From: a virus
Lineage: Duplodnaviria > Caudoviricetes
Strand: one strand, 5' to 3'
IMG/VR virus record: IMGVR_UViG_3300008954_000001
DNA length: 64,000 nucleotides
Shown here: piece after piece, positions 1-64,000 of the stretch
Position numbering within the stretch: position 1 is the first letter of the stretch
Layout of the letters: the number at the start of each line of letters is the position of its first letter
Position numbers and translations under genes: made by a program
The notes under the pieces: generated by a model
What the model was told of the DNA's origin: nothing
The model's database searches: none
Seen by the model: the letters and a program-made list of their open reading frames with translations, nothing else

Positions 1-3000
1 CATACAGGTGTGGTGAGGTTTTGTGTTTTGCCAGAACCCGACCTTCAATAGAACATTCAATGGCTTGGTTACCTTTGGTGACTGAGCCGAAAGAAACAAT
101 GTCTCCGAACGCAATATCGCTCCAAACGGTTTCCGGTAACTGCCACTCGCTTCTATCAACGGGTTTCGTTTCCAACAGAAAGGAAGTGTGGCTTATGGGG
201 TATGGGTCGAACAAAGCCCGACCGAAAGAGTTCTCGTTGAACTCCTCTACACCAAAGGTCATATAGATATTGGTGATCCCAGCATCTTTACCGTGCCGAC
301 CTTCGGGGAGAATTTCTGGCCTATCCCAAGGCCAAGACCAACGTCCGGCCCAACCTGAAGCGGGGTGGTCATACGCAATACCACCCGTCCTACCGAGAAA
401 GTTTGCTTCGCCAACAGTTGTGGCGTTCGGGTCTGTGAAGGGCCTTTGGGTTTTACTTACCCCTCCAACAACATGAACATCAAGCCCAAGCCCTACGGCC
501 CCCATCAAGGATTGATCGTTAAACCAATCGGACATGCCTCCAGTTGGGAACTTGACATCAAATAAGTAGCCCTTGCCACTTCTTCTAAAGCTGGTGATGG
601 GGAAAGAGCCTGCATATCGCCCTAAGGGGCGGGTGCCGCTTCGTTCAAAACCAAGTTCTTGAACATTCCCTCGCAAGGTAAGAGAGTGGTGATCCCACGA
701 CCCCGTGTTCACAGACGTGGGGTACTCTTCAGGTCCACTCACATAGGAGTTATCTCCATAGAACAATCCACAGCGGGACTTCCCTGACTGGTGCTCAAAT
801 GTCCCACCGAGGAAATGAACTAAACTCTCTCTCTCTTTCCCGTCACTACTGGCTGGCCGCACTTCCAACAATACGTTGTGAAAGGGAGCGGCTTTCCGAT
901 GAAGCTCACTTGCGTTACTGGCATTCATGCCACCCAACTCGCTCTCAATATTGAGAGCGACCCCTCGGCCACCGCACAAGAGAGCAACTTGGTCTCCCGC
1001 TTCTGCGGGGTGTCGATGATCGTTTCGAGCCGTGAAGATCAACTGGTGTTCGTACTTAACCGCATCTAAGGTAAGAGGTCCGGCGGTAGTCGTAACCGTC
1101 GTAGTGTTCTGCAACTCAGGGTTTTCAGATGGGGTCAGGATATCCTGAAGGAAGTTAGCTTTACCCAACGCAACTAATGTAGAGGGGTTCTGAGAAGTCG
1201 CTACGTCGGAGTACAGTCCCGTCTTATTGAGGTAATCGGCTAACTCAATTGGATTGGTGCAAGTAACTGGGTGGACGGGTTTTGGGATCACCATCTCATA
1301 GTGAATCCAAGCCGTAGGTGTTCTTGGGTCTGCTGATCGTAGGTCGATCAGAAATCTCAATGCTGTCTTGATCTCAACTGGAAATTCAAGTTTAGATACC
1401 AAGTAAGGAGTTTCGGGGAGGGCTTGAATTTGCCGCCCCGTGGCCGTCAGTACCTTTTGCTTGTGAACAGGATCTGAGTCAAAATCTACAACATTCCGAT
1501 TGGCACCCGTTAGAGTCCGTAAACCATAGCGTCCAGCAGGGGTTCCTGTGTTCAGGTGGTCAGAAATATCTTTCCAAGTAAGCACCCCATCAGAAGTGGC
1601 GGTAGCCCACCAAAGCGGATTTGATGCCGCTTCCGCCCTACGCTTATCGGTGGACCCGATGGTAACCATGTCTCGTTTGAGGGCATACCCAAAACGCTGA
1701 CCCTTTGCCGGGATGTTTTGGGTAATGACAACAGAGCTAACTGTGGCACCCTCAACAACCGCCGATAAAAGATTCGCTATACCGTCTTGTTCGTGGGACT
1801 CGAAAAGCTCAAGAGCGTTCCAATCTCCGGTATTGGTATTCCGAAGGGCGATTGAAAAACCATTAGGAACAGGAGAGCCTACTTTTGGTTGGACTCCAAT
1901 ATCCTCGATCAGACCAGCGACCCGTCGCCATTGAACACCAGATGCGGGAGAGGACTCCCAATTGGTGTACATACGACCACGAGAGACTTCGATTCCGATC
2001 TCATGTGTTTGATCGGGGGCTGGCAGGTGGCCAGAAGGCATCCATGGAGGATCGTCAGTTGACCATCGTTGCGTTTTAGCGTCGAAATGGAACCGAGAGA
2101 TTTCTGATGTTTTCCCGTCTCCGAGGTCTCCAAGAGGGAAGAAGGCTCGCAACTCTTCGGCGGGACCAGCCACCGCTGTCGGCATGACCGTCATCGAGCC
2201 GTCGAAATTGTAGGTCACATTTCCGTAAGCTAATCGGACAACATCCGTGCGAGCACTGCTACCGTAAGTCGTATCAAAACGATGATCTAAATCCCCACGG
2301 TGCCTGAAAAAAACACCCGTATCTTGATTAAGAGTGATCGTGTTTGGCCCTATCGTTGAGAAAGGCCCTACTCCAACTTGGAAGTAGATTTGTCTGAAGG
2401 AGATTTCCTCTGGACCCCATTTGATCCCGTCGTAATAGATATGGAGATCCGACAAAGGATGGTGATCTTGCGTATCCAAATAGGGAAGACCAGAAGGCTG
2501 CATCGCAAGGGTGAGGTGACCCGTTTCTGGGAAACTCCCTACTTCAAAGGAGCCTCGAAGTACCGTTAAGGTATCCCCCCAACTGTAATCCTTTACCTTG
2601 GGAAGATGCCGCAACATCTTTTTGCTTGAGAAGACATCTCGTTGAGTGGGGTTTGGGTAACCCAAATTTGCCGAATGTAGATCCCCGCCCGTCATTCGGA
2701 CAGAGGAACCTCGTTGGCCGCCTTCCATAGAGTAAGGCACAAAAGCAGCCCATAAGAGAGGCCGCCCCGCCTTATCCAAAGCAATGTCTCCGCCCGGTTT
2801 AGGGGTGTGGGAGAACTTCACGACACCCGAAGCGTAATCAATGTCTACATATTGGGTTTCGTCTAAATCGGGATCGAGAATCAACTCACGGGAAGCTAAT
2901 GGCCTCTCATAGTCTGGTCGTTCAGCTTTGCTTTTATCCGAAGGGAAAAGAACCATTCGGAAACCGAGGTCCAAAAGACTCCCAGGATCAGTGTACTTTT

Positions 3001-4540
3001 GTGTGTTCGGGATCGCTCGATCTGCTCGTGCAGAAGAGCCTCCGCCGGGAACATCGTTTGTCCCATGCACCTTTAAGGAACGGCCAACTTCTTTCGGGTC
3101 GATCAAACCCGTCAAACGAGCCGAATCTAACGCATCGGCATCAAAGTTAACCCCTGGCCCGTGAAGAGAATCAATCCCATCGTGGGCGGTACAATGGAGT
3201 TCGCCAACACCCGGCCCCTGAGTACGTAACTCGTGGTCAGGGTTCGCCAAAAAGAAGGGAACCCCTGTTTCAGGGTCTACGGTGTTGTGGTGTCGCAGTT
3301 CTACAAAGTATCCCTTTGACTTCGTTCGACCAATCTTGACTGCTTCAAAATAGCCGAGAGCACGTTTCGCCGTTGGGCAAACGGCAGGTAGACCTTCTTT
3401 GTCGAGATTGACTTCCGAAATGTGGATAATCGTAGTTTTCGGGTCTCCACCACCCAACCGCTTATCAAGCCACTCATAAACACCTTTCTTGACTCCGATG
3501 CGGAACCGTCCAGGTGGTGAAATCCCTAAGAAGTTCACATGAAGCGGAGCTTCGTGACTCAAGATCGCTTTGAATGTGCCGTGATCTGAATCGTATTCGG
3601 GGTCGAGGCTGATTGCTACAGGTCGAGGAATCGGCAAAGCCACTCGGCCCATGTAGTCGGCGGTGTCCCCTTTCCAAGCCACACGGGGCATCCAAAGATC
3701 GTCCGAAGCGGCGGAAGTTGGGGGAGTGACGACAAAGGACCGATTGTTGGAACCTCTAACGGGAACCAGCCGTGCGGTCTTCGCTTTTAATATGGTGATA
3801 GCTTTGAAAAAGCGTTTGTTGGAAGTGCTGGTCGTCTCGAAATACTCGTCGAGAGTCTTCGGGCCTTCCAAATCAATAATAGTGTTGTCTCGGATACTTT
3901 TGATACGAAACAACTCGTATCGAGCCGTACCGAGATGCTTTTCGGTCTCTACATGCCCTCTCTCTGGAAGGGTGGGGGGCTTGGAGACTTTCTTTGTAGT
4001 GGGGTCGTAAAGAGGACCGCCAGGATCGGTAACTACAATCCAATAAGGGTGGTTTTCCACATCGTCTGACTTAAGGCCATAAATGTTGCTAATTGCCGTG
4101 CTAAATTCCAAACGGCGGGGGCCAGTAACTGCCCACTGGTGTTGCGCCAACTCTGCGTTTTTAAGAGTTGGTCCATGCACCTCAAAGCTAACGGGGTGGC
4201 CTACAAGGGATAGCCCTAAATCCCCTTGGGCATTTGTGTTCCAAGCATACGGAACAAAGTTGATCTCTGGATAACCTCGCCGCCCCAAACGATTGTCAAA
4301 GCCGCTAATCGGTGCGGGAATATCAGCTTGGGTCGGTAATTTACCGTGTCCTAAGGTGTAGGATGCCGCCCAACTACCAGCGAAATCCTTTACTGCTTCT
4401 GCTGCTCGAATTGCTCTTGGAGGCACAGAGTCTTGACGACCAAACAATTCTTGCCAAGGCTGGCGTAATTGATCCGTGTCAGCGGCCTCTGCGAGCAACT
4501 TTCGCAAGCGATTTAATAGATCGTTCGTGCCCGTGGCCAT
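1..4540 (-). CDS. Large hypothetical virion/appendage protein, >1513 aa, 3' end beyond the window (not in the ORF track)
   Basis: Manual translation from ATG at 4540 (MATGTNDLLNRLRKLLAEAADTDQLRQPWQELFG...) stays open to base 2 (...GRVLAKHKTSPHLY). GGAG lies 8 nt upstream. Co-oriented with the tail operon. Contains YVDIDYASGVVKFS, similar to short motifs in other structural ORFs here. Confidence 0.85.
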   Translation of the reverse strand, partial: MATGTNDLLNRLRKLLAEAADTDQLRQPWQELFGRQDSVPPRAIRAAEAVKDFAGSWAASYTLGHGKLPTQADIPAPISGFDNRLGRRGYPEINFVPYAWNTNAQGDLGLSLVGHPVSFEVHGPTLKNAELAQHQWAVTGPRRLEFSTAISNIYGLKSDDVENHPYWIVVTDPGGPLYDPTTKKVSKPPTLPERGHVETEKHLGTARYELFRIKSIRDNTIIDLEGPKTLDEYFETTSTSNKRFFKAITILKAKTARLVPVRGSNNRSFVVTPPTSAASDDLWMPRVAWKGDTADYMGRVALPIPRPVAISLDPEYDSDHGTFKAILSHEAPLHVNFLGISPPGRFRIGVKKGVYEWLDKRLGGGDPKTTIIHISEVNLDKEGLPAVCPTAKRALGYFEAVKIGRTKSKGYFVELRHHNTVDPETGVPFFLANPDHELRTQGPGVGELHCTAHDGIDSLHGPGVNFDADALDSARLTGLIDPKEVGRSLKVHGTNDVPGGGSSARADRAIPNTQKYTDPGSLLDLGFRMVLFPSDKSKAERPDYERPLASRELILDPDLDETQYVDIDYASGVVKFSHTPKPGGDIALDKAGRPLLWAAFVPYSMEGGQRGSSVRMTGGDLHSANLGYPNPTQRDVFSSKKMLRHLPKVKDYSWGDTLTVLRGSFEVGSFPETGHLTLAMQPSGLPYLDTQDHHPLSDLHIYYDGIKWGPEEISFRQIYFQVGVGPFSTIGPNTITLNQDTGVFFRHRGDLDHRFDTTYGSSARTDVVRLAYGNVTYNFDGSMTVMPTAVAGPAEELRAFFPLGDLGDGKTSEISRFHFDAKTQRWSTDDPPWMPSGHLPAPDQTHEIGIEVSRGRMYTNWESSPASGVQWRRVAGLIEDIGVQPKVGSPVPNGFSIALRNTNTGDWNALELFESHEQDGIANLLSAVVEGATVSSVVITQNIPAKGQRFGYALKRDMVTIGSTDKRRAEAASNPLWWATATSDGVLTWKDISDHLNTGTPAGRYGLRTLTGANRNVVDFDSDPVHKQKVLTATGRQIQALPETPYLVSKLEFPVEIKTALRFLIDLRSADPRTPTAWIHYEMVIPKPVHPVTCTNPIELADYLNKTGLYSDVATSQNPSTLVALGKANFLQDILTPSENPELQNTTTVTTTAGPLTLDAVKYEHQLIFTARNDHRHPAEAGDQVALLCGGRGVALNIESELGGMNASNASELHRKAAPFHNVLLEVRPASSDGKERESLVHFLGGTFEHQSGKSRCGLFYGDNSYVSGPEEYPTSVNTGSWDHHSLTLRGNVQELGFERSGTRPLGRYAGSFPITSFRRSGKGYLFDVKFPTGGMSDWFNDQSLMGAVGLGLDVHVVGGVSKTQRPFTDPNATTVGEANFLGRTGGIAYDHPASGWAGRWSWPWDRPEILPEGRHGKDAGITNIYMTFGVEEFNENSFGRALFDPYPISHTSFLLETKPVDRSEWQLPETVWSDIAFGDIVSFGSVTKGNQAIECSIEGRVLAKHKTSPHLY

Positions 4541-4573
4541 CAATCAATCTCCATGCTTCTGTGAAAGGCGGGG

Positions 4574-4578
4574 TATAG
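4574..4578 (-). promoter_or_regulatory. CTATA motif, candidate late-promoter core
   Basis: In the 4541-4591 spacer. The same 5-mer occurs in five other spacers of the operon. Confidence 0.3.
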
Positions 4579-4591
4579 GCAACGCATTGGA

Positions 4592-7500
4592 TTACTTCAC
4601 TCCCGCTACACGTATGCCGCACAAGCCTTGAAGATGTTGTGGGGGAGCGGTTGGCCCACCCATTTCAAAGTTCAGATATTTACCGCCACCTTGATACATG
4701 ATCACCTTCACCAAAATTACCGCCCCATTTAGACCCTCAAACAACTGCGCTGGGGGTCCGAGGTTGCACCTTACCGTGCATCTATTGATCCCCATCTTCG
4801 GCATCGGGGTCAGATCCTTTGTCTCTGGCCCGACAACCATACAACCAGCACCATCAGCAAAGGGGTCTTGCTTTGATGGGCCTTCACCATCTCTTCGCCC
4901 AATATCCATCCAAGAGGTCAAACCCGGAACCTTGATAAGAATCGCCAGTTCGGGGCTGCCCGGTTCTGGTGCCTCCCATTTGAACTGCTCAAGGTTCAGA
5001 CCACGAATTTCCAAATCTACTAAAGAAGCCCCGACCGCATCATGACCAAGACCGAAGGCCCGTACCCAACTCCGACCTATACTTATATGGTCAGCCATAT
5101 CCGCCGCCTCAATGCCGCTGTAATCACAAGCGGAATTTTGAGTCGGTAAGTAGTTCTTGGTGTAGTCGTGTTGGGGGTAGATCAAAATCCCGCTGGTTGG
5201 CGTAGGATCTGTCACACCAAACTTAATGAATGGGTTTCGATCTGGCCAACCTGCAACTTGAAGCTCAAGCCGTTGGGCCGCTTCAGTTAGGGGCACCGTA
5301 TGGGATTTGGATGTCAGCCAATGAATTGCGTCCCAAGCTGTACCGTGAACATCTTCAAGTCGAATAGGAACATGGAGGTTGGTAATTACGCCATGAGGGA
5401 GTCCTGGCCCACACAAAGTTTCAGTATCTTTTAGTCCTAACGGCAAGCTGCCATCAGGAGCTTTGAAATCGCTACGGTAGCGGTATGTTTCATCGAGAAA
5501 GAGTTCCTTAGGGTCTTTAGCCCCATGCCAAAGATCCTCATGGGTGGTGGGATCGGCAGGGGTGGAAAACCAGATGTCCGTTAGGTTGCTGTATCTTACG
5601 GGGTTGGGGCGATCCTTACTGTGATCTGACCCGTGCCAGAGCAAAGTGGCATCTTTAAGACCCTCACCGTAATTATAGATACGGATACCTAAATCAAAGA
5701 AATGGTCGTGATGGTTCATATGCCGACCATGATTAAGAGGGCGGCGAAAGAACGCTCGTAAAGAAGCATCTTGTGAAAACTTCGGGAGCGTGTCCCCATC
5801 AAAATACAGAGCGGGGTCGTCAATCTGTTCGAGCAACATTTGGGCTACCGTATCCTCAACGGGAACGGGAAAGGATGCGTTATCGGATAAGAGGTGTCCT
5901 GTACCGAAATGGATGCGACCTCTTCGGAAATTGATTTCTTGCTGAAACGCTTCGGCTGGCTCTCCTCCCCCTACCGTAGCAACAGTGGTATCCGCAGCGG
6001 GAGTGAACGCCGAAGTTCCCAAAAACGCAGGGAACATATTGCCCATGTATAAGGCATCCCCTGTGATAGCCGATTCGCCATACCCATCCTTACCGTCATG
6101 CGTCAGGAAAGAAGTCTCAAATAGGCCATATACGGGAGGTGTGGCATCGTGGTCTGGGGCCTTTAGAGTAACAACCAGCCCTTCAGCCCGTAAACCCGTC
6201 GTATAGTTTTGCTCATAGCCAGCAGACAGAGCGTACTCAATCCCGCTTACGGCCATCACCTCTCCGACCTCCCAAGAGACCTGCGCTATATCATGTTGTC
6301 CTTCCCCATCTACAATCGGAGGTACGGGGTGTTTACAGAACTCGCTGTCCTTATCTCCAAGGACATCCTCGTAAACATTGGATCGAAGCACATGGTAACA
6401 AGAGGAATGGACAGGATCGGTTGAAGCCCGAACCTTGTTCCACACAGATCCGAGATGGCTCCAATCAACCAGATTGGCACTATACATCTTGTCCTGCGTA
6501 GGCATTTCAAGATCCCGCACCATCTCCTCGAAGTAAGCCTCTTTCTTGAAGTGGATTAGGACATAGTGACCGCAATCTCGTGGGTCATATTCAAGGAGAG
6601 TGTCGTCAGGGAGAAGGAACTGGTGGCGGTAGCGAGCTACCTGATAGGTCCAGTAGTCTTTGGCAAAGGATCTAAAGTCCCCTGCGTGTTCAAGATCAGT
6701 ACCGGGATCGAGCGCAGCGATTGAGGGCTTCTCGTAAAACCGATAAAGCTCTTCGGGCGGAGTCCAAGGCAAGCCGTGGGGTTTGGTGTAATCAACTAAG
6801 TAAGGCAACCGATAACGGAAAAAGTTGCCCTTATGCCCACCACCACGAGCAATTTTAGAACCGCCAAGAATCGGGATGCCGTCAGGGATCAATTCGATGC
6901 CCGCATTAGGGTCTGTGCCAAGACGAACTTGACCAGCAGCCGGTGCTCCTTGGCTTCCGTCTCCATCAAAATCATAGAATTCGTTTGGAAGGTCGTTCCC
7001 GTGAAGATCCCTGCCCATATGGATCTCAAACAAGTTGTACTGACCTGTGGCCCGTCCGGGGAATGTAAAGGGGTCGTAGGAGTGGGGGGCGCAATCGCCT
7101 CCGTGCTCACCGAGCCAGAAAATACCACCCGGATACCCATCGCACTTATCAAGGATGCCTTGGCCAAGATTCAAAGCGGCCAAGACTCGAAGTTTGAAGT
7201 CTTCGGGGTGGTGAAGGTGTGCGAATTCCCCATTCGGCTCAAACCGAATCAGGGCAAGGGTTCCACGGTCGGCGGGGAACACAACTCCAGAAACGACAAC
7301 TTCCTTACCTCCCTCTGGCCCACTGGAAGGAATGATCTCGTGGGTCATGGAAAGGCGGTTGTTCTCGGAGTTTTCATCCTTTTCTCTAACAAAGGCTCCA
7401 GCGTGAGCCTTGCCAACACCGCCACCAAGATAGGAGCCGTCTTCTACATTGAAGATCGGGTCGGTGTAAGGGTCGTTGCCCTTGGGCAAGAACTCTGTCG

Positions 7501-7996
7501 CCCCTCTCGGAGATCGCCAGAAGTAAGGGTAGATTTCAAGGCCCGTATCGGGGTCAGGAATTGGATCTCCATCAGGCCCCGGAACTTGGTAGTCCAACCA
7601 ACACCAATCTCCAGAGAGAATGTGGTGGGATCGAAGGAACCAAGTGGCATCGTCGAGCTTTAGAATCCCCCAATCAGGGATACTTGTCGTTTGAAAATAA
7701 TGAAGGCTATGGCCCACAGTTGGGGGCCGGGGGGGTACGAGAGCAGCGAGTTCATCCAGCACACCCTCAACATTAGAGGCATCATAGATTTTGGGTACAT
7801 CATCGACTGAAACTGAAGATGCTGGATGAGCATCATGCTCATCGATAATATGCTGCACCATGCCAGCACCCGCACCACCAGCGGCGGGAGCACCTGGTTC
7901 ACCAGATCCCGGAATAAAGGCGTTAACCTCAACGCTGTCGGAGGCGGCCAATCCGTGTCCGACCTTAATCGTTGCTGGGTCTATCTTTCGTGGCAT
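4592..7996 (-). CDS. Putative tail appendage/fibre-associated structural protein, 1134 aa
   Basis: Long ORF starting 1 nt after the upstream stop. N-terminal HIIDEHDAHPASSVSV...ASNVEGVLDELA resembles phage fibre/spike trimer-anchor motifs. Function inferred from context. Confidence 0.6.
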   Translation of the reverse strand: MPRKIDPATIKVGHGLAASDSVEVNAFIPGSGEPGAPAAGGAGAGMVQHIIDEHDAHPASSVSVDDVPKIYDASNVEGVLDELAALVPPRPPTVGHSLHYFQTTSIPDWGILKLDDATWFLRSHHILSGDWCWLDYQVPGPDGDPIPDPDTGLEIYPYFWRSPRGATEFLPKGNDPYTDPIFNVEDGSYLGGGVGKAHAGAFVREKDENSENNRLSMTHEIIPSSGPEGGKEVVVSGVVFPADRGTLALIRFEPNGEFAHLHHPEDFKLRVLAALNLGQGILDKCDGYPGGIFWLGEHGGDCAPHSYDPFTFPGRATGQYNLFEIHMGRDLHGNDLPNEFYDFDGDGSQGAPAAGQVRLGTDPNAGIELIPDGIPILGGSKIARGGGHKGNFFRYRLPYLVDYTKPHGLPWTPPEELYRFYEKPSIAALDPGTDLEHAGDFRSFAKDYWTYQVARYRHQFLLPDDTLLEYDPRDCGHYVLIHFKKEAYFEEMVRDLEMPTQDKMYSANLVDWSHLGSVWNKVRASTDPVHSSCYHVLRSNVYEDVLGDKDSEFCKHPVPPIVDGEGQHDIAQVSWEVGEVMAVSGIEYALSAGYEQNYTTGLRAEGLVVTLKAPDHDATPPVYGLFETSFLTHDGKDGYGESAITGDALYMGNMFPAFLGTSAFTPAADTTVATVGGGEPAEAFQQEINFRRGRIHFGTGHLLSDNASFPVPVEDTVAQMLLEQIDDPALYFDGDTLPKFSQDASLRAFFRRPLNHGRHMNHHDHFFDLGIRIYNYGEGLKDATLLWHGSDHSKDRPNPVRYSNLTDIWFSTPADPTTHEDLWHGAKDPKELFLDETYRYRSDFKAPDGSLPLGLKDTETLCGPGLPHGVITNLHVPIRLEDVHGTAWDAIHWLTSKSHTVPLTEAAQRLELQVAGWPDRNPFIKFGVTDPTPTSGILIYPQHDYTKNYLPTQNSACDYSGIEAADMADHISIGRSWVRAFGLGHDAVGASLVDLEIRGLNLEQFKWEAPEPGSPELAILIKVPGLTSWMDIGRRDGEGPSKQDPFADGAGCMVVGPETKDLTPMPKMGINRCTVRCNLGPPAQLFEGLNGAVILVKVIMYQGGGKYLNFEMGGPTAPPQHLQGLCGIRVAGVK

Positions 7997-7997
7997 C

Positions 7998-10900
7998 TTA
8001 ATCCCCCACCGTCATGAGCATGTCTTTGGTTCGGTAAACTGCCGCACAAGTTTGGGTGTCCGACTCACTAAAGCGAACAGTGTTGTCGTCGTCGCACTCA
8101 CCAAAGCGGCAAAAAACGATCATCAACAACTCTCCTTTTCGGAACAAACGGCAGTCTTGTAGCGACCTTGCCAAGACGGGGTAAAAAACTTTGTGCCTCA
8201 CAACCCCTGAATGGCTCTGTGAGAGCACGGTGGGGCGATAAGAAGCATCATCTGCAAAGGGATAGACGGCTCGGAACTCTTGATCCGCAAAGGGCGGATG
8301 TTCCAAGCTACCCAAGCTCAAGGGGGTAGTCTTATCCATTGGTACAAAAGGGTGTAGGGCTAATAGGCCCGTTGTGGCATCGAAATCATCAACCGAGGAG
8401 ACCGTTGAGGCACAGAAATGCCACTCGTGGGGGTGAGAATCACCCAATTCATCGCTGGTCACGGTTGGGATCTGATCTAAAGGAGCCACATAAGGGAACC
8501 CAAGTTCCAGTGACCCCATACCAATCTGACCCGTCCAAACCTCATTAGAAATCGCCATAACCTCTACTTCGAGGTTGGTCGGTAAGGGGCCAGCACCCCC
8601 CGCTTCAAGGTGGAAATCGCCCTCTTTTACACCACAAGTTTGAGGCGCATTGGTTCGATAGTAGATGCTGACTTGATAACCATTGTCCCCATCCCCCCAG
8701 TTTGAAATGGGGTCTTGGGAGTAATAAGTCACTTCACAAAGGGTCTGCTCGCCTACCAGCGCATCTCCCGACTTTAGTCGAACGATGCGGGAAGATGACC
8801 CAAACTCGGTTCCAGGGTCGCCCACACCGCCCACATGGGCCTCATAAACATCGTTGGTAATGGTGTCTTCAATCTCAACCACATAGTTCTTGTCTCCCCA
8901 TAATCTTCGGGGGGTCCGAACCATCTGACGAGTGTTAGATACAAGCGTGTCTTTAATGGGATCAAACGGCTCCGCTCCGGGGGCGCAATCCTCACCACAG
9001 TTTACAACCATCTCAACGGCAACCTCTCGGAAGCCTTCTCGGAACCTTGGAGCTAATGGCTTTTCCATCTCCAAAGGTTGTGTGGCTGGATTTGGGTTGT
9101 TTTCAATCAACTCTCCATACGGGTAAACCGTTTCGGATGTTGGGTTCACAAGACGGTCGGGAGTCTCGGTTAGGCCCACACCAAGCGGGTAACTGATCTC
9201 AACCTCTAAAAAGATTCGCCGTGGAGAACCGTTGTCCCCCACTACCCCATCCCCAACAATCGGGTATTCGGCAACATCAAGGCCCCCCGTTGCTTGAGAA
9301 TGGTTAGCGTCTAAAGACACTGTTACATGGTGGCTCCCAACGCCCGTGACCGTAGCGACTTGGGTAGATTGATCGATGGCTGTCTTGTAGTTTCCATCAT
9401 CATGCCAAATGCCTAAAACATCGGTGATTTCTGTGCCGGGGGGCATAGCGTCTGCCACAGTTTTGACATAGCCGTGCATCGTGGGGTCGGGTGACCAGTT
9501 TTCCAAAGTGGTCGCATCCAACTCTGTTAGGTCAAGATGAAGCTCATCGCCTTCATACCACTTTGTAGTTCCAACCATTTTGGTGACATATTTACCCGCA
9601 TTTACGGCTACATCATCGTCAGTAAAGAACTCTACAACCATCCGTTCAACGACAGGTTGTGTCCCAAACCTCCGTGCAACATGGTCAAATTCTCGGATGA
9701 ACTCACCAAACTCGGTGTCGCCAGAGTATAGGTTTGCCCCGGCACTATCCCAATCCCGACCGATCTCGTTGCATACAAGGTATTGGGTCGAAACATCGCC
9801 TGACTCCCCACCTAAAGTGTTTCGGGAGGTGGCATCGATAGCCCAAGTGAAGAACTGGCCGTCAAGTAAGTGTTGGATCTGTCTGCGAAGTTCGGCGGAT
9901 AAGTCTGCTCCCGTAGGGAGACTGTGCTTGCGAAGATCAAGGATGTCCCAATCTTCAATCACATCACAGAAGGCACCGTCTGGACGATCTGAATGTCCAG
10001 CGGGGATGCTGCCCATAATCGCATTTCCACCACCGCCACCACCGCCATAAACTAAACCAGCGTGGTTCCAAGGCAGTGCGCCGTTTGTGTTGTTCAAGGG
10101 GTCAAACCCTGTGCCAGAACCCTCTCCTCCCGACTCACCTATGTAAGCGTTGCTGCGACGAAATACGAAACAGATTGGAATTGCATATACGAAACCGTCT
10201 ACGGCTCCGAGGTCAAGAGCGGATTGTTCAGAGCCATCGCCCGCAATCCATAGCCCACTATCTTTACGTTGGTATGCAAGAGCACTGGAAGGAGTAGGCC
10301 CAACAGGGTCTACACTCTCACCGTCTGCTCGAAGGAAGCGGTAGTTGCTTACAGGGGCCGCCATAGCCCCCTGTGCCAGTACATCGGGTCCACTGAACCC
10401 GTCACACTCAGTCTTATGGTTGACCGCCTCTGTGGAGCCTGTGGCTCGAATGCGGTATTGAACTTGAACTCGTTGGGTGGACTCTGCTGCAACCGCAAGG
10501 TCTCGAATATCATCGTCCAAGTGGACGGCTTCGGGAGACTGTGTGTTTCCGTGGCGGTAGAGCGTGTCCTGTGAAGGTTTGTTTGGAGTATCCATACCGC
10601 CCGAAAGCTGACATTTTCCAGCTACGGGAGGGGTGTGTGGTGTGATGGCGGCTGCGTTGACGGTGGTGAACTCGTAATAACAATCGTTACCCAAATCACC
10701 TGTGACAGTGGAACGGAGATAAACGATGTCGGCTGTACCTGAGGCGTTGAACCCTACGATGGGATCAATGGCATCTCGAAGGCTCGCCGCAACTTGATTG
10801 ACGTTCCAGGCTCCGCCCATTCCGTCATCTAACTGAAAATCAACCCCCGCTTCGAGGGTGGTAGAAGCTCCAACACTATCGGTGAGAGTGATTGTGTCAC

Positions 10901-11429
10901 CGTTCACAAGATTGTGGTTGCCGTCCACATCTATCGCATTGATCTGAATCCAACCTTGAGCACTTGGGCTGGAAGTCACTTGTGCTAACCAAACCTCCAA
11001 GAAAACGAAGTCTGTTCGTTTTACATCAGGGGGGGTGCCGCCAGGAACCGAAGCAGCTTCAAGTTGGATGCGGTTAAGGCTCTTTTCGATATCCGTGTAC
11101 TCAACCACAACAGGACGGCCAGCAACATTGGCGACCATCTTTTTCAAGGCAAAACAATCTTCCTTAAAGTCCTCATCTCCGGGCTTTAGAAAAAGGTAGT
11201 CCTCAAAAGAGTCATATGCGGTTTGTAAGCGTACAAAGCCTGAAGGGTGATGGACACTACGAAAGAGTCGTTCAGCGTAGGCTAAAACATCTGGGGAGAG
11301 GTTTAGCTCGCTATCCAGTACAGGTTTACCCGACTGGTACACAAGCGAATCGAAAGAGCGTTCACCCGGCGGCAAATCTCTTGATACGCTGGTTCCTGTC
11401 TGAGTAAATCTTTTATTGTGAATCGCCAT
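7998..11429 (-). CDS. Putative tail fibre/baseplate-attached protein with DUF6519-like N-terminus, 1143 aa
   Basis: Motifs FDSLVYQSGKPVLDSELN, RTDFVFLEVW and ESTQRVQVQYRIR resemble the N-terminal module of DUF6519-type proteins of phage and contractile injection loci (recognised by eye). Confidence 0.6.
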   Translation of the reverse strand: MAIHNKRFTQTGTSVSRDLPPGERSFDSLVYQSGKPVLDSELNLSPDVLAYAERLFRSVHHPSGFVRLQTAYDSFEDYLFLKPGDEDFKEDCFALKKMVANVAGRPVVVEYTDIEKSLNRIQLEAASVPGGTPPDVKRTDFVFLEVWLAQVTSSPSAQGWIQINAIDVDGNHNLVNGDTITLTDSVGASTTLEAGVDFQLDDGMGGAWNVNQVAASLRDAIDPIVGFNASGTADIVYLRSTVTGDLGNDCYYEFTTVNAAAITPHTPPVAGKCQLSGGMDTPNKPSQDTLYRHGNTQSPEAVHLDDDIRDLAVAAESTQRVQVQYRIRATGSTEAVNHKTECDGFSGPDVLAQGAMAAPVSNYRFLRADGESVDPVGPTPSSALAYQRKDSGLWIAGDGSEQSALDLGAVDGFVYAIPICFVFRRSNAYIGESGGEGSGTGFDPLNNTNGALPWNHAGLVYGGGGGGGNAIMGSIPAGHSDRPDGAFCDVIEDWDILDLRKHSLPTGADLSAELRRQIQHLLDGQFFTWAIDATSRNTLGGESGDVSTQYLVCNEIGRDWDSAGANLYSGDTEFGEFIREFDHVARRFGTQPVVERMVVEFFTDDDVAVNAGKYVTKMVGTTKWYEGDELHLDLTELDATTLENWSPDPTMHGYVKTVADAMPPGTEITDVLGIWHDDGNYKTAIDQSTQVATVTGVGSHHVTVSLDANHSQATGGLDVAEYPIVGDGVVGDNGSPRRIFLEVEISYPLGVGLTETPDRLVNPTSETVYPYGELIENNPNPATQPLEMEKPLAPRFREGFREVAVEMVVNCGEDCAPGAEPFDPIKDTLVSNTRQMVRTPRRLWGDKNYVVEIEDTITNDVYEAHVGGVGDPGTEFGSSSRIVRLKSGDALVGEQTLCEVTYYSQDPISNWGDGDNGYQVSIYYRTNAPQTCGVKEGDFHLEAGGAGPLPTNLEVEVMAISNEVWTGQIGMGSLELGFPYVAPLDQIPTVTSDELGDSHPHEWHFCASTVSSVDDFDATTGLLALHPFVPMDKTTPLSLGSLEHPPFADQEFRAVYPFADDASYRPTVLSQSHSGVVRHKVFYPVLARSLQDCRLFRKGELLMIVFCRFGECDDDNTVRFSESDTQTCAAVYRTKDMLMTVGD

Positions 11430-11443
11430 TCTCTGCCCCTACC

Positions 11444-12091
11444 TCAGAAGGTCAATCGCCACGTTATGGTCAAGATGGCCGTTGAAGGCTTCGAGATCAC
11501 AGGGAAGGTCAGATAGTTGACTAAAATATCCTTTTCCGTGAGGTCCACCGTTGGGTCATAATGAGGCCAATCAGCGTTTACGGGGTTTTTGATGGATGGG
11601 TCACTGGAAAACGGGGATATTAGCCCCATCTCGTTCAGTGGCCCTACCGCCTCCGCCTCTCCATAAGAAGTCGTAAAATCGACTACATTGGTTGGTACGG
11701 CACTCACACCGCCTTCCGTGTCCCTGTAAATCACGGAAGCAAACTGCTTTCGCCCGAAATCTAACTCTGAATTTAACTTACGCTGGTTGATGTGTGGGGC
11801 ATCGGGGTTCAACAAAGACCCTCTCGCACCTGATCCCACAGTCAACATATGAAGGCCACGAGCAACGCCGCCGAAGTTTTGAAACAACATGGCGGCAAGT
11901 ACGCCACCATCCTTTGTGATTACATTGTCACGTTCCCAAGAAACAAGGATCTCGCCCGTGAGAGCGTCCTTCATCTCCAAGATGAAGGTTCCCTTCCCGA
12001 TTGGAAAGTGGTCGGCGTGTTTTACGCTGGCTCCCAGTTTCATAGCTTGCCTCATCCGTTTCACATTTTCCCGATGTAGGGCCGAACTCAT
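11444..12091 (-). CDS. Phage tail-collar/fibre-attachment-like protein (P2 gpH N-terminal/DUF3751-like fold), 215 aa
   Basis: Pattern NVITKDG...LTVGSG...LNSEL...VVDFTTSYGEAEAVGPLNEMGL...YLTFPVISK...TITWRLTF is typical of this family. RBS AAGGAG upstream. Confidence 0.65.
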   Translation of the reverse strand: MSSALHRENVKRMRQAMKLGASVKHADHFPIGKGTFILEMKDALTGEILVSWERDNVITKDGGVLAAMLFQNFGGVARGLHMLTVGSGARGSLLNPDAPHINQRKLNSELDFGRKQFASVIYRDTEGGVSAVPTNVVDFTTSYGEAEAVGPLNEMGLISPFSSDPSIKNPVNADWPHYDPTVDLTEKDILVNYLTFPVISKPSTAILTITWRLTF

Positions 12092-12166
12092 TTGTCTAAC
12101 TCCTTCGGGGTCTCTCTCTCCGTGTATTCAATAGGTCGATTACCGATAGAACGGCCTGTTGTTGAA

Positions 12167-15100
12167 TCAATCTTCCCAAACGCCACTCCCTTCATTGAAA
12201 GACCTCCTTATATGAGAGGGTTCGGGCAAGGATGCCCCACCGAATAGGACCATTCCAGACGGAAGAGAACCCCCATTCAACATTGATATAGGGGCTAAAG
12301 CCTCAATACCGCCCCACGGACCTAATCTCGAAAACCCTGCGCCAACCAGCATTTCATACTCAAGGCTGGAAATAATTGGTTGAGGGAAACTTTCTTCCGA
12401 AAAAGGTGGTGGAGATCCCGTCCCCGCATCCGTTCTTAGATCCCAAAAAGTACGAACACTTACTAAACTGGGTTTGCCTGTAGGTCGAGAGGGTGCTGAC
12501 GGCCATGTTACGGCTCCTTGCACCTCTCCCCCACCTAAAGTTCCTGACAGTGCGTCACCGCCCCCACCTAAAGTGAGGAAAGCTCCGGGAGCACCACCCC
12601 CTTGCTCAAAGGGGTATGCGGGAGGTGGAGCCGCAACCTCCACGAACATACGACCCTGAAGGTCGATTTCAGCCAAACCTTTAGCGGGGGCAATCCCGTC
12701 ATCCAATGTCGAGATCAGCCCTGTTTCGTTCCCGTCCTCAACCTGAAAGAAATCTACGGAGGAGTATGCTGACTCATGGGAAAATTCTACGAGAGTAGTT
12801 GGGTCTTGTGATGCAAAATCAGGATCTTCGGAGATCAAGTCGATGATCTCATCTTCTCTTGGGGCCTCCCCCGCAAGCGCCCTCTGGAGCTTCCCAAGCT
12901 GCGTTAGCAGATAAGGGGGCGTTCCTTCGTTGAGCTTTGTGATCCCATCCTTGAGAGGCTGGTTCAACAAATAGGTTTTCGTAATCGGCCTTCCAGGGGA
13001 AAACGCCACCTCTGCTGTGGATTGGTTAGGAAATTCAAGGTCTTGGATAGTAATAGTTTGAGCCGTCTGATCAAAAGTCCAACTGCTGTTAGCAAGCTGA
13101 TCCCCGTTCACGGCGACATGAAAAATCCGTTTCGCTCGGATATTGGCATCCCGAAGACGCAAAGTGTCTTTTCGGACCTTTACTCGAACATTCTCAACTG
13201 TGATATCTCCCGTGTACTCACCACTACTAAGGACATTCCAACGGTTAAGGATGGCCATTCGAGGAGGAACTCGGTCTTCATTCTCTTGGATGTACACTCG
13301 GTAACGAAAGTTGTCCCAAACAGAAGTCGCTAACGAACCAGAATTCTGCATCCCAAAGTGAATGGTGGAAATAGAGGTTCGTAAAATAGGAAGATGCTCC
13401 CACTCCACTGTGGCCCACGCTCCCGTGGGGTCATGTCGGCTTGTTCGCCCATCTCCCACATAGCCATCTGGTGGAGGCAGGTCGGGTCGCATCAAGGAGG
13501 CCCCCCAACCAGGATCAATCACCACCATCGTAGTGATTTCTTCATCCCACCCCATCTCAACAACATGGCCGTCTGAATCACGGGGCGTTTCCCAACTGCT
13601 CAAAAGTTCAGGGTCGCCACCCTTCCAGATACCAAGTGTGCGTTTCAAGTCGGGCGGGGGAAGCTCTCGGACATGGAATGAATAAAGATCCAAGTTCCAT
13701 TCGGGTGCTCCGAACCCAACTAAATACGCTCGAACATTCGTGGAGGAAGGGTCGAAGTCAGCAAGGTTAGCTTGAGCAACCTCAACCCCATCTACATAGA
13801 GAATCGCTTTCGGAACGAATGCTTGTGTGTCCACCACAACTTTGTAGTGGTGCTCTTGGCCGTCTAACCAATCAAACATGGCAAAAGCCAGATAGTTGAC
13901 CCCATCCGAAGTTAGGATCAGCTTTCCGTTGGCAAACAGCAGGGCAACGCTTCGATCCCCCACATCCATACCGAGTACGATGCCCGCATCATCAAGATCA
14001 TTGAAGGTGGCGTAATTGAACTTCAGCCGTGCTTCCAGCACACGAGCAGAAGTTACCCCCTCATATGGAAGTTCATTGACGAAAGAGCCTAAAACCCGTT
14101 CTGCTTTGGATAGGTTGATGCTGAGTCCTTCAAAAAGATACTCAAACTCCCCTTGTTCTTGCCATCCCTGATCTTCAAGAGATTGCCCGCCAATCAAAGA
14201 TGCGGAAGCGGCGATAAACATCTCAGGTTCAGCATCGGGTTCAATACTTGACCACAGGACGCTTTCTCCTGGCTCATACTCACCCCGATAAGGAATTGTA
14301 CAAACCATCACATCATGGTTTGGGCCAGTGATTCGGATGCCTGCGTCACCCCAAGAAGTCGGGCTTTCTACTTTGAATACAGAGGATACCTCCACGCCCG
14401 CCATCTCCGGGATCAAGGCATCCAACTTCTCAAACCCTGTCTTCTGTGGTCCGCCAATCGCCTGGAGACTCAGCCGATCATCTATCAAAGGCTCGGCCAG
14501 CCCATAGGCGGAAGTTGCTCTCCAAAGCGTTTGTTCCGTAGGAAGCTCGTGGAGCGTTAACGCTTCCAAGTGTCCAATAGAAGTAATGTTGTAGTCGTCT
14601 GGTACGGTTAGATAGCGAACGAAATCCCAACGGGAGTTCCCACCCGCAACCAGATTTCCGAAGAGTATCTCTCCCCGCCCATCCTGATCTGTCAAATCTA
14701 AGGGGGTAGTGCCTGCGCTGTACAGCACATGAGCATTGATGGAAGGAATGTCTACGGTGGCACTAAAAGATACGGCTCCCGTAAAAGCGACCCCAATAGG
14801 CTCGTTGTCTGCTCGGCCTACCAAATGAAAGTTGAATCGAGTCTCTTGCCACGGGATTTCAAAATAGACTTCAGCGAACCCGCCTCCCCATAACTTTACA
14901 TCAGCGGGGAAATCTGGGGTAACGGACAACCAGTAGTTGCCAGTGGAGAGTTTTTCAATTGCCGTGACGGTGTAGTGACCTGTTTGACTTCCATCGGGGA
15001 CAACAACTCGAAGCCCCACATAGAAGAGTTCGGGGAGATCGGCGGCTTGGATCTCCATGCGCCCACCACTTAGGAAGGTCGCTGTTGCCGTACACACAGG

Positions 15101-17188
15101 TTGCCAAGACTCTGCTTGGTCAATCTGATCCCCAACCAGCATGGCGATATAGGACACATCATCAATCTGAACCCCCGCCAAAAGACGGAGATCCTTCGTG
15201 TCGTGGAAAGCGATTGCAGGACCAAGCGTAAGTCGGTTGTTGACCGTTGTGGTCGCCACCGACTCAACTCGGCCAACCAAAGTAAATGCCGCCCCTACGG
15301 GGTTTGACTCGACCTTTTTGTACACGCCCGCAGCGAGATCGGAGGTCAGATCGGCATATCCGTCACTGGCATCTAATTGAAGAGTGGCGTTGCCTCGAAC
15401 TTCCCACCCTTGTTCGAGAGTGCCCTCGAACTTCCCACTTTGGGAATACTGAGCGTAGCTTTTCCTCGTTCGGTTGCCGTAAGGGTCGGCATTGAGAACC
15501 AACGCTGTCGGGCTGTTCAGGCTCGCCGTGTAGGTGTTATCGAACCCGATATGCCGATGAGAAACCCACTTAGGGCGCACTCGTGGTGGCTGTAATAGAG
15601 TAAGAGCAATCGGGAACCGCTCTCCTTCTTTAGAGCCGCCACCGAGGTTTTCTATCGCCAGCGTAGAACTTTGGACTTCGGGGTTCCGTCGATGATCCCA
15701 CTTGTTCAAAACCAGACCGGGGTGGTTCAACGAACGGAAAGACATTTGTGGTGTCTCGAACCAGAAGTAATCTGCCTCTACGACAATCTCCCCAACATTC
15801 ATTTTCGGTACTGGCGTTTCGAGATAAATGAAGCCCAAATATGGGTTCACATCTACAACCCCAACCTCAACACCATTAACTCGAACGGCCACGTCATTGA
15901 TACCAGCGGGAGTAGCATCCCCCCACCCTTTCGTAAGAGGGCCACGGTCAACGATAATCTTGTTTTTGACTTGATCCAAAAGACCGAAAAAGGTCGCCTT
16001 CGCCTCATGAACAAAGTTCCCGTCTTCCGAATACATTGTGTCGGAAGCCGTTAGAGACACATCCGATACAGAGATGGAGCCGCTTGTTTCGAGTTGGACT
16101 CCTGAAGCCCAAGAAGCGGGGGCTACCATATCCTCTACGGCGGCACTAAAGACGGGGTTGCCATCCAACAGGACCGCCACATGCCCTGTGAGAGAGTTTC
16201 GTAAGACTGTGACCTGTTCTACCGCTGTCCAATCGTAGGAGAAGACGTGATCGATTTCTGGCAAACTCTCGACCCGAACTCGCTTGGTCAGCCCATCTGT
16301 TTCCAGAGCCACTGAGAGCGTCCTATGGGCATCGCTGACACGGACAGCTAAAGAAGGTGCGTCCAGATCGGCAAACTTCACATCTGCTCGGAAAGCACTG
16401 TTCTCCCCCAACTGACCAACTGCTTCGGGATCAATGTAGAAAGACCACCCATAGGAATCGCCTTCGTTTGCTTCCATCAGGAAATGACTTCCCTCAAAGA
16501 GGGTGCTCATGCCCGATCCGAACTCGTCGGCAAAGTCAGGGAGGTCGTTTGGTCGGTATTGAATCGCCCGTGAGGGGCCTACTGTGAGTTCATAGGTGGC
16601 TTCGGTAAGCCCTCGGCAAAAGAGCTTGGTTTTCTTGCTCTTGTGTCCGACCCCTATCACTAAGGGTGTGACGGGGTACTCCGTAGAGATCACATAATGG
16701 TCAAGGTTGTCTTTGCCTTCCGCTAAAGGCTGATCAAATAAAACCGCAAGCTGGTTTCCCGGCTGCGGCTTTATTTTAATATCGAGTTCGTTCCCATGAG
16801 CTAAAAACAGACCTGAACTGGAACCCGCTCCGAGAGGGTAAGAGGGGTTGTTCTCTAAATCGTAAAAGCTCTTGCAAGTTAGGGTGTAGGGGCTGCCAAG
16901 CGTGGTTCCGCTATGCTTAATCTGTACGGTTTTCGGGTGATTGCCCTTTGGCCGAATCCCCTGAATAGTGGGGATTCGTCCGAAGTTGGATGTGATCTCC
17001 CAATTATCGGGGTCTAAAAAGGCTTTAGTGACCAGAACTGGCTCACTAAACGTGACTTCTAAGATCCGACCTGTCAGAGAAACGACAGAGACGACTTCGG
17101 GCCTCCCTGTGTCCAGAGACCCGTAGGGGTCGGAGCCATATGGCCCCGTTCCATATCCCTTACCATTCTTATGCGGATCACTACTCAT
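12167..17188 (-). CDS. Large structural/adhesin-like protein with Ig-like and ConA/LamG-like segments, 1673 aa
   Basis: N-terminal GYGTGPYGSDPYGS, then PEVVSVVSLTGRILEVTFSEPV...YTLTCKSFYDLENNP (SbsA/Big-type Ig-like). Later DGQEHHYKVVVD...ILYVDGVEVAQ (lectin-like beta-sandwich). Gly-rich C-terminus. RBS GAGG. Confidence 0.6.
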   Translation of the reverse strand: MSSDPHKNGKGYGTGPYGSDPYGSLDTGRPEVVSVVSLTGRILEVTFSEPVLVTKAFLDPDNWEITSNFGRIPTIQGIRPKGNHPKTVQIKHSGTTLGSPYTLTCKSFYDLENNPSYPLGAGSSSGLFLAHGNELDIKIKPQPGNQLAVLFDQPLAEGKDNLDHYVISTEYPVTPLVIGVGHKSKKTKLFCRGLTEATYELTVGPSRAIQYRPNDLPDFADEFGSGMSTLFEGSHFLMEANEGDSYGWSFYIDPEAVGQLGENSAFRADVKFADLDAPSLAVRVSDAHRTLSVALETDGLTKRVRVESLPEIDHVFSYDWTAVEQVTVLRNSLTGHVAVLLDGNPVFSAAVEDMVAPASWASGVQLETSGSISVSDVSLTASDTMYSEDGNFVHEAKATFFGLLDQVKNKIIVDRGPLTKGWGDATPAGINDVAVRVNGVEVGVVDVNPYLGFIYLETPVPKMNVGEIVVEADYFWFETPQMSFRSLNHPGLVLNKWDHRRNPEVQSSTLAIENLGGGSKEGERFPIALTLLQPPRVRPKWVSHRHIGFDNTYTASLNSPTALVLNADPYGNRTRKSYAQYSQSGKFEGTLEQGWEVRGNATLQLDASDGYADLTSDLAAGVYKKVESNPVGAAFTLVGRVESVATTTVNNRLTLGPAIAFHDTKDLRLLAGVQIDDVSYIAMLVGDQIDQAESWQPVCTATATFLSGGRMEIQAADLPELFYVGLRVVVPDGSQTGHYTVTAIEKLSTGNYWLSVTPDFPADVKLWGGGFAEVYFEIPWQETRFNFHLVGRADNEPIGVAFTGAVSFSATVDIPSINAHVLYSAGTTPLDLTDQDGRGEILFGNLVAGGNSRWDFVRYLTVPDDYNITSIGHLEALTLHELPTEQTLWRATSAYGLAEPLIDDRLSLQAIGGPQKTGFEKLDALIPEMAGVEVSSVFKVESPTSWGDAGIRITGPNHDVMVCTIPYRGEYEPGESVLWSSIEPDAEPEMFIAASASLIGGQSLEDQGWQEQGEFEYLFEGLSINLSKAERVLGSFVNELPYEGVTSARVLEARLKFNYATFNDLDDAGIVLGMDVGDRSVALLFANGKLILTSDGVNYLAFAMFDWLDGQEHHYKVVVDTQAFVPKAILYVDGVEVAQANLADFDPSSTNVRAYLVGFGAPEWNLDLYSFHVRELPPPDLKRTLGIWKGGDPELLSSWETPRDSDGHVVEMGWDEEITTMVVIDPGWGASLMRPDLPPPDGYVGDGRTSRHDPTGAWATVEWEHLPILRTSISTIHFGMQNSGSLATSVWDNFRYRVYIQENEDRVPPRMAILNRWNVLSSGEYTGDITVENVRVKVRKDTLRLRDANIRAKRIFHVAVNGDQLANSSWTFDQTAQTITIQDLEFPNQSTAEVAFSPGRPITKTYLLNQPLKDGITKLNEGTPPYLLTQLGKLQRALAGEAPREDEIIDLISEDPDFASQDPTTLVEFSHESAYSSVDFFQVEDGNETGLISTLDDGIAPAKGLAEIDLQGRMFVEVAAPPPAYPFEQGGGAPGAFLTLGGGGDALSGTLGGGEVQGAVTWPSAPSRPTGKPSLVSVRTFWDLRTDAGTGSPPPFSEESFPQPIISSLEYEMLVGAGFSRLGPWGGIEALAPISMLNGGSLPSGMVLFGGASLPEPSHIRRSFNEGSGVWED

Positions 17189-17237
17189 ACAAAGCCTCTA
17201 AAGGCTGAGTAGAATAGCCTCACAACCGACTAACGGA

Positions 17238-18254
17238 TTATAGGATCACCCACTTTGAAGAACCGTCACCACCCTCATCAGGATCACTGAATGAGGTACA
17301 AAGCAAGTGGACCGTAGCGTTATCTGAAAGCTCTACGGGGTCAGCAGACCCGTTGATCTCACCGCCAGCAACCGTGACTTCAACCATTCGACCAGTTTCC
17401 AAGCCATCATCTACGATGAAACAATGTCGGCCTACGGTGACTTCACCGCCCAAGGTGAGTTCAACAGCGCAAACTTCCGAACCGTCCCCTGCGAGTGACC
17501 AAGCTCCCATCAAGAACACAACCGTACCGTCCGACAAATCGATTGCTTTAGTAGTGCTGTCACATACTTCCGTTACGATTTCTTCTGGTGAACAAAGTGC
17601 GGCTTCGTGACCACCTTCTTCCACAGACGCTTGCATTGCGAAATGTGCGTCGGTAGCAGGCATGTAGTCTTCGTCTTCAGGTAATCCGTGCTCCGCTGAT
17701 GCGGGGATGAAAGTTAGGACTTCACCGCCCGCCAGACTTGAAGGGTCGGCTTCAACATCGGTAAGACCGTCTAAGGCAACGGGGTCTCCACCTGCGGGGG
17801 CATCTTGGGCTGACCAATCGCCAGCACCAGAACCGTCTCCACCTGCGGGATCCCAGACCCACTGAAGAATTTTGCCGTCAGCGGCTTCTTGGGCCGCAGC
17901 ATCCAAATCCGCCATCGGATCTTGGAGTGGCATCCCTTGGTTGATGGCATACCAACCAGCCCCGTCCAGGCCGTCGTGGTCGTAGCTAAGGATCAAACCA
18001 GTATCGGTAACATCTCCAAGAAGCGTGTAATGGGTGTCGGTGAGATTGATCATCTCCGAGACACCACCGCCGCCAGAGTCATCCGTGCCGGGTTGGAAAA
18101 CAATAATACCGTCGCCTATATCGACGGCTTTAAGAACTTGACCTTCAGTTGCCCCTTCGGGTTCAACGAGATCGAGGCGTTCTTGTAATGAACGAGTTAG
18201 AAAATGTGACATTATTAGCCCCTCTGAGTATATGAAATTGGCATCAGGGGACAT
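17238..18254 (-). CDS. Short acidic tail fibre-like protein, 338 aa (ATG at 18212, 324 aa, has the better RBS spacing)
   Basis: Fibre-type short repeats GQVLKA, GKILQW, GEVLTF and LDGLTDV. C-terminal gp9/gp10-like domain (...GRHCFIVDDG...EINGSADPVELSDNATVHL...KWVIL). Confidence 0.6.
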   Translation of the reverse strand: MSPDANFIYSEGLIMSHFLTRSLQERLDLVEPEGATEGQVLKAVDIGDGIIVFQPGTDDSGGGGVSEMINLTDTHYTLLGDVTDTGLILSYDHDGLDGAGWYAINQGMPLQDPMADLDAAAQEAADGKILQWVWDPAGGDGSGAGDWSAQDAPAGGDPVALDGLTDVEADPSSLAGGEVLTFIPASAEHGLPEDEDYMPATDAHFAMQASVEEGGHEAALCSPEEIVTEVCDSTTKAIDLSDGTVVFLMGAWSLAGDGSEVCAVELTLGGEVTVGRHCFIVDDGLETGRMVEVTVAGGEINGSADPVELSDNATVHLLCTSFSDPDEGGDGSSKWVIL

Positions 18255-18280
18255 GCCCCTCTCATAGATAAGGGACCAAA

Positions 18281-18285
18281 TATAG
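18281..18285 (-). promoter_or_regulatory. CTATA motif, candidate late-promoter core
   Basis: In the 18255-18305 spacer. Confidence 0.3.
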
Positions 18286-18305
18286 AAACTTGATTGACGA
18301 CTATT

Positions 18306-20222
18306 TTAGAAGATATACCATTCCAGCAAGCCATCCTCGGTCAAACCAGCAGAAATAATTTGCACCGCTGCACGATTTTTTAAGATCAAGTCGTTCGGGT
18401 TGCCATTAATTGTGGAAGTGTCCCCTTCCAGTGCCTTGGGCCGCACCAAAACCCGCCCCAAACCAGTTTCATCTGTAATGAAAAAGCGGCGACCTTCGGT
18501 AACTTCCTCCTCCAAGTGTGGCAAAACGACAACATGATCGGTATCTGTTTCGGTTTTCACACCAATATAGATATCTTCGGGTTGGCAAGTGTGGCTCCCT
18601 TCAACCACCGTGCGGGGAATGTTGTGTAGTCCAACCGCAGTAAGGGAACTAACCAGAACTTCTACGGCGGATAGCCGCACTTCAGCCTCGGCCAATGAGG
18701 TTTGGAGGGCCAAGATTTCAGCTTGCGCTGTGTTGAGTTCATTACCAAGAACAGTTTCGAGTGAGGTCAGGTCGTCATCAAAGGCGAGCTTGTTTTCGTC
18801 AACATGCACCCGACCCGCCACATCAGACCAAACAGAGGGTTCGGTGTTTACGGGTGGTTGGGCTTCTTGATGGGTCAGTCGAACAGCCCCATCAATAACG
18901 ATGTTCCCCGTCTCCACATGCTCTGGCATTTCAACGGAAGAGACACGCAAACTCGGTACGCCCATTGTGGGGTCGTAGCTGTACTGACCCGTAAGCTCCG
19001 AATGGAGGATATGTGTTTCCCCTCCCAATTCTGGATTGAGAGTTGAAGGGTCAACCAAAAGAGAGGTGGTTGTTGAAATGAGCTTGGAGTTCGAGACGGA
19101 TAGGGTTCCTGATGAGTGGATCGCCGCCCCGTCTACATGAAGGGAAGTGATTGTGGATCGCCGCACATTAGCTGTGGCGGCCCCGTCAAAAATATGAATC
19201 CCTTCCGCACCATCAATCGTACAGTTGTCTACGAAGACTTCGCCGCTCCCATGAACAGCCAACGCACACCGACCGGCATTAGCATCTGCGATATTAGTTA
19301 GGGTAGTGCCTTGAAGGGTTGCTGTACCCCCCAAAACTTCTACGCACGGCCCTTGTGAAGCCCCGTTTGCATAACGAACCACATGACATTGGATAAGGTT
19401 TACGGGGCCATCTATGGAGAGGAACCCTTCTTCCATCGCCACATCTTCAGAGTAAAATGTGATTCCGTGGAACCATCCGCCCGCTAACTGGTGCATTTCT
19501 CCTTCGGCGGTGTTTTCAATTTTCACCACACCTTTTGAAGGCATCCCGATTAGATTGATCCCTACAGGAACATTCAAATCCTCAACATATCGGCCAGGTC
19601 GGAGCACAATCGTCCAAGTGTTGTCGATGTCTGCACCAATACCGCCAACACCGCCCGCAACAGCGAAATCCACGGCCTCTTGAATACTATAGAAATCAGC
19701 GTGGCCTTCGGCGGTTTCGGTGTTCTGATCGTTTTCGCTATCTTTCCCACGGTTTGCGTCTACATAAAGAAGCCGCCCACTGGCCGAAAGCCGTGACACA
19801 TGGGCCAGCAATTCCCTCAAGTTGTGGTTTTGATCTAAAGCCCAACCCGCACCCGTCGCATCAGAAGGGATCGTTGAGTCCCCCATCTGTTCGCCACCAG
19901 CGACTAACTTGAGAGATCCAAACTTTGTGAGTGACCGTAAGCGCAAATACTGCTGATCTTCGGCTTCCGTGCCGGGATCTACCACCAAGCGAATAAGGTA
20001 CGGACCTTCGTTGTCTACCGTAAACTCACAGTAGTTATCAGCGACCGTCAGTTCGGCTTCTGACTCGTTCGGGGTGTAGGCAAGCTCCCAAGAGTATTCA
20101 AATAGAGCGGCATCGTCAGACGTACAACGAACCACATCCCCCGTGCGTAAATCATCTCGACTACTACCAAGGGTTGCTGTCGTTTCATCCCCATTCAACA
20201 TTGTCTGAATATTAGCTGCCAT
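18306..20222 (-). CDS. Tailspike-like protein with parallel beta-helix (pectate-lyase-like, possible depolymerase), 638 aa
   Basis: LLYVDANRGKD...FYSIQEAVDFA...TIVLRPGRYVED is a typical beta-helix entry motif, followed by beta-rich repeats. PKD/Ig-like N-terminus, a coiled coil, and a gp9/gp10-like C-terminal domain. Confidence 0.7.
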   Translation of the reverse strand: MAANIQTMLNGDETTATLGSSRDDLRTGDVVRCTSDDAALFEYSWELAYTPNESEAELTVADNYCEFTVDNEGPYLIRLVVDPGTEAEDQQYLRLRSLTKFGSLKLVAGGEQMGDSTIPSDATGAGWALDQNHNLRELLAHVSRLSASGRLLYVDANRGKDSENDQNTETAEGHADFYSIQEAVDFAVAGGVGGIGADIDNTWTIVLRPGRYVEDLNVPVGINLIGMPSKGVVKIENTAEGEMHQLAGGWFHGITFYSEDVAMEEGFLSIDGPVNLIQCHVVRYANGASQGPCVEVLGGTATLQGTTLTNIADANAGRCALAVHGSGEVFVDNCTIDGAEGIHIFDGAATANVRRSTITSLHVDGAAIHSSGTLSVSNSKLISTTTSLLVDPSTLNPELGGETHILHSELTGQYSYDPTMGVPSLRVSSVEMPEHVETGNIVIDGAVRLTHQEAQPPVNTEPSVWSDVAGRVHVDENKLAFDDDLTSLETVLGNELNTAQAEILALQTSLAEAEVRLSAVEVLVSSLTAVGLHNIPRTVVEGSHTCQPEDIYIGVKTETDTDHVVVLPHLEEEVTEGRRFFITDETGLGRVLVRPKALEGDTSTINGNPNDLILKNRAAVQIISAGLTEDGLLEWYIF

Positions 20223-20234
20223 CTCTCCGCTCCA

Positions 20235-21755
20235 CTACAGATAAAATTGATCTGATACGTTCTCAGACTCTACACGTTTGGGAAGGGTAGCTCCGAGCCG
20301 ATCCACCCCCACTTCGTAGTCCTGAACATCAACTTGGTAAGGCATCCACGGACGGATTTCGAGAATCGATTGAGCGATCTGAAGCTCATGCGACTCCCAC
20401 GGCCCCTTTCCTGGCAAGCCGCCTTTGATCCCAAGCACCATCTCAATCCGATATTGGCCTTTATTTGGACCCTCTAAAAACTCGAAAATCTCATCCTCAA
20501 CAATCGTACCCAAGTCCACATTTTCGCTGGTCCCAAGGTATTCCATCGACTGATCTTGCACTTTCCCATCCGTCACCACAGCGAAACCGACCAGCCCAGT
20601 TGGGATGGTTTTATAGGCTCGACCAACACTATCTGTAGGATAGGGAAGCCTATGGACCTCCTTCACGGCATACTTGCCCTTGTTGGGGCCAGATGAGATT
20701 TCTATGGGTGACCCTGGCAAAACGCTGAGAAAGTCCTTGTGGGGGTCAATTAGAAAACCTTTATTAGTTTCGGAGGTTTTAGCCTCTCCAGTGATGCTTT
20801 TCGCACCTCTCCAATTCTTGCGTAAATCTTCATACTTCCATGAGAAATAATCCCATGTCGGGTCGTCCTGAAAGACTTCTCCAAAGAACTCCACGAACAT
20901 ATGCCGATACTGGTACAGCAGATGGGCGGGCTTTAGGGCTTTCAGGATCAGTTTAATGTTGTGCTGAAGAATAAACGGGGCTTCGGGAAACTCTTGAACA
21001 TAGTCGTGGGTGTGTTCAGTACGGTCAGCGGCCACATACGGTTGGATCACGAAATCCGTAACGGTGTGGCAATGGTAATCCTCCGACCCATCTGAAGAAT
21101 AAACCCCATAGGTTTTGCCGTTCCCTTCCGAATTCACTCGGATACGGTGCCAGTGGTCGTCCTCTTGCCCTGTGTGTTTGAGAGCAACCGCATTGACCTC
21201 GATTTCAAACTGATCTTCTAAACCGACCCCCGACCCTGGTTTCCGCTCAAAGGCTACGGTTTCGACAATATCCACACCAAGATCCGCTAAGAGGCCAACA
21301 CCTTCTTCCACAGGATCTTTTCGGGAACCTTCCAGCAACAGAACAACCATCTCTCGGAGAAAGTCTCGCATGGAGATATCTCCATCGAGTTCAATCAATT
21401 CTGAATGTGGACGCATAGAATCGGGGAAAACCACCCGACCAAGGATCTGATAAAGAAATTCGGACCTCGTAAGGTCGAACTTCATATCATCCACATTTAG
21501 CTCCATCTCAACTTGGAATTCCGCAAGCTGTTTGGCTATGGCCCTAAAAAGATTGGAGTACAGCGGTCCCTGAACCTGTGAAACATAGTTTGATGGCAAG
21601 CGTTTCAGGAACAGCCGCATAATGGCATCCTCAATCGCCCGCCTTCTTACGTTTGAGGTTTGGCCCTCTGGTGTAATTTGAGCGGGGTTTTCAACCCTGC
21701 TCAAAAGACGATTTCCTACATACCGAGGCTTCTTTTTGTCATCATCGTAAGCCAT
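20235..21755 (-). CDS. Baseplate wedge protein, P2 gpI/Mu gp48-like, 506 aa
   Basis: Directly follows the baseplate J-like gene (TAATG overlap). LPSNY...LFRAIAKQLAE N-terminus and IKLILKALKPAH motif are typical of this family. Confidence 0.75.
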   Translation of the reverse strand: MAYDDDKKKPRYVGNRLLSRVENPAQITPEGQTSNVRRRAIEDAIMRLFLKRLPSNYVSQVQGPLYSNLFRAIAKQLAEFQVEMELNVDDMKFDLTRSEFLYQILGRVVFPDSMRPHSELIELDGDISMRDFLREMVVLLLEGSRKDPVEEGVGLLADLGVDIVETVAFERKPGSGVGLEDQFEIEVNAVALKHTGQEDDHWHRIRVNSEGNGKTYGVYSSDGSEDYHCHTVTDFVIQPYVAADRTEHTHDYVQEFPEAPFILQHNIKLILKALKPAHLLYQYRHMFVEFFGEVFQDDPTWDYFSWKYEDLRKNWRGAKSITGEAKTSETNKGFLIDPHKDFLSVLPGSPIEISSGPNKGKYAVKEVHRLPYPTDSVGRAYKTIPTGLVGFAVVTDGKVQDQSMEYLGTSENVDLGTIVEDEIFEFLEGPNKGQYRIEMVLGIKGGLPGKGPWESHELQIAQSILEIRPWMPYQVDVQDYEVGVDRLGATLPKRVESENVSDQFYL

Positions 21756-24700
21756 TAGTAGCTCCTACCTCGATAAGACACGTCTGTGGGCTGATCCTCG
21801 TCAAATGACAGAGTGATCTCACCAATCTCGAAATAAGAGGACGGACTACACTGCAAATCCGAAACACCGCTATCCCCTGCACTTGCATAGGTAGCGGTGA
21901 AGGAATGGTCTAAAGGAGAAGCCCCTACGGGTAAGCTGATCAGGATCTTATTGCCCGTAAGCTCTTTGCGACGGGCTGCGATTTCTTCATCGGTCACATA
22001 GCCTTGCGCTCGAATCGTCACATCGTCCGAATAGTTCGGGATCGGGAGGCCGTTTTCGCCAATGATATAAGACTGATCTACTTGACCCCCAATAAGTTGA
22101 GGGAACACATCAATTAGGTCCGTTGAAAAACCGTCCTTCTCAATCATCCTATAAACGCCATACTCTGCCCCACCTCCCACAGTGGTCGTGTGGTTCAAAG
22201 TCTCGTGGAGAAGGAATACGCTTGCCCCCCCAGTTGACCAATCAAGAAGAAGGGAATGGTCGCCCGCTTGGTCGGAAGCCAAGCTCTCTTGGATAACGTA
22301 GGAGCCGTCCGATAAGGTCATCTTCGTCATTGGTAAAACGACATAAGAGACACCTGCCGCACTATCAATCGCCTCTACAACATCAGATTGACGGATAGGG
22401 TCGCCCATTTGCAGCCCCGCAAACAGGGTTGCCAGCGAGTACCTAACAGATGCGTCTACGGTCGATGCCGCTTGCCCTCTTGTCGTAACTACCGTGGCCG
22501 AAATGTCTACTTGGATTGGGATCGATTCTTTGATCAAGACATCGGCGGCGAGATGTTTCATCCCATCGATAGTCTCTTGGGTAGTCGCAACGATTAGGTT
22601 GCTTGTGTATTTCACCGTAAAGTTCTCATCGTGCTTATAGCTGATGAGAACGGTGTCTCCATCCCCGATTTCTTGTCCTTCAATACGCTTGATCGCTATG
22701 GGAGTGGTTTGATCCCCTTCTATGATTGTGTAGTCGAAAACCCCAGACGGATCATAAGGGCCTCGGTATTCGGTCGCCCCGTCCTCAGATGTGACTTTAA
22801 TGGTTAGATTGATCCCACCAAGGTTCGAGAGGTATTCGATATACTCCCCGACCAAAACATGAGACTCATCCTCCACCTCAATCAGTTCGCCCGTGGGTAC
22901 AACAACATCTTCGCTGGCTTCCACAGGGGCAGTGACTTGAACGTAGTCCCCCGCTTCGGCAGAGAACCCCAAAGTAGTTGGGGGAGTCGCACGAGTAAGG
23001 GTGTACACACTGGGATCAAGCTCACCCGCAACTGTGCCCGTCATCGAAAGGATATCAGACACCGGCTGCCGCCCGAAAACATAGGCGGAACCCGTTCGGT
23101 AGCGATAATCCCCCAACACCACATCCCCGAAATCGACCGATGGCTGGTCAATATCTGTCGAAAGCGTGATGACGTTGTACGAAGAGATTTCTACATCAGT
23201 GAGGTCGAAGTATTCCCCCGTGGAAGCGTTTACTAACCCCAACTTAGGAACTTCATAGTTCAGCATTTCCATAAGCGGATTCTCAAGGGACAGATTGTCG
23301 TCAAGAACACGGAATGTCAGACTGTCTAAATGGACCAATTCAAACTGAACGTCCTGTTTCGTCTCGAAAGTGAACGCAAAAGTATCTGCTATGTTGGTGT
23401 CTGTGGTCCCTCGGACCCACACATCCACCTTTCCTCCCAAATGTTTATTGTAATCGGGATCAAAGTCCCGCCTCATCAGGTCATCCCCCGCAGCCACGCA
23501 AAGGGCTTCTTGCACCCCTGCGATTGAAGCAACCGCTTGGTAGTAGCCTCGTTTTGTGCCTGTATCGATTGAGGCTATTTTTACGAGAGTTCGATTTGCC
23601 AGAACACCATTTGATTCGCCCGAAGCCCCCCCATAAGTGGGGGCATCATTAGTCACAGAAAGCCCTTGGATTGGAGTGGTGCTAAGTTCACCGGAATTTA
23701 GGTTCCCGCCCTCTCCGGTATTCAAAGCGACGACCCCCACCTTGACGGAATACCGCTTAGTGGTGGGGTCGTAGTACGAAGAGGCATCCTCATAAGGGAT
23801 AGAAGCGGAAGATGTTGTTAAAAAGGTTGTAGAACCCCCCTTCACTCTTGATCCCAATGGGATGAATAGGGTTGTGAGCACTTCAGATGTATAAAAAGTG
23901 GCTTCGCCCCTTGCTTTCAACCCGCTCCTTCGAGCGACCCCATAATTTGCTGCCATCTTATCAAAACACCCGTCGATCAGCGGCTGCACTGCTTCGGGCG
24001 ATCCGAAATGGAAAGCGTTTGCTAATGCGGTTTTATATGGGGACTCCGACGCTTGGATGCTGGAACCAACTCCAAAAGGGTCATCGATTTCCAGCAAGGT
24101 ATGAAAAGACGAGGATCGGTGAAGAAAGTCCACCAACATTCGGATTCGTTGAGCTTCGCTAATGTAGGGGTCAACAATCACATCCCGCAAAATGGTCCCC
24201 GGATGAAAAGAGACATCTGGGTTCGCTAAATAGATGTTCGCCGCCACATCAGACAGAAGCATCTCTTTAGTGACGGTGGGGATAAGTCCTGATTGAGCAA
24301 GAACGGGCTGTGGTTTGGCTTCCACTTCAACGGAATATGCGGACTCATATTCAACCCCGTTCGGGTCCATATAGACCGATGTCGCCACATAATAGAGAGG
24401 ATCAGCATCTTCCGTAGCGAGAAAGTCATTGTTAGAAATCGTTGCGGGCGTGTTGTTTGGGCCGCCTGTGCGGGAATGGGCAAAAGAGTAGTTATTCGTT
24501 CGTGTGTACTTCTCCACTTTCATCTGCAACCGCAGCTTATCCATGAGGTCGTCTACAACCATGACCTCATCCACTTCTCGTGAAATCACCTCTTGTGTTC
24601 CAAAATCTGCTTGTTGTGCGATGATTTGAAGCACCTGAGGAGACTTCAAAAGATTTCCGTCCTCATCTCGTGTGACTTCCATGTCCACATCCATTGAGGC

Positions 24701-25240
24701 CAATTCGGTTCCATAGCGGTTAACTTCGGGAAGGGTCACCAAGTTCAAGTTGATCTTTGTGTACCCCGCATCTCCACCCCCCGAAACGGTTGAGCAGTAA
24801 AAGTTGTAGCCAAGCAACCCTGTGCGATCCTCTGGCCCTTCAACCAAAACTCTTACAAAAGCCTGATAAGACTCGACTCTGACACCACTTGGGGGAGGAG
24901 GAGGCTCTCGGAGGGTGTCGGGGCCAACTAATATTAGATTGATTTCCCCAAGATCCGAATGCTGACCCTTTAGGTTAGTGGCCCGCACAATAACCGTATT
25001 GTCGCCGGGAAATAGATCCAACCCTCCAATATAGGCTTCTGGGTTGGGGACTACGAAACCACCCTTCGTAAAGGAGATCAGGTCGGGGCTTGATACGAAG
25101 GCTTTCCCTCGAACGGAAACTTCTAAGTCAACTGTGTTCTCTTCATCGTAGGTTCCAGTGATGAAACGGCTTTCAACAGTTGTTGAAAGAGCCGTCTTAG
25201 ATAGATACTGGCCGTTCGGCATTAGAAAATAGATGGCCAT
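21755..25240 (-). CDS. Baseplate J/gp47/T4 gp6-like wedge protein with N-terminal Ig/FN3-like extension, 1161 aa
   Basis: PGTILRDVIVDP, FDKMAANYGVARRSGLKARGEATF, VVALNTGEGGN and VTNDAPTYGGASGESNGVLANR are characteristic baseplate J motifs. Confidence 0.9.
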   Translation of the reverse strand: MAIYFLMPNGQYLSKTALSTTVESRFITGTYDEENTVDLEVSVRGKAFVSSPDLISFTKGGFVVPNPEAYIGGLDLFPGDNTVIVRATNLKGQHSDLGEINLILVGPDTLREPPPPPSGVRVESYQAFVRVLVEGPEDRTGLLGYNFYCSTVSGGGDAGYTKINLNLVTLPEVNRYGTELASMDVDMEVTRDEDGNLLKSPQVLQIIAQQADFGTQEVISREVDEVMVVDDLMDKLRLQMKVEKYTRTNNYSFAHSRTGGPNNTPATISNNDFLATEDADPLYYVATSVYMDPNGVEYESAYSVEVEAKPQPVLAQSGLIPTVTKEMLLSDVAANIYLANPDVSFHPGTILRDVIVDPYISEAQRIRMLVDFLHRSSSFHTLLEIDDPFGVGSSIQASESPYKTALANAFHFGSPEAVQPLIDGCFDKMAANYGVARRSGLKARGEATFYTSEVLTTLFIPLGSRVKGGSTTFLTTSSASIPYEDASSYYDPTTKRYSVKVGVVALNTGEGGNLNSGELSTTPIQGLSVTNDAPTYGGASGESNGVLANRTLVKIASIDTGTKRGYYQAVASIAGVQEALCVAAGDDLMRRDFDPDYNKHLGGKVDVWVRGTTDTNIADTFAFTFETKQDVQFELVHLDSLTFRVLDDNLSLENPLMEMLNYEVPKLGLVNASTGEYFDLTDVEISSYNVITLSTDIDQPSVDFGDVVLGDYRYRTGSAYVFGRQPVSDILSMTGTVAGELDPSVYTLTRATPPTTLGFSAEAGDYVQVTAPVEASEDVVVPTGELIEVEDESHVLVGEYIEYLSNLGGINLTIKVTSEDGATEYRGPYDPSGVFDYTIIEGDQTTPIAIKRIEGQEIGDGDTVLISYKHDENFTVKYTSNLIVATTQETIDGMKHLAADVLIKESIPIQVDISATVVTTRGQAASTVDASVRYSLATLFAGLQMGDPIRQSDVVEAIDSAAGVSYVVLPMTKMTLSDGSYVIQESLASDQAGDHSLLLDWSTGGASVFLLHETLNHTTTVGGGAEYGVYRMIEKDGFSTDLIDVFPQLIGGQVDQSYIIGENGLPIPNYSDDVTIRAQGYVTDEEIAARRKELTGNKILISLPVGASPLDHSFTATYASAGDSGVSDLQCSPSSYFEIGEITLSFDEDQPTDVSYRGRSY

Positions 25241-26320
25241 TTAGAAACTCCCCATCGAATTGACTACCACACCATCCCTACGAACTAATGCGGATGCGCC
25301 CGGTGCCGTATAAACAATACTTATTGTCACGGGGGCACCCGAATAGTTTTGAACTACGACATTACACAAGTAAGTAGTGGGGTCTTTTCGGTGCTGCTGC
25401 ACTCGAACATCCACCACTCGATACAACCGCTCTTTCGTAGTCACGCTTTGGTATTTCGCTTGTTGGGCTTGGATATCCTTATGGGTCTCCAACACTCGGT
25501 TGATCTCATCCGAAATTACACCCCCAACAGAAGCGTTGCCCTTTTTACCGACCATCTTCATGATCTGAGAGCCATACCAACGGTGCTGAAGGTTTGACCC
25601 TAAATCTGTAAGCAGAGCCTTTAAGCAGGATTGATACAGATGATCCTCATCTCGAATCATTTGAAAATGGCCCGCCGCATCCACTCGAACATCATTCTCA
25701 ACTCTCGTTGCCATACATCTGCGACACCGATTAGCTTCCGTTGTGTAAGTCACCTCAAAACGGTTGTTATTCCGCTGTTTTACGGGATAGAAAAACCGAG
25801 GATAAGATACTGTCATGTACCCGTCTCGAAGCCCGATACCCCACGGGGGGGCGATTTCTTGCCCCGAACTGGCCCGCTGACCACTAAAACCTAAGGTCTC
25901 TAAAGACGATCCCGAAAGGGAGATTCGGCTTCCAACACCAAGCTGGAGACGATCCTCAAACAAAAGACGACCCCCTTCGTCGGACACCACCACCCCACCA
26001 AATAGCTTGCCTAAAGTATGGGCGAGATCCTTCGTCGTATGTAGCCCAACATCCAGTTCGACTTCCTTAGTCATGCCCATGTAGGTAATCCCAAACACTC
26101 TCGCATCTGGATAGACCCGATAGGCCCCTGGAGCACCTGCGAGCAATCTTGCGGGTGTTTGTAGCCCTTCTGGTGGGATCTCTCGGTCATTCATATAAAC
26201 CTTCACACCCCCCACCACTGTATGTGAGGTCTGGAGAGTCACCCCGTCTGATGAGAGCAGCACTGGCTCTCGAATCATCTCATGGGGGCAAGCAAAGGCT
26301 AATTGAAATTCAATGGACAT
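25241..26320 (-). CDS. gp25/GpW-like baseplate wedge protein with N-terminal extension, about 359 aa
   Basis: C-terminal QSCLKALLTDLGSNLQHRWYGSQI...EINRVL...LYRVVDVRV...YLCNVVVQN matches the gp25/W pattern. Upstream of the J-like gene. ATG at 26320 chosen for RBS AGAGGAAG (ORF track starts at 26341). Confidence 0.8.
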   Translation of the reverse strand: MSIEFQLAFACPHEMIREPVLLSSDGVTLQTSHTVVGGVKVYMNDREIPPEGLQTPARLLAGAPGAYRVYPDARVFGITYMGMTKEVELDVGLHTTKDLAHTLGKLFGGVVVSDEGGRLLFEDRLQLGVGSRISLSGSSLETLGFSGQRASSGQEIAPPWGIGLRDGYMTVSYPRFFYPVKQRNNNRFEVTYTTEANRCRRCMATRVENDVRVDAAGHFQMIRDEDHLYQSCLKALLTDLGSNLQHRWYGSQIMKMVGKKGNASVGGVISDEINRVLETHKDIQAQQAKYQSVTTKERLYRVVDVRVQQHRKDPTTYLCNVVVQNYSGAPVTISIVYTAPGASALVRRDGVVVNSMGSF

Positions 26321-26348
26321 ACACTTCCTCTGTCTGACCATAGGAAGC

Positions 26349-26353
26349 TATAG
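26349..26353 (-). promoter_or_regulatory. CTATA motif, candidate late-promoter core
   Basis: In the 26321-26366 spacer. Confidence 0.3.
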
Positions 26354-26366
26354 AGAAACCAACCAA

Positions 26367-27302
26367 TCACTCGTCATCGTCCACGGGTGGGGCGGCCAGA
26401 TTGTTGATCACCTCAATCCTGTTTTCCCCTTCCAGCCTCATCCATGGGGTTGTCCCACCTACCCAATCTTCACTTCCATCCTGTCGATCCAACATCAGGA
26501 AGTCATAGTGGCCTTCCTTGTAACTCTCTGGATTCGCCCTTCCGATGATGGGAATGTCCTCCTCATCCACATCGAAAAGGATGCGGTCCAAAATATTTAT
26601 GTGGTGTTGTAACGTATAGGCACTGGCCCACTCTTGTGGGAGCGGCAACCCCTCAAGCAGGTTTGCAAGGCAGGACTTCAATCGGACCTTCCTCTCGTTT
26701 CGTAGCTGCTCCGCCAAGTCCATCAACTTCACGATCCGCCACTCTAAATTTTGCCTTTTTTCACGAATCGCCTGAGATGCCCAAGCACGGGAATTCACAA
26801 CATGCTCCGCTACGATTTCGGCTTTATCCCAAACCATCACCTTCCCAATACGGAGTCGGGGGTTCTTGCCGTAAATGATCTCCCCACCAGTATCGAATCC
26901 CGCACCAGGGTTTTGACGAGTCCTTACTGTGATCAGCCCTCCGTAGGGTTCAAGATATTTCATCGTAACGGCCCCCTCATCGTCTTCCTCGAAAACCACC
27001 CCGTTTTCGGGATCAAGGAACAAGGAGATATCAAAAGGGTTCCCACCTTGAGCGATATACGCTCTCATAAGTTTTGCTAAAGTGGATTTTGGTGGAAAGG
27101 CCGCTACACCGATTCGAGTTTCCGTAGCGTGAATATCCTCAGTGTCTTTTTCCCAAAGCATAACAATGGAACCAATGCGATTGATCTCTTGAGTACACTG
27201 CTCCAAGTGTTGGTCTACATTACGGAGTTCTTGGAGAAGAAATCGGCGTAGAGCAATCCAATCGCCCATCCGAAACACACCAAGCCAACTGAAAGAAGCC
27301 AT
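26367..27302 (-). CDS. Hypothetical helical protein in the baseplate block, 311 aa
   Basis: Long ORF in the operon with amphipathic helices (LRRFLLQELRNVDQHLEQC; LEWRIVKLMDLAEQLRNER). No family recognised. Confidence 0.8.
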   Translation of the reverse strand: MASFSWLGVFRMGDWIALRRFLLQELRNVDQHLEQCTQEINRIGSIVMLWEKDTEDIHATETRIGVAAFPPKSTLAKLMRAYIAQGGNPFDISLFLDPENGVVFEEDDEGAVTMKYLEPYGGLITVRTRQNPGAGFDTGGEIIYGKNPRLRIGKVMVWDKAEIVAEHVVNSRAWASQAIREKRQNLEWRIVKLMDLAEQLRNERKVRLKSCLANLLEGLPLPQEWASAYTLQHHINILDRILFDVDEEDIPIIGRANPESYKEGHYDFLMLDRQDGSEDWVGGTTPWMRLEGENRIEVINNLAAPPVDDDE

Positions 27303-27305
27303 TTG

Positions 27306-29999
27306 CTAAACCCCTTCATCGGCTAAGAGTGCCGCCGCATCAATTTCTTCTTCTCCACCGCCGCCCCCTTCAGAAGACTCCTTCGCAGCAATGATCGCTT
27401 TGATTAGATCCAGAATAACCAGAGGCAACCCGCCAGCCACCACAACGGCACCATGACCAACTTCTTCGGGGCCGCCATCAGGCTTGCTTTCCGCTGTCAT
27501 AAACTCGCTGATCAAGCCTTGGGTTCCCGCCCCCGTTACAACCAACATCTGAAAATCAGCGGAAATCTTGAAGTCTGAAAGCATCCGAAGGATGCCCTGA
27601 ATCCGTCGAATCAACTGCTGAATCTGCATGATCCGAGACTCAATCATCTTAATGTAGTTCAAAATCTGCTGAATGATTGCCAATAAGCCTTCTCGAAGCC
27701 CTTTTAGAAACTGTAATAGCTTCTCAATGAACTCCTCCACAGGCTGTAAGAAGGTGTCCAAGGGTCTTATTACGATCCACTTCCCCTCGGAAGATAGGCG
27801 AGTAGCAACATTAAGTACGGTCAACGCTGAATTAAGGACATCTTTACTAAAAAGGTTTCGGGCGGGGATCGCAACAGCGTTGCCTTCTCTAAACTTTGTG
27901 ACCCACTGCTCATCGTTTAGCTTCGCCATGTCAGCACGGGACATCGCAGTTTTTTTCATCCCCACAAACACGGGGACATTGTCCATATTAGCGTCAAGCT
28001 GTTGGATAGAATAAGTTGCAGCTTGAATCCCCAGAAAAGCATCGGTCGCCCACCGTGGGTTACAGCCGTCAAGCGCACTCTTGAAATTCCAACACCAAGC
28101 CAATCGCATCATATGTACGCCAGGGGTAGCCTCCGAGAAGGTGTTGAACCGATTACAGTGCTCATAAATCGTGAGCTTTTTGGCTTCTTCAACGGCGAAC
28201 ATATATCCAGGTTCGGGCACCCCACTACCGATACTTTTACTGACGTCGCTCCCATCAGCCGTAAAGAGTGAGGTGCCGTTAAATTCTAACATTTCCATAG
28301 GAAACAGGAGGGCAGATGAATGTTGTTCAACTAAACCCTCGAAAACAGCTTCGGGGATGCCACTCGACATCCGAGTAAACTCTTCCGCTATCGCATTAGC
28401 TGCGACCGCAAGTTTCGTTCTGGACTCAATACCGGGTGACCAATCGGACCATGGTGCAATACCCCCAAGGGCTTTGTTTAACTTGCCCGCAAGCGGTAGG
28501 AAGTTCGTGACTGCCTGTCCAAAGGGAGCCTCCTTTTGCGACTCAGCGTCCAAATCCCCTCGGCATAAAAGAGCGATGACGGCAGCGTTCTGCACCATCT
28601 GCATGAATTTCTTCTTTGCATCAGACGGGAAGCTGATCTTGATCTCTTGAGAGCTTCGACTCCGAGAAGCGGGTTCGGGCCAAACCCTGCACGTCACAGG
28701 CTTGGCGGGGTTAGCGATGTTGATGATCTCGAAGCCAGATTGCCCCTCGTTCTTTTCTTCATCTCCCATCCACTTAGGGGCACCATCATGGCCCACACCT
28801 TCACCACCAGAAGCTATCGAAACCCAAACATCACGGGCTGGCTCATCCTCAGGGGTCGGTTTCCCCGACGCAACACTCTTGATTGCATAAGGCATCTCTT
28901 CTTGAACGAGCTTGAACTTGTACTCAGGGAAAAAGAACCGAGTCGCAGCGTTCATGTGAATGACATGCTGCTTTTGTCCAATTGGACCGCCTTGGGATGC
29001 CTCTGCCTTGATCAACTCGTTTAGATAGACAGGCTCTTTGTCTTGTGGGCCTTTCACCAACCAAACACCCTGCTGGCCAGGGCCCGCAGGGGTGGTCACT
29101 GGCCCGTTGCCTGTTCCTAAATATTGCTTGTCCTTCACCAGACAGGCGGAACCCCCAAAGATCCTCAAAGGCCCGCCACCAACCTCAATCGGAGCTTGAA
29201 TAAAGCCGTTCTCCTTCTTACCAGCGGGTCCGGTGCCTCCCGCTTGCGGTCTGGAATATCCAGGCCACCACCCTCCAGGAAAGGTTGAGATTTCTACAAT
29301 GCAACATTCAGGGGGGAGTGGGGTAAGGGGCATCGAATAAGGTTTAGCGGGTGAGGCCGAAAACCCCCAAGTCAGGTTAGCCCTTGTTGGCGGGCTGTCG
29401 GGGGATTCCCAATGGTCCTTCAAATTCCCCCCGAATCCGAACTCGGATACGAACTCATACTTCACATCGGCAGGGGTTTGGAGGAACTTGCCTCCACCCA
29501 CATTGGAGAAAAACTTTACCAGCCCCATAATCGCATTGTAGGCTTTTATGAGGTCTGAATAATCAACTCCCATGTAGAAAAAGAGACCGAGAACGCCAGA
29601 AGCGGTACTGAAATCAGGGCGGGAAGGGTCGGTGCTGTCGATCAGCCAGTTAAAGGCTCTGGCCTCAAACGCCCCGTAGCCCCCCTCCAGTTCCTGAAGG
29701 GCTGCTTTCCAATCCGATGCGTTAACCCAAGTGTCCCAATCTCCTCGGAGATACAGGCCCGCTTTCCTCAGGTCGTTAGCGAGACTTTCAACGAGCGCAA
29801 TAAGCGCATCTAAAATAGCGAGCATTGGAGACAGCAAACCGAGAACGAAAACCTTACAAATCTCGATAATGATCAATACGATATCTAAGAACACCACAAG
29901 GAGTTCTAAAGTATCGTTGATAGCCGTAATGATCGGCTCTAAAAAGGGTGGGGGAACTTCAATCGAGGCCCCGCCCCATTTGGCTGCCTCCTCTGCCAT
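27306..29999 (-). CDS. Hypothetical protein with hydrophobic N-terminal and coiled-coil C-terminal helices, 897 aa
   Basis: N-terminal LELLVVFLDIVLIIIEICKVFVLGLLSPMLAILDALIALV is strongly hydrophobic. C-terminal heptads FIEKLLQFLKGLREGLLAIIQQILNYIKMIESRIMQIQQL. No family recognised. Confidence 0.8.
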   Translation of the reverse strand: MAEEAAKWGGASIEVPPPFLEPIITAINDTLELLVVFLDIVLIIIEICKVFVLGLLSPMLAILDALIALVESLANDLRKAGLYLRGDWDTWVNASDWKAALQELEGGYGAFEARAFNWLIDSTDPSRPDFSTASGVLGLFFYMGVDYSDLIKAYNAIMGLVKFFSNVGGGKFLQTPADVKYEFVSEFGFGGNLKDHWESPDSPPTRANLTWGFSASPAKPYSMPLTPLPPECCIVEISTFPGGWWPGYSRPQAGGTGPAGKKENGFIQAPIEVGGGPLRIFGGSACLVKDKQYLGTGNGPVTTPAGPGQQGVWLVKGPQDKEPVYLNELIKAEASQGGPIGQKQHVIHMNAATRFFFPEYKFKLVQEEMPYAIKSVASGKPTPEDEPARDVWVSIASGGEGVGHDGAPKWMGDEEKNEGQSGFEIINIANPAKPVTCRVWPEPASRSRSSQEIKISFPSDAKKKFMQMVQNAAVIALLCRGDLDAESQKEAPFGQAVTNFLPLAGKLNKALGGIAPWSDWSPGIESRTKLAVAANAIAEEFTRMSSGIPEAVFEGLVEQHSSALLFPMEMLEFNGTSLFTADGSDVSKSIGSGVPEPGYMFAVEEAKKLTIYEHCNRFNTFSEATPGVHMMRLAWCWNFKSALDGCNPRWATDAFLGIQAATYSIQQLDANMDNVPVFVGMKKTAMSRADMAKLNDEQWVTKFREGNAVAIPARNLFSKDVLNSALTVLNVATRLSSEGKWIVIRPLDTFLQPVEEFIEKLLQFLKGLREGLLAIIQQILNYIKMIESRIMQIQQLIRRIQGILRMLSDFKISADFQMLVVTGAGTQGLISEFMTAESKPDGGPEEVGHGAVVVAGGLPLVILDLIKAIIAAKESSEGGGGGEEEIDAAALLADEGV

Positions 30000-30308
30000 T
30001 TAGATGCCGCCCCCATGCTTGATCTTCTTGATCTTCATGTGAAGGTCTTGGACAAGTGCTCGATCTTTCTGAAGCTGCATCTCTAATAGCTTTTGCACCT
30101 CAGTCATCATTTGAGCACCGTCTTTCATGTACTCCAACTCATCTGCACCAATGTCTCTGGTTATGTCCAACTTTCCCGAAGTCATGCCTTCTCGCAAGAC
30201 TTTCAACTCAACCAGTTTCGCCCGAAGCACTTCCACCGTTTCATTGTGTTCGGTTTCTAAAGCCTCTCGGACTGCTTTTGCTTTATCTTTTGCTTCTTGA
30301 TCACTCAT
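30000..30308 (-). CDS. Small coiled-coil hypothetical protein, about 102 aa
   Basis: ATG at 30308 has GGAGG upstream and follows the stop of the giant ORF by 1 nt (ORF track starts at 30371). Helical, charged sequence. Confidence 0.7.
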   Translation of the reverse strand: MSDQEAKDKAKAVREALETEHNETVEVLRAKLVELKVLREGMTSGKLDITRDIGADELEYMKDGAQMMTEVQKLLEMQLQKDRALVQDLHMKIKKIKHGGGI

Positions 30309-30309
30309 A

Positions 30310-33300
30310 TCAACCTCCCATTGATTCCTGTAAACGCCGCATACGCTCTCGTTCAATGAGGCGTTCAACAAGCTGCGCTTTCCAATTACGAATATTAGCC
30401 AAAGTACCGTCAGTTTTAGTTGTCCGAAGGAAAAGCCACGCCAACCGCTTCTGTCGAATACGGTCTGTCTTATCCAAAATCTGATCGATTCGTCCTAACA
30501 ACAACGGAAACCCATCCTCCTCTGAGAACTTCGTATAGAAGGGATCTGGAGTATCGTTAGGGGGATGTTCAATATCGAGAAGGATATCCTCCAAGATTAC
30601 CCGTCGATCCAACGCCGATAAGCAATCGGAATCATTCAGGAAAGGGGCATACTGGTATTGGCCCGCCAAACCGTACAAGAAGTTGTTTCGAGGAACCCCC
30701 AACCCTGTGTCTGGGATCGTCGGGTCACCTAAATCAAAGGAGTGTCGCTCGTTTTGGAAATCCCAATACGTCCCACTCTTGTCTCCCCGCATGGCCCCCT
30801 CGAAGTTTTCCATAAGAGACAGAATCCGCTCACGGTGGAACAAAATCATCTCTACCGTGTCATCTTTCAGGAACTTCGTGGGTCGAATGACCTTGTACGA
30901 AAAGGGTCCAATCGAGAACGGGGTTTCCTTGAAGGAGTTGTGGGGAGGAACCCCTGTTTCACCCCCTGGCTCATCCCAAGCGGGGCCGCCATTCGCCCAC
31001 AGTCCTTGATGGGGATCTTCTCCAGCGAACGCCGTGGGCCGTAGATCCCCTTGACCTTCTCGACCGTTTGCCGTCCCATCCAGCGGATCAATCTCTCCTG
31101 ATAAGGAAGATGCGCTAATCGTTGGGTAAAGGGCGAAGAAATTAAGAGGGGTAGACCCGCCTCCGTGTAGCTTATCAATTGGATTTGGTTGGCCTGAAGA
31201 CCCGATGAGTTCGGAAGCTCCGAGCCGATTTGGACTCACCTGCACCCGTGTTTCTTCGATCTTCTCGATCTTGTAATAGCCTCGGTTATCGTCAAGCTCG
31301 CCCGGATAACCTTTCTCGTAACCATCAGCTTCGCTGACTGCGGTGCCAATATCTCCAAAAGGCCGTAAGCCTTCTTCAACGGGGTCGGGCTGTTCTTGTG
31401 TGTTGTCCCAACCTTCCACTTCTCCGGCAGGGTCAATAAGGAGATAGTCCCCTTCCTCGATGCCTTCCGATTGGAAATTGATCTGGCCGTCCTCCAAGCC
31501 AGCATTTGTGTCCGTGAGAAAGTTTACGGACGCACCATATATGTCTGTATTGGGGTGTGGGGGATCGCCGGGTTCGGGAACGGGCAAGCTGGAAGCGTCC
31601 CACTTCACAATGCCGCCAGCGGCGGGGTAGCCGTTTTCGTCATTCCCCGGCCCAAGTGCCGCCCGCCGAGTCATGATGATCTCTTCGGTAGCCAACTCTA
31701 AAAGCTGTTCGTTGGACTGCTGGTGAGGCACAGGTGGCCTGAACAAGTAGATTTCAAGCTGGTCCCCCGCTATGGGATCGTCTCCCACAAACCCTGGCGG
31801 CCCGATCTGAATCTCTGTTCCTTGCAGCCAACCAGCCCCTATATCCTCCAAGGTGCCTTCGACCTTGCTGATTTCCCCCCAACCTCGAAGCTCCCCCGTG
31901 GTCGTGTTCATCACTCGCACAATGTCGCCAACATTGATGTTCACATCATCATCGGTAAGAGGCCCAAGCTGAGTTCCCCAACCTGTAATGTCTTCGGCAT
32001 CGGGTGGGGGCTTCACTATCAACTTACCGAAGGTGTACCCCTGCGTATAAGAGACACACTCGGAACGGCGGGTTTCATAAGCGAAGCGTAAGCCCTTCAT
32101 GGCATCCGATAGTGGGTCCAAAACATAGTTATGGAACCTACGGATGCGACGAACGGAGAACTGTACTCGTTCTACAAAGTGATCAAAGGGGTAATCTGGA
32201 ACCGTGTCACCATCTTCATCAGCGATGAAGTCTAAGACAGTTCGTTCACCGACCTCATTCGGGTCAAGGCTTTCCTCTGTGGCTGGCACAGTGCCGTTAT
32301 CATCACAAACAACTGAACGGGTCGCCCGACCTAAATCAAAGGTCGGCCTTGGGAAGTTGGGTTCAAGGAAAACCCCCGCCTCTGCCCAAAAGGTCGCATT
32401 GAATACCGTACCAGGGAGCAGACAGTTGAGACAGTTGTTTGCCACCGAAGCGGTGGGGTCGTTGATCCCAAATTCTCCACCAAGAGACAGAAACGAAATA
32501 TCAATGTATGTGGGGATAGTCTCGTAGGCGGCCAGAGCGTTCTCGTCTTCTTGGAACTCTCCATGAACCCAACCCGTCGCAGGGGTCTTACCTACCAGAA
32601 TATGTCCCTCTGGACCCTTATCGGGGTTGACCCCCATCCAATCGTGTTTGCGGATACGGGCACGGTTGTAAAGCCCGTCATAAGGCAACGGCGGTTCGTA
32701 ATCCCCGTCTCCATGGGCGGTCCAAGTTTGGGTGTCCCCATAAGCCATATCTTCATTTTGAAGCTGAATATCTACGAACCCACGAATAGCTCGATGCTCT
32801 CGTAAGCCGTCTACGCCGAGATCGGTCGCCCTTGGGTTCGGGTCGTCGGGAAGCTCGCTCCAATCATGGCCTGACAGTCGAATATCGGGGTACTTGGTAG
32901 TGTTGGGGTGTTTGATATTGATTGGAAAGAACTTCGCTCCTGTGATGTTCTTTCCAACAGAAGCGATCACTAACTCTTTAGCGTCCTCGTAAGAAAGAAC
33001 GGTGCCTCCCCCTCCTTTTGCCGTATCGAGATCAAGCGTAAAAGTTCCTGCCGCCGCATCAATCGCCGTGTATTCGCACCGAAGAACCGCTTCATCCAAG
33101 TCGGTCTGGTTCATACTGTCGGTGGGGTTTTCAAACAGGATGTAAAGGTAAGCCTCAAAAAGACCTACACCTCCGGGGTCTAACCAACTTGTTCCGTTCG
33201 TAGTGGGTGCGCCGTCAAAAGTTCGGAGACCTGAAACGGTAAGAATGTCGTTGGCCTCATCAAAAGCTGTGATAGCTGGAACACGAAGGTCCAACCACCC

Positions 33301-36300
33301 ATCATTTGTGTTCCAATTAACTGTTTCTTCGGATGCTCGAACAGGTCGCATCGGGGCTTTTTGCCCGTTGATGGTTCCAGTTCCTTCCCAAGCGGGATCG
33401 GGATAAAACGTCCCCCCCGCTGGTGTCAGATTTTTCCCGTCCGAATGGTTTTGGGGGTCGAGGCCGTAGCGCACCAAATAGGTGCCGACTTTAGTAGAGG
33501 CGTACTCTCCTGGCCCTGTTTGAATGTAAACCACATCTCCCGCTTCCACTTCGGGGCACTTGAAGGAGCACTCATCGGGATCGTTCAGATATGGCATAGT
33601 TTCATCCATACTGTACGTTGAGATACGATTCGGGAACGAGCTTGAACCCGTTAACGGGTCTGCGTCTGCGTCTTGGTGCCAGAGCATGTCCCCATATCTT
33701 CCTTCGGGCAGATTGGGGGGGATCACCAGCGAGGTTGGTGTCAGGTCAGAGGACGGGATCGCCGCTGTCTTGGCCGCTTCTGTGAAGGTGATTGGGACAT
33801 TCCCGTGGGCTTCAAAGCCCATCACTCTCAAGACCCCATAACCAGTTCGCCAATAGCCCACACCGTCAATCGTAGGGGGTTCCTCTCCAGCAGGTATGTT
33901 GTCGGGATCGATATCCGTCATCCAATCGTGTCGAGGAAGGAAGGTGAACGGAACGCCCCCATTAACATGCGCCATGTCGTTTACGTTGAGGGGGATCTCT
34001 ACTGGCAATCCTATCCAGTTGAAGTAATCGGAGTCGGTTTCAATCGCTTGCCCCGTGACCTTGGAGACGTTCAGATCCATTTCCAAGTTGATCTCGGAAA
34101 TCGGATGGGTGGTGCCTCGAACTTTCCCGTTACGGACATCCACAGGGCAGGTGAAGGTCAGACGGTCTGAATCAATGTACGCATTGACTCCATCGATAAC
34201 CTCCACGCTCATAAGCACTTCCTCATAAGCGTCGGCAAAATCGCTCACAATGGCGGGGGAGTGATCAATAATATCCCCTTCCCACACCTCGGCATGGCCC
34301 CATGTGTAGCGTTCACGAGGGATAAAGGGGGCAATACTTGGGTCTCCCGAACCATCGTTGATTTCATACGGAAGGTTGTCCGTCAGGTCGATATGGACAA
34401 ACCTCGTCCAATCGAACCATGAACTCACGGCGTTGGGATCATGGTCAGGATTAGCCAACCCTTCGTCGGGGTGGCCTGGAGGGAACGGGTCTGAATACTG
34501 TTCGGGAGCTTCGGGGTGGTAGGTCCGAATCACCATCACCGCACTCGGAGAGTCGTTGGTGGTGTACAGCCATTGTTCGTGCAGGGTTCCACCTACCCCA
34601 TCGGGTGTTTGGATATACCCGATGGGGGAGCCGTCTATTTCAAGTTGGAACACATGCGCTGCACCTGCCCCGCCCATAAGTTCGGGATCGTCTCCCATCG
34701 TGACTTTGACGACATCGAGCGTAAGGAGCACGGAGCCGTCTCCCGCAAGCGCATCGGGTTCGTAAGAGTAAGTGATTGGCGGGCCGGGATCTTCGATCAA
34801 AGTCGCCCGTTGTAGAAGCTGGAAGGTCAGCTTGGTTCCGACTTCTGCTTGTGCAAGAAGGTCATTCAACCCCCCTGTAGCAACATCATATCCGGGCGTA
34901 CCGCTGGAAGGATCGTAGTAGCCACTTCCAAACGGAGTGGTGTCGTTCGCCGCCCCGTCATCTACATTGAAGCCGATGATCTCGAACTCAAGCCTTGTCT
35001 CGGTGTATCCCTGCTCATGGGGGAAAAGAGGGTCCGAACCATTTACAACGGTCTCTCGAACCCGAAGCCCCGACTCCACATAAATAGCGTCCGACTCGAA
35101 GTTCCCCATCGTCGCCATGGCCCGATTGATTTCATAGTTGATCGGGGTTTCAGGCTTCGACCGAGTAACGAATCGAGGGACCGAGATAACGGAATACCTG
35201 TCTGGCTCTTCTCCATGAACGGTGTAGCCGCCTACAGACAAGAACCCTTGGACCCCTGCTGGTGCAGGGAGTGGAGCACCTTGATCTGTTTCAATAAGGA
35301 CCAAATCTCCCGCTCGGAGATCCCCCAACCCACTACCATCCTCGTAAGTACCACCCACAGGGGCAGCGTCAGCCTCTAACTTCAACCCTGACCCGTCTGC
35401 TTCTGCAAGAGGGAAAGCCGTGTTGAAAATCTCATCGGGATAAACAGACTTCCACACATGGGGGAGTGGGGTGAAAGTGCTGTCCTGCTGCATAATGGCG
35501 ATAACGCTCGCCATAGCCTCCCTGAGCCGCACCAACTCTGTGTTGGTAGACTTCATATAGGGGAGGGTGTAATCCCCGCTGTCGTCCCGTGTCTCGCCTT
35601 TGAGGGCGGGGATCGCAAGGGGGGTCAAGCTGGAATTATAGAAATCCGCATCCCCCTCAATACGTTGATGTGGGTTCGGCCCGTGTTGCCCAAACATCTC
35701 GTGTATTCCGAGCATTGGAGTGGACCATTCAGGGAAAGTAAGGTCTCGAATCCGCCCGCTTCCTGAAACAGTGTAATCAAAGCCTTCTCGGTAGGTGGGT
35801 AGGCTGGAAGCGTATGCTCCCAAGTCACTAAATGAGGGATCGTCGGGGTCTACGCCTTCCGTTGAAACCCCGTCTCCGACCAGCATGACCAAAGTATCAG
35901 AATGGGCCAGCGTGATTGGCTCCTCGTTGTTAGCGGGATCAATGATCATGTTGGGATTGGTGATGATGTCCCCTGAAGCAAAGGTCATCACGCAGCCCTT
36001 GATGATTTCTCCAACGAAGAGTTCCTTGAACTCCTCGTTCGGACCCCACCCAGTCTTTTCGTTGTATTTCGGAACCACCATATCGCCATTCGGGTGTCCG
36101 AATTGGAGCCTCATACCAACGGCCCATGGTGGAACATGATCTTCCCAGTTACCCGTATTCAGGTCGGGCAATCCGTTTTCAGGGTCGGTGGTGGCAAACG
36201 AAGCTATGTTGGGCCAGCCCTCCTTTAGGGGGAAATCGGGCAAATCCACCACACTGGCGATTACGGCGGGGCGGGGGATCTCGGAAAAGGAATTTGGGTC

Positions 36301-39300
36301 TGCAACCCCACCATCAAACAACTCCTCGTCCAGTTCGGGGAACCCGATAATACTGTATCGAAACACCCGTGCTCGTGCGGTTCGTGGCCGCATGGTGGTG
36401 TCCGTAACATTTGTAATGGGGCCAATAACAGGGTTCTCCACTTGACCGATAGTCGATAGGAAAGTGCTTCGGAGTTTCCAATCCATGATCTTGAGGAAAG
36501 AATATGTCCCAAAGTCCATATTCTTAGGGTCAGCCCCTAATCCCGGATAGGTGGTGGTGAAGTAATTAGCCTTATTCGGGAAGATGCGAGAAAGATAATG
36601 CGTCTCCTCCATCGAACGAATCCGACCCTTGATCTCAATCTGAGGCCAACCAGGAAAACGCCATCGGATACCTGAGACCCTAAAACCAATCACTACTCGG
36701 TCGTCCACATCGTTTTTGATGTATTCCATCTGATTGTCGATCAGCAGTTCTCGCCAATCGGAAGATGGCATTACCCCATCCAACTCTTCGGCAGAGTCGA
36801 TGGAGAAATCTGTCGGGTCCACAATCAAATCATCTTCGTCTACGATGACATCTGTATCCGGGGGCATAAACCTCAAGAAGGCTCGCCCATACGCATAACG
36901 AGGGTTCAATTTCCCTGAAACAGGGTTGGTGAAGCCAGGGGGTGTGTATTCCAGCCCCTCTCCAACCCAAAAACGGAACTTACCGTCTCGATCTCCAACG
37001 ATTCGGCCCGTAGCGGCCTCGCTGATCTGTTCAAACCCAACGCAAACTTCATTGAAGAAGCTCAGATAGGCACGGGCTGCCCGATCAGTGTCATACAAAT
37101 GATCTTGTTCAACCTTGATCCCAACCCGACCGTTCTCCCAGTTCTTATCTCCACCAACAGCAAGCGTAGAGCCGTAAGAACTTTGCTTGGCGGCGGCCTT
37201 CTTGATGATTTCTGTTGCCGCTTCGCCCGCAAAATCCAACAGTGGGATGGCTCGGTAATAGAACGAGTCTGGTGTGTGATAGGAATACGTCCCCATCAGC
37301 AGGTTCCCCAACAAACCGTTGCCTTCAGATGGGGCAACCTCGTGAAGGTATCGAAGATTGAAAGTGGGGAACTGAGGGTAGCCCTCGACCATTTTAGGCT
37401 TCACTACTCGGATTCTAATCCTACGGAAAGTTAGCCGTTGGTCGCTCTGAATGTACTGTTGGATTGGGTACTGGAAATCGATATCCCCTGTTTGGGGATC
37501 AGCGATATAGTCTTGGAACGGGGTCATTGTGCGACCTGGAAGGGTCGTCCCAAACTTATCGACCTCTCCCCACAAAACGACATCGGTCTCTTCGGATGCC
37601 AAAAAGGGCCTTCCAAAACCTAAATACGTCGTATCGTCAGGGGGGTAGATGGGTCGGGTGCTGACCAACACTTCATCGTCCCCGTACAAAATGCCCTTAG
37701 GAAGGGGTGGGGTGATGGAAACGGTTGTCCTTGTGCCGTCCTCGGACAGTGCCAACCCTGTAATCGTATGGGGAGAGCCGCCGATCTCAATCAAGAAGCC
37801 TTGGCCCAACGCCTCGATCAAGTTCGCAAAGAAAATAACCTCTCCCCGTGTTTTCGGGGTTGGCTCAAAACCTACGTTGGAGGGTTCGGGTTCATCGGGG
37901 TTTCCGAAAACAAGCCGTTCCCCTATCGGAACCAGAAACCCGTGTGGTGAAGAAGCTGTGTTACCCCAAAGGTTCCCACTTGGGTCTTCGGAGATCACCA
38001 CGGGATCAGAAGGATCTACCTCTCTTGCTACAGGCCATTCCGTAATCAGGCTTAGAACATCATTTCCAGGTGCTCTGGACCCTGCTCCCGACGATGGGCT
38101 TTCAGGATAAAAAGTAACTGTGGTTAGGTCTGTTTCCGCATCGTAGGCGACAGCTTTCAAGTAAAAGAGAACCGACCCAAGACGCATCAGTTGGCCGGGG
38201 TGTAGATCCGCACTCCGATCTTCTAAAAGCTCAAATGAGGATACCTTTCCATCAAGGAAAAACGGTGGGCGGTACACGGGAGGTGCCGAAACCGTATAAA
38301 CCGACTCTCCCCCAAAGGCTTCAAGCACCGCATAAGTAATCGTGACCTTACGGCCAGCCAAAGTAGCGGCATATGTCCCATCCCAAACAGGAGTCGTCTC
38401 AATTATGGGGGAGTCAGGGTCTAAGGGGTCGGACAGCACAGCTTCAGGAAGGTCGGGTACATCGTATTCAAGTGTGATCTCATTCGTTTCGTAATCGACC
38501 GACGCTATGATCGGCCCATATTCTGAGGCCATCTCTGGACCCACATAGATAATAGGCTCAATGTCCTGACGGACTGTTCGCCCTGTCGGATTGAACTTGA
38601 AGGTGGTGTTATTGACCTTCTCACATTCTTCGGCTCGAACATGCAGCGGTAGGAACTCGACGATTTCTGGCAGGATGTTGTCGTCGTCATCTTTTAGAAG
38701 CTCTCCCGCCGCATTTGTCGTCTGATAGGTGGCTTCCACAATTTGCCACTCAAGCAACTGCTCTCGGAACATGAAAGCACCAGCCATCGGATTGAGAAAC
38801 ACATCGGTTTGATCCTCTGTGACCATCCGAGAATCCCAATACACTTGCTCACCCATATTGTTCGCAATATCGATCTCGCTAAGAGCAATCGTGCCGTCAA
38901 CCGAGTTCACCTCGGCTTTCCCCGCTTCCAACAGTTCGGGAGGGAAAAGAGTCTCTTCGTAAATGACGATTGCTTGACCATAATCGTCAAGAATCTGACT
39001 GCTGAACTTTAGCTCACGAGTATCTGCTGTAATTTCAACCCCTGTGGGGTCTTCACTGAAATCATCGCTTGTCGGAACTTCGACAAGCTCATCCGAAGCA
39101 ATAAGAAGCGTGGCGATCCGAAGCCGATAATCCCCCGAAGCAAGATGGGTGTCGTCAGGGATATGGTTGGAAGTCAGAAACAAGGAAGCGTTCGCCAAAA
39201 GTCCTAACTCGGTAGTTTCCAACCACCGCACTGCGGCCCTTGGCGCAAAGTAAGATAGCCCGTCTACTTCGGATTCGATCAAAGTGTGGTGCAGCCCAAA

Positions 39301-42300
39301 ACGAATCCGAACTCGTCGTTCACGAGCCAAGTCTTGACTCACATTCGCTATTAAAGCGTCAGTCCCGATCACCCCAACAGGAGATAGTAGGTGAATCTGA
39401 AACGTCTCTCGTGGCATGTGATTGAAGCGTTTGTAGACATAATCAACACTCAATTGATCGTCGATCTCATCGGGGGTTCGTAACGAGTAGACCTCCCACG
39501 AAACCACCCCATCTGAATCCGATGGGAAATTGGGCCACACGGTAAGAGTGTCCTCGTCAAACGCCTCGATCAAATAGGAGCCGACAGAATCCCCTGTGAG
39601 GACTTTCAGGCGGGCACCAATGGCAATGTCAGGGATAGCGTTGAAGCCAACCCCCTCAGGCCCCGCTGAGTCGTCTGTGAACACATTCCCACCCTCATCG
39701 AAGGTGCCTTTCGCCCCCAAGGATAGAAGTGCTCCGATCTCCTGAATCAGGATAGCGTTCCCTGTCGCCCCTTCTTGGGGAAACAAGTAATCTTCTCCGT
39801 CTGTTTGATACTTATATCCGTCCGTACCGGGATCACGGCTTAAGAAGAAGCCTTTGAGGGCGGGATGTAGGCTTTCGGGAACAACCCCTTGAACCCCGAA
39901 GCTGATTGTAGATACGGGGGTCTTGGTTTGAAACGCTACCGCCCTACTCCCCAACCAAACAAAGCGACCGATCCCAAACTGGTGGAGGATATCCTCCATG
40001 TGGACAAGACTTCGCTGGTATGGACCATCAAAAATCTCAAAGAAAACCCCTTCATCAACACCAGCCACATCTTCCAGCGGGGCTTGTTGAAGGAACATAT
40101 AGGGGGAGCCACCAACATCCCCCAAATAAAGGCTTTCAATGCGGTTCGTGGCCCGAAAGTCGGGAGTTCCGTCATCGTTCCCCTTATTGAAAGGGGTTCT
40201 TTTGAAGCCGATGCAACCCCCGGTATCTGGTAGCCAGTTCAAGTCTAATGAGGTGCCAGCCAAATTGACATCTGTAAGGGGGTAGGATGTCTTCCAGAAG
40301 GGGTTGAAGCCTAAAGCCGCACACCCTGAAAAGTCCTTCTCTCCGTCCACCCCTGGAAGGATCTCAATCATCCCCTCACCCGAAGTGGCCGTTAGGAAAA
40401 GACGGTTTCCGATGTAGCCAGCTTCGTAGCCGCTGCCGTCCAGAATAAGGTTGATGCTTTCGGAGACTTCCTTCGCCGTATATGTGTCGGGATCAACCGT
40501 CACTTCTTCTGTAAGTGAGAGAGCTTCCCAGATTTTGTAATGACTTCCCCCAACAACTAACTGCAAAACCTCGTCACCACGAAGAGCGTAGGGTCCATCT
40601 TTCCGAGAAAACATGCGGATATCGGACGCATAAAAGGCTGGCGTAAAGTCTGTGTTTTGGAAGTAAAGTGGCAACCCCTGTCGCTCATCTTGGTTAGGGG
40701 CTGACCGATTGAATACAAGGGGTGAAGTCTCCGCCCCACCATGATTAGAGGAGCCATAAGTAGTGTAAACCTGAGTCAGGCTTGGGCCAAAAACCCCATC
40801 CAAGTCATCGGGGTCTTTTTTGACCACCAAATCCTCAAAAGCCTTATTGGGGTTGAATAGGAAAGTGTCTCCAACCCCCCGACACTTCCGAACTACGCCT
40901 GACTTCCCCGGCCTTCGTCCAACGACCTGACTAAAATTAGGCTCTCGCCCTGTCTTGTCCTCTTCGATCCTTATTCCAGAAACACCAAGGCCGGGAACTG
41001 GAATCGCTACGGGAGCGTTATACCCATCAGACTCCGTAAACTCATCGGTCACAAGTGCGGGAGCCTTTAACGGTTGGGCAACTCGGCACATAGCAACGCC
41101 GTCGTAGTAAAGGGTAGCCCCTGACCACAAAGGCTCAAAATCATCGTTTGGGGCATCCACCTCCCCCATATCCGCTTTTGTTATGTCAGCGGCACTCAAC
41201 TTGATTTGACCTGTCGTCAAAGACACGCCAACTTGACCCGTGTTGATAATCGAATCGCCCAACTGCTGATCGTTATCCGCAAACTGAACGTCCAACCACT
41301 GTCGATTTCCGATCTTCAGTAGGGGTCTTTCTGTAGAACTTGGGATCGGAGAAATGAATAGAGGTTCGAGATCCGTGCCAAGGATCTTCCCCACTTCACC
41401 TTCAGACTCCGACTCGAAGATATCTTGTATGTACCAAATAGTCTGGCCCGCATACTGAGCAAAGACTCCTGGGTGCCACTGAATAATGCCGTTCTTGTCC
41501 CCAACGATCCCAACGGGAGCGGGGTCAAGCACAGAAAAGTCGTAGGTGGCATCATCAATAATGCTGTCAGGTACAACCAAGATCCCACGGAAACCAATCG
41601 TGCCTGCCTCATCGTCCCCTAAAGGGATTGATCCAGCATCAGGACGAACCCCTAAGCGCACCATGGCTACGGAATCAGGGATTTGTGTGCCGACTAAGTA
41701 ATCCCCGACAACCAGATTCTTTGGTCGAGGGGCTAACTGAGTTGTGGCTTTTTCAGCGTCCAATCGGCCCAAATTCTTGATGGGGCCGCCCTTGTAGGGT
41801 GCCCAACGCTGATCTTTCCCGCTAAACCCAAAACGAGTTTGAGAAGGGTCATTGCGAGTCCACCAAAACTTAGGGGGGGACAGATAATAACCAACCTCTG
41901 TGACCCGATCTCCTCGTTTATGGCTCAACCCCGCCACAGAGTTCTCAGTTGGACTCAGCACACCCCGATTGAAGACGGTGTCCTCAACATAGATCACGCC
42001 AGAGTTGGGGGCGGGGCAAGAAATGTTGCCATCGGCTACCGAAAGGGTCACATCATCCCAATCGTCTGACCAATCCCCTCTACGGACGTTGATATAAGCC
42101 ACCCCTGATATGGTTCGGCCACCGTCATCTGTCAAAATGACTCGGCTGCTGGCCGTCAAAGGAGCTAAAACCTGCGCCACTACCTCTAAGGCTTCAGGAA
42201 CAACCTCTCCCTCTGGCATATAGAGTTCAAACGGCTCTGTAAGGGTCAGACTGTCAATGTCCAACACCTCCGCCACAGTTACGGCGTATTCAGTCCCAAA

Positions 42301-42804
42301 GGAATCCTCAAAAATAATGGTGGCATCAGTGCTCAGTTCAGAAACAAAATTTGTCCCAAGCCCTGTCACCAAAGTCGAGTCGTTCATAAACGCTACGATG
42401 CCCGTCAAGAACACGGGAAGAGTATCGTCCTCATCGAGACTGTTACAGGACTCAGACCCGTTTACAGGTATCCTACAAGAGCCTTGGGTCACCACGAAGT
42501 CGCCACCCTCAACCGTAGCGACACTCCCTGTGGTAGCGGCGAATACCAAGTATTCCTCTAATTCGCCCTCATTCCCCATAAGAACTGAAGAACGGTACTG
42601 ATCGACACAAGGATGGGTTGGGTGATCTCCCCAAGCAGTTCGGAAGCCTTCGGAATACCCAAACCCAATGGGAGTGTGAGGTTCCGTTCCGTCAGAGAGC
42701 TTCTTAATGTCGAAATCGACACCCCCCCGTGGTGCCCCCGTTTTGGGGTCATTCGAGGGGGCTACTCTTGGCCCTCTAAGTACGTGTCCATCAAAATTGC
42801 TCAA
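30310..42804 (-). CDS. Giant acidic beta-rich virion protein of unknown function, 4164 aa
   Basis: Uninterrupted 12.5-kb ORF between the spike-tip candidate and the wedge genes. Recurrent short beta motifs and a helical C-terminus. No family recognised. Confidence 0.9.
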   Translation of the reverse strand: MSNFDGHVLRGPRVAPSNDPKTGAPRGGVDFDIKKLSDGTEPHTPIGFGYSEGFRTAWGDHPTHPCVDQYRSSVLMGNEGELEEYLVFAATTGSVATVEGGDFVVTQGSCRIPVNGSESCNSLDEDDTLPVFLTGIVAFMNDSTLVTGLGTNFVSELSTDATIIFEDSFGTEYAVTVAEVLDIDSLTLTEPFELYMPEGEVVPEALEVVAQVLAPLTASSRVILTDDGGRTISGVAYINVRRGDWSDDWDDVTLSVADGNISCPAPNSGVIYVEDTVFNRGVLSPTENSVAGLSHKRGDRVTEVGYYLSPPKFWWTRNDPSQTRFGFSGKDQRWAPYKGGPIKNLGRLDAEKATTQLAPRPKNLVVGDYLVGTQIPDSVAMVRLGVRPDAGSIPLGDDEAGTIGFRGILVVPDSIIDDATYDFSVLDPAPVGIVGDKNGIIQWHPGVFAQYAGQTIWYIQDIFESESEGEVGKILGTDLEPLFISPIPSSTERPLLKIGNRQWLDVQFADNDQQLGDSIINTGQVGVSLTTGQIKLSAADITKADMGEVDAPNDDFEPLWSGATLYYDGVAMCRVAQPLKAPALVTDEFTESDGYNAPVAIPVPGLGVSGIRIEEDKTGREPNFSQVVGRRPGKSGVVRKCRGVGDTFLFNPNKAFEDLVVKKDPDDLDGVFGPSLTQVYTTYGSSNHGGAETSPLVFNRSAPNQDERQGLPLYFQNTDFTPAFYASDIRMFSRKDGPYALRGDEVLQLVVGGSHYKIWEALSLTEEVTVDPDTYTAKEVSESINLILDGSGYEAGYIGNRLFLTATSGEGMIEILPGVDGEKDFSGCAALGFNPFWKTSYPLTDVNLAGTSLDLNWLPDTGGCIGFKRTPFNKGNDDGTPDFRATNRIESLYLGDVGGSPYMFLQQAPLEDVAGVDEGVFFEIFDGPYQRSLVHMEDILHQFGIGRFVWLGSRAVAFQTKTPVSTISFGVQGVVPESLHPALKGFFLSRDPGTDGYKYQTDGEDYLFPQEGATGNAILIQEIGALLSLGAKGTFDEGGNVFTDDSAGPEGVGFNAIPDIAIGARLKVLTGDSVGSYLIEAFDEDTLTVWPNFPSDSDGVVSWEVYSLRTPDEIDDQLSVDYVYKRFNHMPRETFQIHLLSPVGVIGTDALIANVSQDLARERRVRIRFGLHHTLIESEVDGLSYFAPRAAVRWLETTELGLLANASLFLTSNHIPDDTHLASGDYRLRIATLLIASDELVEVPTSDDFSEDPTGVEITADTRELKFSSQILDDYGQAIVIYEETLFPPELLEAGKAEVNSVDGTIALSEIDIANNMGEQVYWDSRMVTEDQTDVFLNPMAGAFMFREQLLEWQIVEATYQTTNAAGELLKDDDDNILPEIVEFLPLHVRAEECEKVNNTTFKFNPTGRTVRQDIEPIIYVGPEMASEYGPIIASVDYETNEITLEYDVPDLPEAVLSDPLDPDSPIIETTPVWDGTYAATLAGRKVTITYAVLEAFGGESVYTVSAPPVYRPPFFLDGKVSSFELLEDRSADLHPGQLMRLGSVLFYLKAVAYDAETDLTTVTFYPESPSSGAGSRAPGNDVLSLITEWPVAREVDPSDPVVISEDPSGNLWGNTASSPHGFLVPIGERLVFGNPDEPEPSNVGFEPTPKTRGEVIFFANLIEALGQGFLIEIGGSPHTITGLALSEDGTRTTVSITPPLPKGILYGDDEVLVSTRPIYPPDDTTYLGFGRPFLASEETDVVLWGEVDKFGTTLPGRTMTPFQDYIADPQTGDIDFQYPIQQYIQSDQRLTFRRIRIRVVKPKMVEGYPQFPTFNLRYLHEVAPSEGNGLLGNLLMGTYSYHTPDSFYYRAIPLLDFAGEAATEIIKKAAAKQSSYGSTLAVGGDKNWENGRVGIKVEQDHLYDTDRAARAYLSFFNEVCVGFEQISEAATGRIVGDRDGKFRFWVGEGLEYTPPGFTNPVSGKLNPRYAYGRAFLRFMPPDTDVIVDEDDLIVDPTDFSIDSAEELDGVMPSSDWRELLIDNQMEYIKNDVDDRVVIGFRVSGIRWRFPGWPQIEIKGRIRSMEETHYLSRIFPNKANYFTTTYPGLGADPKNMDFGTYSFLKIMDWKLRSTFLSTIGQVENPVIGPITNVTDTTMRPRTARARVFRYSIIGFPELDEELFDGGVADPNSFSEIPRPAVIASVVDLPDFPLKEGWPNIASFATTDPENGLPDLNTGNWEDHVPPWAVGMRLQFGHPNGDMVVPKYNEKTGWGPNEEFKELFVGEIIKGCVMTFASGDIITNPNMIIDPANNEEPITLAHSDTLVMLVGDGVSTEGVDPDDPSFSDLGAYASSLPTYREGFDYTVSGSGRIRDLTFPEWSTPMLGIHEMFGQHGPNPHQRIEGDADFYNSSLTPLAIPALKGETRDDSGDYTLPYMKSTNTELVRLREAMASVIAIMQQDSTFTPLPHVWKSVYPDEIFNTAFPLAEADGSGLKLEADAAPVGGTYEDGSGLGDLRAGDLVLIETDQGAPLPAPAGVQGFLSVGGYTVHGEEPDRYSVISVPRFVTRSKPETPINYEINRAMATMGNFESDAIYVESGLRVRETVVNGSDPLFPHEQGYTETRLEFEIIGFNVDDGAANDTTPFGSGYYDPSSGTPGYDVATGGLNDLLAQAEVGTKLTFQLLQRATLIEDPGPPITYSYEPDALAGDGSVLLTLDVVKVTMGDDPELMGGAGAAHVFQLEIDGSPIGYIQTPDGVGGTLHEQWLYTTNDSPSAVMVIRTYHPEAPEQYSDPFPPGHPDEGLANPDHDPNAVSSWFDWTRFVHIDLTDNLPYEINDGSGDPSIAPFIPRERYTWGHAEVWEGDIIDHSPAIVSDFADAYEEVLMSVEVIDGVNAYIDSDRLTFTCPVDVRNGKVRGTTHPISEINLEMDLNVSKVTGQAIETDSDYFNWIGLPVEIPLNVNDMAHVNGGVPFTFLPRHDWMTDIDPDNIPAGEEPPTIDGVGYWRTGYGVLRVMGFEAHGNVPITFTEAAKTAAIPSSDLTPTSLVIPPNLPEGRYGDMLWHQDADADPLTGSSSFPNRISTYSMDETMPYLNDPDECSFKCPEVEAGDVVYIQTGPGEYASTKVGTYLVRYGLDPQNHSDGKNLTPAGGTFYPDPAWEGTGTINGQKAPMRPVRASEETVNWNTNDGWLDLRVPAITAFDEANDILTVSGLRTFDGAPTTNGTSWLDPGGVGLFEAYLYILFENPTDSMNQTDLDEAVLRCEYTAIDAAAGTFTLDLDTAKGGGGTVLSYEDAKELVIASVGKNITGAKFFPINIKHPNTTKYPDIRLSGHDWSELPDDPNPRATDLGVDGLREHRAIRGFVDIQLQNEDMAYGDTQTWTAHGDGDYEPPLPYDGLYNRARIRKHDWMGVNPDKGPEGHILVGKTPATGWVHGEFQEDENALAAYETIPTYIDISFLSLGGEFGINDPTASVANNCLNCLLPGTVFNATFWAEAGVFLEPNFPRPTFDLGRATRSVVCDDNGTVPATEESLDPNEVGERTVLDFIADEDGDTVPDYPFDHFVERVQFSVRRIRRFHNYVLDPLSDAMKGLRFAYETRRSECVSYTQGYTFGKLIVKPPPDAEDITGWGTQLGPLTDDDVNINVGDIVRVMNTTTGELRGWGEISKVEGTLEDIGAGWLQGTEIQIGPPGFVGDDPIAGDQLEIYLFRPPVPHQQSNEQLLELATEEIIMTRRAALGPGNDENGYPAAGGIVKWDASSLPVPEPGDPPHPNTDIYGASVNFLTDTNAGLEDGQINFQSEGIEEGDYLLIDPAGEVEGWDNTQEQPDPVEEGLRPFGDIGTAVSEADGYEKGYPGELDDNRGYYKIEKIEETRVQVSPNRLGASELIGSSGQPNPIDKLHGGGSTPLNFFALYPTISASSLSGEIDPLDGTANGREGQGDLRPTAFAGEDPHQGLWANGGPAWDEPGGETGVPPHNSFKETPFSIGPFSYKVIRPTKFLKDDTVEMILFHRERILSLMENFEGAMRGDKSGTYWDFQNERHSFDLGDPTIPDTGLGVPRNNFLYGLAGQYQYAPFLNDSDCLSALDRRVILEDILLDIEHPPNDTPDPFYTKFSEEDGFPLLLGRIDQILDKTDRIRQKRLAWLFLRTTKTDGTLANIRNWKAQLVERLIERERMRRLQESMGG

Positions 42805-42816
42805 ACCACTACACCA

Positions 42817-43413
42817 TCAAGAAATCATGTTGCTTGGACTTGATCCCGCCGCCACAGCGGGAGCGGGAGTCACGGGGGAGATTGCACCTGTCCCAAACCC
42901 TAAGGCAAGGTTCAAAGCAATCCCATTTCCAATACCTGTTGCTAACATGGGTAACAATACCCCCTTCATACCCACGGCCTTGAATCCGCTCTGAATCGAC
43001 TTGATTAATTTAGGTGAATTAGACACCACCACCTTAGCAATATCGGCCCCACCTGAAACACCTGCAACCGACCCCCTGTAATATGCGCTTTGATTTATAG
43101 TGTTCGAGAACCCGATAGAGATCGCAGTCGCCATCTCCACCATCTTGACCCCCTTTAGGCCAGCAGCAAGGCAAGCCCCTATCACCACTGGCGGTGCCGG
43201 GGGGCAAATTACCTTACCGCTCGATATCATCCCCGCACCCGCTGGCCCTACTGGACAAACACCGACCAGCATCGCATTAGAGGTTTGGGCATTGATCCAG
43301 TTCTGAACCCCCATCCCAATCCCATTGGTCATCATCAACCAACCCGGAGCCGTGGACTTGAAACTGCTTGCTGAACGAATGTTTTGAGCAAGCGACACCC
43401 CAATAACAGGCAT
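42817..43413 (-). CDS. Small Gly/Ala-rich protein with three internal repeats, candidate spike-tip protein, about 198 aa
   Basis: ATG at 43413 has GGAGG RBS (the ORF-track start at 43491 overlaps the spike gene). Immediately downstream of the spike. Three repeats similar to LATGIGxG. Confidence 0.6.
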   Translation of the reverse strand: MPVIGVSLAQNIRSASSFKSTAPGWLMMTNGIGMGVQNWINAQTSNAMLVGVCPVGPAGAGMISSGKVICPPAPPVVIGACLAAGLKGVKMVEMATAISIGFSNTINQSAYYRGSVAGVSGGADIAKVVVSNSPKLIKSIQSGFKAVGMKGVLLPMLATGIGNGIALNLALGFGTGAISPVTPAPAVAAGSSPSNMIS

Positions 43414-43424
43414 AGCAGCCTCCT

Positions 43425-45776
43425 TTATACGAAACGCATCCCGTAGGCCGCTGTCGTAATCATCTTGTACTTCAACCCTGTAATCGGACAAAGGGAGCCG
43501 CCCGTAACAGGGCTGCCTGGAGCCGCTGCATTAGCCGCTGCCGTGAAGGTAAACAAACAAGCGTTCGCATCATGTTTACCTACCGTATCTGTACTGTACC
43601 CTGTCAGGCCCGTCAGGGACATGGCCGCCAACTGCGCTTTGTGGGAGATCCCACCAACCAAAGTCGAATTCGTATAACCGTTCGCAAAATCTTGGACGGT
43701 TTTGTTTGTGCCACACTTACTGGTTCGTTTACCTAACCCGATGATGTGTTTCTCATCCCCAAGTTTGCGATTGACCTCACCATCCCCCGCATCAACCGTG
43801 CATTTCGTACTGCCATAAAGATAGTGGCTCTCATCCACAACAGTCGGGTAAGCAGCGCAACCAGAGGCGGGGCTACTGGTGAACTCTGTTTTTCGACACG
43901 GGCCGTCTTCGGAAGAACCCCCACCATGGGTGTATTTGGCGGTTTTCGACGTAAATACCTCTTGGTTGTCTCCGGCAAAGGATATCTTTGGAGACTCTAC
44001 CTGACACGATGATTTTACACGGCAATCGAAGGTATCAGCGTCATGGAAATCAAAGCTCTCTTGAGCCGAAAAACGGGCACTTCCCGCCACCGTCATTTTT
44101 GAATGGCCGCCAGAATTCAACATCAGGGCAGGGTCATCCTTGGATTGATCTTTCTCGCTCCCTCCCGCCGAGGACATGATGGCATCACCACCAAACATGG
44201 GGCGAGCCGCATTGATCGTTACTGGTCCAGCGGGAGCATCTAATGACACCCCTTCCCCGCCTTCCCCCACAACACTCATCTTTTCAGTGCTCTCAATAGA
44301 GTACGGGCTGGCCGTTCGGAAGGAGTAACCACCTTTGACAAACACTTGAAGGCCGTTCTCGATCCACACAAGCATCTTGCCGTCTTTACGAGAAGCCACC
44401 CAAGAGGAACCCGACCTCGCCGTAACTGTCGCAGGGTTTACTTTCAGCATCATGGAGGCGTGTTCGCCTATGGGCTTTCCTACACCTGAAGACAGAATTC
44501 CTTCCCCATTGACGATTTTTGGAGCAATTGGCTTTCCGTAAAGGTCCGGGTCACCGTAAAAATCATTCCCAACCACTGACCCCAACACGAACTCAACCAT
44601 GGGGGGCATCGCAGTCCCTCCCATGGGAAGACGATCCGCATCAAAGTTGTCTGTCGCTTCCGTAACGGGAAGCGTAGCGTCTGTCGTTTCTGCGACCTCT
44701 ACTCGAAACTCAGGGTCAAACCCCCACATACCGAGAGCGGCAGCATTGTGTGGTTCCCCCATCGGAGCCGCCTTGGACCCCACGTGCGCCCCGTACCGCC
44801 AGAATCCTTTGCCTCCATAGTAAGCGAAGTCCTCGGAAACATTTTTCGCCCTACCTTCATCATTGATAAACCCACCAGCTTCTAAAAAGCCAAACGGGTC
44901 TAAAGCACCGAACGGCACCCCTTTGCCTTGCATTTCAACTATAAAGATATTTTTTTCATCTTCGTCCCTTCGGAAAGGAAGAGCGGGGTTCAAATAGCCG
45001 TCTTCCTGAAGACCAAAACGACCATCGGCTTCGGCACTTGGGAGCTTGTCTAAGTAGTTCAAGAGATCGGCATGTTCCCAATCTTGTCCGTCCGAGAACA
45101 TCTCCGTAGGCAAGATATTAGCGTCTCGTTGAATTGGCCCCGCATAAACACGGGTGCCAGACATCGCCATGTGCGTGACTACTGAACGAGTGATCAAGGC
45201 TTGATCCTGATCTTGTAATCGGATCTCGTTGCCCCTTCGGTTCGCCAAAGTAACGGACTCGTCTAAGACTAAATCTGAACCTTGTGCCGAAGACGCAACA
45301 ATATGTCCCGGCTCCATATGGCGTAATTTGAACCGCTCTCGATCAGAAATGCCCTTAACCATCTGCCGAACACCAGTGGTGTCCATTCCCTCACCCCGCT
45401 CAAACTCCTGAGCGGGAACCCAATCACGAGCAAGCATTGGAGGAGGCGGGAACCAACTTAAAACCATAGGGCGTTTTGCAGAGGCTTGGCCCGATGAATT
45501 TGAGGAGATCCAGCCAACCACACAGTAATCGCCTATGGATGGCATCGACCCCAAGAAAGAACGCCTACCGCCACCTGCATAAGTGATAGGTACGGGGGCC
45601 AACTGGTTGTTTTCAGGGTTGCCCGTAAGCATTTGAAGAGTCACATGATGTGACTCATATTCAACGAAGATGACTTTAGCGACAGCTAAGGACCACGCAG
45701 ACCAGCCGGAGCCTGTCTTCATCCCTTCAAGTTCGGTTTCTTTTCGGTAGAGTAGATCGAGATAGGTATCTGCCAT
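43425..45776 (-). CDS. Central baseplate spike (T4 gp5/P2 gpV/VgrG C-terminal-like), 783 aa
   Basis: OB-fold-like N-terminus AKVIFVEYESHHVTL...PVPITYAGGGRRSFLGSMPSIGDYCVVGW. C-terminal short beta-strand repeats ending VTGGSLCPITG. Follows the hub. RBS AGGAGG. Confidence 0.85.
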   Translation of the reverse strand: MADTYLDLLYRKETELEGMKTGSGWSAWSLAVAKVIFVEYESHHVTLQMLTGNPENNQLAPVPITYAGGGRRSFLGSMPSIGDYCVVGWISSNSSGQASAKRPMVLSWFPPPPMLARDWVPAQEFERGEGMDTTGVRQMVKGISDRERFKLRHMEPGHIVASSAQGSDLVLDESVTLANRRGNEIRLQDQDQALITRSVVTHMAMSGTRVYAGPIQRDANILPTEMFSDGQDWEHADLLNYLDKLPSAEADGRFGLQEDGYLNPALPFRRDEDEKNIFIVEMQGKGVPFGALDPFGFLEAGGFINDEGRAKNVSEDFAYYGGKGFWRYGAHVGSKAAPMGEPHNAAALGMWGFDPEFRVEVAETTDATLPVTEATDNFDADRLPMGGTAMPPMVEFVLGSVVGNDFYGDPDLYGKPIAPKIVNGEGILSSGVGKPIGEHASMMLKVNPATVTARSGSSWVASRKDGKMLVWIENGLQVFVKGGYSFRTASPYSIESTEKMSVVGEGGEGVSLDAPAGPVTINAARPMFGGDAIMSSAGGSEKDQSKDDPALMLNSGGHSKMTVAGSARFSAQESFDFHDADTFDCRVKSSCQVESPKISFAGDNQEVFTSKTAKYTHGGGSSEDGPCRKTEFTSSPASGCAAYPTVVDESHYLYGSTKCTVDAGDGEVNRKLGDEKHIIGLGKRTSKCGTNKTVQDFANGYTNSTLVGGISHKAQLAAMSLTGLTGYSTDTVGKHDANACLFTFTAAANAAAPGSPVTGGSLCPITGLKYKMITTAAYGMRFV

Positions 45777-45809
45777 GGGTGCCTCCTAAGGACTCTACCC
45801 TGTGGCGGA

Positions 45810-45814
45810 TATAG
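45810..45814 (-). promoter_or_regulatory. CTATA motif, candidate late-promoter core
   Basis: In the 45777-45832 spacer. Confidence 0.3.
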
Positions 45815-45832
45815 GCTGTTCAACCGAGGAAG

Positions 45833-48800
45833 CTACTCGTCCCCCTCATCAACCTCTTCGGAAGACCCGACATTCCCACCTTGATCGGTGTACATATCTT
45901 CCTCTTCTGGGGGAGCATCGCCTTTGAAGGTTTGGTAATACCATCCCGTTTCATCATTCGGCCACGAAGTCGCTTTACCCTCCTCCCAGTCCGTCATGTG
46001 TTCGGCTACGGACTCGTTTAAGTCATCTTGGGCCTGAGCGGGGTTGTGCCACTCATCAGCATCCCCATCAAAGATTTCCATCCACCTATTGTGTTGGGTT
46101 GACCCGACCTCATTGAGCTTATCGTACAAATCAGCCAATCTGGGATCGTCGGGAGCGTCACTAAACGCCGTAGCTAATTTCTGGAATGCTTGGCCCGCTG
46201 CGCTGTTCTCCCAATTCCCATCCCCGCCCCAATTATCGAACATATTGGCAAAATCGATAGCGTCTCGTGGCTTCTCGATCTGACCCCGCAGAGCGTCCTG
46301 AATGATTGTGTGATCTATTGAGGATTCTACAACTTGCTGCTGAACCGTTTTGACCACATTCGTTTGCAGATCCCCATCTTTGCCGTCTGGGGAAACATAA
46401 ATAAATTTGGACTCGTCTGTGGCAATCATTCGGACCATGGAATCGTATAAGATTTCATTCCCCGCCACGGGATCAAGCCCACCACCGGGGAAGATATCCA
46501 CAATGTTATACGCAGCGTTTAGGGGATCTGTGGTGCTGCCGGGAGTGTCTTCTCGTTGGAAATAGTTAATGAGACCCGCCGCCATGACTTTCCGTGTGGC
46601 CGCACTGCCCGTAATCCCCTTTTGCTCAATATACTGCGCCGTAGAAACGATGGCCTTGTCGTCATCCGTAGCTACTTTTAGAGTTCGTTGAAGTCTTGAG
46701 AAAGCCGCAGGGTTTGTTGTTTGCATCAACATGATCGCATCAAGCATCGTCGGAGTTGCTGCACCTGTGGCTGCGGTCGCCGTTCCAAACCCTGACAGAA
46801 GAGCCAACTTTGTGGAGCCTTCCTTCAATATGTCTCGAACAAACTTATCAATAACAGTGTCGTCGAGGGTTTCAAGAGGGTCTTGGGCCAGCAGCTTCTC
46901 GAAGCCTTGGCCCTCTTCACCAATCCGCAACCCACGCCCATACGCATAGCTTCCATAATGCCGATATCCACCCGCATCGCTGATCGGAAAGACGGGGGAC
47001 AGCACCTTTGTTTTCCGTCGAAACGACCCGGTTGCATTGTAATGCCCGCTTGCACTAATGGCCCAAGGCTTTAGCCACTTCTCACCACTAAGATTGAATG
47101 TGTCACATATGGCCTTCTGGAAAGAATTCAGTTCGAGGAAGCCATCTTTCGCCGCATCTGTATTCCTTTGCGCTTTGGTTTTGAATATTTTCCCCCACGC
47201 TACCGCCGAATACTTCAGTATGTAATATAGTCTGAAAGCAACCGCCTTAGCCGCTAACGTGTAAACCCCGTGCGACAGCTTCTTCATATCGACTTCTTTT
47301 TCGTCAAACCTCGGTCTGTCCGCTCTTTGTATCTGCCGCCTACCCTTTTTATAGCACTTACATTTGTCGTTGCCCTTGGGAGATTTGCCGCCTTTACAGT
47401 AGTTGTGCAAAAAGTAGTGGGAGGCTTTGACTTTGCTCATATCCACGGTTTTGTCTTTGTTTTGAGAGGCATCCAAGTCACTGTGGGGGAAGTCCGCTCT
47501 GACGTTACTACCAAACTCTTCCTCTAAGCCCCAACTAAGAGCCGAAAGTGCGCCGTCCCATTTTGCCGTAACTGACGTAGGTGGCGGAGTGTGCTTGCCG
47601 AAAGGGTTGTTCGCCGCCGTCCACCACGTTCCTGCACCAGGAATCGCAAGAGAATCCAACTCCGCAAGAATCGGCCCGAACCAATCCTCCATCGTATCGG
47701 TTGCTGCTGGCGGGCCGTATTTAATTCCCCAGCGTTTCACAAGTGCTTCTGCAAGGGCTTTTTCAAGCCCGCTGGCTGGGGATGGTGCGCCTGTGTGGGA
47801 TGACGGCACCATGGCCTTCAAGTCTATCCCCAACTGCGAAAAAACAAGCGTGTAGATTTGATCTGTAGGCAAGTCCTCTGTTCTCGATCCAGCCTTAGCA
47901 ACTCGAAAGGCCCTTACCTTACTTTGTTTTGAGTCGTCCCATGCCGCAAACCGCTTCTTCAAGTTATCCATTCCTTGAATAGCTTTTGGAACTTTATCCG
48001 CATTACTTCCCGCATGGAACATCCCATGGGAAGCATCTGCCATATCGTCGTAAGCGTCTTTTATGTTTGCACCCCCCGAACCCGGCATTGTGAAAGTGTA
48101 TCGAGTCGGAGCTTGATTCTCTCCTACGGGGTGTGCCGATGAATAATATCGGTAATAGCCGGGGGTAGAGGCGTTGCTGAAATTAGATTTCTTATCTCCC
48201 AAGAGATTCAAAATCTGTGCCGAATCTAACTTGTCTGGCTCATGTGCTTGGTTCCCAAGAACCCAAAGCACAGAAGTCAAAAGGTCAAAGATATCCGCTG
48301 TCCCCTTAGGGACGGTCCCGATAGCTTTCTTTTCATATGCTTTGATGTAGTCTGTGAGGGTGTCTTGCCAATCGCCCGTAACATCGAAATCCGCCCCCCC
48401 TTTACCGACATCCTCCTTTTGTTTTTCCATAAAGTCTTTGTAGGTCTCGACCTGCTTCTCAATTTCCGAAATTTTAAGCTGTTTGTAGTCCCATACAATA
48501 GAGCCGTTTTTCGTCACGTATTTCGACGACCCTGATCCAAGTCTCGGAACCCGAACCCACAAATCCGCTGCACCCACTGTAGAGGTGGTATCAAAAAGAG
48601 CTTTAGCTTTAGTTTCACTCAATGCAGCCCCGGCACCAGAAGTGGAGGTTGTAGCGAGAGATGAAGAGGATTCTCGGATCAAGGGTTCTTTTTGAGCGGG
48701 GTCTTTGAATGATGCCAGCGTTTGTTTGCTGTCGTGCCCGCAAAGGAGCAGGACCATGTTTCGGACATTTTGTGCATTTGACAGGTCCAAAACATCTTGG

Positions 48801-50716
48801 CCCAAAGCCCACGCAAAAGGGCTTATTCCAGCGGGATCGAGGGCCATGACCACATTCGGAAAGCCAGCAAACTTTACTGCACCTTCTCCAGAACCTTTAT
48901 CCTCCATCACTAATGGAAAATTCGGCAAATCGACACGATCTAATCGCACCCCGTTTATCCCATTAGCATCCCCGCTCGCTGATTGGTTGCTGTCCCCCGG
49001 AGCCATAAACTTCTCTCGCCTCGCCACGCATTGAAGAGAAGTTGTACATTGACCCCCATAACTAAAGCTGTGAGACATGGACTTGATGTAATAAAAGCAA
49101 TCTAAGTGCTCCACATACACGGGAAAGCCCGGTCGTAGTTCAGGACGTAATGGGATCGTAATGTTGGCCGAGTTCATCGCCTCATTAAGAATATCAATCC
49201 GAGCAACCGCAGCCCAAAACGCCCCACGAGCACTACTATAAAACTGTGCGTCCAAGTCTCCGGGTCGCCACCCAAACTTTGCCACCAAAGGGTAATCGAT
49301 ATACTGTCCTCGAATACCCCATTCGCCATCAAGACCCACACCCGTCATGTTCGAGAAGGCACTCGATTTGACTGTCATATATGTAGCAGTAGGTTCGGCA
49401 GCGGCTCTGGTGATTGAGATGAGGTCTTGGGGAGCAATCCTGTACGCCTCCAAATTACGAGTATCCAGATTGTAAAGAGGTGGCTTGAACACCAAATCCC
49501 CATCCACATCTTGATAGAACTCGTAACCCACGGCGGTAGCGGCTGCGCTGGCAATATCCAACTTGGAGGTGTACGAGGCTTCCCACAAGTTGACGTTGCC
49601 CCACTGACTAATATCATGCACAAAGGCTTTCAGTTGGGCTGCTGATACAGCCACACCCGACTTTTCGCCCGCTCTCGGCATGTATTGAAGCCTATCCGCA
49701 GGGAAAGAACCTTGGGTGTACCTTCTTGCATCCTTCACATCAGTTGCCATTTTCCAGATATCTTCGTTTCCTCGAAAAAGATCTGAAGGCTCCGTCTGTG
49801 TGTTTCCAGTATGTCGCAAGTTGATCTCTGCCGCCGTGTTCAATTGCTTAGTCGTCATACGACCAATCATGGCCGTCTGGACCGAATTCAACTGCTCTCC
49901 GTTCACACCAAACATGCGTAGGTTGTACACTTTACTTCGGAAGCGTTGCTCCCAATACTTTTGGGTCATCTCAAATAGAGAGTTACCTGTCCCAAAGAAC
50001 TTCTTGGCTTGGTTGCTGGAAGCACTCAACGCAAACGCCACACCTCCCGCTGCCCCCGCCGTATCCTTGTAAAGCGAGTAGATGATCGAAAACGGGGTCA
50101 TGTTGGTAAAGTTGTGGCCCACCAAACTCATTTTGAGCTTTGATCCCGTAGGCCGAGTACCAAACAACGAAGCGTTTGTACTGATGTCGTGGTACTGCCA
50201 AAAATGCAACATTCCAGTACACGACATATTGATCGAGTAGAAACCACCGCTGTAATCAATGTTGGCGGTAGTCGTGACCCCATGAAAGCAGTGGTAATAG
50301 GGTCGGAGGGCTAAATCCGTGGCATTATCCCCAAGAGCATCCCGCAGTGCTTTCACTTCTGTAGCATCTAAAGTATTCGCCATCCCCTCCACAGGAAAGT
50401 AGCCTCTCATATAAATATGAACTTCCAATCCTGGCTGGAAAACTGAATGCCCGTCCGAAAATAGAGAACTCCCAATGTCATTGGGAATAGACATGGTGAA
50501 GGAACCAGAACAGGAACCCGCCTCCACACCAGAATCCACAGAAATCTGCGTGATATACCGCTGGATATCGATCTTCTTTTGTTTCGTAGACTCTGCTTTT
50601 GAAGACGTAACGGAAACATCGCCGTTCAGAAACAGGACGGCATCTGGCGTGTATCGGATCACTCCTTTGCGGTTCGGCACCCAATTACCAGCGTGTGGTC
50701 GATCAAAGACTCCCAT
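45833..50716 (-). CDS. Baseplate hub (T4 gp27/Mu gp44-like) with about 1050-aa C-terminal extension, 1627 aa
   Basis: KLDIASAAATAVGYEFYQDVDGDLVFKPPLY and ITIPLRPELRPGFPVYVEHLDCFYYIKSMSHSFSYGGQCTTSL are typical hub motifs. Synteny between tube initiators and spike. RBS AGGAGG. Confidence 0.85.
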   Translation of the reverse strand: MGVFDRPHAGNWVPNRKGVIRYTPDAVLFLNGDVSVTSSKAESTKQKKIDIQRYITQISVDSGVEAGSCSGSFTMSIPNDIGSSLFSDGHSVFQPGLEVHIYMRGYFPVEGMANTLDATEVKALRDALGDNATDLALRPYYHCFHGVTTTANIDYSGGFYSINMSCTGMLHFWQYHDISTNASLFGTRPTGSKLKMSLVGHNFTNMTPFSIIYSLYKDTAGAAGGVAFALSASSNQAKKFFGTGNSLFEMTQKYWEQRFRSKVYNLRMFGVNGEQLNSVQTAMIGRMTTKQLNTAAEINLRHTGNTQTEPSDLFRGNEDIWKMATDVKDARRYTQGSFPADRLQYMPRAGEKSGVAVSAAQLKAFVHDISQWGNVNLWEASYTSKLDIASAAATAVGYEFYQDVDGDLVFKPPLYNLDTRNLEAYRIAPQDLISITRAAAEPTATYMTVKSSAFSNMTGVGLDGEWGIRGQYIDYPLVAKFGWRPGDLDAQFYSSARGAFWAAVARIDILNEAMNSANITIPLRPELRPGFPVYVEHLDCFYYIKSMSHSFSYGGQCTTSLQCVARREKFMAPGDSNQSASGDANGINGVRLDRVDLPNFPLVMEDKGSGEGAVKFAGFPNVVMALDPAGISPFAWALGQDVLDLSNAQNVRNMVLLLCGHDSKQTLASFKDPAQKEPLIRESSSSLATTSTSGAGAALSETKAKALFDTTSTVGAADLWVRVPRLGSGSSKYVTKNGSIVWDYKQLKISEIEKQVETYKDFMEKQKEDVGKGGADFDVTGDWQDTLTDYIKAYEKKAIGTVPKGTADIFDLLTSVLWVLGNQAHEPDKLDSAQILNLLGDKKSNFSNASTPGYYRYYSSAHPVGENQAPTRYTFTMPGSGGANIKDAYDDMADASHGMFHAGSNADKVPKAIQGMDNLKKRFAAWDDSKQSKVRAFRVAKAGSRTEDLPTDQIYTLVFSQLGIDLKAMVPSSHTGAPSPASGLEKALAEALVKRWGIKYGPPAATDTMEDWFGPILAELDSLAIPGAGTWWTAANNPFGKHTPPPTSVTAKWDGALSALSWGLEEEFGSNVRADFPHSDLDASQNKDKTVDMSKVKASHYFLHNYCKGGKSPKGNDKCKCYKKGRRQIQRADRPRFDEKEVDMKKLSHGVYTLAAKAVAFRLYYILKYSAVAWGKIFKTKAQRNTDAAKDGFLELNSFQKAICDTFNLSGEKWLKPWAISASGHYNATGSFRRKTKVLSPVFPISDAGGYRHYGSYAYGRGLRIGEEGQGFEKLLAQDPLETLDDTVIDKFVRDILKEGSTKLALLSGFGTATAATGAATPTMLDAIMLMQTTNPAAFSRLQRTLKVATDDDKAIVSTAQYIEQKGITGSAATRKVMAAGLINYFQREDTPGSTTDPLNAAYNIVDIFPGGGLDPVAGNEILYDSMVRMIATDESKFIYVSPDGKDGDLQTNVVKTVQQQVVESSIDHTIIQDALRGQIEKPRDAIDFANMFDNWGGDGNWENSAAGQAFQKLATAFSDAPDDPRLADLYDKLNEVGSTQHNRWMEIFDGDADEWHNPAQAQDDLNESVAEHMTDWEEGKATSWPNDETGWYYQTFKGDAPPEEEDMYTDQGGNVGSSEEVDEGDE

Positions 50717-50727
50717 CAGCCGTCCTC

Positions 50728-52599
50728 CTAATCATCATCGTCTACCGCCTCGCCTACACCGGCTCCCGCCACGCCGCCCGCCACGGCACCCCAAGGACCA
50801 GCGAGACTCCCGACTGCGGCACCGACTACGGCACCCGCAATGACTTCGTTATTGTCGCCTGAAAGAGTGCTGTCCCACCAACCCGCTTCGTCGTCTTCGG
50901 GGGCTGTCTGAATACCTTGAAGGCCCCAGCCAGCGGTAGACTGTGCGGTGGGGTCTACCCCTGTATTGGACCCCCAACCATCAAGACCTACTTGAGCGTT
51001 CCAACTATCCTGTGCGCCCTCACTTGTTTGTACATTGAAAAAGGCATCGCCCCCCTCTTGCCCTTGATTCTGAACGGATTGAATAAAGGAAGCCATTGTT
51101 CGGATCTCGTTGGGATCGTCTCCAAACCGAGAGCCGTTGTTCGGATTGTTCATCCTCAAAACGCTGTTTGAGCGTTCGTCGGTGTGTCGGATTTCTGTAG
51201 CGGTAAAGTCAAAGGAGAAGTTCACCCCACCAAGGTTGTTCGCTTCTTCAAAGGTCCACTCCAACTTATCGAACTGCCCGATATATCGAACACCGTCATA
51301 GGCGATCTCGACCATACCGATCATCCAGTTCGCCTGACTTCCCCCAACTGTGTCTCGAATGTAGCCGTTGTTTCGGTACAACATGAACAGGTTCATCAAG
51401 TTCTGGTAGGCGGGGGACACCCTGCGACACGCCTCTTGAACACCCGATGGGTGTGTCGTTGCGCTATCTCCAAAACCTGATGAAGTAGCCAGTGAGCCAG
51501 ATACCGCAGGGCCAGTAAGGGCCGATGGGCTTTCCCCTCCGTAATAGGCTCCAATACGACCTGAAAAGTTGATTGTTGGAAGCTGCTCGCCCCACGCCTG
51601 ATAAATATAGCCGTACCGAGTTCGTTCTTGGAACGATTGGATCTTGGCATAGGTAACATTCATCGAAGTGGGGTTGATCAAAAGGATCAAGGGCGGAGTC
51701 CTCATCATTTGGATCAACTGCATGTAGATATCAGCGACATTCGCTTGCCCAAATAAGGGGATCGTGTCTTGAACCCCGGCCAAGTCGTTTGAAAGGGTGC
51801 CCTCTGTCGCAGAGGTGATCTGGCCGTTGTAAACCATCATCTCCAAGTTGCTGATAACCGCCTTAAAACCTATATCCGCCGCCGCTCGATCCGCCGCCGA
51901 TTTTGCATCGCTGCCAGGGGTCCAAAAGGAAGTTGTTGCCGTTGGATTCGCCATTCCCATCAACGCTTGAGTCTTAACCGAAAGATTACCCAACCCTGTC
52001 CACGAGTAAGGATCTGAAGCCGTAGCTGCCCCCACTTCCTTGGGAGGTAACAAACTAATCGTAAAAGGGCTTAGATGACGGATGTTCTTGTTTGAGGCAT
52101 CCATAGGAGGATTCTGTTGATCCTCCACACTCCAAGAAGCCCTTTCAGCCGACAACCCACTAAAAACATGAAGGGGTTGGTGCTCGTAAATGCTCGCCTC
52201 CCCAAACATACCCACAACACCTGTCGGAATAGGGTCCGACACGTCTGGCAAAATCCCGCCTGAATCAAACCCCGCTGGCGTGGAAACCGCAGGTGGAACT
52301 TCTGCTTCCCCAACCGCCTGTTCAGCCGTTTCCACTGTACCAATAGTGAACGACCCTTCCTCGGCGGCGATCTCAAACGCTACCAACATAGCGTCCTCGG
52401 AAGTAGCGGTGGCTCTCGATATTGTGATCCCGCTTTCTTCCCCGTAGGACTCCGAAACTTGAACCGCATATTCAGCCGCTTCGGGCTGTAACCCCACAGC
52501 ATTGACTACCGAGTTCTCCAACAGAGCCGCTTCTTGGATTTTTTGAAGCTCCTCTTTCTGGATCGAAACCTGGTCGGGGGTAAGTGTAATGGCACCCAT
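50728..52599 (-). CDS. Tail tube initiator-like protein (T4 gp48/gp54 or CIS-tube-like) with extensions, 623 aa
   Basis: ILLINPTSMNVTYAKIQSFQERTRYGYIYQAWGEQLPTINFSGRIG is a tube-initiator pattern and is alignable with the next gene. C-terminal glycine zipper. Confidence 0.7.
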   Translation of the reverse strand: MGAITLTPDQVSIQKEELQKIQEAALLENSVVNAVGLQPEAAEYAVQVSESYGEESGITISRATATSEDAMLVAFEIAAEEGSFTIGTVETAEQAVGEAEVPPAVSTPAGFDSGGILPDVSDPIPTGVVGMFGEASIYEHQPLHVFSGLSAERASWSVEDQQNPPMDASNKNIRHLSPFTISLLPPKEVGAATASDPYSWTGLGNLSVKTQALMGMANPTATTSFWTPGSDAKSAADRAAADIGFKAVISNLEMMVYNGQITSATEGTLSNDLAGVQDTIPLFGQANVADIYMQLIQMMRTPPLILLINPTSMNVTYAKIQSFQERTRYGYIYQAWGEQLPTINFSGRIGAYYGGESPSALTGPAVSGSLATSSGFGDSATTHPSGVQEACRRVSPAYQNLMNLFMLYRNNGYIRDTVGGSQANWMIGMVEIAYDGVRYIGQFDKLEWTFEEANNLGGVNFSFDFTATEIRHTDERSNSVLRMNNPNNGSRFGDDPNEIRTMASFIQSVQNQGQEGGDAFFNVQTSEGAQDSWNAQVGLDGWGSNTGVDPTAQSTAGWGLQGIQTAPEDDEAGWWDSTLSGDNNEVIAGAVVGAAVGSLAGPWGAVAGGVAGAGVGEAVDDDD

Positions 52600-53264
52600 T
52601 ATCCCGCCCCCCTCGAATAGTCATCAAAGCTGCCAGCAAGAGATTTGAATTCGTGTCGCTCACTCTCAACTGTAAAGGATGCCGAAATCGAAAACTCGTA
52701 TGGCTTTTCGGCTTCTTCTTGGACGGTGAAGTTACTGAACCACCCAAACCAGTGATGACCGTCAAAGGAACACTTGATCTTTCCACGGGTAATGATCGTT
52801 CCGTAAGCATCGTAAATCGCACCGTTACAATGGAACAAAGCCAAGAGGTCTAAGAACTTGTCATAGGCAATCGTCTGGCGGCGAGTACCCCCCGTGTCTA
52901 ACGCTTGCATACGGCTCGGTAAGCGGTCGTTGTGGAAGGTCGGCCCTGTGGTGTTGGAAAGACCCGAATAGAGCCTCATAAAGCCGCCTGTGGCCGCCTC
53001 GAAGCTAATCTCGGAAGGGATGTCACCCCAATGCTGTTCGACCCACCCACCCATCGTCTGGATGCGCTCAATGAGCTTCGTCATGCTGATGCTCATCGAC
53101 TTCGGGTTCACATGCAAAACAAGCCGCATCCCCTCAGGGAGCATACTGGTCACGCCATCGGGAGCGAGGATATCAAAGATAACAGGGCGGATGCCCTTAT
53201 CTGTGATCTCATCATATTCGTCGGTAAAAGCCGACTTGATGATCTGTTCGTACTCCCTCGCCAC
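52599..53264 (-). CDS. Tail tube initiator-like protein (T4 gp48/gp54 or CIS-tube-like), 221 aa, GTG start
   Basis: LVLHVNPKSMSISMTKLIERIQTMGGWVEQHWGDIPSEISFEAATG. Directly downstream of the tape measure gene. Confidence 0.75.
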   Translation of the reverse strand: MAREYEQIIKSAFTDEYDEITDKGIRPVIFDILAPDGVTSMLPEGMRLVLHVNPKSMSISMTKLIERIQTMGGWVEQHWGDIPSEISFEAATGGFMRLYSGLSNTTGPTFHNDRLPSRMQALDTGGTRRQTIAYDKFLDLLALFHCNGAIYDAYGTIITRGKIKCSFDGHHWFGWFSNFTVQEEAEKPYEFSISASFTVESERHEFKSLAGSFDDYSRGAG

Positions 53265-53277
53265 TTCTCACCATCCC

Positions 53278-56200
53278 CTACGCTTTGAACTTCTTCATGG
53301 GGTGGCCGAAGTTGCCCTTACCAGCCCACGCTTTCTTAGACCCGCCCGGACCCGTCATCCGAGCACCCGCATAAACGGCTTGCTTCACCTTTTCGAGATC
53401 CATTTCTTGACAAACATAAACAAAGACACTGCCACCACCACCGACACCACCCGTCGCTTGATCGACAGCACCACCGGGCTTCATACCAATGAACTCATCC
53501 TTGGTGTTGATTGGGCGGATAACCCCGCCTTGTGACCCGCCTTGATAGATGAAGTCTTGTAGGGTGTTCATATCGACCCCAAGCGACTTAAAGTCTTTTA
53601 ACAAAAGGGCTTTTCGAGGGTCGTCGTTGTCCAACCGTTTGTACATTGAAGCAGGGCTGTCAGGGGTGTTGAGCGATCCAGCCTCACCCTTCGCCAAATT
53701 CTTAGCGGCATCGCCAGTGGGGTCAAGACCGAGGAAGGTCGCAGCGTTACGAGAGAGTTCGGACTTCTTTGCTTCGGCCTCTTCCGTCTTGCCCTCTGCC
53801 AGCAGCTTCTTGATCTCTTTACGGACCTTCTCGGCGTTCCTGGCGTATTTCCTAACCTTCTCCTGTTCATCTTTTGATTTTTTGATGTTGTCCCACGGGC
53901 CTCTTTGGTTAGCCGCCATCCAATCCTCAAACTTTTTCTGAGACATTTTGTCGGCCCCGACCTCCAAGGTCGCCTTCACGAAGTCTTTCTTCAAATCCTC
54001 AGTGGTGTAGTCGTCGCCATCCTCCTTTTGTCCTGCATAGCCAGCCGCTACCTGCTTTTCGAGCAGCTTGAACATATGGATAATGTCCCCACCGCCCTCG
54101 GCACCCCTAAAGCTCGTGTTCATGTCGTTGGAAAGATTGGCCTGAGCATAGCCAGAACCCCTGGCATCAGCCGTTTTGCCGTCCTTGTCTTTCTTACTTT
54201 GTTCAGCCGTTACATATCCAGTAGTGCTTTGGCCTCTGCGGTCCAGCTTACCGTCCGTAACTCCGGGGGAGTATGTGACAGCAATCGAGTCGGTCACCTT
54301 CTCCAAGTTCAACCCAAGGCCCTGCATCCAAATAGCCATTTCAGCCATTTCAGCGTTGATATCTTCGGCGCTTCGATTTGTTGCGTTACCTGCGGCATCT
54401 GAATTAAAGGTGGCATACGAAGCATCGCTGGGAGCAAGATGGGTTGTTGTTTGCCCGATGCTTGTTATCGCTTGCGGCTGGTGTGTCCTAAATGTGCCCG
54501 CAACCCCTCCCGACAAAGCCTGACCATGGGACGTAACTTCGTCATCCCTACCTCTGATGCGTAAAGTCCTTCTTGTATCGGTGTTCCTTAGGTTCTCTGA
54601 GGAAACGCCGATGCCACGGTGCTTATATGTTGACCCCTCTCCCGTGATAGATACACCAGATATGTTTGAGGGCGCATCGGAAGCTCCCGTCCAGGTCGTC
54701 CCAGCTTCCTTCCTCGACCGATTTGGGTCTTTGAAATCATGAAGCATCCGCCCTGTTACCACCTCAGGAGCATCTTCTTTCCATGCGTCTTGCCTCTGCT
54801 TGTTAGTAATGGCTCCGTGACCAGGAACATCGATGCCGTGAACATCCTGCGTATGGAACGAGCCATGGACAGCGTCCCCACTCATGGGGTTGTCGGGGCT
54901 GGAAAAACCGCCCGCCCGATCAGGGTCTTTGATCGTGAACGCTGTCATGTCCTGATCAGCATTTATCGATTGGGTAACCAAGTTGGCATTATGGATGTTC
55001 CGCCCTGTGGTCACCCTTGCAGCTTTGGACGTTGCAATTTGCTCCTCCGTGTACCCCATTTGTTCGGCTTCGGTTTTCCAGCCCTCTTGTCGGGCGAACC
55101 TTCTTGGAGCAGCCTGCTTGAGCATGTCCATAAACTCAGGGTTGGCTTGGGCTTCCTTCAGCATTCCCCGTGGTAAGCCACCATCCCCGTAGGACGCATA
55201 TGAGCCTTGCGTCCTGGAGATGAAACCAGAAGCGCCTGTACCCAAGTTAGCGTTCATATTAGGGGTGCCGTCTGCATTAAACGCATTGTTCGCCGCATAT
55301 TTAGCTCCCTGATATTTGATGTTCATGGTTTCCCGCTTGTCTTTCATCTCCTCAACTTCTTGTTTCATCGTCTGCGCTTTATTGAAGTCTTTTTCTTGAG
55401 CGGCTGCTTTCTCTTTTTTCCTGATCTCACGACTCAAAATTTGGATGTCACGGTTTGTTTTAGTAGCTACTTTTGAATACCTGCTTTGCGCTTCAAGGGT
55501 GGATTTGAACGAATTGTCCCCAACGATTGATGTGAGAATCCCCTGAACCACTTTGAAGATTTGGTTTAAGACCATTGTGATCCCAGCATTCAAGGCATCC
55601 GCTATTGAGAAGGTGTTGTCAGCAATCTCACGGGAAAGCTCCTTATCTTCACTGAAGTTAGCGACCTGTGTTTGATGCTCAACACGGGCACCCTGCGACT
55701 GGTAGTAGTCCTCAATGGAACCGACAACCCTTTCAACGCCGTTAGCATCCTTAGTGATCTGAACATTCCCTTTTGAGTCCAAGGTGGCTGCCAACATCTT
55801 TCCATTCATCCCAACGACCGCACCATACGCTTTCACCTGCGCTCGCTGACTCGCTGAAATCTCCTTCGCAGTCATATCTCTTTTGACACCATCTTTCTCA
55901 ACGGTGTAACCATTCTTCTCTACCTCCTTCGCCATGTCTTTCATCACTTCATAATTACCGTCAAAGGCTTGCGTTAGATTTCGCATCTGACGCAACTGTT
56001 CCCCTTGCATCCCTGTGGCACTTTCTAAAGCCGCCAATTGCAACGCACTTAATTCATGGATTTCTTTACCGGGGAACATGCCTTTCATTGAATCTCGAAG
56101 CATGTTGAGCTTCCCGCCCATATCCAACTGATCGAGATTCTTCGCCATATTAGTCAGCCCACCCTTAGAGGCTTCCGAAATATTAGCCAAAACCGTCAAA

Positions 56201-57825
56201 CGGTTTCGCATCCCGTCAGCCGCCGCCGCATCCCGTTTGGTGGCTTCCATGTGGAATTTAGCGAGCATCTTTTTCTGTTGGGTCGGACTCAAGTCCTTCA
56301 AGACCTTCACCAACTCTTTCTTATCCATTGTTCCTAAGGTCTTATCGCCCCCAGCAAGGCCAATGGACCCCATCGTTATGTCCCCAAATTTCTTATTCTT
56401 CGCCAAATCCTTAACGAAAGCGTCCGCTGTGTTTTCTGCGGATCTGGTAACAGTCGCTTTTGTTCGGCCTACTCCCGCCAGCTTGACACGCTTAAAGCGA
56501 GCCGTCATAGACTCATCTACGAAACCTTTAGATAGGGTACTAAGGAACTCCCCACCTGTTTTCTGACCAAGGATCTTCCCGATCCGCACCAACAAAGCGG
56601 AGGCTTCTTCGAGACGCACGTTGTACATGGACATGCCAGAAGTGGCTTGGATCACCATCGAAAAGAACCGCTTGGTTGAGAAACCAGATTCCATCGCAAA
56701 ACGGCCAATAGTGCTGAACTTTTCAGCTACGGTTTCCAAGGTGAGGCCCAACTCTTCAGATTGGGTAGCCATATTTTGAGCAACGGTGCTTGCGCTCTCA
56801 CCAATCATACGGCTGGTGTTGATAACCAACGACATCGCCTGCCCGTATCCAGTAAGAGCAGATTTGGCACTTGTCATATCATTGGTCATTTCACGAATGG
56901 TCGAACCATGTTCGTGAAGGGTTTTGATAACTTCAATGTTGTCTTTTGCAAGAGAACGTAACGAAAACTGCATGTTGATTGCAGCGTCTCGCATGGCATC
57001 GATGGAATCGGTCGCACTATCGAAGCCTTGTCCAAGCATATCCGCCCCACCAACGGTGGACAGCAAGGACTTGTTAAACTCCTTCATCTTCGAGTCGGCA
57101 GCCATAATCACAGCAACAATGCCCATGATCACGCCGACCACAGCCCCAATTGCGGCGGCTGCGGCCCCAAGACCCGCAACTACAGCCCCTAACATCCCGA
57201 CGACTGGACCCAGAAGGGCACCCACTTTGCCAAGCATTCCAGCGGCCTTACCCATCCCGGCCATGGCTTTACCACCGCCAGCCAGCTTCCCTAAAAAGCC
57301 ACCCTTTTTACCACCCTTGGCTTTCCCTTTGCCGCCAACCGCACCGGGGCCGCCCGATTTGCCCCCCATTTTATTGAGAAGGCCCAAATGCTTTTTGGCC
57401 ATGTTGTTGACTGCGGCCCAGGCTTTTTTGCGTTCCGTGAGAAGCATTTTCTCTTGCTTGAAAATATTGCGGATAGCAGACAGTCGGCTCTTGCCCTGCT
57501 TGTCATCTTGCTTCGCAGCCGAAGAACTCGACTTAGCTACCTCTGTAGCTACCTGTTGCTCAATCTTGATCCGCTTCGAGTGATAGTCGGCAAGCTGCCT
57601 GTCTAACTTTGAAGTATCTACCGTGAGTTCTTGTGTCAGGGCCTTCTTAAGGGTCTCCCCGATCTGTTTTGAGGCAACATCAGCATTTCGCCGCATGGCA
57701 TCAAAACTAACCGCCCCAAGACCTTTTTCGATCTCAGTTTGCAAAGCCTTGCTTGCTTGCTCAACGCTTTTTGCGTTGAGCATAAATGCAAGTTCAAGTT
57801 GTTCAACTTTGCCGCCGCCAGCCAT
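53278..57825 (-). CDS. Tail tape measure protein, 1515 aa
   Basis: Ala/Gly/Lys/Met-rich helical sequence with a hydrophobic segment (LLGPVVGMLGAVVAGLGAAAAAIGAVVGVIMGIVAVIM). C-terminal DEFIGMKPGG...GGGSVFVYV. Position after tube and chaperones. Confidence 0.9.
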   Translation of the reverse strand: MAGGGKVEQLELAFMLNAKSVEQASKALQTEIEKGLGAVSFDAMRRNADVASKQIGETLKKALTQELTVDTSKLDRQLADYHSKRIKIEQQVATEVAKSSSSAAKQDDKQGKSRLSAIRNIFKQEKMLLTERKKAWAAVNNMAKKHLGLLNKMGGKSGGPGAVGGKGKAKGGKKGGFLGKLAGGGKAMAGMGKAAGMLGKVGALLGPVVGMLGAVVAGLGAAAAAIGAVVGVIMGIVAVIMAADSKMKEFNKSLLSTVGGADMLGQGFDSATDSIDAMRDAAINMQFSLRSLAKDNIEVIKTLHEHGSTIREMTNDMTSAKSALTGYGQAMSLVINTSRMIGESASTVAQNMATQSEELGLTLETVAEKFSTIGRFAMESGFSTKRFFSMVIQATSGMSMYNVRLEEASALLVRIGKILGQKTGGEFLSTLSKGFVDESMTARFKRVKLAGVGRTKATVTRSAENTADAFVKDLAKNKKFGDITMGSIGLAGGDKTLGTMDKKELVKVLKDLSPTQQKKMLAKFHMEATKRDAAAADGMRNRLTVLANISEASKGGLTNMAKNLDQLDMGGKLNMLRDSMKGMFPGKEIHELSALQLAALESATGMQGEQLRQMRNLTQAFDGNYEVMKDMAKEVEKNGYTVEKDGVKRDMTAKEISASQRAQVKAYGAVVGMNGKMLAATLDSKGNVQITKDANGVERVVGSIEDYYQSQGARVEHQTQVANFSEDKELSREIADNTFSIADALNAGITMVLNQIFKVVQGILTSIVGDNSFKSTLEAQSRYSKVATKTNRDIQILSREIRKKEKAAAQEKDFNKAQTMKQEVEEMKDKRETMNIKYQGAKYAANNAFNADGTPNMNANLGTGASGFISRTQGSYASYGDGGLPRGMLKEAQANPEFMDMLKQAAPRRFARQEGWKTEAEQMGYTEEQIATSKAARVTTGRNIHNANLVTQSINADQDMTAFTIKDPDRAGGFSSPDNPMSGDAVHGSFHTQDVHGIDVPGHGAITNKQRQDAWKEDAPEVVTGRMLHDFKDPNRSRKEAGTTWTGASDAPSNISGVSITGEGSTYKHRGIGVSSENLRNTDTRRTLRIRGRDDEVTSHGQALSGGVAGTFRTHQPQAITSIGQTTTHLAPSDASYATFNSDAAGNATNRSAEDINAEMAEMAIWMQGLGLNLEKVTDSIAVTYSPGVTDGKLDRRGQSTTGYVTAEQSKKDKDGKTADARGSGYAQANLSNDMNTSFRGAEGGGDIIHMFKLLEKQVAAGYAGQKEDGDDYTTEDLKKDFVKATLEVGADKMSQKKFEDWMAANQRGPWDNIKKSKDEQEKVRKYARNAEKVRKEIKKLLAEGKTEEAEAKKSELSRNAATFLGLDPTGDAAKNLAKGEAGSLNTPDSPASMYKRLDNDDPRKALLLKDFKSLGVDMNTLQDFIYQGGSQGGVIRPINTKDEFIGMKPGGAVDQATGGVGGGGSVFVYVCQEMDLEKVKQAVYAGARMTGPGGSKKAWAGKGNFGHPMKKFKA

Positions 57826-57827
57826 GA

Positions 57828-59090
57828 TCAGTCGCCTCCACTATAACGAGGCAATCGAGAGGTTATTTTATCTTGAAGGTTGCGGTCATCTTTTTTGGGT
57901 TTCGGGATCTCTTTTCGAGCAACTAACTTGCCGTCCTCTTCAACTAAAGCTCCCGCATCCTTTTCCGAATCTACCCACTTATCAAAGGCGGCCTGCTTCC
58001 GAGATGTGGGATATGAAACCGTCCGTGCTCCAGGCCGATCAGCATCAAAGCCCCCTTCTTGCATCATTTGAGCTACTTGATCCCCTGTGTACCCAACCAA
58101 ACGGGTTCGAGGACGGGTGCCAAGATTCTCTTCTCGTTCTCGGATTTCCTGTTGGGCTTCGGCCATCGCTTGATCTCGTGCCGAACGCTCTTGGAGCATC
58201 CTTTCTTTGATCTGATCTTTGTATTCAGCAACCACCTTATCGTGAAAGTCCATATCCCCAGTGACCCAACGGCGCATTTCATCGGCCAACTCATCAGAGG
58301 TGTACGCCATGCTGACCTGATCTCCCACATAAGGGTCTACAACAGATCCGTCTTTCGTGATCAGTTTGCCGTCTTCATCCAAAACACCCGTTGCTTTGTA
58401 GTACCACTCGTCCGATTTCTTGGCCCGATCTTGAAGACGAAGCTCTTCCTTTTGCTTCTCTTGCTTATTCATCCTCTCAACAGCTTTTGGAGCATGGGGG
58501 GCAATCGTTTGTTTCGTCAGCGTCCAATTAAATTCATCCCGTATTCGCTGGTCCTCTGCGTAATTCCACGCTAACCAAACCTTTTGGGAAGCGTTCAAAC
58601 CCAACCCTTCAAGCCCCGTCATACCTGTTAAGGTATCTAAATTGGGCGGGCCACTTCCCAGACCTCTCCAAAGGTCACGAGAGCGATCCTCAAACAAAAA
58701 ATAAAGGATGTTTTCTTGCGCTTTCGACATCCGCCGAATCAATCCCAAAACACAATAAAAGAGAGCGTCGAAGGCCCCCCTCGGTAATGAGTTCAACACC
58801 TCTCGAAACATCAGCTCTTTGCCAGGGGTGTTGAAATAAGGGAAGCCATCAATCAACCAAACCAGCCGAGCAACCATCGCAATAGACCAATTTCGTTGGG
58901 CGACCGCATCCTTCTGCACAGAAAACGCATTTTCTAAAAGGAAGTAATCTGACGGAAAAGGGCTGCGGATATTAAAAGTGAGATCGCCTACGGTAATTCT
59001 TTCGGAAAGAAACCCCGGCGTAATCAACGATTCGGTGTCTTCTAATAGCTCTAAACGCTGCTCCTGTGTTGTGGGAGGGAGCCGAGCCAT
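57828..59090 (-). CDS. Tail assembly chaperone-like protein 2 (G-like domain plus T-like region), 420 aa
   Basis: Immediately upstream of the tape measure gene. N-terminal 130 aa alignable by eye with the upstream chaperone. Charged helical C-terminus. Confidence 0.6.
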   Translation of the reverse strand: MARLPPTTQEQRLELLEDTESLITPGFLSERITVGDLTFNIRSPFPSDYFLLENAFSVQKDAVAQRNWSIAMVARLVWLIDGFPYFNTPGKELMFREVLNSLPRGAFDALFYCVLGLIRRMSKAQENILYFLFEDRSRDLWRGLGSGPPNLDTLTGMTGLEGLGLNASQKVWLAWNYAEDQRIRDEFNWTLTKQTIAPHAPKAVERMNKQEKQKEELRLQDRAKKSDEWYYKATGVLDEDGKLITKDGSVVDPYVGDQVSMAYTSDELADEMRRWVTGDMDFHDKVVAEYKDQIKERMLQERSARDQAMAEAQQEIREREENLGTRPRTRLVGYTGDQVAQMMQEGGFDADRPGARTVSYPTSRKQAAFDKWVDSEKDAGALVEEDGKLVARKEIPKPKKDDRNLQDKITSRLPRYSGGD

Positions 59091-59093
59091 TGA

Positions 59094-60209
59094 TCACCGT
59101 TTCTTCGGTGGTGTAAACCTTGGGTTCGTCGAAGGCTCTGCTACCGAAGGCTCTGCTATCGAAGGCTCTGCTATCGAAGGCTCTGCTTCGGCAACTTCTT
59201 CGGCCACCGTTTTCGCTGCTACGTGAGGGGGGACTCGCCTTGACCGAAGCTCTTGGATGCGTCGAGTTTCTGCTGCCATTGCCGCTTCCATGGAATCCCC
59301 ATCGCTCTTATCCACCCAACCACCATCCGCCGCCGCACTGCTTACTGAACCCGTAGCTGAAACAATGGTTTCAGCTTCCGTAGGGGCTTCCTTCGAGGTT
59401 TGTGGTGATGGGGGTTCAGAGATCGGCGCTTGCTTTTCTACTGGTGTGGCCGAAGTGGGGATAGCTGAAACACGACCCCCATCGGTTGTTGGGGTCGCAT
59501 GGGAAACCGCATCGGTATCGGTTGCTGTATCGGTTGCTGTATCGGTTGCTGTGTCAGTTGCCGGGAGTGTTGCTGTACCCCACCGATTTGTTTGGGGTGT
59601 TAGTGAAGGGGTGGGGTCAGCTTCTTCACCAGTTATCGGAAGACCGTCTCCCGACAAGACCGCTGTTGTAGCTTTGGATACCTTCATGTCCTCCAAAGTT
59701 TGCAACCGCCCCAAGAGGCGTTGGATTTCCGTTTCAATATCTGGAGGATTAAACTCAACAGCCTTATCAGACTGTAGTTCACAGCGTTCCATTATCTCGT
59801 TGAACTTCCGAAAAACGGCTGTCAATAATGGGCGAGGCCATGTCTCCAACATTTGACGAACCGCCTCAGTTCGCTTGACCTTAACGGGCTGGCCGTTCGG
59901 GAGAGTTTCCCCGGTGGCTACGTAATCTTCATTACGAAGATCCAAACCATTGATCTCAACCAAAGAGTAAGAAAGACAACCCAACTTGAAACGGTTTAGA
60001 TACTCGACCGCCAAGGAATTGTCCTTTTCTTGATCCTCTTCGGGAGTAGCCAAGATTTTTGCTTGCGCCCACCTCTGAATTTCAAGCTCTTCCGCCGGAC
60101 AAAGCACACGCATTACAACAACAATACCATCAATTTCAAAGCGTTCTTCAACCTCACCAATCTGCTTGATTGGTTGAAGGGTAGCTTTAAGGGTGGCGAG
60201 ATCGAGCAT
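59094..60209 (-). CDS. Tail assembly chaperone-like protein 1 with low-complexity C-terminal half, 371 aa
   Basis: Between tube and tape measure. ERFEIDGIVVVMRVLCPAEE...LSYSLVEING...LETWPRPLLTAVFRKF is a chaperone-like pattern. RBS AAGGAG. Confidence 0.7.
   Translation of the reverse strand: MLDLATLKATLQPIKQIGEVEERFEIDGIVVVMRVLCPAEELEIQRWAQAKILATPEEDQEKDNSLAVEYLNRFKLGCLSYSLVEINGLDLRNEDYVATGETLPNGQPVKVKRTEAVRQMLETWPRPLLTAVFRKFNEIMERCELQSDKAVEFNPPDIETEIQRLLGRLQTLEDMKVSKATTAVLSGDGLPITGEEADPTPSLTPQTNRWGTATLPATDTATDTATDTATDTDAVSHATPTTDGGRVSAIPTSATPVEKQAPISEPPSPQTSKEAPTEAETIVSATGSVSSAAADGGWVDKSDGDSMEAAMAAETRRIQELRSRRVPPHVAAKTVAEEVAEAEPSIAEPSIAEPSVAEPSTNPRFTPPKKR
59131..59190. repeat. Tandem repeat, 4 x 15 bp (GAAGGCTCTGCTAYC; last copy degenerate), encoding AEPS[I/V]
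   Basis: Units at 59131, 59146, 59161 and 59176, read directly. Confidence 0.95.
59515..59562. repeat. Tandem repeat, 3 perfect plus 1 degenerate 12-bp units (GTATCGGTTGCT), encoding ATDT
   Basis: Units at 59515, 59527, 59539 and 59551, read directly. Confidence 0.95.
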
Positions 60210-60221
60210 TGGACGTCTCCT

Positions 60222-60226
60222 TATAG
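60222..60226 (-). promoter_or_regulatory. CTATA motif, candidate late-promoter core
   Basis: In the 60210-60279 spacer, just upstream of the RBS. Confidence 0.25.
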
Positions 60227-60279
60227 ATATACATCATTCAGATTCTACCCCTAATGCTTTGGTAGAACTATGGAGAGAC

Positions 60280-61191
60280 TTATCCGAGCGTGGAGATATC
60301 GCCTTCAAGACCCGTTGTGCCACCAGCGTCCACCATGCTTCCACCCCGAATCGGCGTAGAGCCAAACCGAACAGAACCAAGCTGACCGAGAGTTGGGTCA
60401 TTACCAGTAGCAAGAAACTCACCGTAGTAGCTGGAGAAATCATGGACATCAGAAACGATTACCGACCCTGTTTCCATGATCATGCCAGCATCCTTAGCGA
60501 AGGATGCGCTCCATGCCGTAAACCAACAGGCTTCGTACATGGTGATGATGGCCGAATGGCCTCGGTCATTAGTATTTCCAGCATTTGACGCTGGTGCCGC
60601 ACTGTCGGGGTTCGGGGTTTCGGTTGTTCCTGAAGCGGTCGTCCCTGAAGCGTATCCGCCCGCCGCCTTGCCGTCTTGGGTAACTTGTCCGTAGGCTGTT
60701 TGCTTGACACCGCCGTCAAAATCGCCCGATGCGCCACTCGCACCTGAGTTTGCTTCCGCCAGATCCCAATCCGCAAGCGTGGAGAACACAAGCTGCTGTT
60801 CAATGTCGAAGGGCCACCTGTGGTGTGCAAGAGATCGAACTGGACCGTCTACACCTGAAGCATAGCCAGTGGCTTGCCAAAGGTTGCAGAGATAAAGCAA
60901 CGCCCGCTCAAAGTCGCCTGTAGTAGGCTCCGTCACGGAAGGCACGAGTTCCGCCACCTGATCCCCGAAGCCGATACCACGAACAGGTTCAACCGTTCGA
61001 CTTTGACTTGGGTTAAAAGAGGACAAAACACCCATCTGATGTAGAGAAGTGTTTTCACCGTACACAGGAGTCAGAATACGCACTTTCTGCGAAACTGCCG
61101 TTCGAGTGTTTGGGGACGTACCGTAGTCATACAGGTACGAGGTGCCTTGTAGTCCTTTTTGTGGACTCTTATCTGTGTTCTTTGCGGTCAT
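60280..61191 (-). CDS. Tail tube protein (T4 gp19-like fold), 303 aa
   Basis: MGVLSSFNPSQSRTVEPVRGIGFGDQVAELVP...FERALLY, WPFDIEQQL and ITMYEACWFTAWSASF...IMETGSVIVSDV fit tube proteins. First gene before chaperones and tape measure. Confidence 0.8.
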   Translation of the reverse strand: MTAKNTDKSPQKGLQGTSYLYDYGTSPNTRTAVSQKVRILTPVYGENTSLHQMGVLSSFNPSQSRTVEPVRGIGFGDQVAELVPSVTEPTTGDFERALLYLCNLWQATGYASGVDGPVRSLAHHRWPFDIEQQLVFSTLADWDLAEANSGASGASGDFDGGVKQTAYGQVTQDGKAAGGYASGTTASGTTETPNPDSAAPASNAGNTNDRGHSAIITMYEACWFTAWSASFAKDAGMIMETGSVIVSDVHDFSSYYGEFLATGNDPTLGQLGSVRFGSTPIRGGSMVDAGGTTGLEGDISTLG

Positions 61192-61243
61192 TAGTCGATC
61201 TCCAATAGTCAGACGTTGCGGTGTCCATCTATGAAGGTTGGCC

Positions 61244-61248
61244 TATAG
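61244..61248 (-). promoter_or_regulatory. CTATA motif upstream of the first gene (tube), candidate late-promoter core
   Basis: GGTCTATAGGCC on the minus strand, about 50 nt upstream of the tube ATG. Confidence 0.35.
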
Positions 61249-61305
61249 ACCAGCTATCGACGCACAAAAATCCTCCTAATTAGATTACCGTTGAACGGGA
61301 AGATC

Positions 61306-61334
61306 AGCCCCCGCTTCAAGGGGGGGCTAATTTT
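61306..61334 (+). terminator. GC-rich hairpin AGCCCCC/GGGGGCT followed by AATTTT, terminator-like
   Basis: 7-bp stem with 9-nt loop in the divergent intergenic region. The T-tract is weak. Confidence 0.4.
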
Positions 61335-61392
61335 GTCCCTCACGGGTAGTCCAATCGAACCCCAAAGAAACCCCTCCAAGGGGGGGCTGATT
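61317..61392. repeat. Direct repeat CAAGGGGGGGCT[A/G]ATT, two copies 60 bp apart
   Basis: Copies at 61317-61332 and 61377-61392, one mismatch. Confidence 0.9.
61363..61388 (-). terminator. GC-rich hairpin followed by TTTCTTT on the minus strand, terminator-like
   Basis: Minus strand reads AGCCCCCCCTTGGAGGGGTTTCTTTGG: C-run/G-run stem followed by a T-rich tract. Confidence 0.4.
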
Positions 61393-61432
61393 GCGGGTCA
61401 AATCGGTACTACGAATAGGAGAGAGGACAACG

Positions 61433-63556
61433 ATGTTGCGTGTTTACAATAATAGGTATCCAGGGAAATGCGAGTTTTGCGGCGAAGCCGTGGGCGAGCA
61501 TCAAGGATACGCATATGGCAACCCCGGCGGTCGCTATAAGACGGTATGCAACTCGTCCGTGTGCATTGAAGATGCCCCCTCGGAAGTACGGGTAAAGGCT
61601 AATGAAAAGCCTCGCCGTGAGATTACCGTAGAGGGCGAGATTTACATGCCTTACGAGCCTGACGCTCTCCCCATTCTCCGTGGAATGCCCAAGGCGAAGT
61701 TTGACCGTGAGAAAAAGTGTTGGGTGGTCAGCACAGACCCCAAACACCGTGAACGCATCCTAAATTCGTGTGAGCGATTGAACCTCGATGTTCCCGAAGC
61801 CTTCAACAAGGTTGAAATGGACACTACCAGCCTTGGAGCCGTCAAACGAGCCATGATGGGCGGTGCCTACGGCTACCAGCAATTCGGAGTGCGGTTCCTC
61901 GCACAACATGACCGATGCCTGTTGGGAGACGACATGGGCCTCGGTAAGACCTTTCAAAGCCTCATGGCTATCGAAGGCAGGGCCATCGTCCTTTGCCCCG
62001 CCACCATCAAACTCAACTGGAAAAACGAAGTCGAGAAATGGCGACCTGACCTGACCCCCATCGTATGTAAGGGGCGTAATGGTTTTCAGCTTCCCGCTGA
62101 AAACGAAGTCGTCATCATTAACTACGACATTCTGCCCAAAGAATTTACCCCCACTGACAAATGGGGCGACGAACACAAGGTTCCTGAACTGTGGTTGAAG
62201 GTTCTCGCTAAGACCACCTTGATCGCTGACGAAGCGCACCTGTGCAAGTCGTACAAAACCATGCGATCCAAGCGCACGAAGGTTCTCTCCGCCGTTTGTG
62301 GCAAATCGTGGGCCATGACAGGAACCCCTTTGATGTCCAAAGGGTTTGACCTGTGGGGCGTTCTGTCCACCTTTGGGCTGTCGAGAGAAACCTTTGGTGG
62401 GTTCCGCACCTTCACCAACCTCATGGACACAAGCCGTGACCGATGGGGCGGATGGCACTTTGGCACTCCCGACCCTTCGGTTCCCGAACGGTTGCGCCGA
62501 GTCATGCTTCGTCGCACCAAGGCCGAAGTCCTTACCGATCTGCCCCCAAAGCAAACCCAAACCATCATTGTCAATCTCGGCTCCAAGCTGACCGCTACGG
62601 TCAACAAGGCTTGGGCGCAAATGCAGGAATATGATGCCCGTGAGCTTCCCTCGTTCACCGCTTTCAGCAAAGTCCGAGCAGCACTGGCTAAAGACCGTAT
62701 CCCTGCCCTCTTGGAGCTTGTGGAATCCTACGAGGATGCCAATGAGCCTGTGGTGGTCTACTCGGCCCACAGAGCACCCGTAGAGGCCCTTGGAGAGCGT
62801 GAGGGGTGGGCTACCATCCTCGGTGACACTTCACAGGCTAACCGCCAGAAGGCGGTCGATGCTTTCCAAGCTGGCGACCTCAAAGGGATCGCTTGCACCA
62901 TCAAGGCTGGTGGCACCGGGATCACCCTGACCCACGCCTCGAAAATGGTTTTCTGTGACCTCGAATGGAATCCAGCCCTCAATCTTCAGGCCGAAGACCG
63001 CATTTGCAGAATCGGCCAGACGGCTTCCAACCTCCAATATGTTCGATTGGTCAGCGATCACCCGATGGATTTGCATGTCCTCAACACCCTCGACAAGAAG
63101 GCCGCTTTGATCCAAGGAGCGGTGGAACAAGAGTGTGGTGGCTTGACCAGTACCGCAAAGACAGGAAACGGTGGGGTCAACATCGTTCAAGAAACCCGTG
63201 AGCAACGGGACGCTCGTATTGCCGCCGCCGCCCAAAAGGTCATTGTGCTCAAAGCACAGAAACGAGTCGGCCAAAACAAGAGCAAGTGGATGGCACGGGC
63301 CAACGGGTTTTCACAAACCGTAGTCAGCCCTACCATCATCAAGGACATCCTTGACGCTGTTCAATACATGCAATCCATCTGTGATGGCGCACACGCAAAG
63401 GACTTCCAAGGGTTCAATGCCCCTGATGCCGCCATTATGAACACCCTTACTGAATCTCAACTACTTGCTGGCGACCAAGACCTACTCAAGTTCTGCTGGT
63501 GGACCCTTCGCAAGTACCAAGGTCAATGTGAAAGCAGGTTCCCTGCGCTGTATTAG
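61433..63556 (+). CDS. SNF2-family DEAH helicase/ATPase (SMARCAL1/HARP-like architecture), about 707 aa
   Basis: Motifs LLGDDMGLGKT, CPATIKLNW, IADEAH, MTGTP, MLRRTK and AGGTGITLTHAS...WNPALNLQAEDRICRIGQ. ATG at 61433 has an AGGAGAGAGG RBS (ORF track starts at TTG 61391). Confidence 0.95.
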   Translation: MLRVYNNRYPGKCEFCGEAVGEHQGYAYGNPGGRYKTVCNSSVCIEDAPSEVRVKANEKPRREITVEGEIYMPYEPDALPILRGMPKAKFDREKKCWVVSTDPKHRERILNSCERLNLDVPEAFNKVEMDTTSLGAVKRAMMGGAYGYQQFGVRFLAQHDRCLLGDDMGLGKTFQSLMAIEGRAIVLCPATIKLNWKNEVEKWRPDLTPIVCKGRNGFQLPAENEVVIINYDILPKEFTPTDKWGDEHKVPELWLKVLAKTTLIADEAHLCKSYKTMRSKRTKVLSAVCGKSWAMTGTPLMSKGFDLWGVLSTFGLSRETFGGFRTFTNLMDTSRDRWGGWHFGTPDPSVPERLRRVMLRRTKAEVLTDLPPKQTQTIIVNLGSKLTATVNKAWAQMQEYDARELPSFTAFSKVRAALAKDRIPALLELVESYEDANEPVVVYSAHRAPVEALGEREGWATILGDTSQANRQKAVDAFQAGDLKGIACTIKAGGTGITLTHASKMVFCDLEWNPALNLQAEDRICRIGQTASNLQYVRLVSDHPMDLHVLNTLDKKAALIQGAVEQECGGLTSTAKTGNGGVNIVQETREQRDARIAAAAQKVIVLKAQKRVGQNKSKWMARANGFSQTVVSPTIIKDILDAVQYMQSICDGAHAKDFQGFNAPDAAIMNTLTESQLLAGDQDLLKFCWWTLRKYQGQCESRFPALY

Positions 63557-63567
63557 GAGGCCCCCCC

Positions 63568-64000
63568 ATGAGTATTATCAACCAAGCATGGAACCATTTT
63601 GACAGGGTTCGCCAATTGTCGAGATGTGCTCCTTCAAGGATCAAGCAACTCGAAGCCCGACAATGGATGACCATTATTGAAACCCTAACTTCGGCGGGTC
63701 AAACGGCTGACAGCGGTTTCGATGAGGGCCTTCAACCGAATCATGGTGCCATGATGCGGGATGATAATGGACAGGATTACAGCATCCCTTCCATGAATGT
63801 TCAGTTGTGTACCATGATCGACTACCTCCATTGGGGTTCGCAAACCGTTGTGGTTGGGCCAAACATGCAAGAAGCCTTTGCGGATACGGAACTTGGGAAA
63901 GTCCCCGTCAGCCATCTGAAGTTCCCCTTCCCTTGCTACTGGCTTGCCCTCCCCGACAATGAGGACATCCGTATCTATGGTGGCGATCCCGAAGCGGTAG
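63568..64000 (+). CDS. Hypothetical protein, 3' partial (>144 aa; not in the ORF track)
   Basis: AGGAGG at 63555-63560, ATG at 63568, frame open to the window end (MSIINQAWNHFDRVRQL...FPFPCYWLALPDNEDIRIYGGDPEAV). Confidence 0.8.
   Translation, partial: MSIINQAWNHFDRVRQLSRCAPSRIKQLEARQWMTIIETLTSAGQTADSGFDEGLQPNHGAMMRDDNGQDYSIPSMNVQLCTMIDYLHWGSQTVVVGPNMQEAFADTELGKVPVSHLKFPFPCYWLALPDNEDIRIYGGDPEAV

Follow-up and report, generated by a model that had tools for sequence, protein, structure and literature searches.

The contractile-tail modules of phages Mu and P2 follow one functional order: sheath, tube, chaperone, tape measure, gp43, the hub gp44 and the spike gp45, and then the gp25-like gp46, the J-like gp47, gp48 and the fibre. 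In Mu the whole module takes up 11.3 kb. Bacillus phage G (497.5 kb) has a colinear order across gp178–gp190, with ~25 kb from the sheath to gp190, mostly a 2893-aa tape measure. Tunturiibacter phage Tunturi_5 (308.7 kb), a cultured jumbo myophage of Acidobacteriota, has a contractile tail of 167 nm by electron microscopy (PMC11924767), with its tail genes divided between two distant loci. Here we analysed 64,000 nt of a viral metagenome contig (the window). It very probably comes from an uncultured marine huge phage and covers the contractile-tail genes from the tube to the appendages. The Mu/P2 order recurs in this block. Most contractile-tail parts are enlarged several-fold and two proteins of ~4,000 residues are added; the module measures about 80 kb from a tail-terminator-like gene to the end of the ORF that is open at the left edge.

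A co-oriented tail block that extends beyond the window

The ORF listing of the window contains 23 consecutive ORFs, all on the minus strand, from position 61191 down to base 2. We numbered them g01–g23 in transcription order; the tube-first order therefore reads leftward from 61191 (Table 1). Coding sequence accounts for 60,876 of the 61,191 nt of the block (99.5%), and intergenic distances range from −67 to +75 nt. Both negative distances disappear once SD-supported starts are used for g09 (ATG 43413) and g11 (ATG 30308). Eight ORFs exceed 1000 aa: g04 (1515), g07 (1627), g10 (4164), g15 (1161), g19 (1673), g21 (1143), g22 (1134) and g23 (more than 1513 within the window). The listing thus bears out the earlier note, which had described 23 co-oriented ORFs with small gaps, eight of them above 1000 aa.

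That note had also described the module as open at its left edge and longer than 61 kb. The left edge indeed cuts g23, which encodes 4345 aa on the source contig and runs ~8.5 kb further. On the right, the run is bounded by an opposite-strand cassette consisting of an SNF2-helicase gene and a following gene with a precomputed AcrVA2-like Pfam tag, which lies between the tube and sheath genes. Tail genes resume beyond the cassette with a 1639-aa sheath and the tail-terminator-like gene. The figure of more than 61 kb holds for the module, but the block is larger than first stated. The source contig is at least 281 kb long, and other contigs that carry an identical copy of the giant gene are up to 323 kb in length.

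Table 1. Tail-block genes in transcription order, followed by the flanking helicase gene
Gene	Coordinates	Strand	Length (aa)	Assignment or character	Basis
g01	60280..61191	-	303	predicted tail tube protein	AF2 model and Foldseek
g02	59094..60209	-	371	tail assembly chaperone position	position only
g03	57828..59090	-	420	tail assembly protein position	position only
g04	53278..57825	-	1515	tape measure candidate	position, composition, homologue matches
g05	52599..53264	-	221	conserved small baseplate-proximal protein	relatives
g06	50728..52599	-	623	g05-like domain and C-terminal glycine zipper	paralogy, synteny
g07	45833..50716	-	1627	baseplate hub candidate	look-alikes, homologues, position
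g08	43425..45776	-	783	central spike candidate	look-alikes, homologue matches
g09	42817..43413	-	198 (from ATG 43413)	Gly/Ala/Ser-rich	SD-supported start
g10	30310..42804	-	4164 (gene-caller form 4089)	giant	clade homologues
g11	30000..30308	-	102	Leu/Glu/Lys-rich	SD-supported start
g12	27306..29999	-	897	N-terminal hydrophobic segments	synteny
g13	26367..27302	-	311	upstream of gp25-like gene	synteny
g14	25241..26341	-	366	predicted gp25-like sheath initiator / wedge subunit	PHROG
g15	21755..25240	-	1161	predicted gp6/J-like baseplate wedge	Pfam, PHROG
g16	20235..21755	-	506	P2 gpI / Mu gp48 position	position
g17	18306..20222	-	638	right-handed beta-helix, tailspike-like	Pfam
g18	17238..18254	-	338		ORF only
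g19	12167..17188	-	1673		relatives
g20	11444..12091	-	215	conserved virion protein	phrog_5417 4.5e-13
g21	7998..11429	-	1143	fibre-related	Tunturi_5 / phage G similarity
g22	4592..7996	-	1134		LR745208.1 homologue
g23	1..4540	-	first ~1513 of 4345	giant	full gene on source contig
	61391..63556	+		SNF2-family helicase, non-tail gene	Pfam SNF2-rel_dom 2e-29, Helicase_C 1.5e-13

Tube, sheath and tape measure

We modelled g01 with AF2 from a 49-sequence alignment. The core of the model had pLDDT values of 80–95, with a low-confidence insertion at ~145–205 and disordered termini. In a Foldseek search of the PDB, all of the top 50 matches were tail-tube/Hcp-fold proteins, led by the tube of Staphylococcus phage 812 (8q01; E 1.4e-4, TM by target 0.71), with eCIS tubes and lambda V ranking next. 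Sequence identity to the phage 812 tube is 11%, and g01 is twice as long (303 aa versus ~140 aa). Among 1063 g01 homologues, the best 120 are 64–96% identical, and one homologue matched Pfam T4 gp19 (5e-4). The model argues strongly that g01 adopts the tube/Hcp fold and is the tail tube, as the earlier note had proposed.

A sheath, which that note had proposed looking for on the rest of the contig, is encoded just outside the window. Over ~400 aa at its C terminus, the 1639-aa protein matches the sheath of phage G (E 2e-26) as well as annotated sheaths in 221 phage records.

Downstream of the tube gene, g02 and g03 gave no family match in profile scans. The former is syntenic in relatives, with conservation limited to its N-terminal ~175 aa, and the latter is conserved there over its full length at 25–34% identity. 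An earlier suggestion that the two are paralogues did not survive a direct comparison, in which no similarity was seen. From their positions, g02 and g03 may be chaperones, and g05 and g06 may be tube initiators. In relatives g05 is 52–59% identical; it is paralogous to residues 304–472 of g06 and matches phage G gp184 weakly and colinearly, whereas hhalign linked it neither with the profile of the tube nor with Mu gp43. The Gly-zipper Pfam matches of g06, which is syntenic in relatives, fall under the family cut-off.

g04 lies between the tube-proximal and hub genes, a position colinear with that of gp183, the tape measure of phage G. Its composition is helix-prone and Ala/Gly/Lys-rich, with a hydrophobic Gly/Ala stretch at ~180–245. 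Homologues vary in length and are shorter (968–1318 aa versus 1515 aa here); 3 of 16 matched PHROG tape-measure families (best 1.9e-5), and g04 itself had no family match in profile scans. Weaker but convergent signals, from position, composition, a language model and sub-threshold homologue matches, point to g04 as a candidate tape measure.

Hub, spike and wedge

The g07 product combines a conserved N-terminal ~640 aa with an extension of ~1000 aa. Protein-atlas look-alikes of residues 1–640 were the Mu gp44/GpP hub families (0.96), and the ten best named look-alikes all agreed. PHROG "baseplate hub" was matched by 3 of 20 homologues (best 4.4e-5), and phage G gp185, which occupies the same position, aligned with an hhalign probability of 88% (E 2.7e-6). 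We found no direct Pfam hub match and no PDB match for g07. Lysozyme, amidase or SLT inserts occur in its homologues, so that many relatives have a lysin domain inside the hub, whereas this genome does not. For g08, the look-alikes were the Gp5_OB and Phage_base_V families (0.94). Its homologues matched Phage_base_V (5 of 18) and DUF2345 (4 of 18), all below cut-offs, and the family profile matched the VgrG structure 6sjl with E 0.029. These repeated weak, independent signals from sub-threshold homologue matches, look-alikes and position make g07 a candidate hub and g08 a candidate spike. Together with those for g04, they converge on the labels given in the earlier note. When the g05, g07 and g08 profiles were compared by hhalign with the single Mu gp43, gp44 and gp45 sequences, no direct similarity was detectable. 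In relatives g09 always follows g08, a position that would suit a spike tip.

The wedge genes gave clearer sequence matches. g14 matched phrog_975 "baseplate protein" (1.4e-9), phrog_43 "wedge subunit" (2.6e-6) and, weakly, phage G gp187; its Pfam Sheath_initiator match (7e-5) scored 23.3 bits, below the 32.9-bit cut-off. g15 matched Pfam Baseplate_J at 7.4e-20, with 71.8 bits against a cut-off of 21.1, and phrog_6 at 1.8e-25, and its homologues include the wedge proteins Tunturi_5 gp241 and phage G gp188. Sequence similarity thus argues strongly that g14 is gp25-like and that g15 is a gp6/J protein, the latter in keeping with the J assignment made previously. The adjacent g16 had no family match in profile scans; it is 36–69% identical in relatives, and LR745208.1 is its sole match among phage records.

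A clade-specific insertion and candidate appendages

Between the spike and wedge genes lie g10–g13. Homologues of g10 form 21 clusters of 3000–4134 aa, none with a Pfam domain, and a profile search of the PDB gave no match. Most of the protein is conserved, the exception being a variable stretch at ~2600–3400. Among 50,697 phage records, LR745208.1 was its only match; in relatives it stands after g09 and before g12. We found no family match for g11 in profile scans. The hydrophobic windows of g12 lie at residues 23–60 and 847, its C terminus has a weak PHROG tape-measure match (0.004), and it is syntenic in three IMG/VR relatives (L004, L006 and L008). g13 is syntenic in relatives at 29–49% identity and had no family match.

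The seven genes g17–g23 had been read as fibres. Similarity supports this for g17 and g21, and for these two only. The former passes the Pfam Beta_helix cut-off (26.3 versus 25.9 bits); its N-terminal 135 aa are 63% identical to the L004 protein, with the centre unmatched. Residues 291–501 of g21 match Tunturi_5 gp247, annotated as "tail fiber protein", and phage G gp211, and the protein is 40% identical to its LR745208.1 homologue over its full length. Homologues of g20 are phage G gp190 and Tunturi_5 gp222 (annotated "virion structural protein"). g18 had no family match and no homologue among the relatives examined. g19 has a full-length homologue in L004 (57% identity) and further homologues in L006 and L008 (32%), and had no match in cultured phages. 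g22 is 32–36% identical to its LR745208.1 homologue and had no family match in profile scans. The product of g23 (P0121) has 25 homologue clusters of 3400–5090 aa, none with a Pfam domain; it had no PDB match by profile and is unrelated to g10.

Across the block, 2 of the 23 proteins (g15 and g17) passed a curated Pfam cut-off. No similarity to anything characterised was found for g02, g03, g05, g06, g09–g13, g16, g18, g19, g22 and g23; these may belong to the tail, judging by co-orientation and conserved synteny.

Conservation in an uncultured clade

We compared the block with LR745208.1 (485 kb, GenBank, unannotated) and the IMG/VR contigs L004–L008 and L019–L058, none of which is characterised. 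LR745208.1 and ~40 contigs from IMG/VR, the longest of 436 kb, share the g01–g10 order at similar sizes. These relatives have homologues of g01–g07, g09, g10, g12–g16 and g19–g22 at 26–67% identity, the same order from sheath and tube through g02 to g07, and proteins of similar size (hub 1350–1885 aa, spike ~800 aa, giant 3000–4134 aa). In L004, L006 and L008, g10 and g12–g19 are syntenic. LR745208.1 differs in that its sheath gene abuts the tube gene, with no helicase cassette between them, and in that its g10/g12 pair is inverted and displaced. Since the layout is common to dozens of uncultured relatives, it is a trait of the clade and not a one-off.

The nearest cultured relative, Tunturi_5, is distant. 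It shares the tube (gp329, 37–44%), a multi-domain sheath (gp326, 30%), the J wedge (gp241, 27–28%), g20, the g21 domain, a tail-terminator-like protein and the capsid. A tblastn search (E ≤ 1e-3) against the two loci that hold its tail genes gave no match for g02–g14, g16–g19, g22 or g23, and the large proteins encoded next to its baseplate genes carry RCC1-like annotations and show no relationship to those here. Phage G has weak matches at the sheath (gp178) and at gp184 (g05), gp185 (g07), gp187 (g14), gp188 (g15) and gp190 (g20), and a search of its 41-kb tail locus gave no counterpart of g10–g13, g16–g19, g22 or g23. Its tape measure dominates its locus, whereas the bulk of this block consists of baseplate and appendage genes. 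Mu lacks counterparts of g10–g13 and of most of g17–g23. The giants g10 and g23, like most proteins of the block, have by sequence no family and no solved structure. We found no characterised phage with the same gene order and sizes. The architecture is not unique to this genome, being kept in a large uncultured clade.

Interpretation of the block

A tail-like block could also come from an eCIS, a tailocin or another headless particle encoded in a cellular genome: the gene order is common to all contractile systems, and the g01 model also matches the eCIS tubes of Anabaena, Algoriphagus, PVC and AFP. However, the major capsid gene, another feature proposed earlier as worth seeking on the contig, lies ~43 kb beyond the end of the window. 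This capsid protein, encoded at L149:21-422 of the same scaffold in ENA, shares 89% identity with the form found in the clade and 51% with the major head protein of Tunturi_5. In a 402-kb genome, a 436-kb genome and LR745208.1 the capsid is 48–49% identical to that of this cultured myophage, and the capsid homologue of one relative has a weak Phage_capsid Pfam match. Across 469 metagenome loci from many different datasets, the best 80 show 87–99% conservation of the clade capsid protein. The relatives with the block are DTR-bounded phage genomes of 222–436 kb, the sheath is closest to phage sheaths, and Pfam scans of the 23 ORFs and both flanking ORFs found no Afp15-like AAA+ ATPase. An eCIS of the Afp, PVC or MAC type would lie in a cellular genome and lack capsid, portal and terminase genes, and was rejected on the capsid gene and the DTR-bounded viral relatives. 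With a capsid gene on the contig, a headless particle is effectively refuted and hardly credible, and the earlier preference for a huge-phage tail module over a giant eCIS-like particle is upheld.

Alternatively, the core tail genes could be real while the large clade-specific proteins g10, g12, g19, g22 and g23 are not baseplate or fibre subunits, being for example ejected or internal, envelope-remodelling or decoration proteins encoded in a late operon. These five have no family, PDB or cultured-phage match, and g12 has hydrophobic, membrane-like segments. Receptor-binding fibres typically vary at their distal ends, unlike g10 and g23, which are conserved nearly end to end. In LR745208.1 the g10 and g12 homologues lie on the opposite strand, apart from the gp25–J genes, and so need not couple physically to the wedge genes. 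Against this, the IMG/VR relatives place g10 between the spike-tip gene and the gp25–J genes, the composition is beta-prone and Gly/Asp/Pro/Thr-rich as in structural appendage proteins, a 4000-residue protein is unlikely to pass through a tail tube, and g21 and g17 of the same run have fibre or spike features. We consider such a mixed block unlikely. It may be, although this is less likely than not, that g10, g12, g16, g19, g22 and g23 do form structural parts of a baseplate and appendages whose architecture has no solved counterpart, for instance a scaffold in the shape of a giant ring or a network of new folds that captures the host, with g10 wedged between the spike and wedge genes.

The reading that we prefer remains that of the earlier note's central claim, in which a jumbo phage encodes an oversized module for its contractile tail and baseplate. 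It is upheld by the folds or families to which the tube, sheath, gp25-like and J proteins belong, by the synteny within the clade and by the capsid gene on the contig. The block would then run from the tube (g01) through the assembly-position genes (g02 and g03), the tape measure (g04) and the paralogous hub-proximal pair (g05 and g06) to the hub (g07), spike (g08) and a protein at the tip position (g09). The clade-specific insertion with its 4164-aa protein (g10–g13) would follow, then the gp25-like protein (g14), gp6/J (g15) and a protein at the gpI position (g16), and lastly the peripheral appendage candidates (g17–g23), ending in the 4345-aa protein. Such a machine would probably work like any myophage tail. 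The tape measure would set tube length, at roughly 230 nm for 1515 aa and ~1.5 Å per residue, and the 1639-aa sheath would polymerise on the gp25-like initiator. Binding of receptors by the peripheral proteins would rearrange the baseplate and trigger sheath contraction, so that the envelope is pierced by the tube together with the hub and spike. The added bulk, made up of extra domains on each core subunit and of the giants, most likely reflects a larger periphery of the baseplate and a larger apparatus for adhesion.

Only two of the 23 proteins are picked up by standard profile libraries, yet the clade is widespread, and a tail gene map of tube, tape measure, hub, spike and wedge offers fixed points for annotating hundreds of uncultured genomes. 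The block shows how far the contractile-injection blueprint can inflate: it spans about 80 kb, compared with 11 kb for the Mu module, and includes a sheath of 1639 aa, a candidate hub of 1627 aa and two ~4000-aa proteins outside recognised families. Its proteins are relevant to host recognition and penetration by huge phages. If the clade-specific proteins are structural, this cosmopolitan huge-phage lineage would have among the most massive contractile-tail baseplates known.

Extent and layout of the block

As the earlier note had described, the block comprises 23 consecutive, co-oriented ORFs (g01–g23, numbered in transcription order) that fill the minus strand down to base 2. Gaps between ORFs range from −67 to +75 nt, 60,876 of the 61,191 nt are coding, and both apparent overlaps vanish when SD-supported starts are used for g09 and g11. 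Eight ORFs exceed 1000 aa, which agrees with the note's count: g04 (1515), g07 (1627), g10 (4164), g15 (1161), g19 (1673), g21 (1143), g22 (1134) and g23, which is open at the window edge. The full g23 gene on the source contig encodes 4345 aa, so the block runs about 8.5 kb beyond the left edge. Measured in contig coordinates, the far end of g23 lies 80.2 kb from the terminator-like gene; with the capsid gene as the other limit, the structural region covers about 116 kb. An ENA marine-metagenome scaffold of 281,784 bp matches the window at 99.99–100% identity, the same genes also lie on a 244-kb JGI contig and on contigs up to 323 kb, and the window sequence is present in public marine metagenome runs; no RNA sequencing runs carrying it are listed.

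Coordinates of the tail block and associated features on the source contig and in relatives
Feature	Location	Strand	Remark
Tail block g01–g23	window 61191-2	−	23 ORFs
Revised start of g09	window 43413	−	ATG
Revised start of g11	window 30308	−	ATG
g05–g06 paralogous pair	window 50728-53264	−	
Hub N-terminal region with homologues in relatives	window 48797-50716	−	homologues in L023-L058 (IMG/VR relatives)
g17	window 18306-20222	−	
g17 counterpart	L004:8765-9853		IMG/VR relative
g23 continuation	L017:13457 onward		continues window 1-4540
SNF2 helicase and 438-aa protein	window 61391-64000, on to L013:6307-9759	+	opposite-strand cassette; 438-aa protein has precomputed AcrVA2-like Pfam tag
Tail sheath, 1639 aa	L013:1309-6225		same contig, ~3.5-8.4 kb past window end; matches to phage sheaths
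Major capsid protein, C-terminal part	L149:1-425		~43 kb past window end
g10 and g12 homologues	LR745208.1 (L002) 230607-241133	+	beside helicase-like gene

Tube, sheath and wedge

Few ORFs matched a family when all were scanned directly against Pfam and PHROG, and megablast of 25 kb against a phage collection returned no match. Two wedge genes were nevertheless recognized by profile: g15, the J protein, matches Pfam Baseplate_J (7.4e-20) and phrog_6 (1.8e-25), and g14, a gp25-like protein, matches phrog_975 (1.4e-9) as well as Pfam Sheath_initiator below the cut-off. The product of g20 also has a profile match, to a conserved PHROG of unknown function.

The tube assignment of g01 was tested by structure prediction. 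The g01 family has 1063 members, the best 120 of which are 64–96% identical and lie on contigs up to 528 kb. An AF2 model built with 25 close homologues reached a pLDDT of only 36, whereas a more diverse alignment of 49 sequences, drawn from 50%-identity representatives, gave a core pLDDT of 80–95. All of the top 50 Foldseek matches of this model in the PDB were tail-tube or Hcp-fold proteins; the best was the tube of phage 812 (E 1.4e-4, TM by target 0.71), and eCIS tubes and lambda V came next. Weak sequence signals agree with this assignment. Against the PDB, phmmer found no match for g01, g07 or g10, and family-profile searches (g01, g05, g07, g10, g23) gave nothing significant, with no match for either giant, g10 or g23.

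The earlier note had proposed searching the contig for sheath and capsid genes, and both were found outside the window. Over its C-terminal ~400 residues the sheath aligns with that of phage G (E 2e-26) and with proteins annotated as sheath in 221 phage records. Residues 9–557 and 1179–1638 match the sheath of the cultured jumbo myophage Tunturi_5, whereas other phage sheaths match the C-terminal part only. Because similarity to other sheaths is confined to its ends, some 600 residues or more are inserted domains, and the protein far exceeds the 426–713 aa quoted for type 2 sheaths in a survey of sheath evolution (PMC9230969). The helicase cassette splits sheath from tube here, whereas in LR745208.1, the nearest GenBank record, the two genes directly adjoin without a cassette. 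Upstream genes next to the sheath encode a Zn-ribbon protein and one of 394 aa; the latter weakly resembles phage G gp177 and the Tunturi_5 ORF that bears a tail-terminator annotation. The interval between capsid and sheath (L146-L149) contains further large late-strand genes encoding 2304, 448, 851 and 2175 aa, as well as a peptide deformylase gene; the 2304-aa product carries a weak Big_2 tag and the 448-aa product a faint tag for Peptidase_S74, a tail-fibre chaperone domain.

Probable hub, spike and tape measure

We consider the assignments of g07 as hub, g08 as spike and g04 as tape measure probable. The conserved part of g07 is its N-terminal 640 aa. Its language-model look-alikes are the Mu gp44/GpP hub families at 0.96, with 10 of 10 named matches concordant; 3 of 20 homologues match a PHROG 'baseplate hub' family, and the family profile aligns with phage G gp185, at the same gene position, with 88% hhalign probability. 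Look-alikes of g08 are the Gp5_OB and Phage_base_V families, its homologues show sub-threshold Phage_base_V (5 of 18) and DUF2345 (4 of 18) matches, and its profile weakly touches a VgrG structure. Alignment of the g05, g07 and g08 profiles with single Mu gp43, gp44 and gp45 sequences detected nothing, as did alignment of the g07 and tube profiles. In gene order g04 corresponds to the tape measure of phage G, and its product is helix-prone and rich in Ala, Gly and Lys, with a hydrophobic Gly/Ala stretch; homologues vary from 968 to 1318 aa, and 3 of 16 match PHROG tape-measure families.

Most relatives carry an insert of ~250 aa in the N-terminal region of the hub, which in some is a peptidoglycan hydrolase (Phage_lysozyme2 (2e-10), Amidase_2, SLT or glucosaminidase), as expected for a tail-tip protein. 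The window hub has the short form, lacking this insert, and no part of the block showed a lysin domain.

The earlier note had also labelled g02 and g03 as chaperones and g05 and g06 as tube initiators. These are putative labels given by gene position. BLASTP detected no paralogy between g02 and g03, and hhalign found no link between the g05 and tube profiles. The 221-aa g05 product is paralogous to residues 304–472 of g06 (27% identity, E 6e-10), a domain duplicated at the tape-measure/hub junction.

Giant and appendage proteins

The 4164-aa g10 product has 21 homologue clusters of 3000–4134 aa and no Pfam domains; it is conserved along most of its length, with residues ~2600–3400 more variable. 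The second giant, g23, has 25 homologue clusters of 3400–5090 aa and no pattern match in IMG/VR, and hhalign shows the two giants to be unrelated. Among 50,697 phage records, LR745208.1 is the sole match to g10, and likewise to g16 and g19. A domain of ~200 aa in g21 recurs in phage G gp211 and in a Tunturi_5 ORF that carries a tail-fibre annotation. The g17 product is a right-handed beta-helix with a Pfam score just at the cut-off. In the closest relative in this comparison (65% J identity), its counterpart is 63% identical over the N-terminal 135 aa and related at the C terminus, with no match in the centre, a pattern that suggests an exchangeable receptor-binding module and a possible domain swap. 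The clade-specific proteins are most likely baseplate-periphery or adhesion structures; that the giants serve some other role seems to us improbable. In LR745208.1 the g10 and g12 homologues lie on the opposite strand, apart from the gp25–J genes, which indicates that the pair can move as a unit.

A tailed phage with an enlarged contractile tail

Beyond the window lies the C-terminal part of a 289-aa protein; it is 89% identical to the clade major capsid protein and shares 51% identity with the Tunturi_5 major head protein. Its gene on the contig makes the element a tailed phage and not a headless particle, which rules out a tailocin and, together with the lack of any AAA+ match in Pfam scans of the ORFs, an eCIS; the earlier note's judgement that an eCIS-like particle was less likely is borne out. 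A prophage is also rejected because no cellular genes appear in the window. The clade capsid protein is only ~290 aa and is 87–99% identical among the best 80 of 469 metagenome loci, on contigs up to 528 kb; among the tail proteins of these phages, identity falls to 30–45%. The capsid gene is conserved on 402-kb and 436-kb relatives and was not found on a 222-kb relative; these three contigs have direct terminal repeats. In the relatives, neither the Pfam terminase models (Terminase_6N, Terminase_6C) nor the Tunturi_5 portal as query gave a match; the head genes of these genomes have diverged too far to be picked up this way.

The proposed contractile-tail layout holds: genes for the hallmark parts, with hub, spike and tape measure as probable assignments, are all present, in canonical Mu/P2 order, on a capsid-bearing phage contig. 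Its defining genes make the block a myophage contractile tail, and it would work like one. By analogy with T4, Mu and P2, hub, spike and tape measure would nucleate tube polymerisation, the gp25-like protein would start sheath assembly, and peripheral proteins would bind the host and trigger contraction. At ~1.5 Å per residue, the 1515-aa tape measure would set a tube length of ~230 nm. The extra mass would lie in domains added to every core subunit (tube 303, gp25-like 366, J 1161, hub 1627 and sheath 1639 aa) and in the clade-specific proteins.

LR745208.1 (485 kb, uncultured and unannotated; no paper on it was found) has homologues of most genes at 26–67% identity in the same sheath–tube–…–hub order, with the g10/g12 pair inverted and displaced. 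About 40 IMG/VR loci show strict g01–g10 synteny with similar protein sizes, and others synteny of g10 and g12–g19. The nearest cultured phage, Tunturi_5 (Tunturiibacter, 309 kb), has a 167-nm contractile tail by electron microscopy (PMC11924767); the tube, sheath, J, g20 and capsid proteins all have counterparts in it. Phage G is colinear and more distantly related. T4-like gp19, gp25 and gp6 VOGs are described in a 'moraphage' lineage, with no link made to this clade (PMC12619734). No characterised phage has both the gene order and the protein sizes. We conclude that this architecture is not a singular oddity but a trait common to a large lineage that is already public and uncharacterised.

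What the first reader, a model, noticed from the sequence alone, without database searches (positions are those of the whole stretch)
30310..42804. 4164-aa protein of unrecognised family inside the baseplate gene block
Seen: a 12.5-kb uninterrupted ORF, Asp/Glu/Gly/Pro-rich, placed between spike tip and wedge genes rather than with the fibres. It is one fifth of the window and has no motif I can assign. Inference: a giant baseplate scaffold or outer ring that could define a new baseplate architecture.
Basis: partly seen in the sequence, partly recalled or inferred. Interest (0 to 1): 0.85.

Follow-up and report, generated by a model that had tools for sequence, protein, structure and literature searches.

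The report
Giant baseplate-block protein of huge phages
A real 4,164-residue gene in the tail-baseplate gene block of a marine huge phage belongs to a large, unnamed family of 2,200-4,900-residue proteins that always sits between the spike and wedge genes; it is most likely a new kind of baseplate building block, but its exact role is unproven.

Summary
The ORF at 30310-42804 (minus strand, TTG start, 4,164 aa) is real. It is not a mis-assembly: independent contigs from three samples match at 99% or better, and full-length homologs exist on hundreds of contigs.

No Pfam, PHROG, NCBIfam, PDB-sequence or ESM Atlas match was found, for this protein or for 16 relatives tested.

The family is large:
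- 353 clusters at the 50%-identity level.
- 161 loci in IMG/VR, on contigs up to 619 kb.
- No cultured phage.

Gene order is almost invariant: hub-like, spike-like, Gly-rich ~200 aa, GIANT, small ORF, ~900 aa, ~300 aa, gp25-like, Baseplate_J. For example, the ~900-aa gene follows directly in 56 of 57 loci.

A confident AlphaFold model of residues 1500-2560 (pLDDT 86) shows small beta-barrels of the kind inserted in phage tail proteins, plus a helical/beta body with no match found in any fold library. It is not the tape measure; a separate 1,515-aa TMP-like gene exists.

Best reading (about 0.5): a multi-copy structural baseplate protein. Its ends are conserved for assembly, and a fast-evolving, expandable segment (about 2560-3450) is exposed. 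"Outer ring" remains untested.

The scan flagged this same stretch in other windows, but no other DNA.

The parts
30310..42804 (-). Giant ORF, 4,164 aa (about 0.46 MDa), TTG start, TGA stop
   Evidence: start confirmed by homolog N-termini; family
35125..41907 (-). Conserved core, residues about 300-2560 (55-72% identity to close relatives, 24-40% to distant ones)
35125..38307 (-). Modelled segment, residues 1500-2560: three small beta-domains, long helices, then a large beta-rich body. Mean pLDDT 86.4, pTM 0.65
36961..36993 (-). Most conserved motif, DRDGKFRFWVG (residues 1938-1948), directly after a 37-residue helix
32455..35124 (-). Variable, indel-rich segment, residues about 2561-3450 (22-37% identity even to close relatives). 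This is where length expands in larger family members
30313..32454 (-). Conserved C-terminal block, residues about 3451-4164, containing beta-barrel domain(s) and terminal helices. Motifs VRRIRRFH and DDNRGYY
30000..30308 (-). Small helical ORF (102 aa) whose ATG lies 1 nt after the giant's stop, behind a GGGAGG Shine-Dalgarno. It ends in a conserved H-G-G-G-x
27306..29999 (-). Co-inherited 897-aa partner: hydrophobic/amphipathic N-terminal helices and a C-terminal coiled-coil-like region
   Evidence: directly downstream in 56 of 57 loci
26367..27302 (-). Co-inherited 311-aa partner of no known family
   Evidence: present in 55 of 56 loci
42817..43413 (-). It travels with the giant gene
   Evidence: 56 of 57 loci; also next to the giant in the detached cassette L007
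43425..45776 (-). Spike-like gene, 783 aa (gp5/gpV-like OB motif read by eye; not confirmed by any profile)
   Evidence: 50 of 52 loci
45833..50716 (-). Hub-like gene, 1,627 aa (weak phrog_52 'tail protein' hit; gpD-like motifs by eye)
25241..26341 (-). gp25-like sheath initiator / wedge gene
21755..25240 (-). Baseplate_J (gp6-like) wedge gene
53278..57825 (-). Tape-measure-like gene, 1,515 aa (helical, Lys/Ala-rich, Gly-zipper hydrophobic stretch). It fills the role the giant might otherwise be assigned
   Evidence: sequence features; no family hit

Best explanation
The gene encodes a virion structural protein of the baseplate of a marine huge contractile-tailed phage. It belongs to a large, undescribed family: 3,250-4,940 aa in the main clade and 2,160-3,000 aa in a remote clade.

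Proposed mechanism:
- One chain of about 0.46 MDa folds on its own into many small beta-barrel and beta-sandwich domains arranged around a conserved helical/beta body.
- Several copies are built into the baseplate together with the co-inherited partners (Gly-rich ~200 aa, small HGGG protein, ~900-aa protein, ~300-aa protein).
- Together they form an accessory layer next to the hub/spike and the gp25-gp6 wedge ring.
- The conserved core and C-terminal block make the assembly contacts.
- The fast-evolving, expandable segment at about 2560-3450 faces outward, toward the host surface.

Shown here: the gene is real, the family exists, the synteny is conserved, the core is beta-rich and multidomain, the conservation pattern is as described, and the protein is not the TMP.

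Inferred: presence in the virion, copy number, position in the baseplate, partner contacts, and exposure of the variable segment.
For: Synteny: in 74 non-redundant IMG/VR loci the order is hub-like, spike-like, Gly-rich, GIANT, ~900 aa, ~300 aa, gp25-like, Baseplate_J, all on one strand. Counts are ~900-aa gene next in 56/57, ~300-aa gene 55/56, gp25-like 41/45, Gly-rich 56/57 and spike-like 50/52. The same order holds in five other contexts, including a relative at about 25% identity.

Selection on the full length: 20 full-length homologs, 353 clusters at the 50%-identity level, ends conserved, and only in-frame indels in a natural variant.

Structure: the core model has pLDDT 86.4 and pTM 0.65 as a single chain. 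Model residues 125-216 match beta-barrel insertion domains of phage tail proteins: K1 lyase at Z 9.4 (rmsd 2.0, 74 aligned), T5 Dit pb9 at Z 7.8, and tube, tailspike and baseplate chains at Z 7-8. The module recurs along the chain and in the C-terminal block. No enzyme family or fold was found.

Conservation pattern: the variable middle shows 22-37% identity against 55-72% in the core, and carries about 490 extra residues in a 4,941-aa member.
Against: There is no direct evidence that the protein is in the virion. No cultured relative exists among 50,697 phage records.

The fold matches are local and of middling Z, a range that can arise from common arrangements. About 500 residues of the best-modelled part were barely sampled by the hit lists.

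Only 1,061 of 4,164 residues were modelled well; the C-terminal model is poor (pLDDT 54).

In L001 and L007 the cassette is separated from the wedge genes, which fits a self-contained device as well as it fits a wedge-bound layer.

The Gly-rich and 897-aa partners have hydrophobic segments that could point to membrane activity rather than scaffolding.
Confidence: 0.5

Rival explanations
1. A device mounted on the hub or spike. The giant protein, the Gly-rich protein and the 897- and 311-aa proteins would form a central tip complex below the spike: a central fibre or envelope-penetration assembly that works like lambda gpJ or T5 pb3/pb4, rather than a peripheral ring.
For: The gene sits directly after the spike-like and Gly-rich genes. 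The Gly-rich gene stays with the giant when the cassette moves (L007). There are weak local fold similarities to lambda gpJ and to siphophage tip and Dit chains, at Z 5-8.
Against: There is no sequence match to the tip-attachment or Phage_Tail_Tip families. The similarities concern one small, common barrel. A separate spike and hub already exist. Copy number and symmetry are unknown.
Confidence: 0.2
2. An ejected or membrane-channel protein set. The giant and its partners, which have hydrophobic or Gly-zipper segments, would leave the virion at infection and act in the host envelope or cytoplasm, as pilot or ejection proteins do.
For: Hydrophobic or amphipathic helices occur in the 897-aa protein, and the ~200-aa protein is Gly/Ala-rich. 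Many invariant Asp, Arg and Gly positions in the core (DRDGK, NDxDD, DDSGD) could mark an active or metal-binding site.
Against: The chain is very acidic and made of many folded beta-domains, so it is ill suited to pass through a tail tube. No enzyme family or fold was found. The motif DRDGK lacks the third Asp of DxDGD polymerase sites. The gene lies in the baseplate block, not the head block.
Confidence: 0.1
3. An assembly factor. The giant would act as a scaffold or jig for building an oversized baseplate and would not be kept in the mature particle.
For: It is encoded among the assembly-ordered baseplate genes. It is followed by a small, translationally coupled helical protein that could be a chaperone.
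Against: The cost of a 12.5-kb gene and the fast-evolving, expandable middle segment fit an exposed virion part better than an internal jig.
Confidence: 0.07
4. An artefact: a mis-assembled fusion of separate genes, or a non-coding open frame.
For: Logan contigs of two runs break near 38.15 kb. Three IMG/VR relatives have the gene in two ORFs.
Against: Full-length single ORFs of 3,446-4,941 aa occur in 44 complete IMG/VR loci. The alignment is continuous across the break. Contigs from three samples are at least 99% identical.
Confidence: 0.01

Closest known systems
phiKZ outer-peripheral baseplate proteins (gp27, gp26, gp139, gp130, gp157; PMC13250141)
   Same: Accessory layers added around a conserved hub and a wedge-heterotrimer core in a jumbo myophage. 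This is the likely working analogue.
   Different: phiKZ builds the layer from many copies of mid-size proteins (the largest cited is 898 aa). Here one chain of 4,164 aa would do the job. No sequence or global fold similarity was found.
T4 gp7 / gp10 and P2 gpI-type wedge periphery proteins
   Same: Large multidomain baseplate proteins encoded beside gp6/gp25 homologs.
   Different: They are four or more times smaller. No Pfam hit was found to Baseplate_wedge or Tail_P2_I. The best Atlas shape match to a Baseplate_wedge cluster has TM of only 0.15. The giant lies upstream of gp25, and a separate 506-aa gene follows Baseplate_J.
Giant virion structural proteins of T4-like cyanophages (S-PM2, Syn30, S-ShM2, S-TIM5 entries in BFVD)
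   Same: Very large, acidic, multi-beta-domain proteins encoded in tail or baseplate regions of marine myophages. There are weak Foldseek hits, E 3e-4 to 2e-3.
   Different: TM scores are at most 0.09 by query. There is no sequence homology. The synteny differs.
Beta-barrel insertion domains of phage tail proteins (Klebsiella K1 lyase 139-229, phi92 gp150 708-792, T5 Dit pb9 B-domain, Mystique tube, lambda gpJ 482-564)
   Same: The small barrel at residues about 1624-1715 superposes at Z 7.8-9.4, rmsd 2.0-2.8 A, 70-76 aligned residues. The module recurs in the giant.
   Different: It is a single domain of about 90 aa out of 4,164, with 12-21% identity. It says nothing about the function of the whole protein.
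Tape measure proteins
   Same: A very long gene in a tail module, next to hub genes.
   Different: The giant is beta-rich with 7.5% Pro and 9.9% Gly. A separate helical 1,515-aa TMP-like gene lies upstream.

Membership tests
Tape measure protein | Predominantly alpha-helical, extended chain | tested here: not met
   The core model is mostly strands and small barrels. Pro is 7.5% and Gly 9.9%, evenly spread.
Tape measure protein | The single such gene of the tail module, after the tube and chaperone genes | tested here: not met
   A separate 1,515-aa helical gene with a Gly-zipper stretch lies at 53278-57825.
gp7 / gpI-type baseplate wedge protein | Sequence match to the Pfam Baseplate_wedge or Tail_P2_I families | tested here: not met
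   No Pfam hit at E<=1 for the protein or 11 relatives, nor at E<=0.01 for 4 remote members.
gp7 / gpI-type baseplate wedge protein | Helical core bundle and trifurcation unit shared with two gp6 chains | tested here: inconclusive
   Long helices at residues about 1855-1932 are present. No gp7 or TssG chain appeared in the hit lists, but small elements in a 1,061-residue query can be missed.
Trimeric tail fibre / tailspike | Intertwined trimeric shaft or beta-helix, with a variable C-terminal receptor-binding end | tested here: not met
   The core folds confidently as a single chain of globular domains (pLDDT 86, pTM 0.65) with no beta-helix. The C-terminus is among the most conserved parts. 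The oligomeric state itself was not tested.
Lambda gpJ / siphophage tail-tip proteins | Homology to the tip-attachment J or Phage_Tail_Tip families | tested here: inconclusive
   No sequence hit. Only one small barrel matches, at Z 5.2-6.5.
PAAR/Rhs-type spike cargo | PAAR domain and YD/RHS repeats | tested here: not met
   No Pfam or NCBIfam hit. No sequence repeats by BLAST.
Virion RNA polymerase (N4 / crAss-like giant proteins) | DxDGD catalytic motif in a double-psi beta-barrel | tested here: not met
   The conserved motif is DRDGK, with Lys invariant in place of the third Asp. No polymerase fold appeared in the hit lists.
Phage baseplate structural protein (functional class, not a homology family) | Conserved position among hub, spike and wedge genes | tested here: met
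Phage baseplate structural protein (functional class, not a homology family) | Presence in purified virions | not testable with these tools
   No cultured relative.

The most novel reading that the evidence does not exclude
The five-gene cassette (Gly-rich ~200 aa, giant, small HGGG protein, ~900 aa, ~300 aa) is a self-contained tail-tip organelle that moves as a unit and is specific to a widespread clade of aquatic huge phages. In it, a single 0.4-0.55-MDa chain with a previously unseen core fold does the job that phiKZ and T4 give to many separate peripheral proteins. That would be a new baseplate architecture, with an expandable host-facing segment.
Probability: 0.3. Interest if true: 0.75.

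Novelty: new variant of a known kind. Interest (0 to 1): 0.55.

Why it matters
Huge phages are common in oceans, lakes, soils and guts, but almost none are cultured, so their infection machinery is known only from phiKZ-like and T4-like models. This family takes up about 4% of a genome of about 320 kb. It is kept full-length in hundreds of lineages and has no annotation in any library.

Knowing where it sits would show how baseplates scale up in phages with genomes of 300-600 kb. The fast-evolving middle segment is a candidate host-range determinant that could help link uncultured huge phages to their hosts. The well-modelled, highly conserved body of about 500 residues is a good target for structure determination.

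Tried and rejected
- Family and sequence libraries: Pfam, PHROGs and NCBIfam on the giant gave no hit. Pfam on 12 and then 4 further family members gave none. PDB-sequence profiles of the full family and the deep core alignment gave none. ESM Atlas feature searches of both halves gave nothing usable.
- Fold libraries for the core model: Foldseek PDB gave no match at E<=0.001. BFVD, AFDB clusters, AFDB Swiss-Prot and Atlas gave only weak local or generic beta-domain hits. Model residues about 440-930 were barely sampled, so 'new fold' is not claimed.
- C-terminal model: pLDDT was 54, and only one barrel was usable.
- Complex prediction: the giant's C-terminal 265 residues with the small HGGG protein gave no verdict, and this is not used as evidence.
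- Expression: no RNA holder was listed.
- Neighbour identities: profiles of the spike-like, hub-like and 897-aa genes against PDB sequences gave nothing. The Atlas search of the 897-aa protein rested on a poor model. The 311-aa gene's homologs are all unnamed.
- Internal repeats: self-BLAST found none. Only profile-profile comparison found weak ones. The first all-against-all run timed out.
- Read-through of the in-frame TGA between the Gly-rich ORF and the giant: rejected, because the two genes are in different frames in L002 and 100 nt apart in L004.
- Tape-measure reading: rejected.
- Other: the genome search 'own' holds no genome. A viral-contig scan with the deep alignment found no usable pattern, so it was repeated with the 19-sequence alignment. 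The literature has no description of this family.

Full report
OBSERVATION

The minus strand carries an uninterrupted frame from 42804 to 30310, encoding 4,164 residues with a TTG start. The upstream 224-aa ORF is in the same frame, separated by one TGA. In relatives the two genes are in different frames or far apart, so this is coincidence and not read-through.

The TTG start is right. Several homologs begin with Met at the aligned position and share the first 35 or so residues.

Mis-assembly is excluded on three grounds:
- Contigs assembled independently from three marine samples match at 99% or better across 29500-43600.
- A 90-95%-identical relative from a different study shows only frame-preserving indels.
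- The only shared contig break (about 38.15 kb) falls in a block that aligns without a gap in 119 homologs.

A LARGE FAMILY THAT NO LIBRARY NAMES

Pfam, PHROGs and NCBIfam give nothing for this protein. Pfam also gives nothing for 15 other family members, scanned one by one. Profiles of the family find nothing among PDB sequences, and ESM Atlas features find nothing.

The family is nevertheless big:
- A word-seeded search found 20 full-length homologs of 3,253-4,134 aa.
- An exhaustive profile search with residues 1500-2560 found 353 clusters at the 50%-identity level, 262 of them at E<=1e-30. Most are 3,200-4,100 aa, with a remote group of 2,160-3,000 aa.
- IMG/VR holds 161 relatives on contigs up to 618,736 bp. 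Complete genes there are 3,446-4,941 aa.

Among 50,697 deposited phage genomes the only carrier is the uncultured 485-kb record LR745208.1, which has a 3,642-aa homolog. Al-Shayeb et al. 2020 noted only that huge phages encode proteins up to 7,694 aa, 'some tentatively annotated as structural' (PMC7162821). I found no paper describing this family.

CONTEXT

In the window the transcription order is:
- 303 aa, 371 aa and 420 aa genes;
- a 1,515-aa gene with textbook tape-measure features (helical, Lys/Ala-rich, a Gly-zipper hydrophobic stretch);
- 221 aa and 623 aa genes;
- a 1,627-aa hub-like gene (weak phrog_52 hit);
- a 783-aa spike-like gene (OB motif read by eye);
- a Gly/Ala-rich gene of about 198 aa;
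- the GIANT;
- a 102-aa helical ORF;
- 897 aa and 311 aa genes;
- a gp25-like gene (phrog_975, 1.4e-9);
- Baseplate_J (PF04865, 7e-20);
- then further large genes.

I built profiles of each neighbour and scored 74 non-redundant IMG/VR loci, counting a neighbour only where the locus was long enough to hold it. All were on the giant's strand.

| Neighbour | Loci with it |
|---|---|
| ~900-aa gene, directly downstream | 56 of 57 |
| ~300-aa gene | 55 of 56 |
| gp25-like gene | 41 of 45 |
| Gly-rich gene, directly upstream | 56 of 57 |
| Spike-like gene | 50 of 52 |

The order also holds around a 2,164-aa relative at about 25% identity (L005). In L007 and LR745208.1 the cassette is detached from the wedge genes but stays together: the giant, a small ORF and the ~900-aa gene, plus the ~300-aa and Gly-rich genes in L007. 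The firm unit is therefore the cassette, and its usual home is between the spike and the wedge.

ANATOMY

Conservation along the chain:
- a short conserved N-terminus;
- a conserved core at about 300-2560, with 55-72% identity to close relatives;
- a variable, indel-rich segment at about 2560-3450, with 22-37% identity;
- a conserved C-terminal block ending in helices.

In a 4,941-aa member, about 490 of the extra residues lie in the variable segment.

With a 119-sequence alignment, AlphaFold2 modelled residues 1500-2560 at mean pLDDT 86.4 and pTM 0.65, with 674 residues at 90 or above. The model has three small beta-domains, then long helices that end at the most conserved motif (DRDGKFRFWVG, 1938-1948), then a large beta-rich body. 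A pTM this high for a single chain argues for a compact multidomain body that folds as a monomer. It argues against an intertwined trimeric fibre.

No library gave a global match. The local matches were:
- Model residues 125-216 superpose on the beta-barrel insertion domains of phage tail proteins. K1 lyase gives Z 9.4 (rmsd 2.0, 74 aligned), T5 Dit pb9 gives Z 7.8, and phi92 gp150 and a tail-tube decoration give Z 8.1.
- Model residues 221-299 resemble small sandwich domains of neck and contractile-injection-system baseplate chains (Z about 6).
- Model residues 642-812 resemble EF-Tu domain 2 (Z about 6).

These Z values are in the range where only a common arrangement may be shared. The best-modelled stretch of about 500 residues was hardly sampled, so I do not claim a new fold.

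Profile-profile self-comparison found weak repeats of a 50-70-residue module at several places. The best pairs were 415-542/1241-1314, 1517-1568/1649-1700 and 1042-1106/3616-3686, at 74-85% probability. This fits the barrel also seen in the one confident part of the poor C-terminal model.

INTERPRETATION

The giant is not the tape measure: it is beta-rich, and a separate TMP-like gene exists. It lacks PAAR and RHS elements. Its Asp-rich motif is not a DxDGD polymerase site. No enzyme-like family or fold appeared.

Four things fit a multi-copy structural part of the baseplate best: fixed synteny, full-length purifying selection, tail-type beta-domains, and a variable, expandable middle flanked by conserved ends. 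In that reading the ends make assembly contacts and the middle is exposed. I put this at about 0.5.

The main rival (about 0.2) is a central device mounted on the hub or spike. It is favoured by the gene's place right after the spike-like gene, and by the Gly-rich gene travelling with the giant rather than with the spike.

An ejected or membrane-acting set (about 0.1) is suggested by hydrophobic segments in the partners. It fits poorly with a very acidic chain of many folded beta-domains. An assembly-only scaffold (about 0.07) fits poorly with the evolving middle segment.

COMPARISON WITH KNOWN SYSTEMS

In working terms the nearest analogue is the outer-peripheral baseplate of phiKZ. That layer is built from many copies of proteins of up to 898 residues around a hub and wedge heterotrimers (PMC13250141). 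Also comparable are T4 gp7/gp10 and the giant virion proteins of T4-like cyanophages, which gave weak BFVD hits. None is a homolog by any test run here. I file the protein as a new family within a known functional kind.

NOT RESOLVED

- Virion presence, copy number, location and partner contacts are all unknown.
- The single complex prediction (C-terminal 265 residues with the small protein) gave no verdict.
- No RNA run was listed as holding the sequence.
- The same stretch was noted by first readers in other windows of this genome. No look-alike on other DNA was on record in the scan.

Noticed in passing
window 30000-30308 (-); L004:22305-22568; L002:21037-21267; L001 about 30612-30845: The small helical ORF that follows the giant gene (ATG 1 nt after the stop, GGGAGG Shine-Dalgarno inside the giant's last codons) ends in a conserved H-G-G-G-x tail in four lineages (KIKHGGGI, KIKHGGGL, LEHGGGS, LQHGGGQ). 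In LR745208.1 it is an ORF that no list had called. The remote clade's small ORFs lack the motif. The meaning is unknown: a Pup/ubiquitin-like Gly-Gly tail, a cleavage site, or simply a flexible end.
   Followed up: partly
window 42817-43413 (-); L007:9326-9964: The Gly/Ala/Val-rich protein of about 200 aa, read by the first stage as a spike tip, stays next to the giant gene even where the cassette is detached from spike and wedge genes (L007). It may therefore be a partner of the giant rather than a PAAR-like cap. No PAAR or other family hit was found.
   Followed up: partly
L084-L086 (IMG/VR), giant ORF at 4952-19774: A family member of 4,941 aa, the largest seen here. Most of the extra length lies in the segment equivalent to residues 2442-3461 of the window protein.
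   Followed up: partly
L035, L048, L073 (IMG/VR): In three relatives the giant gene is split into two overlapping ORFs. These could be sequencing frameshifts, real splits or programmed frameshifts; this was not examined.
   Followed up: no
L002:26274-26948: In a 418-kb relative an Endonuclease_7 (PF02945) gene is inserted between the gp25-like gene and Baseplate_J. It looks like a homing-endonuclease insertion in the wedge operon.
   Followed up: no
window 52599-53264 and 50728-52599 (-): The 221-aa and 623-aa genes after the TMP-like gene share a domain: each hits both L005:1179-1733 and L005:1749-3089. The 623-aa one ends in a glycine-zipper segment. They may be a paralogous pair of tube-initiator-like proteins.
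   Followed up: no
L001 (LR745208.1) 17875-19635 and 39073-45779: In the 485-kb phage the giant cassette lies right after a helicase-like gene. Homologs of the window's distal 1,134- and 1,143-aa genes (4592-11429) are on the opposite strand about 8 kb downstream, so the tail module is rearranged.
   Followed up: partly
window 53278-57825 (-): The TMP-like gene is 1,515 aa. By the usual rule of about 1.5 A per residue this predicts a tail of roughly 230 nm. This is an inference only.
   Followed up: no

Follow-up and report, generated by a model that had tools for sequence, protein, structure and literature searches.

To our knowledge, the spikes of all well-studied contractile injection machines end either in a PAAR-type cone or in a fused apex, and phage RB43 is so far the sole hint of other spike-tip solutions. 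The PAAR tip is an all-beta cone of approximately 90 to 100 amino acids made of three intertwined hairpins, with a tetrahedral metal site of three histidines and one cysteine at its apex, and the tip monomer sits on the trimeric spike beta-helix, at its blunt C-terminal end. T4 gp5.4, VCA0105 and c1882 of type VI secretion systems (T6SS), and phiKZ gp163.1 are PAAR-repeat spike tips (PF05488, DUF4280). In P2 gpV, phi92 gp138, and Mu gp45, the apex is fused within the spike chain, and a separate tip protein is not required. At the tip of the trimeric gp37 fiber of T-even phages, the capping protein is gp38, a Gly-rich monomer that serves as a receptor-binding adhesin and has a polyglycine sandwich.

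The T4 gp5.4 monomer consists of three hairpins and acquires a local threefold symmetry by which it binds the trimeric spike (PMC12407873, PMC13250141). Spike and tip are encoded as gene pairs, with gp5 followed by gp5.4 in T4 and gp5 followed by orf205w in RB43 (PMC12407873), and phiKZ pairs gp164 with the monomeric tip gp163.1 (PMC13250141). In RB43, which is a relative of T4, gp5.4 is replaced by an unrelated non-PAAR tip of approximately 690 amino acids at the same gene place (PMC12407873).

The protein described here (P0001, 198 amino acids) is encoded within a 64,000-nucleotide stretch of viral DNA, referred to below as the window, and is best explained as a single-copy virion protein of the tail baseplate in a clade of marine huge phages. 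Like the PAAR tips, it comprises three internal repeats that each give a predicted beta-hairpin, and it is the product of a small single-copy gene that in the ancestral order comes right after a putative spike gene. Unlike them, it has neither PAAR motifs nor a metal site and is twice the size. RB43 orf205w demonstrates that the spike tip can be taken by a non-PAAR protein whose gene directly follows gp5, and the N-terminal 220 residues of orf205w are, like the small protein, a mixture of helices and strands; in contrast to the small protein, orf205w is mostly helical over its approximately 690 amino acids.

The gene and its baseplate block

The small gene is real and has a strong ribosome-binding site, an AAGGAGG sequence that overlaps the TAA stop of the upstream 783-amino-acid gene (Table 1). 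The boundaries assigned by the initial annotation are correct, and the coding strand is the minus strand, which carries every large open reading frame in the surrounding 60 kb. A longer frame of 224 amino acids that starts with TTG was rejected as the gene, since all homologs begin at the methionine of the 198-amino-acid frame. The block around the gene also encodes a gp25-like sheath initiator/wedge protein (weak match to PF10934; phrog_975 and phrog_43) and a Baseplate_J protein (PF04865, phrog_6), which together identify it as the baseplate block of a contractile tail. Upstream of the spike gene lies that of a putative hub with a long extension, the position of which is conserved in all loci. 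Farther upstream, a 623-amino-acid protein carries a glycine-zipper-like segment at its C terminus (residues 580 to 620), which is a second Gly-rich hydrophobic element of the tail block; the matches of this protein to PF13441, PF13488, and PF04306 are weak and all fall below the curated cutoffs.

Table 1. Features of the small gene, its product, and the neighboring genes, in window coordinates
Feature	Position	Strand	Evidence or remark
CDS, 198-aa three-repeat small protein (P0001)	42817..43413	-	homologs, profile search, AlphaFold2 (AF2)
Stop codon of the small gene	42817-42819	-	sequence
ATG of the small gene	43413-43411	-	
Shine-Dalgarno AAGGAGG	43419..43425	-	5 nt before the small-gene ATG; read from sequence
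Repeat 1, residues 1-70	43204..43413	-	H5-15 short helix, H23-42 long helix, E47-69 beta-hairpin (AF2, hhalign)
Repeat 2, residues 71-131	43021..43203	-	H74-83 short helix, H89-109 long helix, E111-131 beta-hairpin (AF2, hhalign)
Repeat 3, residues 132-198	42820..43020	-	H133-146 short helix, H154-170 long helix, E173-197 beta-hairpin (AF2, hhalign)
Downstream neighbor, 4164-aa giant baseplate-block protein	30310..42804	-	starts 12 nt after the small-gene stop
Upstream neighbor, 783-aa putative central spike	43425..45776	-	weak Foldseek OB-fold likeness
C terminus of the window spike	43425-43520	-	variant motif
Putative hub with long extension, 1627 aa, upstream of spike	45833..50716	-	weak phrog_52 'tail protein' match
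623-aa protein upstream of hub	50728-52599	-	glycine-zipper-like C-terminal segment
Tape-measure candidate	53278-57825		

The 783-amino-acid protein is likely the central spike, as judged from its predicted structure. An OB-fold is located at its N terminus, its long C-terminal part is rich in Gly and Ala, and its C terminus holds a conserved element. Searches of its sequence in Pfam, PHROGs, and the PDB, the last also with a family profile, gave no match. AlphaFold2 with a 28-sequence alignment produced a poor model (pLDDT of 52), in which a five-stranded N-terminal domain has the best local confidence. Among the top 50 Foldseek rows for this model, 11 are central spikes of contractile systems, all of them weak (E values of 0.03 to 0.2), with matches to Afp8, Pvc8, phi92 gp138 (28% identity), P2 gpV, SN orf41, Pam3, E217, Pa193, phi812, and Bas63. 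With phmmer, residues 660 to 779 matched the Hia adhesin chain 3emo_C at an E value of 0.002, which is probably a compositional match. A relationship between the small protein and the spike was rejected by hhalign.

The conserved C-terminal element of the spike comprises approximately 30 residues after a Gly/Ala-rich repeat region. Most spike homologs end in G-x-LDPxTGLPF-x-T-x-G-x-GAKGH, with one histidine per chain, and the spike of the window has a variant of this motif without the histidine, SLCPITGLKYKMITTAAYGMRFV. The element could be either a docking platform or a built-in apex. The OB-fold of the window spike is weakly similar to those of P2 gpV and phi92 gp138, and the spike has its conserved C-terminal element; if its apex is fused as in those proteins, then the small protein must do something else.

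Triplication and predicted fold of the small protein

The initial annotation had pointed out three similar units, separated by Gly/Pro beta segments. These units occupy residues 24 to 39, 88 to 105, and 151 to 168, with a spacing of 64 and 63 residues. Within P0001 alone, Smith-Waterman comparisons between them give z values of 0.6 to 2.8 against shuffles, which are not significant. The thirds of a 136-sequence family alignment were compared with hhalign, and they match at P values of 1.4e-5 for repeats 1 and 2 (score, 27), 5e-7 for repeats 1 and 3 (score, 34), and 1.7e-8 for repeats 2 and 3 (score, 39), while column-shuffled control alignments scored at most 13. The repeat is evident from the family profile only and not from the single sequence.

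The AlphaFold2 model calculated with the same alignment has a pLDDT of 94.9 and a pTM of 0.89 and presents three times the order short helix, long helix, and beta-hairpin, with a period of approximately 63 amino acids. The three similar units proved to be the long helices of a true triplication, and the segments between them are genuine beta segments in the model. The hairpins, with G-x-G-x patterns, are the best-conserved elements of the family, and that of repeat 3 has a Pro/Ala-rich turn. Repeat 2 contains D124, which is 99% conserved, and K127; together with K67, these are the only commonly charged positions. Taken from profile comparison and structure prediction, the small protein is an ancient triplication with a compact predicted fold that has no solved counterpart.

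Direct-coupling analysis was performed on 201 nonredundant family sequences. Among the top 60 couplings, 15 occur at repeat-period separations versus 8.6 expected, which is an approximately 2-fold enrichment (P = 0.02). The top couplings include the hairpin-hairpin pairs B1-B2, B2-B3, and B1-B3, the long-helix pairs H2-H4 and H4-H6 of neighboring repeats, and a cyclic set of short-to-long helix pairs, H1-H4, H3-H6, and H5-H2. These couplings match the prediction for a closed pseudo-C3 domain, and since the effective number of sequences (Meff) is 192, they support a pseudo-threefold arrangement only modestly. The basis for the threefold arrangement in three dimensions, modest in strength, is secondary structure combined with covariation.

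Thirteen close homologs of the protein have identities of 45 to 92%, and a profile search of 1.8 billion representatives retrieved 263 clusters of the family, 187 of them at E values of 1e-10 or lower. The full-length matches listed are nearly all 187 to 205 amino acids long; all members are metagenomic, and the cluster names are uninformative. A search for fused or longer forms found none, which is weak evidence, and one peptide pattern of the family was found in none of 185,579 bacterial and archaeal species represented by one genome each. Neither P0001 (at E ≤ 0.1) nor the 136 family members (at E ≤ 0.01) matched a Pfam family, apart from two chance hits among the latter; P0001 had no match in PHROGs, the family profile had none in a PDB sequence search, and no description of the family was found in the literature. 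Structural comparison of the model gave a similar picture, as Foldseek found nothing credible in the PDB (best E value, 0.2) and VIA-align against 48,161 PDB representatives reached a best Z of 4.7, which is below chance expectation. In BFVD, Foldseek matched one uncharacterized viral protein of 207 amino acids (E value of 1.8e-3, TM score of 0.36), and the ESM Atlas matches were limited to unnamed viral clusters and one unnamed Myxococcota cluster. The predicted structure of the 303-amino-acid proteins in the Myxococcota cluster resembles that of the small protein, with a TM score of 0.73 over 182 residues; these proteins may be relatives from bacteria or prophages that carry an extension of approximately 100 amino acids.

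The protein had been described at the outset as hydrophobic and as lacking both a PAAR motif and a metal-binding set of histidines and cysteines, and each of these traits extends to the family. Its members are unusually hydrophobic, with a GRAVY of +0.78, 15% Gly, 14% Ala, and only 4.2% Lys, Arg, Asp, and Glu, whereas each of the neighboring virion proteins has a GRAVY of −0.02 to −0.54 and 16 to 34% charged residues. P0001 itself has a GRAVY of +0.63 versus −0.15 for T4 gp5.4, and 6.6% versus 18.6% charged residues. Histidine (0.2%) and cysteine (0.5%) are scarce in the family, and none is conserved; P0001 contains no histidine and three cysteines, which are not conserved. The Pfam searches of P0001 and the 136 members detected no PAAR motif, and no PAAR chain is among the Foldseek or VIA-align matches listed for the small protein. 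An identity with PAAR or gp5.4 was rejected, with an hhalign probability of 0.2% against T4 gp5.4, and so was homology to RB43 orf205w, at the same hhalign probability of 0.2%. The PAAR cone is all-beta, whereas the model of the small protein has three hairpins and six helices in 198 amino acids; the three hairpins alone may nevertheless bear a local likeness to the cone.

PAAR genes were also sought in the related genomes. PF05488, which found T4 gp5.4 as a positive control at an E value of 1.8e-10, had no match in LR745208 or in G001 to G005, three of these being 93 to 100% complete. The PAAR absence rests on PF05488, as the genome search with DUF4280 missed its own control. Without a PAAR gene, these phages would have either a self-capped spike or a non-PAAR tip.

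Gene order across related phages

All 37 IMG/VR loci reached via the small protein have the order hub, spike, small gene, and giant gene, with junctions that overlap or span 0 to 12 nt. Three of these loci have an extra Cys-rich open reading frame of approximately 275 amino acids, without a Pfam match, exactly between the spike and the small gene (L010:7166-7993, and also L011 and an L021-type locus). An unbiased test is provided by loci reached via the spike; this search yielded 195 relatives, of which the best 80 were kept. The small gene and the giant gene directly follow the spike in approximately 53 of these 80 loci (class A), whereas neither follows it in approximately 24 (class B, counted where the sequence continues for 5 kb or more downstream). 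The placement of the small gene after the spike, as initially reported for the window, is thus correct there, in every locus reached via the small protein, and in class A, and does not extend to the class B loci or to LR745208.

Class B spike genes either end their operon or are followed by a gene of the Amidase_2, pentapeptide-repeat, or GGACT-like type. In one class B clade, the gene after the spike encodes an N-acetylmuramoyl-L-alanine amidase (Pfam Amidase_2, E values of 8e-16 and 4e-8; L005:10488-11261 in LR745208.1 and L054:7394-8191), which may act as the cell-wall hydrolase. Eight large class B records each contain exactly one copy of the small-family gene. In six of the eight split genomes examined (G001 to G005 and G007), it is located 16 to 210 kb from the spike and immediately upstream of the giant homolog, in the same orientation, as the first gene of a giant/wedge operon. 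The gene that directly precedes this small-giant-wedge operon encodes a DNA methylase or an SNF2 helicase (L128-L132, L138; G001-G005, G007). Several lineages have the baseplate block in two parts, a hub-spike operon and a small-giant-wedge operon, which are up to 210 kb apart; in approximately one-third of the clade, the giant gene is not located between the spike and wedge genes.

Two further records show other arrangements. In LR745208, the small gene is 3 kb from the start of the giant gene, on the other strand, and adjoins a gene for an HNH endonuclease (L001:14297-14989). Mobile endonucleases may target the spike-small junction and drive rearrangements. In G006, a 234-kb record, the small gene stands alone, and since the giant, Baseplate_J, and the whole wedge block are off the record, the missing giant is uninformative on dispensability.

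On the spike tree, there are at least three changes between class A and class B, and class A is found on both sides of the root, which makes the spike-small-giant order ancestral. After the split of the block, the small gene is beside the spike in none of the approximately 24 class B loci. Both the spike-small junction and the small-giant junction are breakable, and the independent split events are few (two to three).

Candidate roles of the small protein

It is plausible, although we rate the chance as somewhat below even, that the small protein is a cap for the spike tip. In this proposal, a single chain that arose by ancient triplication of a helix-helix-beta-hairpin unit would fold as one compact, approximately threefold-symmetric domain. 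Positioned on the axis of the tail, this domain would serve as a symmetry adaptor, and its most likely site would be the blunt end of the trimeric central spike, which it would close as a non-PAAR cap. The conserved Gly-rich hairpins, three in number like the spike chains, would be the docking elements for these chains, and the nearly charge-free, lipid-friendly surface of the tip would come from the six helices rich in Gly and Ala. Upon sheath contraction, this tip would be the first to enter the host outer membrane, with which it would make contact, and it would be shed together with the spike. A cap is favored by the pseudo-threefold monomer, the ancestral synteny, the single copy, the absence of PAAR in the clade, the conservation of the hairpins above all other elements, the weak likeness of the spike OB-fold to central spikes, and a gene layout like that of the spike/tip pairs of T4, RB43, and phiKZ. 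On the other side, once the block is split, the small gene goes with the giant or alone and never with the spike, the composition is unlike that of T4 gp5.4, and no fold or profile likeness to PAAR or gp5.4 was found. Furthermore, the spike could already have its own apex in the C-terminal element, as P2 gpV does, and a cap would then lack a platform. More tentatively still, the small protein may represent a third, structurally unrelated class of spike tip in PAAR-less marine huge phages, namely, an alpha/beta pseudo-trimer of new fold with a membrane-inserting, charge-free surface.

The fate of the gene after the split speaks for a partnership with the giant baseplate protein rather than with the spike, a reading that we consider somewhat unlikely. 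Through its pseudo-threefold form, the small protein would then cap, nucleate, or adapt some trimeric portion of the giant, by analogy with gp38 on gp37, or it could be an assembly chaperone whose synthesis is tied to that of the giant through translational coupling; gp38 has a different fold and serves here as a mechanistic analogy only. The small gene directly precedes that of the giant homolog on the same strand in approximately 90 loci, with gaps of 0 to 50 nt, and keeps this position in the six genomes with a distant spike, which belong to two clades of the spike tree; there it heads the giant/wedge operon, after nonstructural genes such as that of a methylase or an SNF2 helicase. The association is statistically weak, however, because the independent splits are so few, and the small-giant junction has itself been disrupted on at least two occasions, in LR745208 and in G006. 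Conservation between the giant of the window and that of LR745208 does not extend to the first 100 to 200 residues, and the tip gene 5.4 of T4 is likewise located just before wedge genes, 6 and 7, so that the position is no argument against a tip.

The composition that would make a lipid-friendly tip also bears on two other readings, a membrane-active protein or a plug, which even taken jointly are unlikely. A membrane-active protein would be stored in the baseplate, ejected, and inserted into the host membrane after contraction, where it would contribute to the DNA conduit by itself, in oligomeric form, or with the giant and an 897-amino-acid protein. This is improbable, even though the family is so much more hydrophobic and less charged than its neighbors, its long helices are Gly/Ala-rich, zipper-like, and 17 to 21 residues long, and integral membrane transporters make up almost all of the top VIA-align rows, at chance-level Z values of no more than 4.7. 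The family-average maximum in 19-residue Kyte-Doolittle windows is 1.32, below the transmembrane threshold of approximately 1.6, and P0001 reaches 1.8 only at residues 68 to 86, which form a strand, a loop, and a short helix in the model. Three of the six helices are only 10 to 14 residues long, one-third of the chain is beta-hairpin, and AlphaFold2 predicts one compact domain. The glycine-zipper profiles PF13441, PF13488, and PF05433 match neither P0001 nor any of the 136 members, there is no membrane Pfam match, and the N terminus, as read from the sequence, has no signal peptide or lipobox. More improbable still is an internal axial plug, present as a single copy in the cavity of the trimeric hub and spike or where the tape measure ends, a site at which water would not reach a charge-free surface. 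A pseudo-threefold monomer encoded once per genome among hub and spike genes and lacking charge would suit such a site, but the tape-measure candidate shows no linkage to the small gene, and known hub cavities are filled by the C terminus of the tape measure, as in the T4 baseplate.

Whichever partner it has, the small protein is a compact target for structure determination and co-expression, and it is universal and single copy in the baseplate block of an abundant, uncultured clade of marine phages with genomes of 230 to 485 kb. If it is the partner of the giant, it would give the first clue to the assembly of that unexplained protein of 2,900 to 4,200 residues. If it is the tip, it would provide a handle for locating spike tips in many PAAR-less phages, and these phages would use a different strategy for the first membrane contact, with a greasy surface instead of a sharp, metal-braced point.
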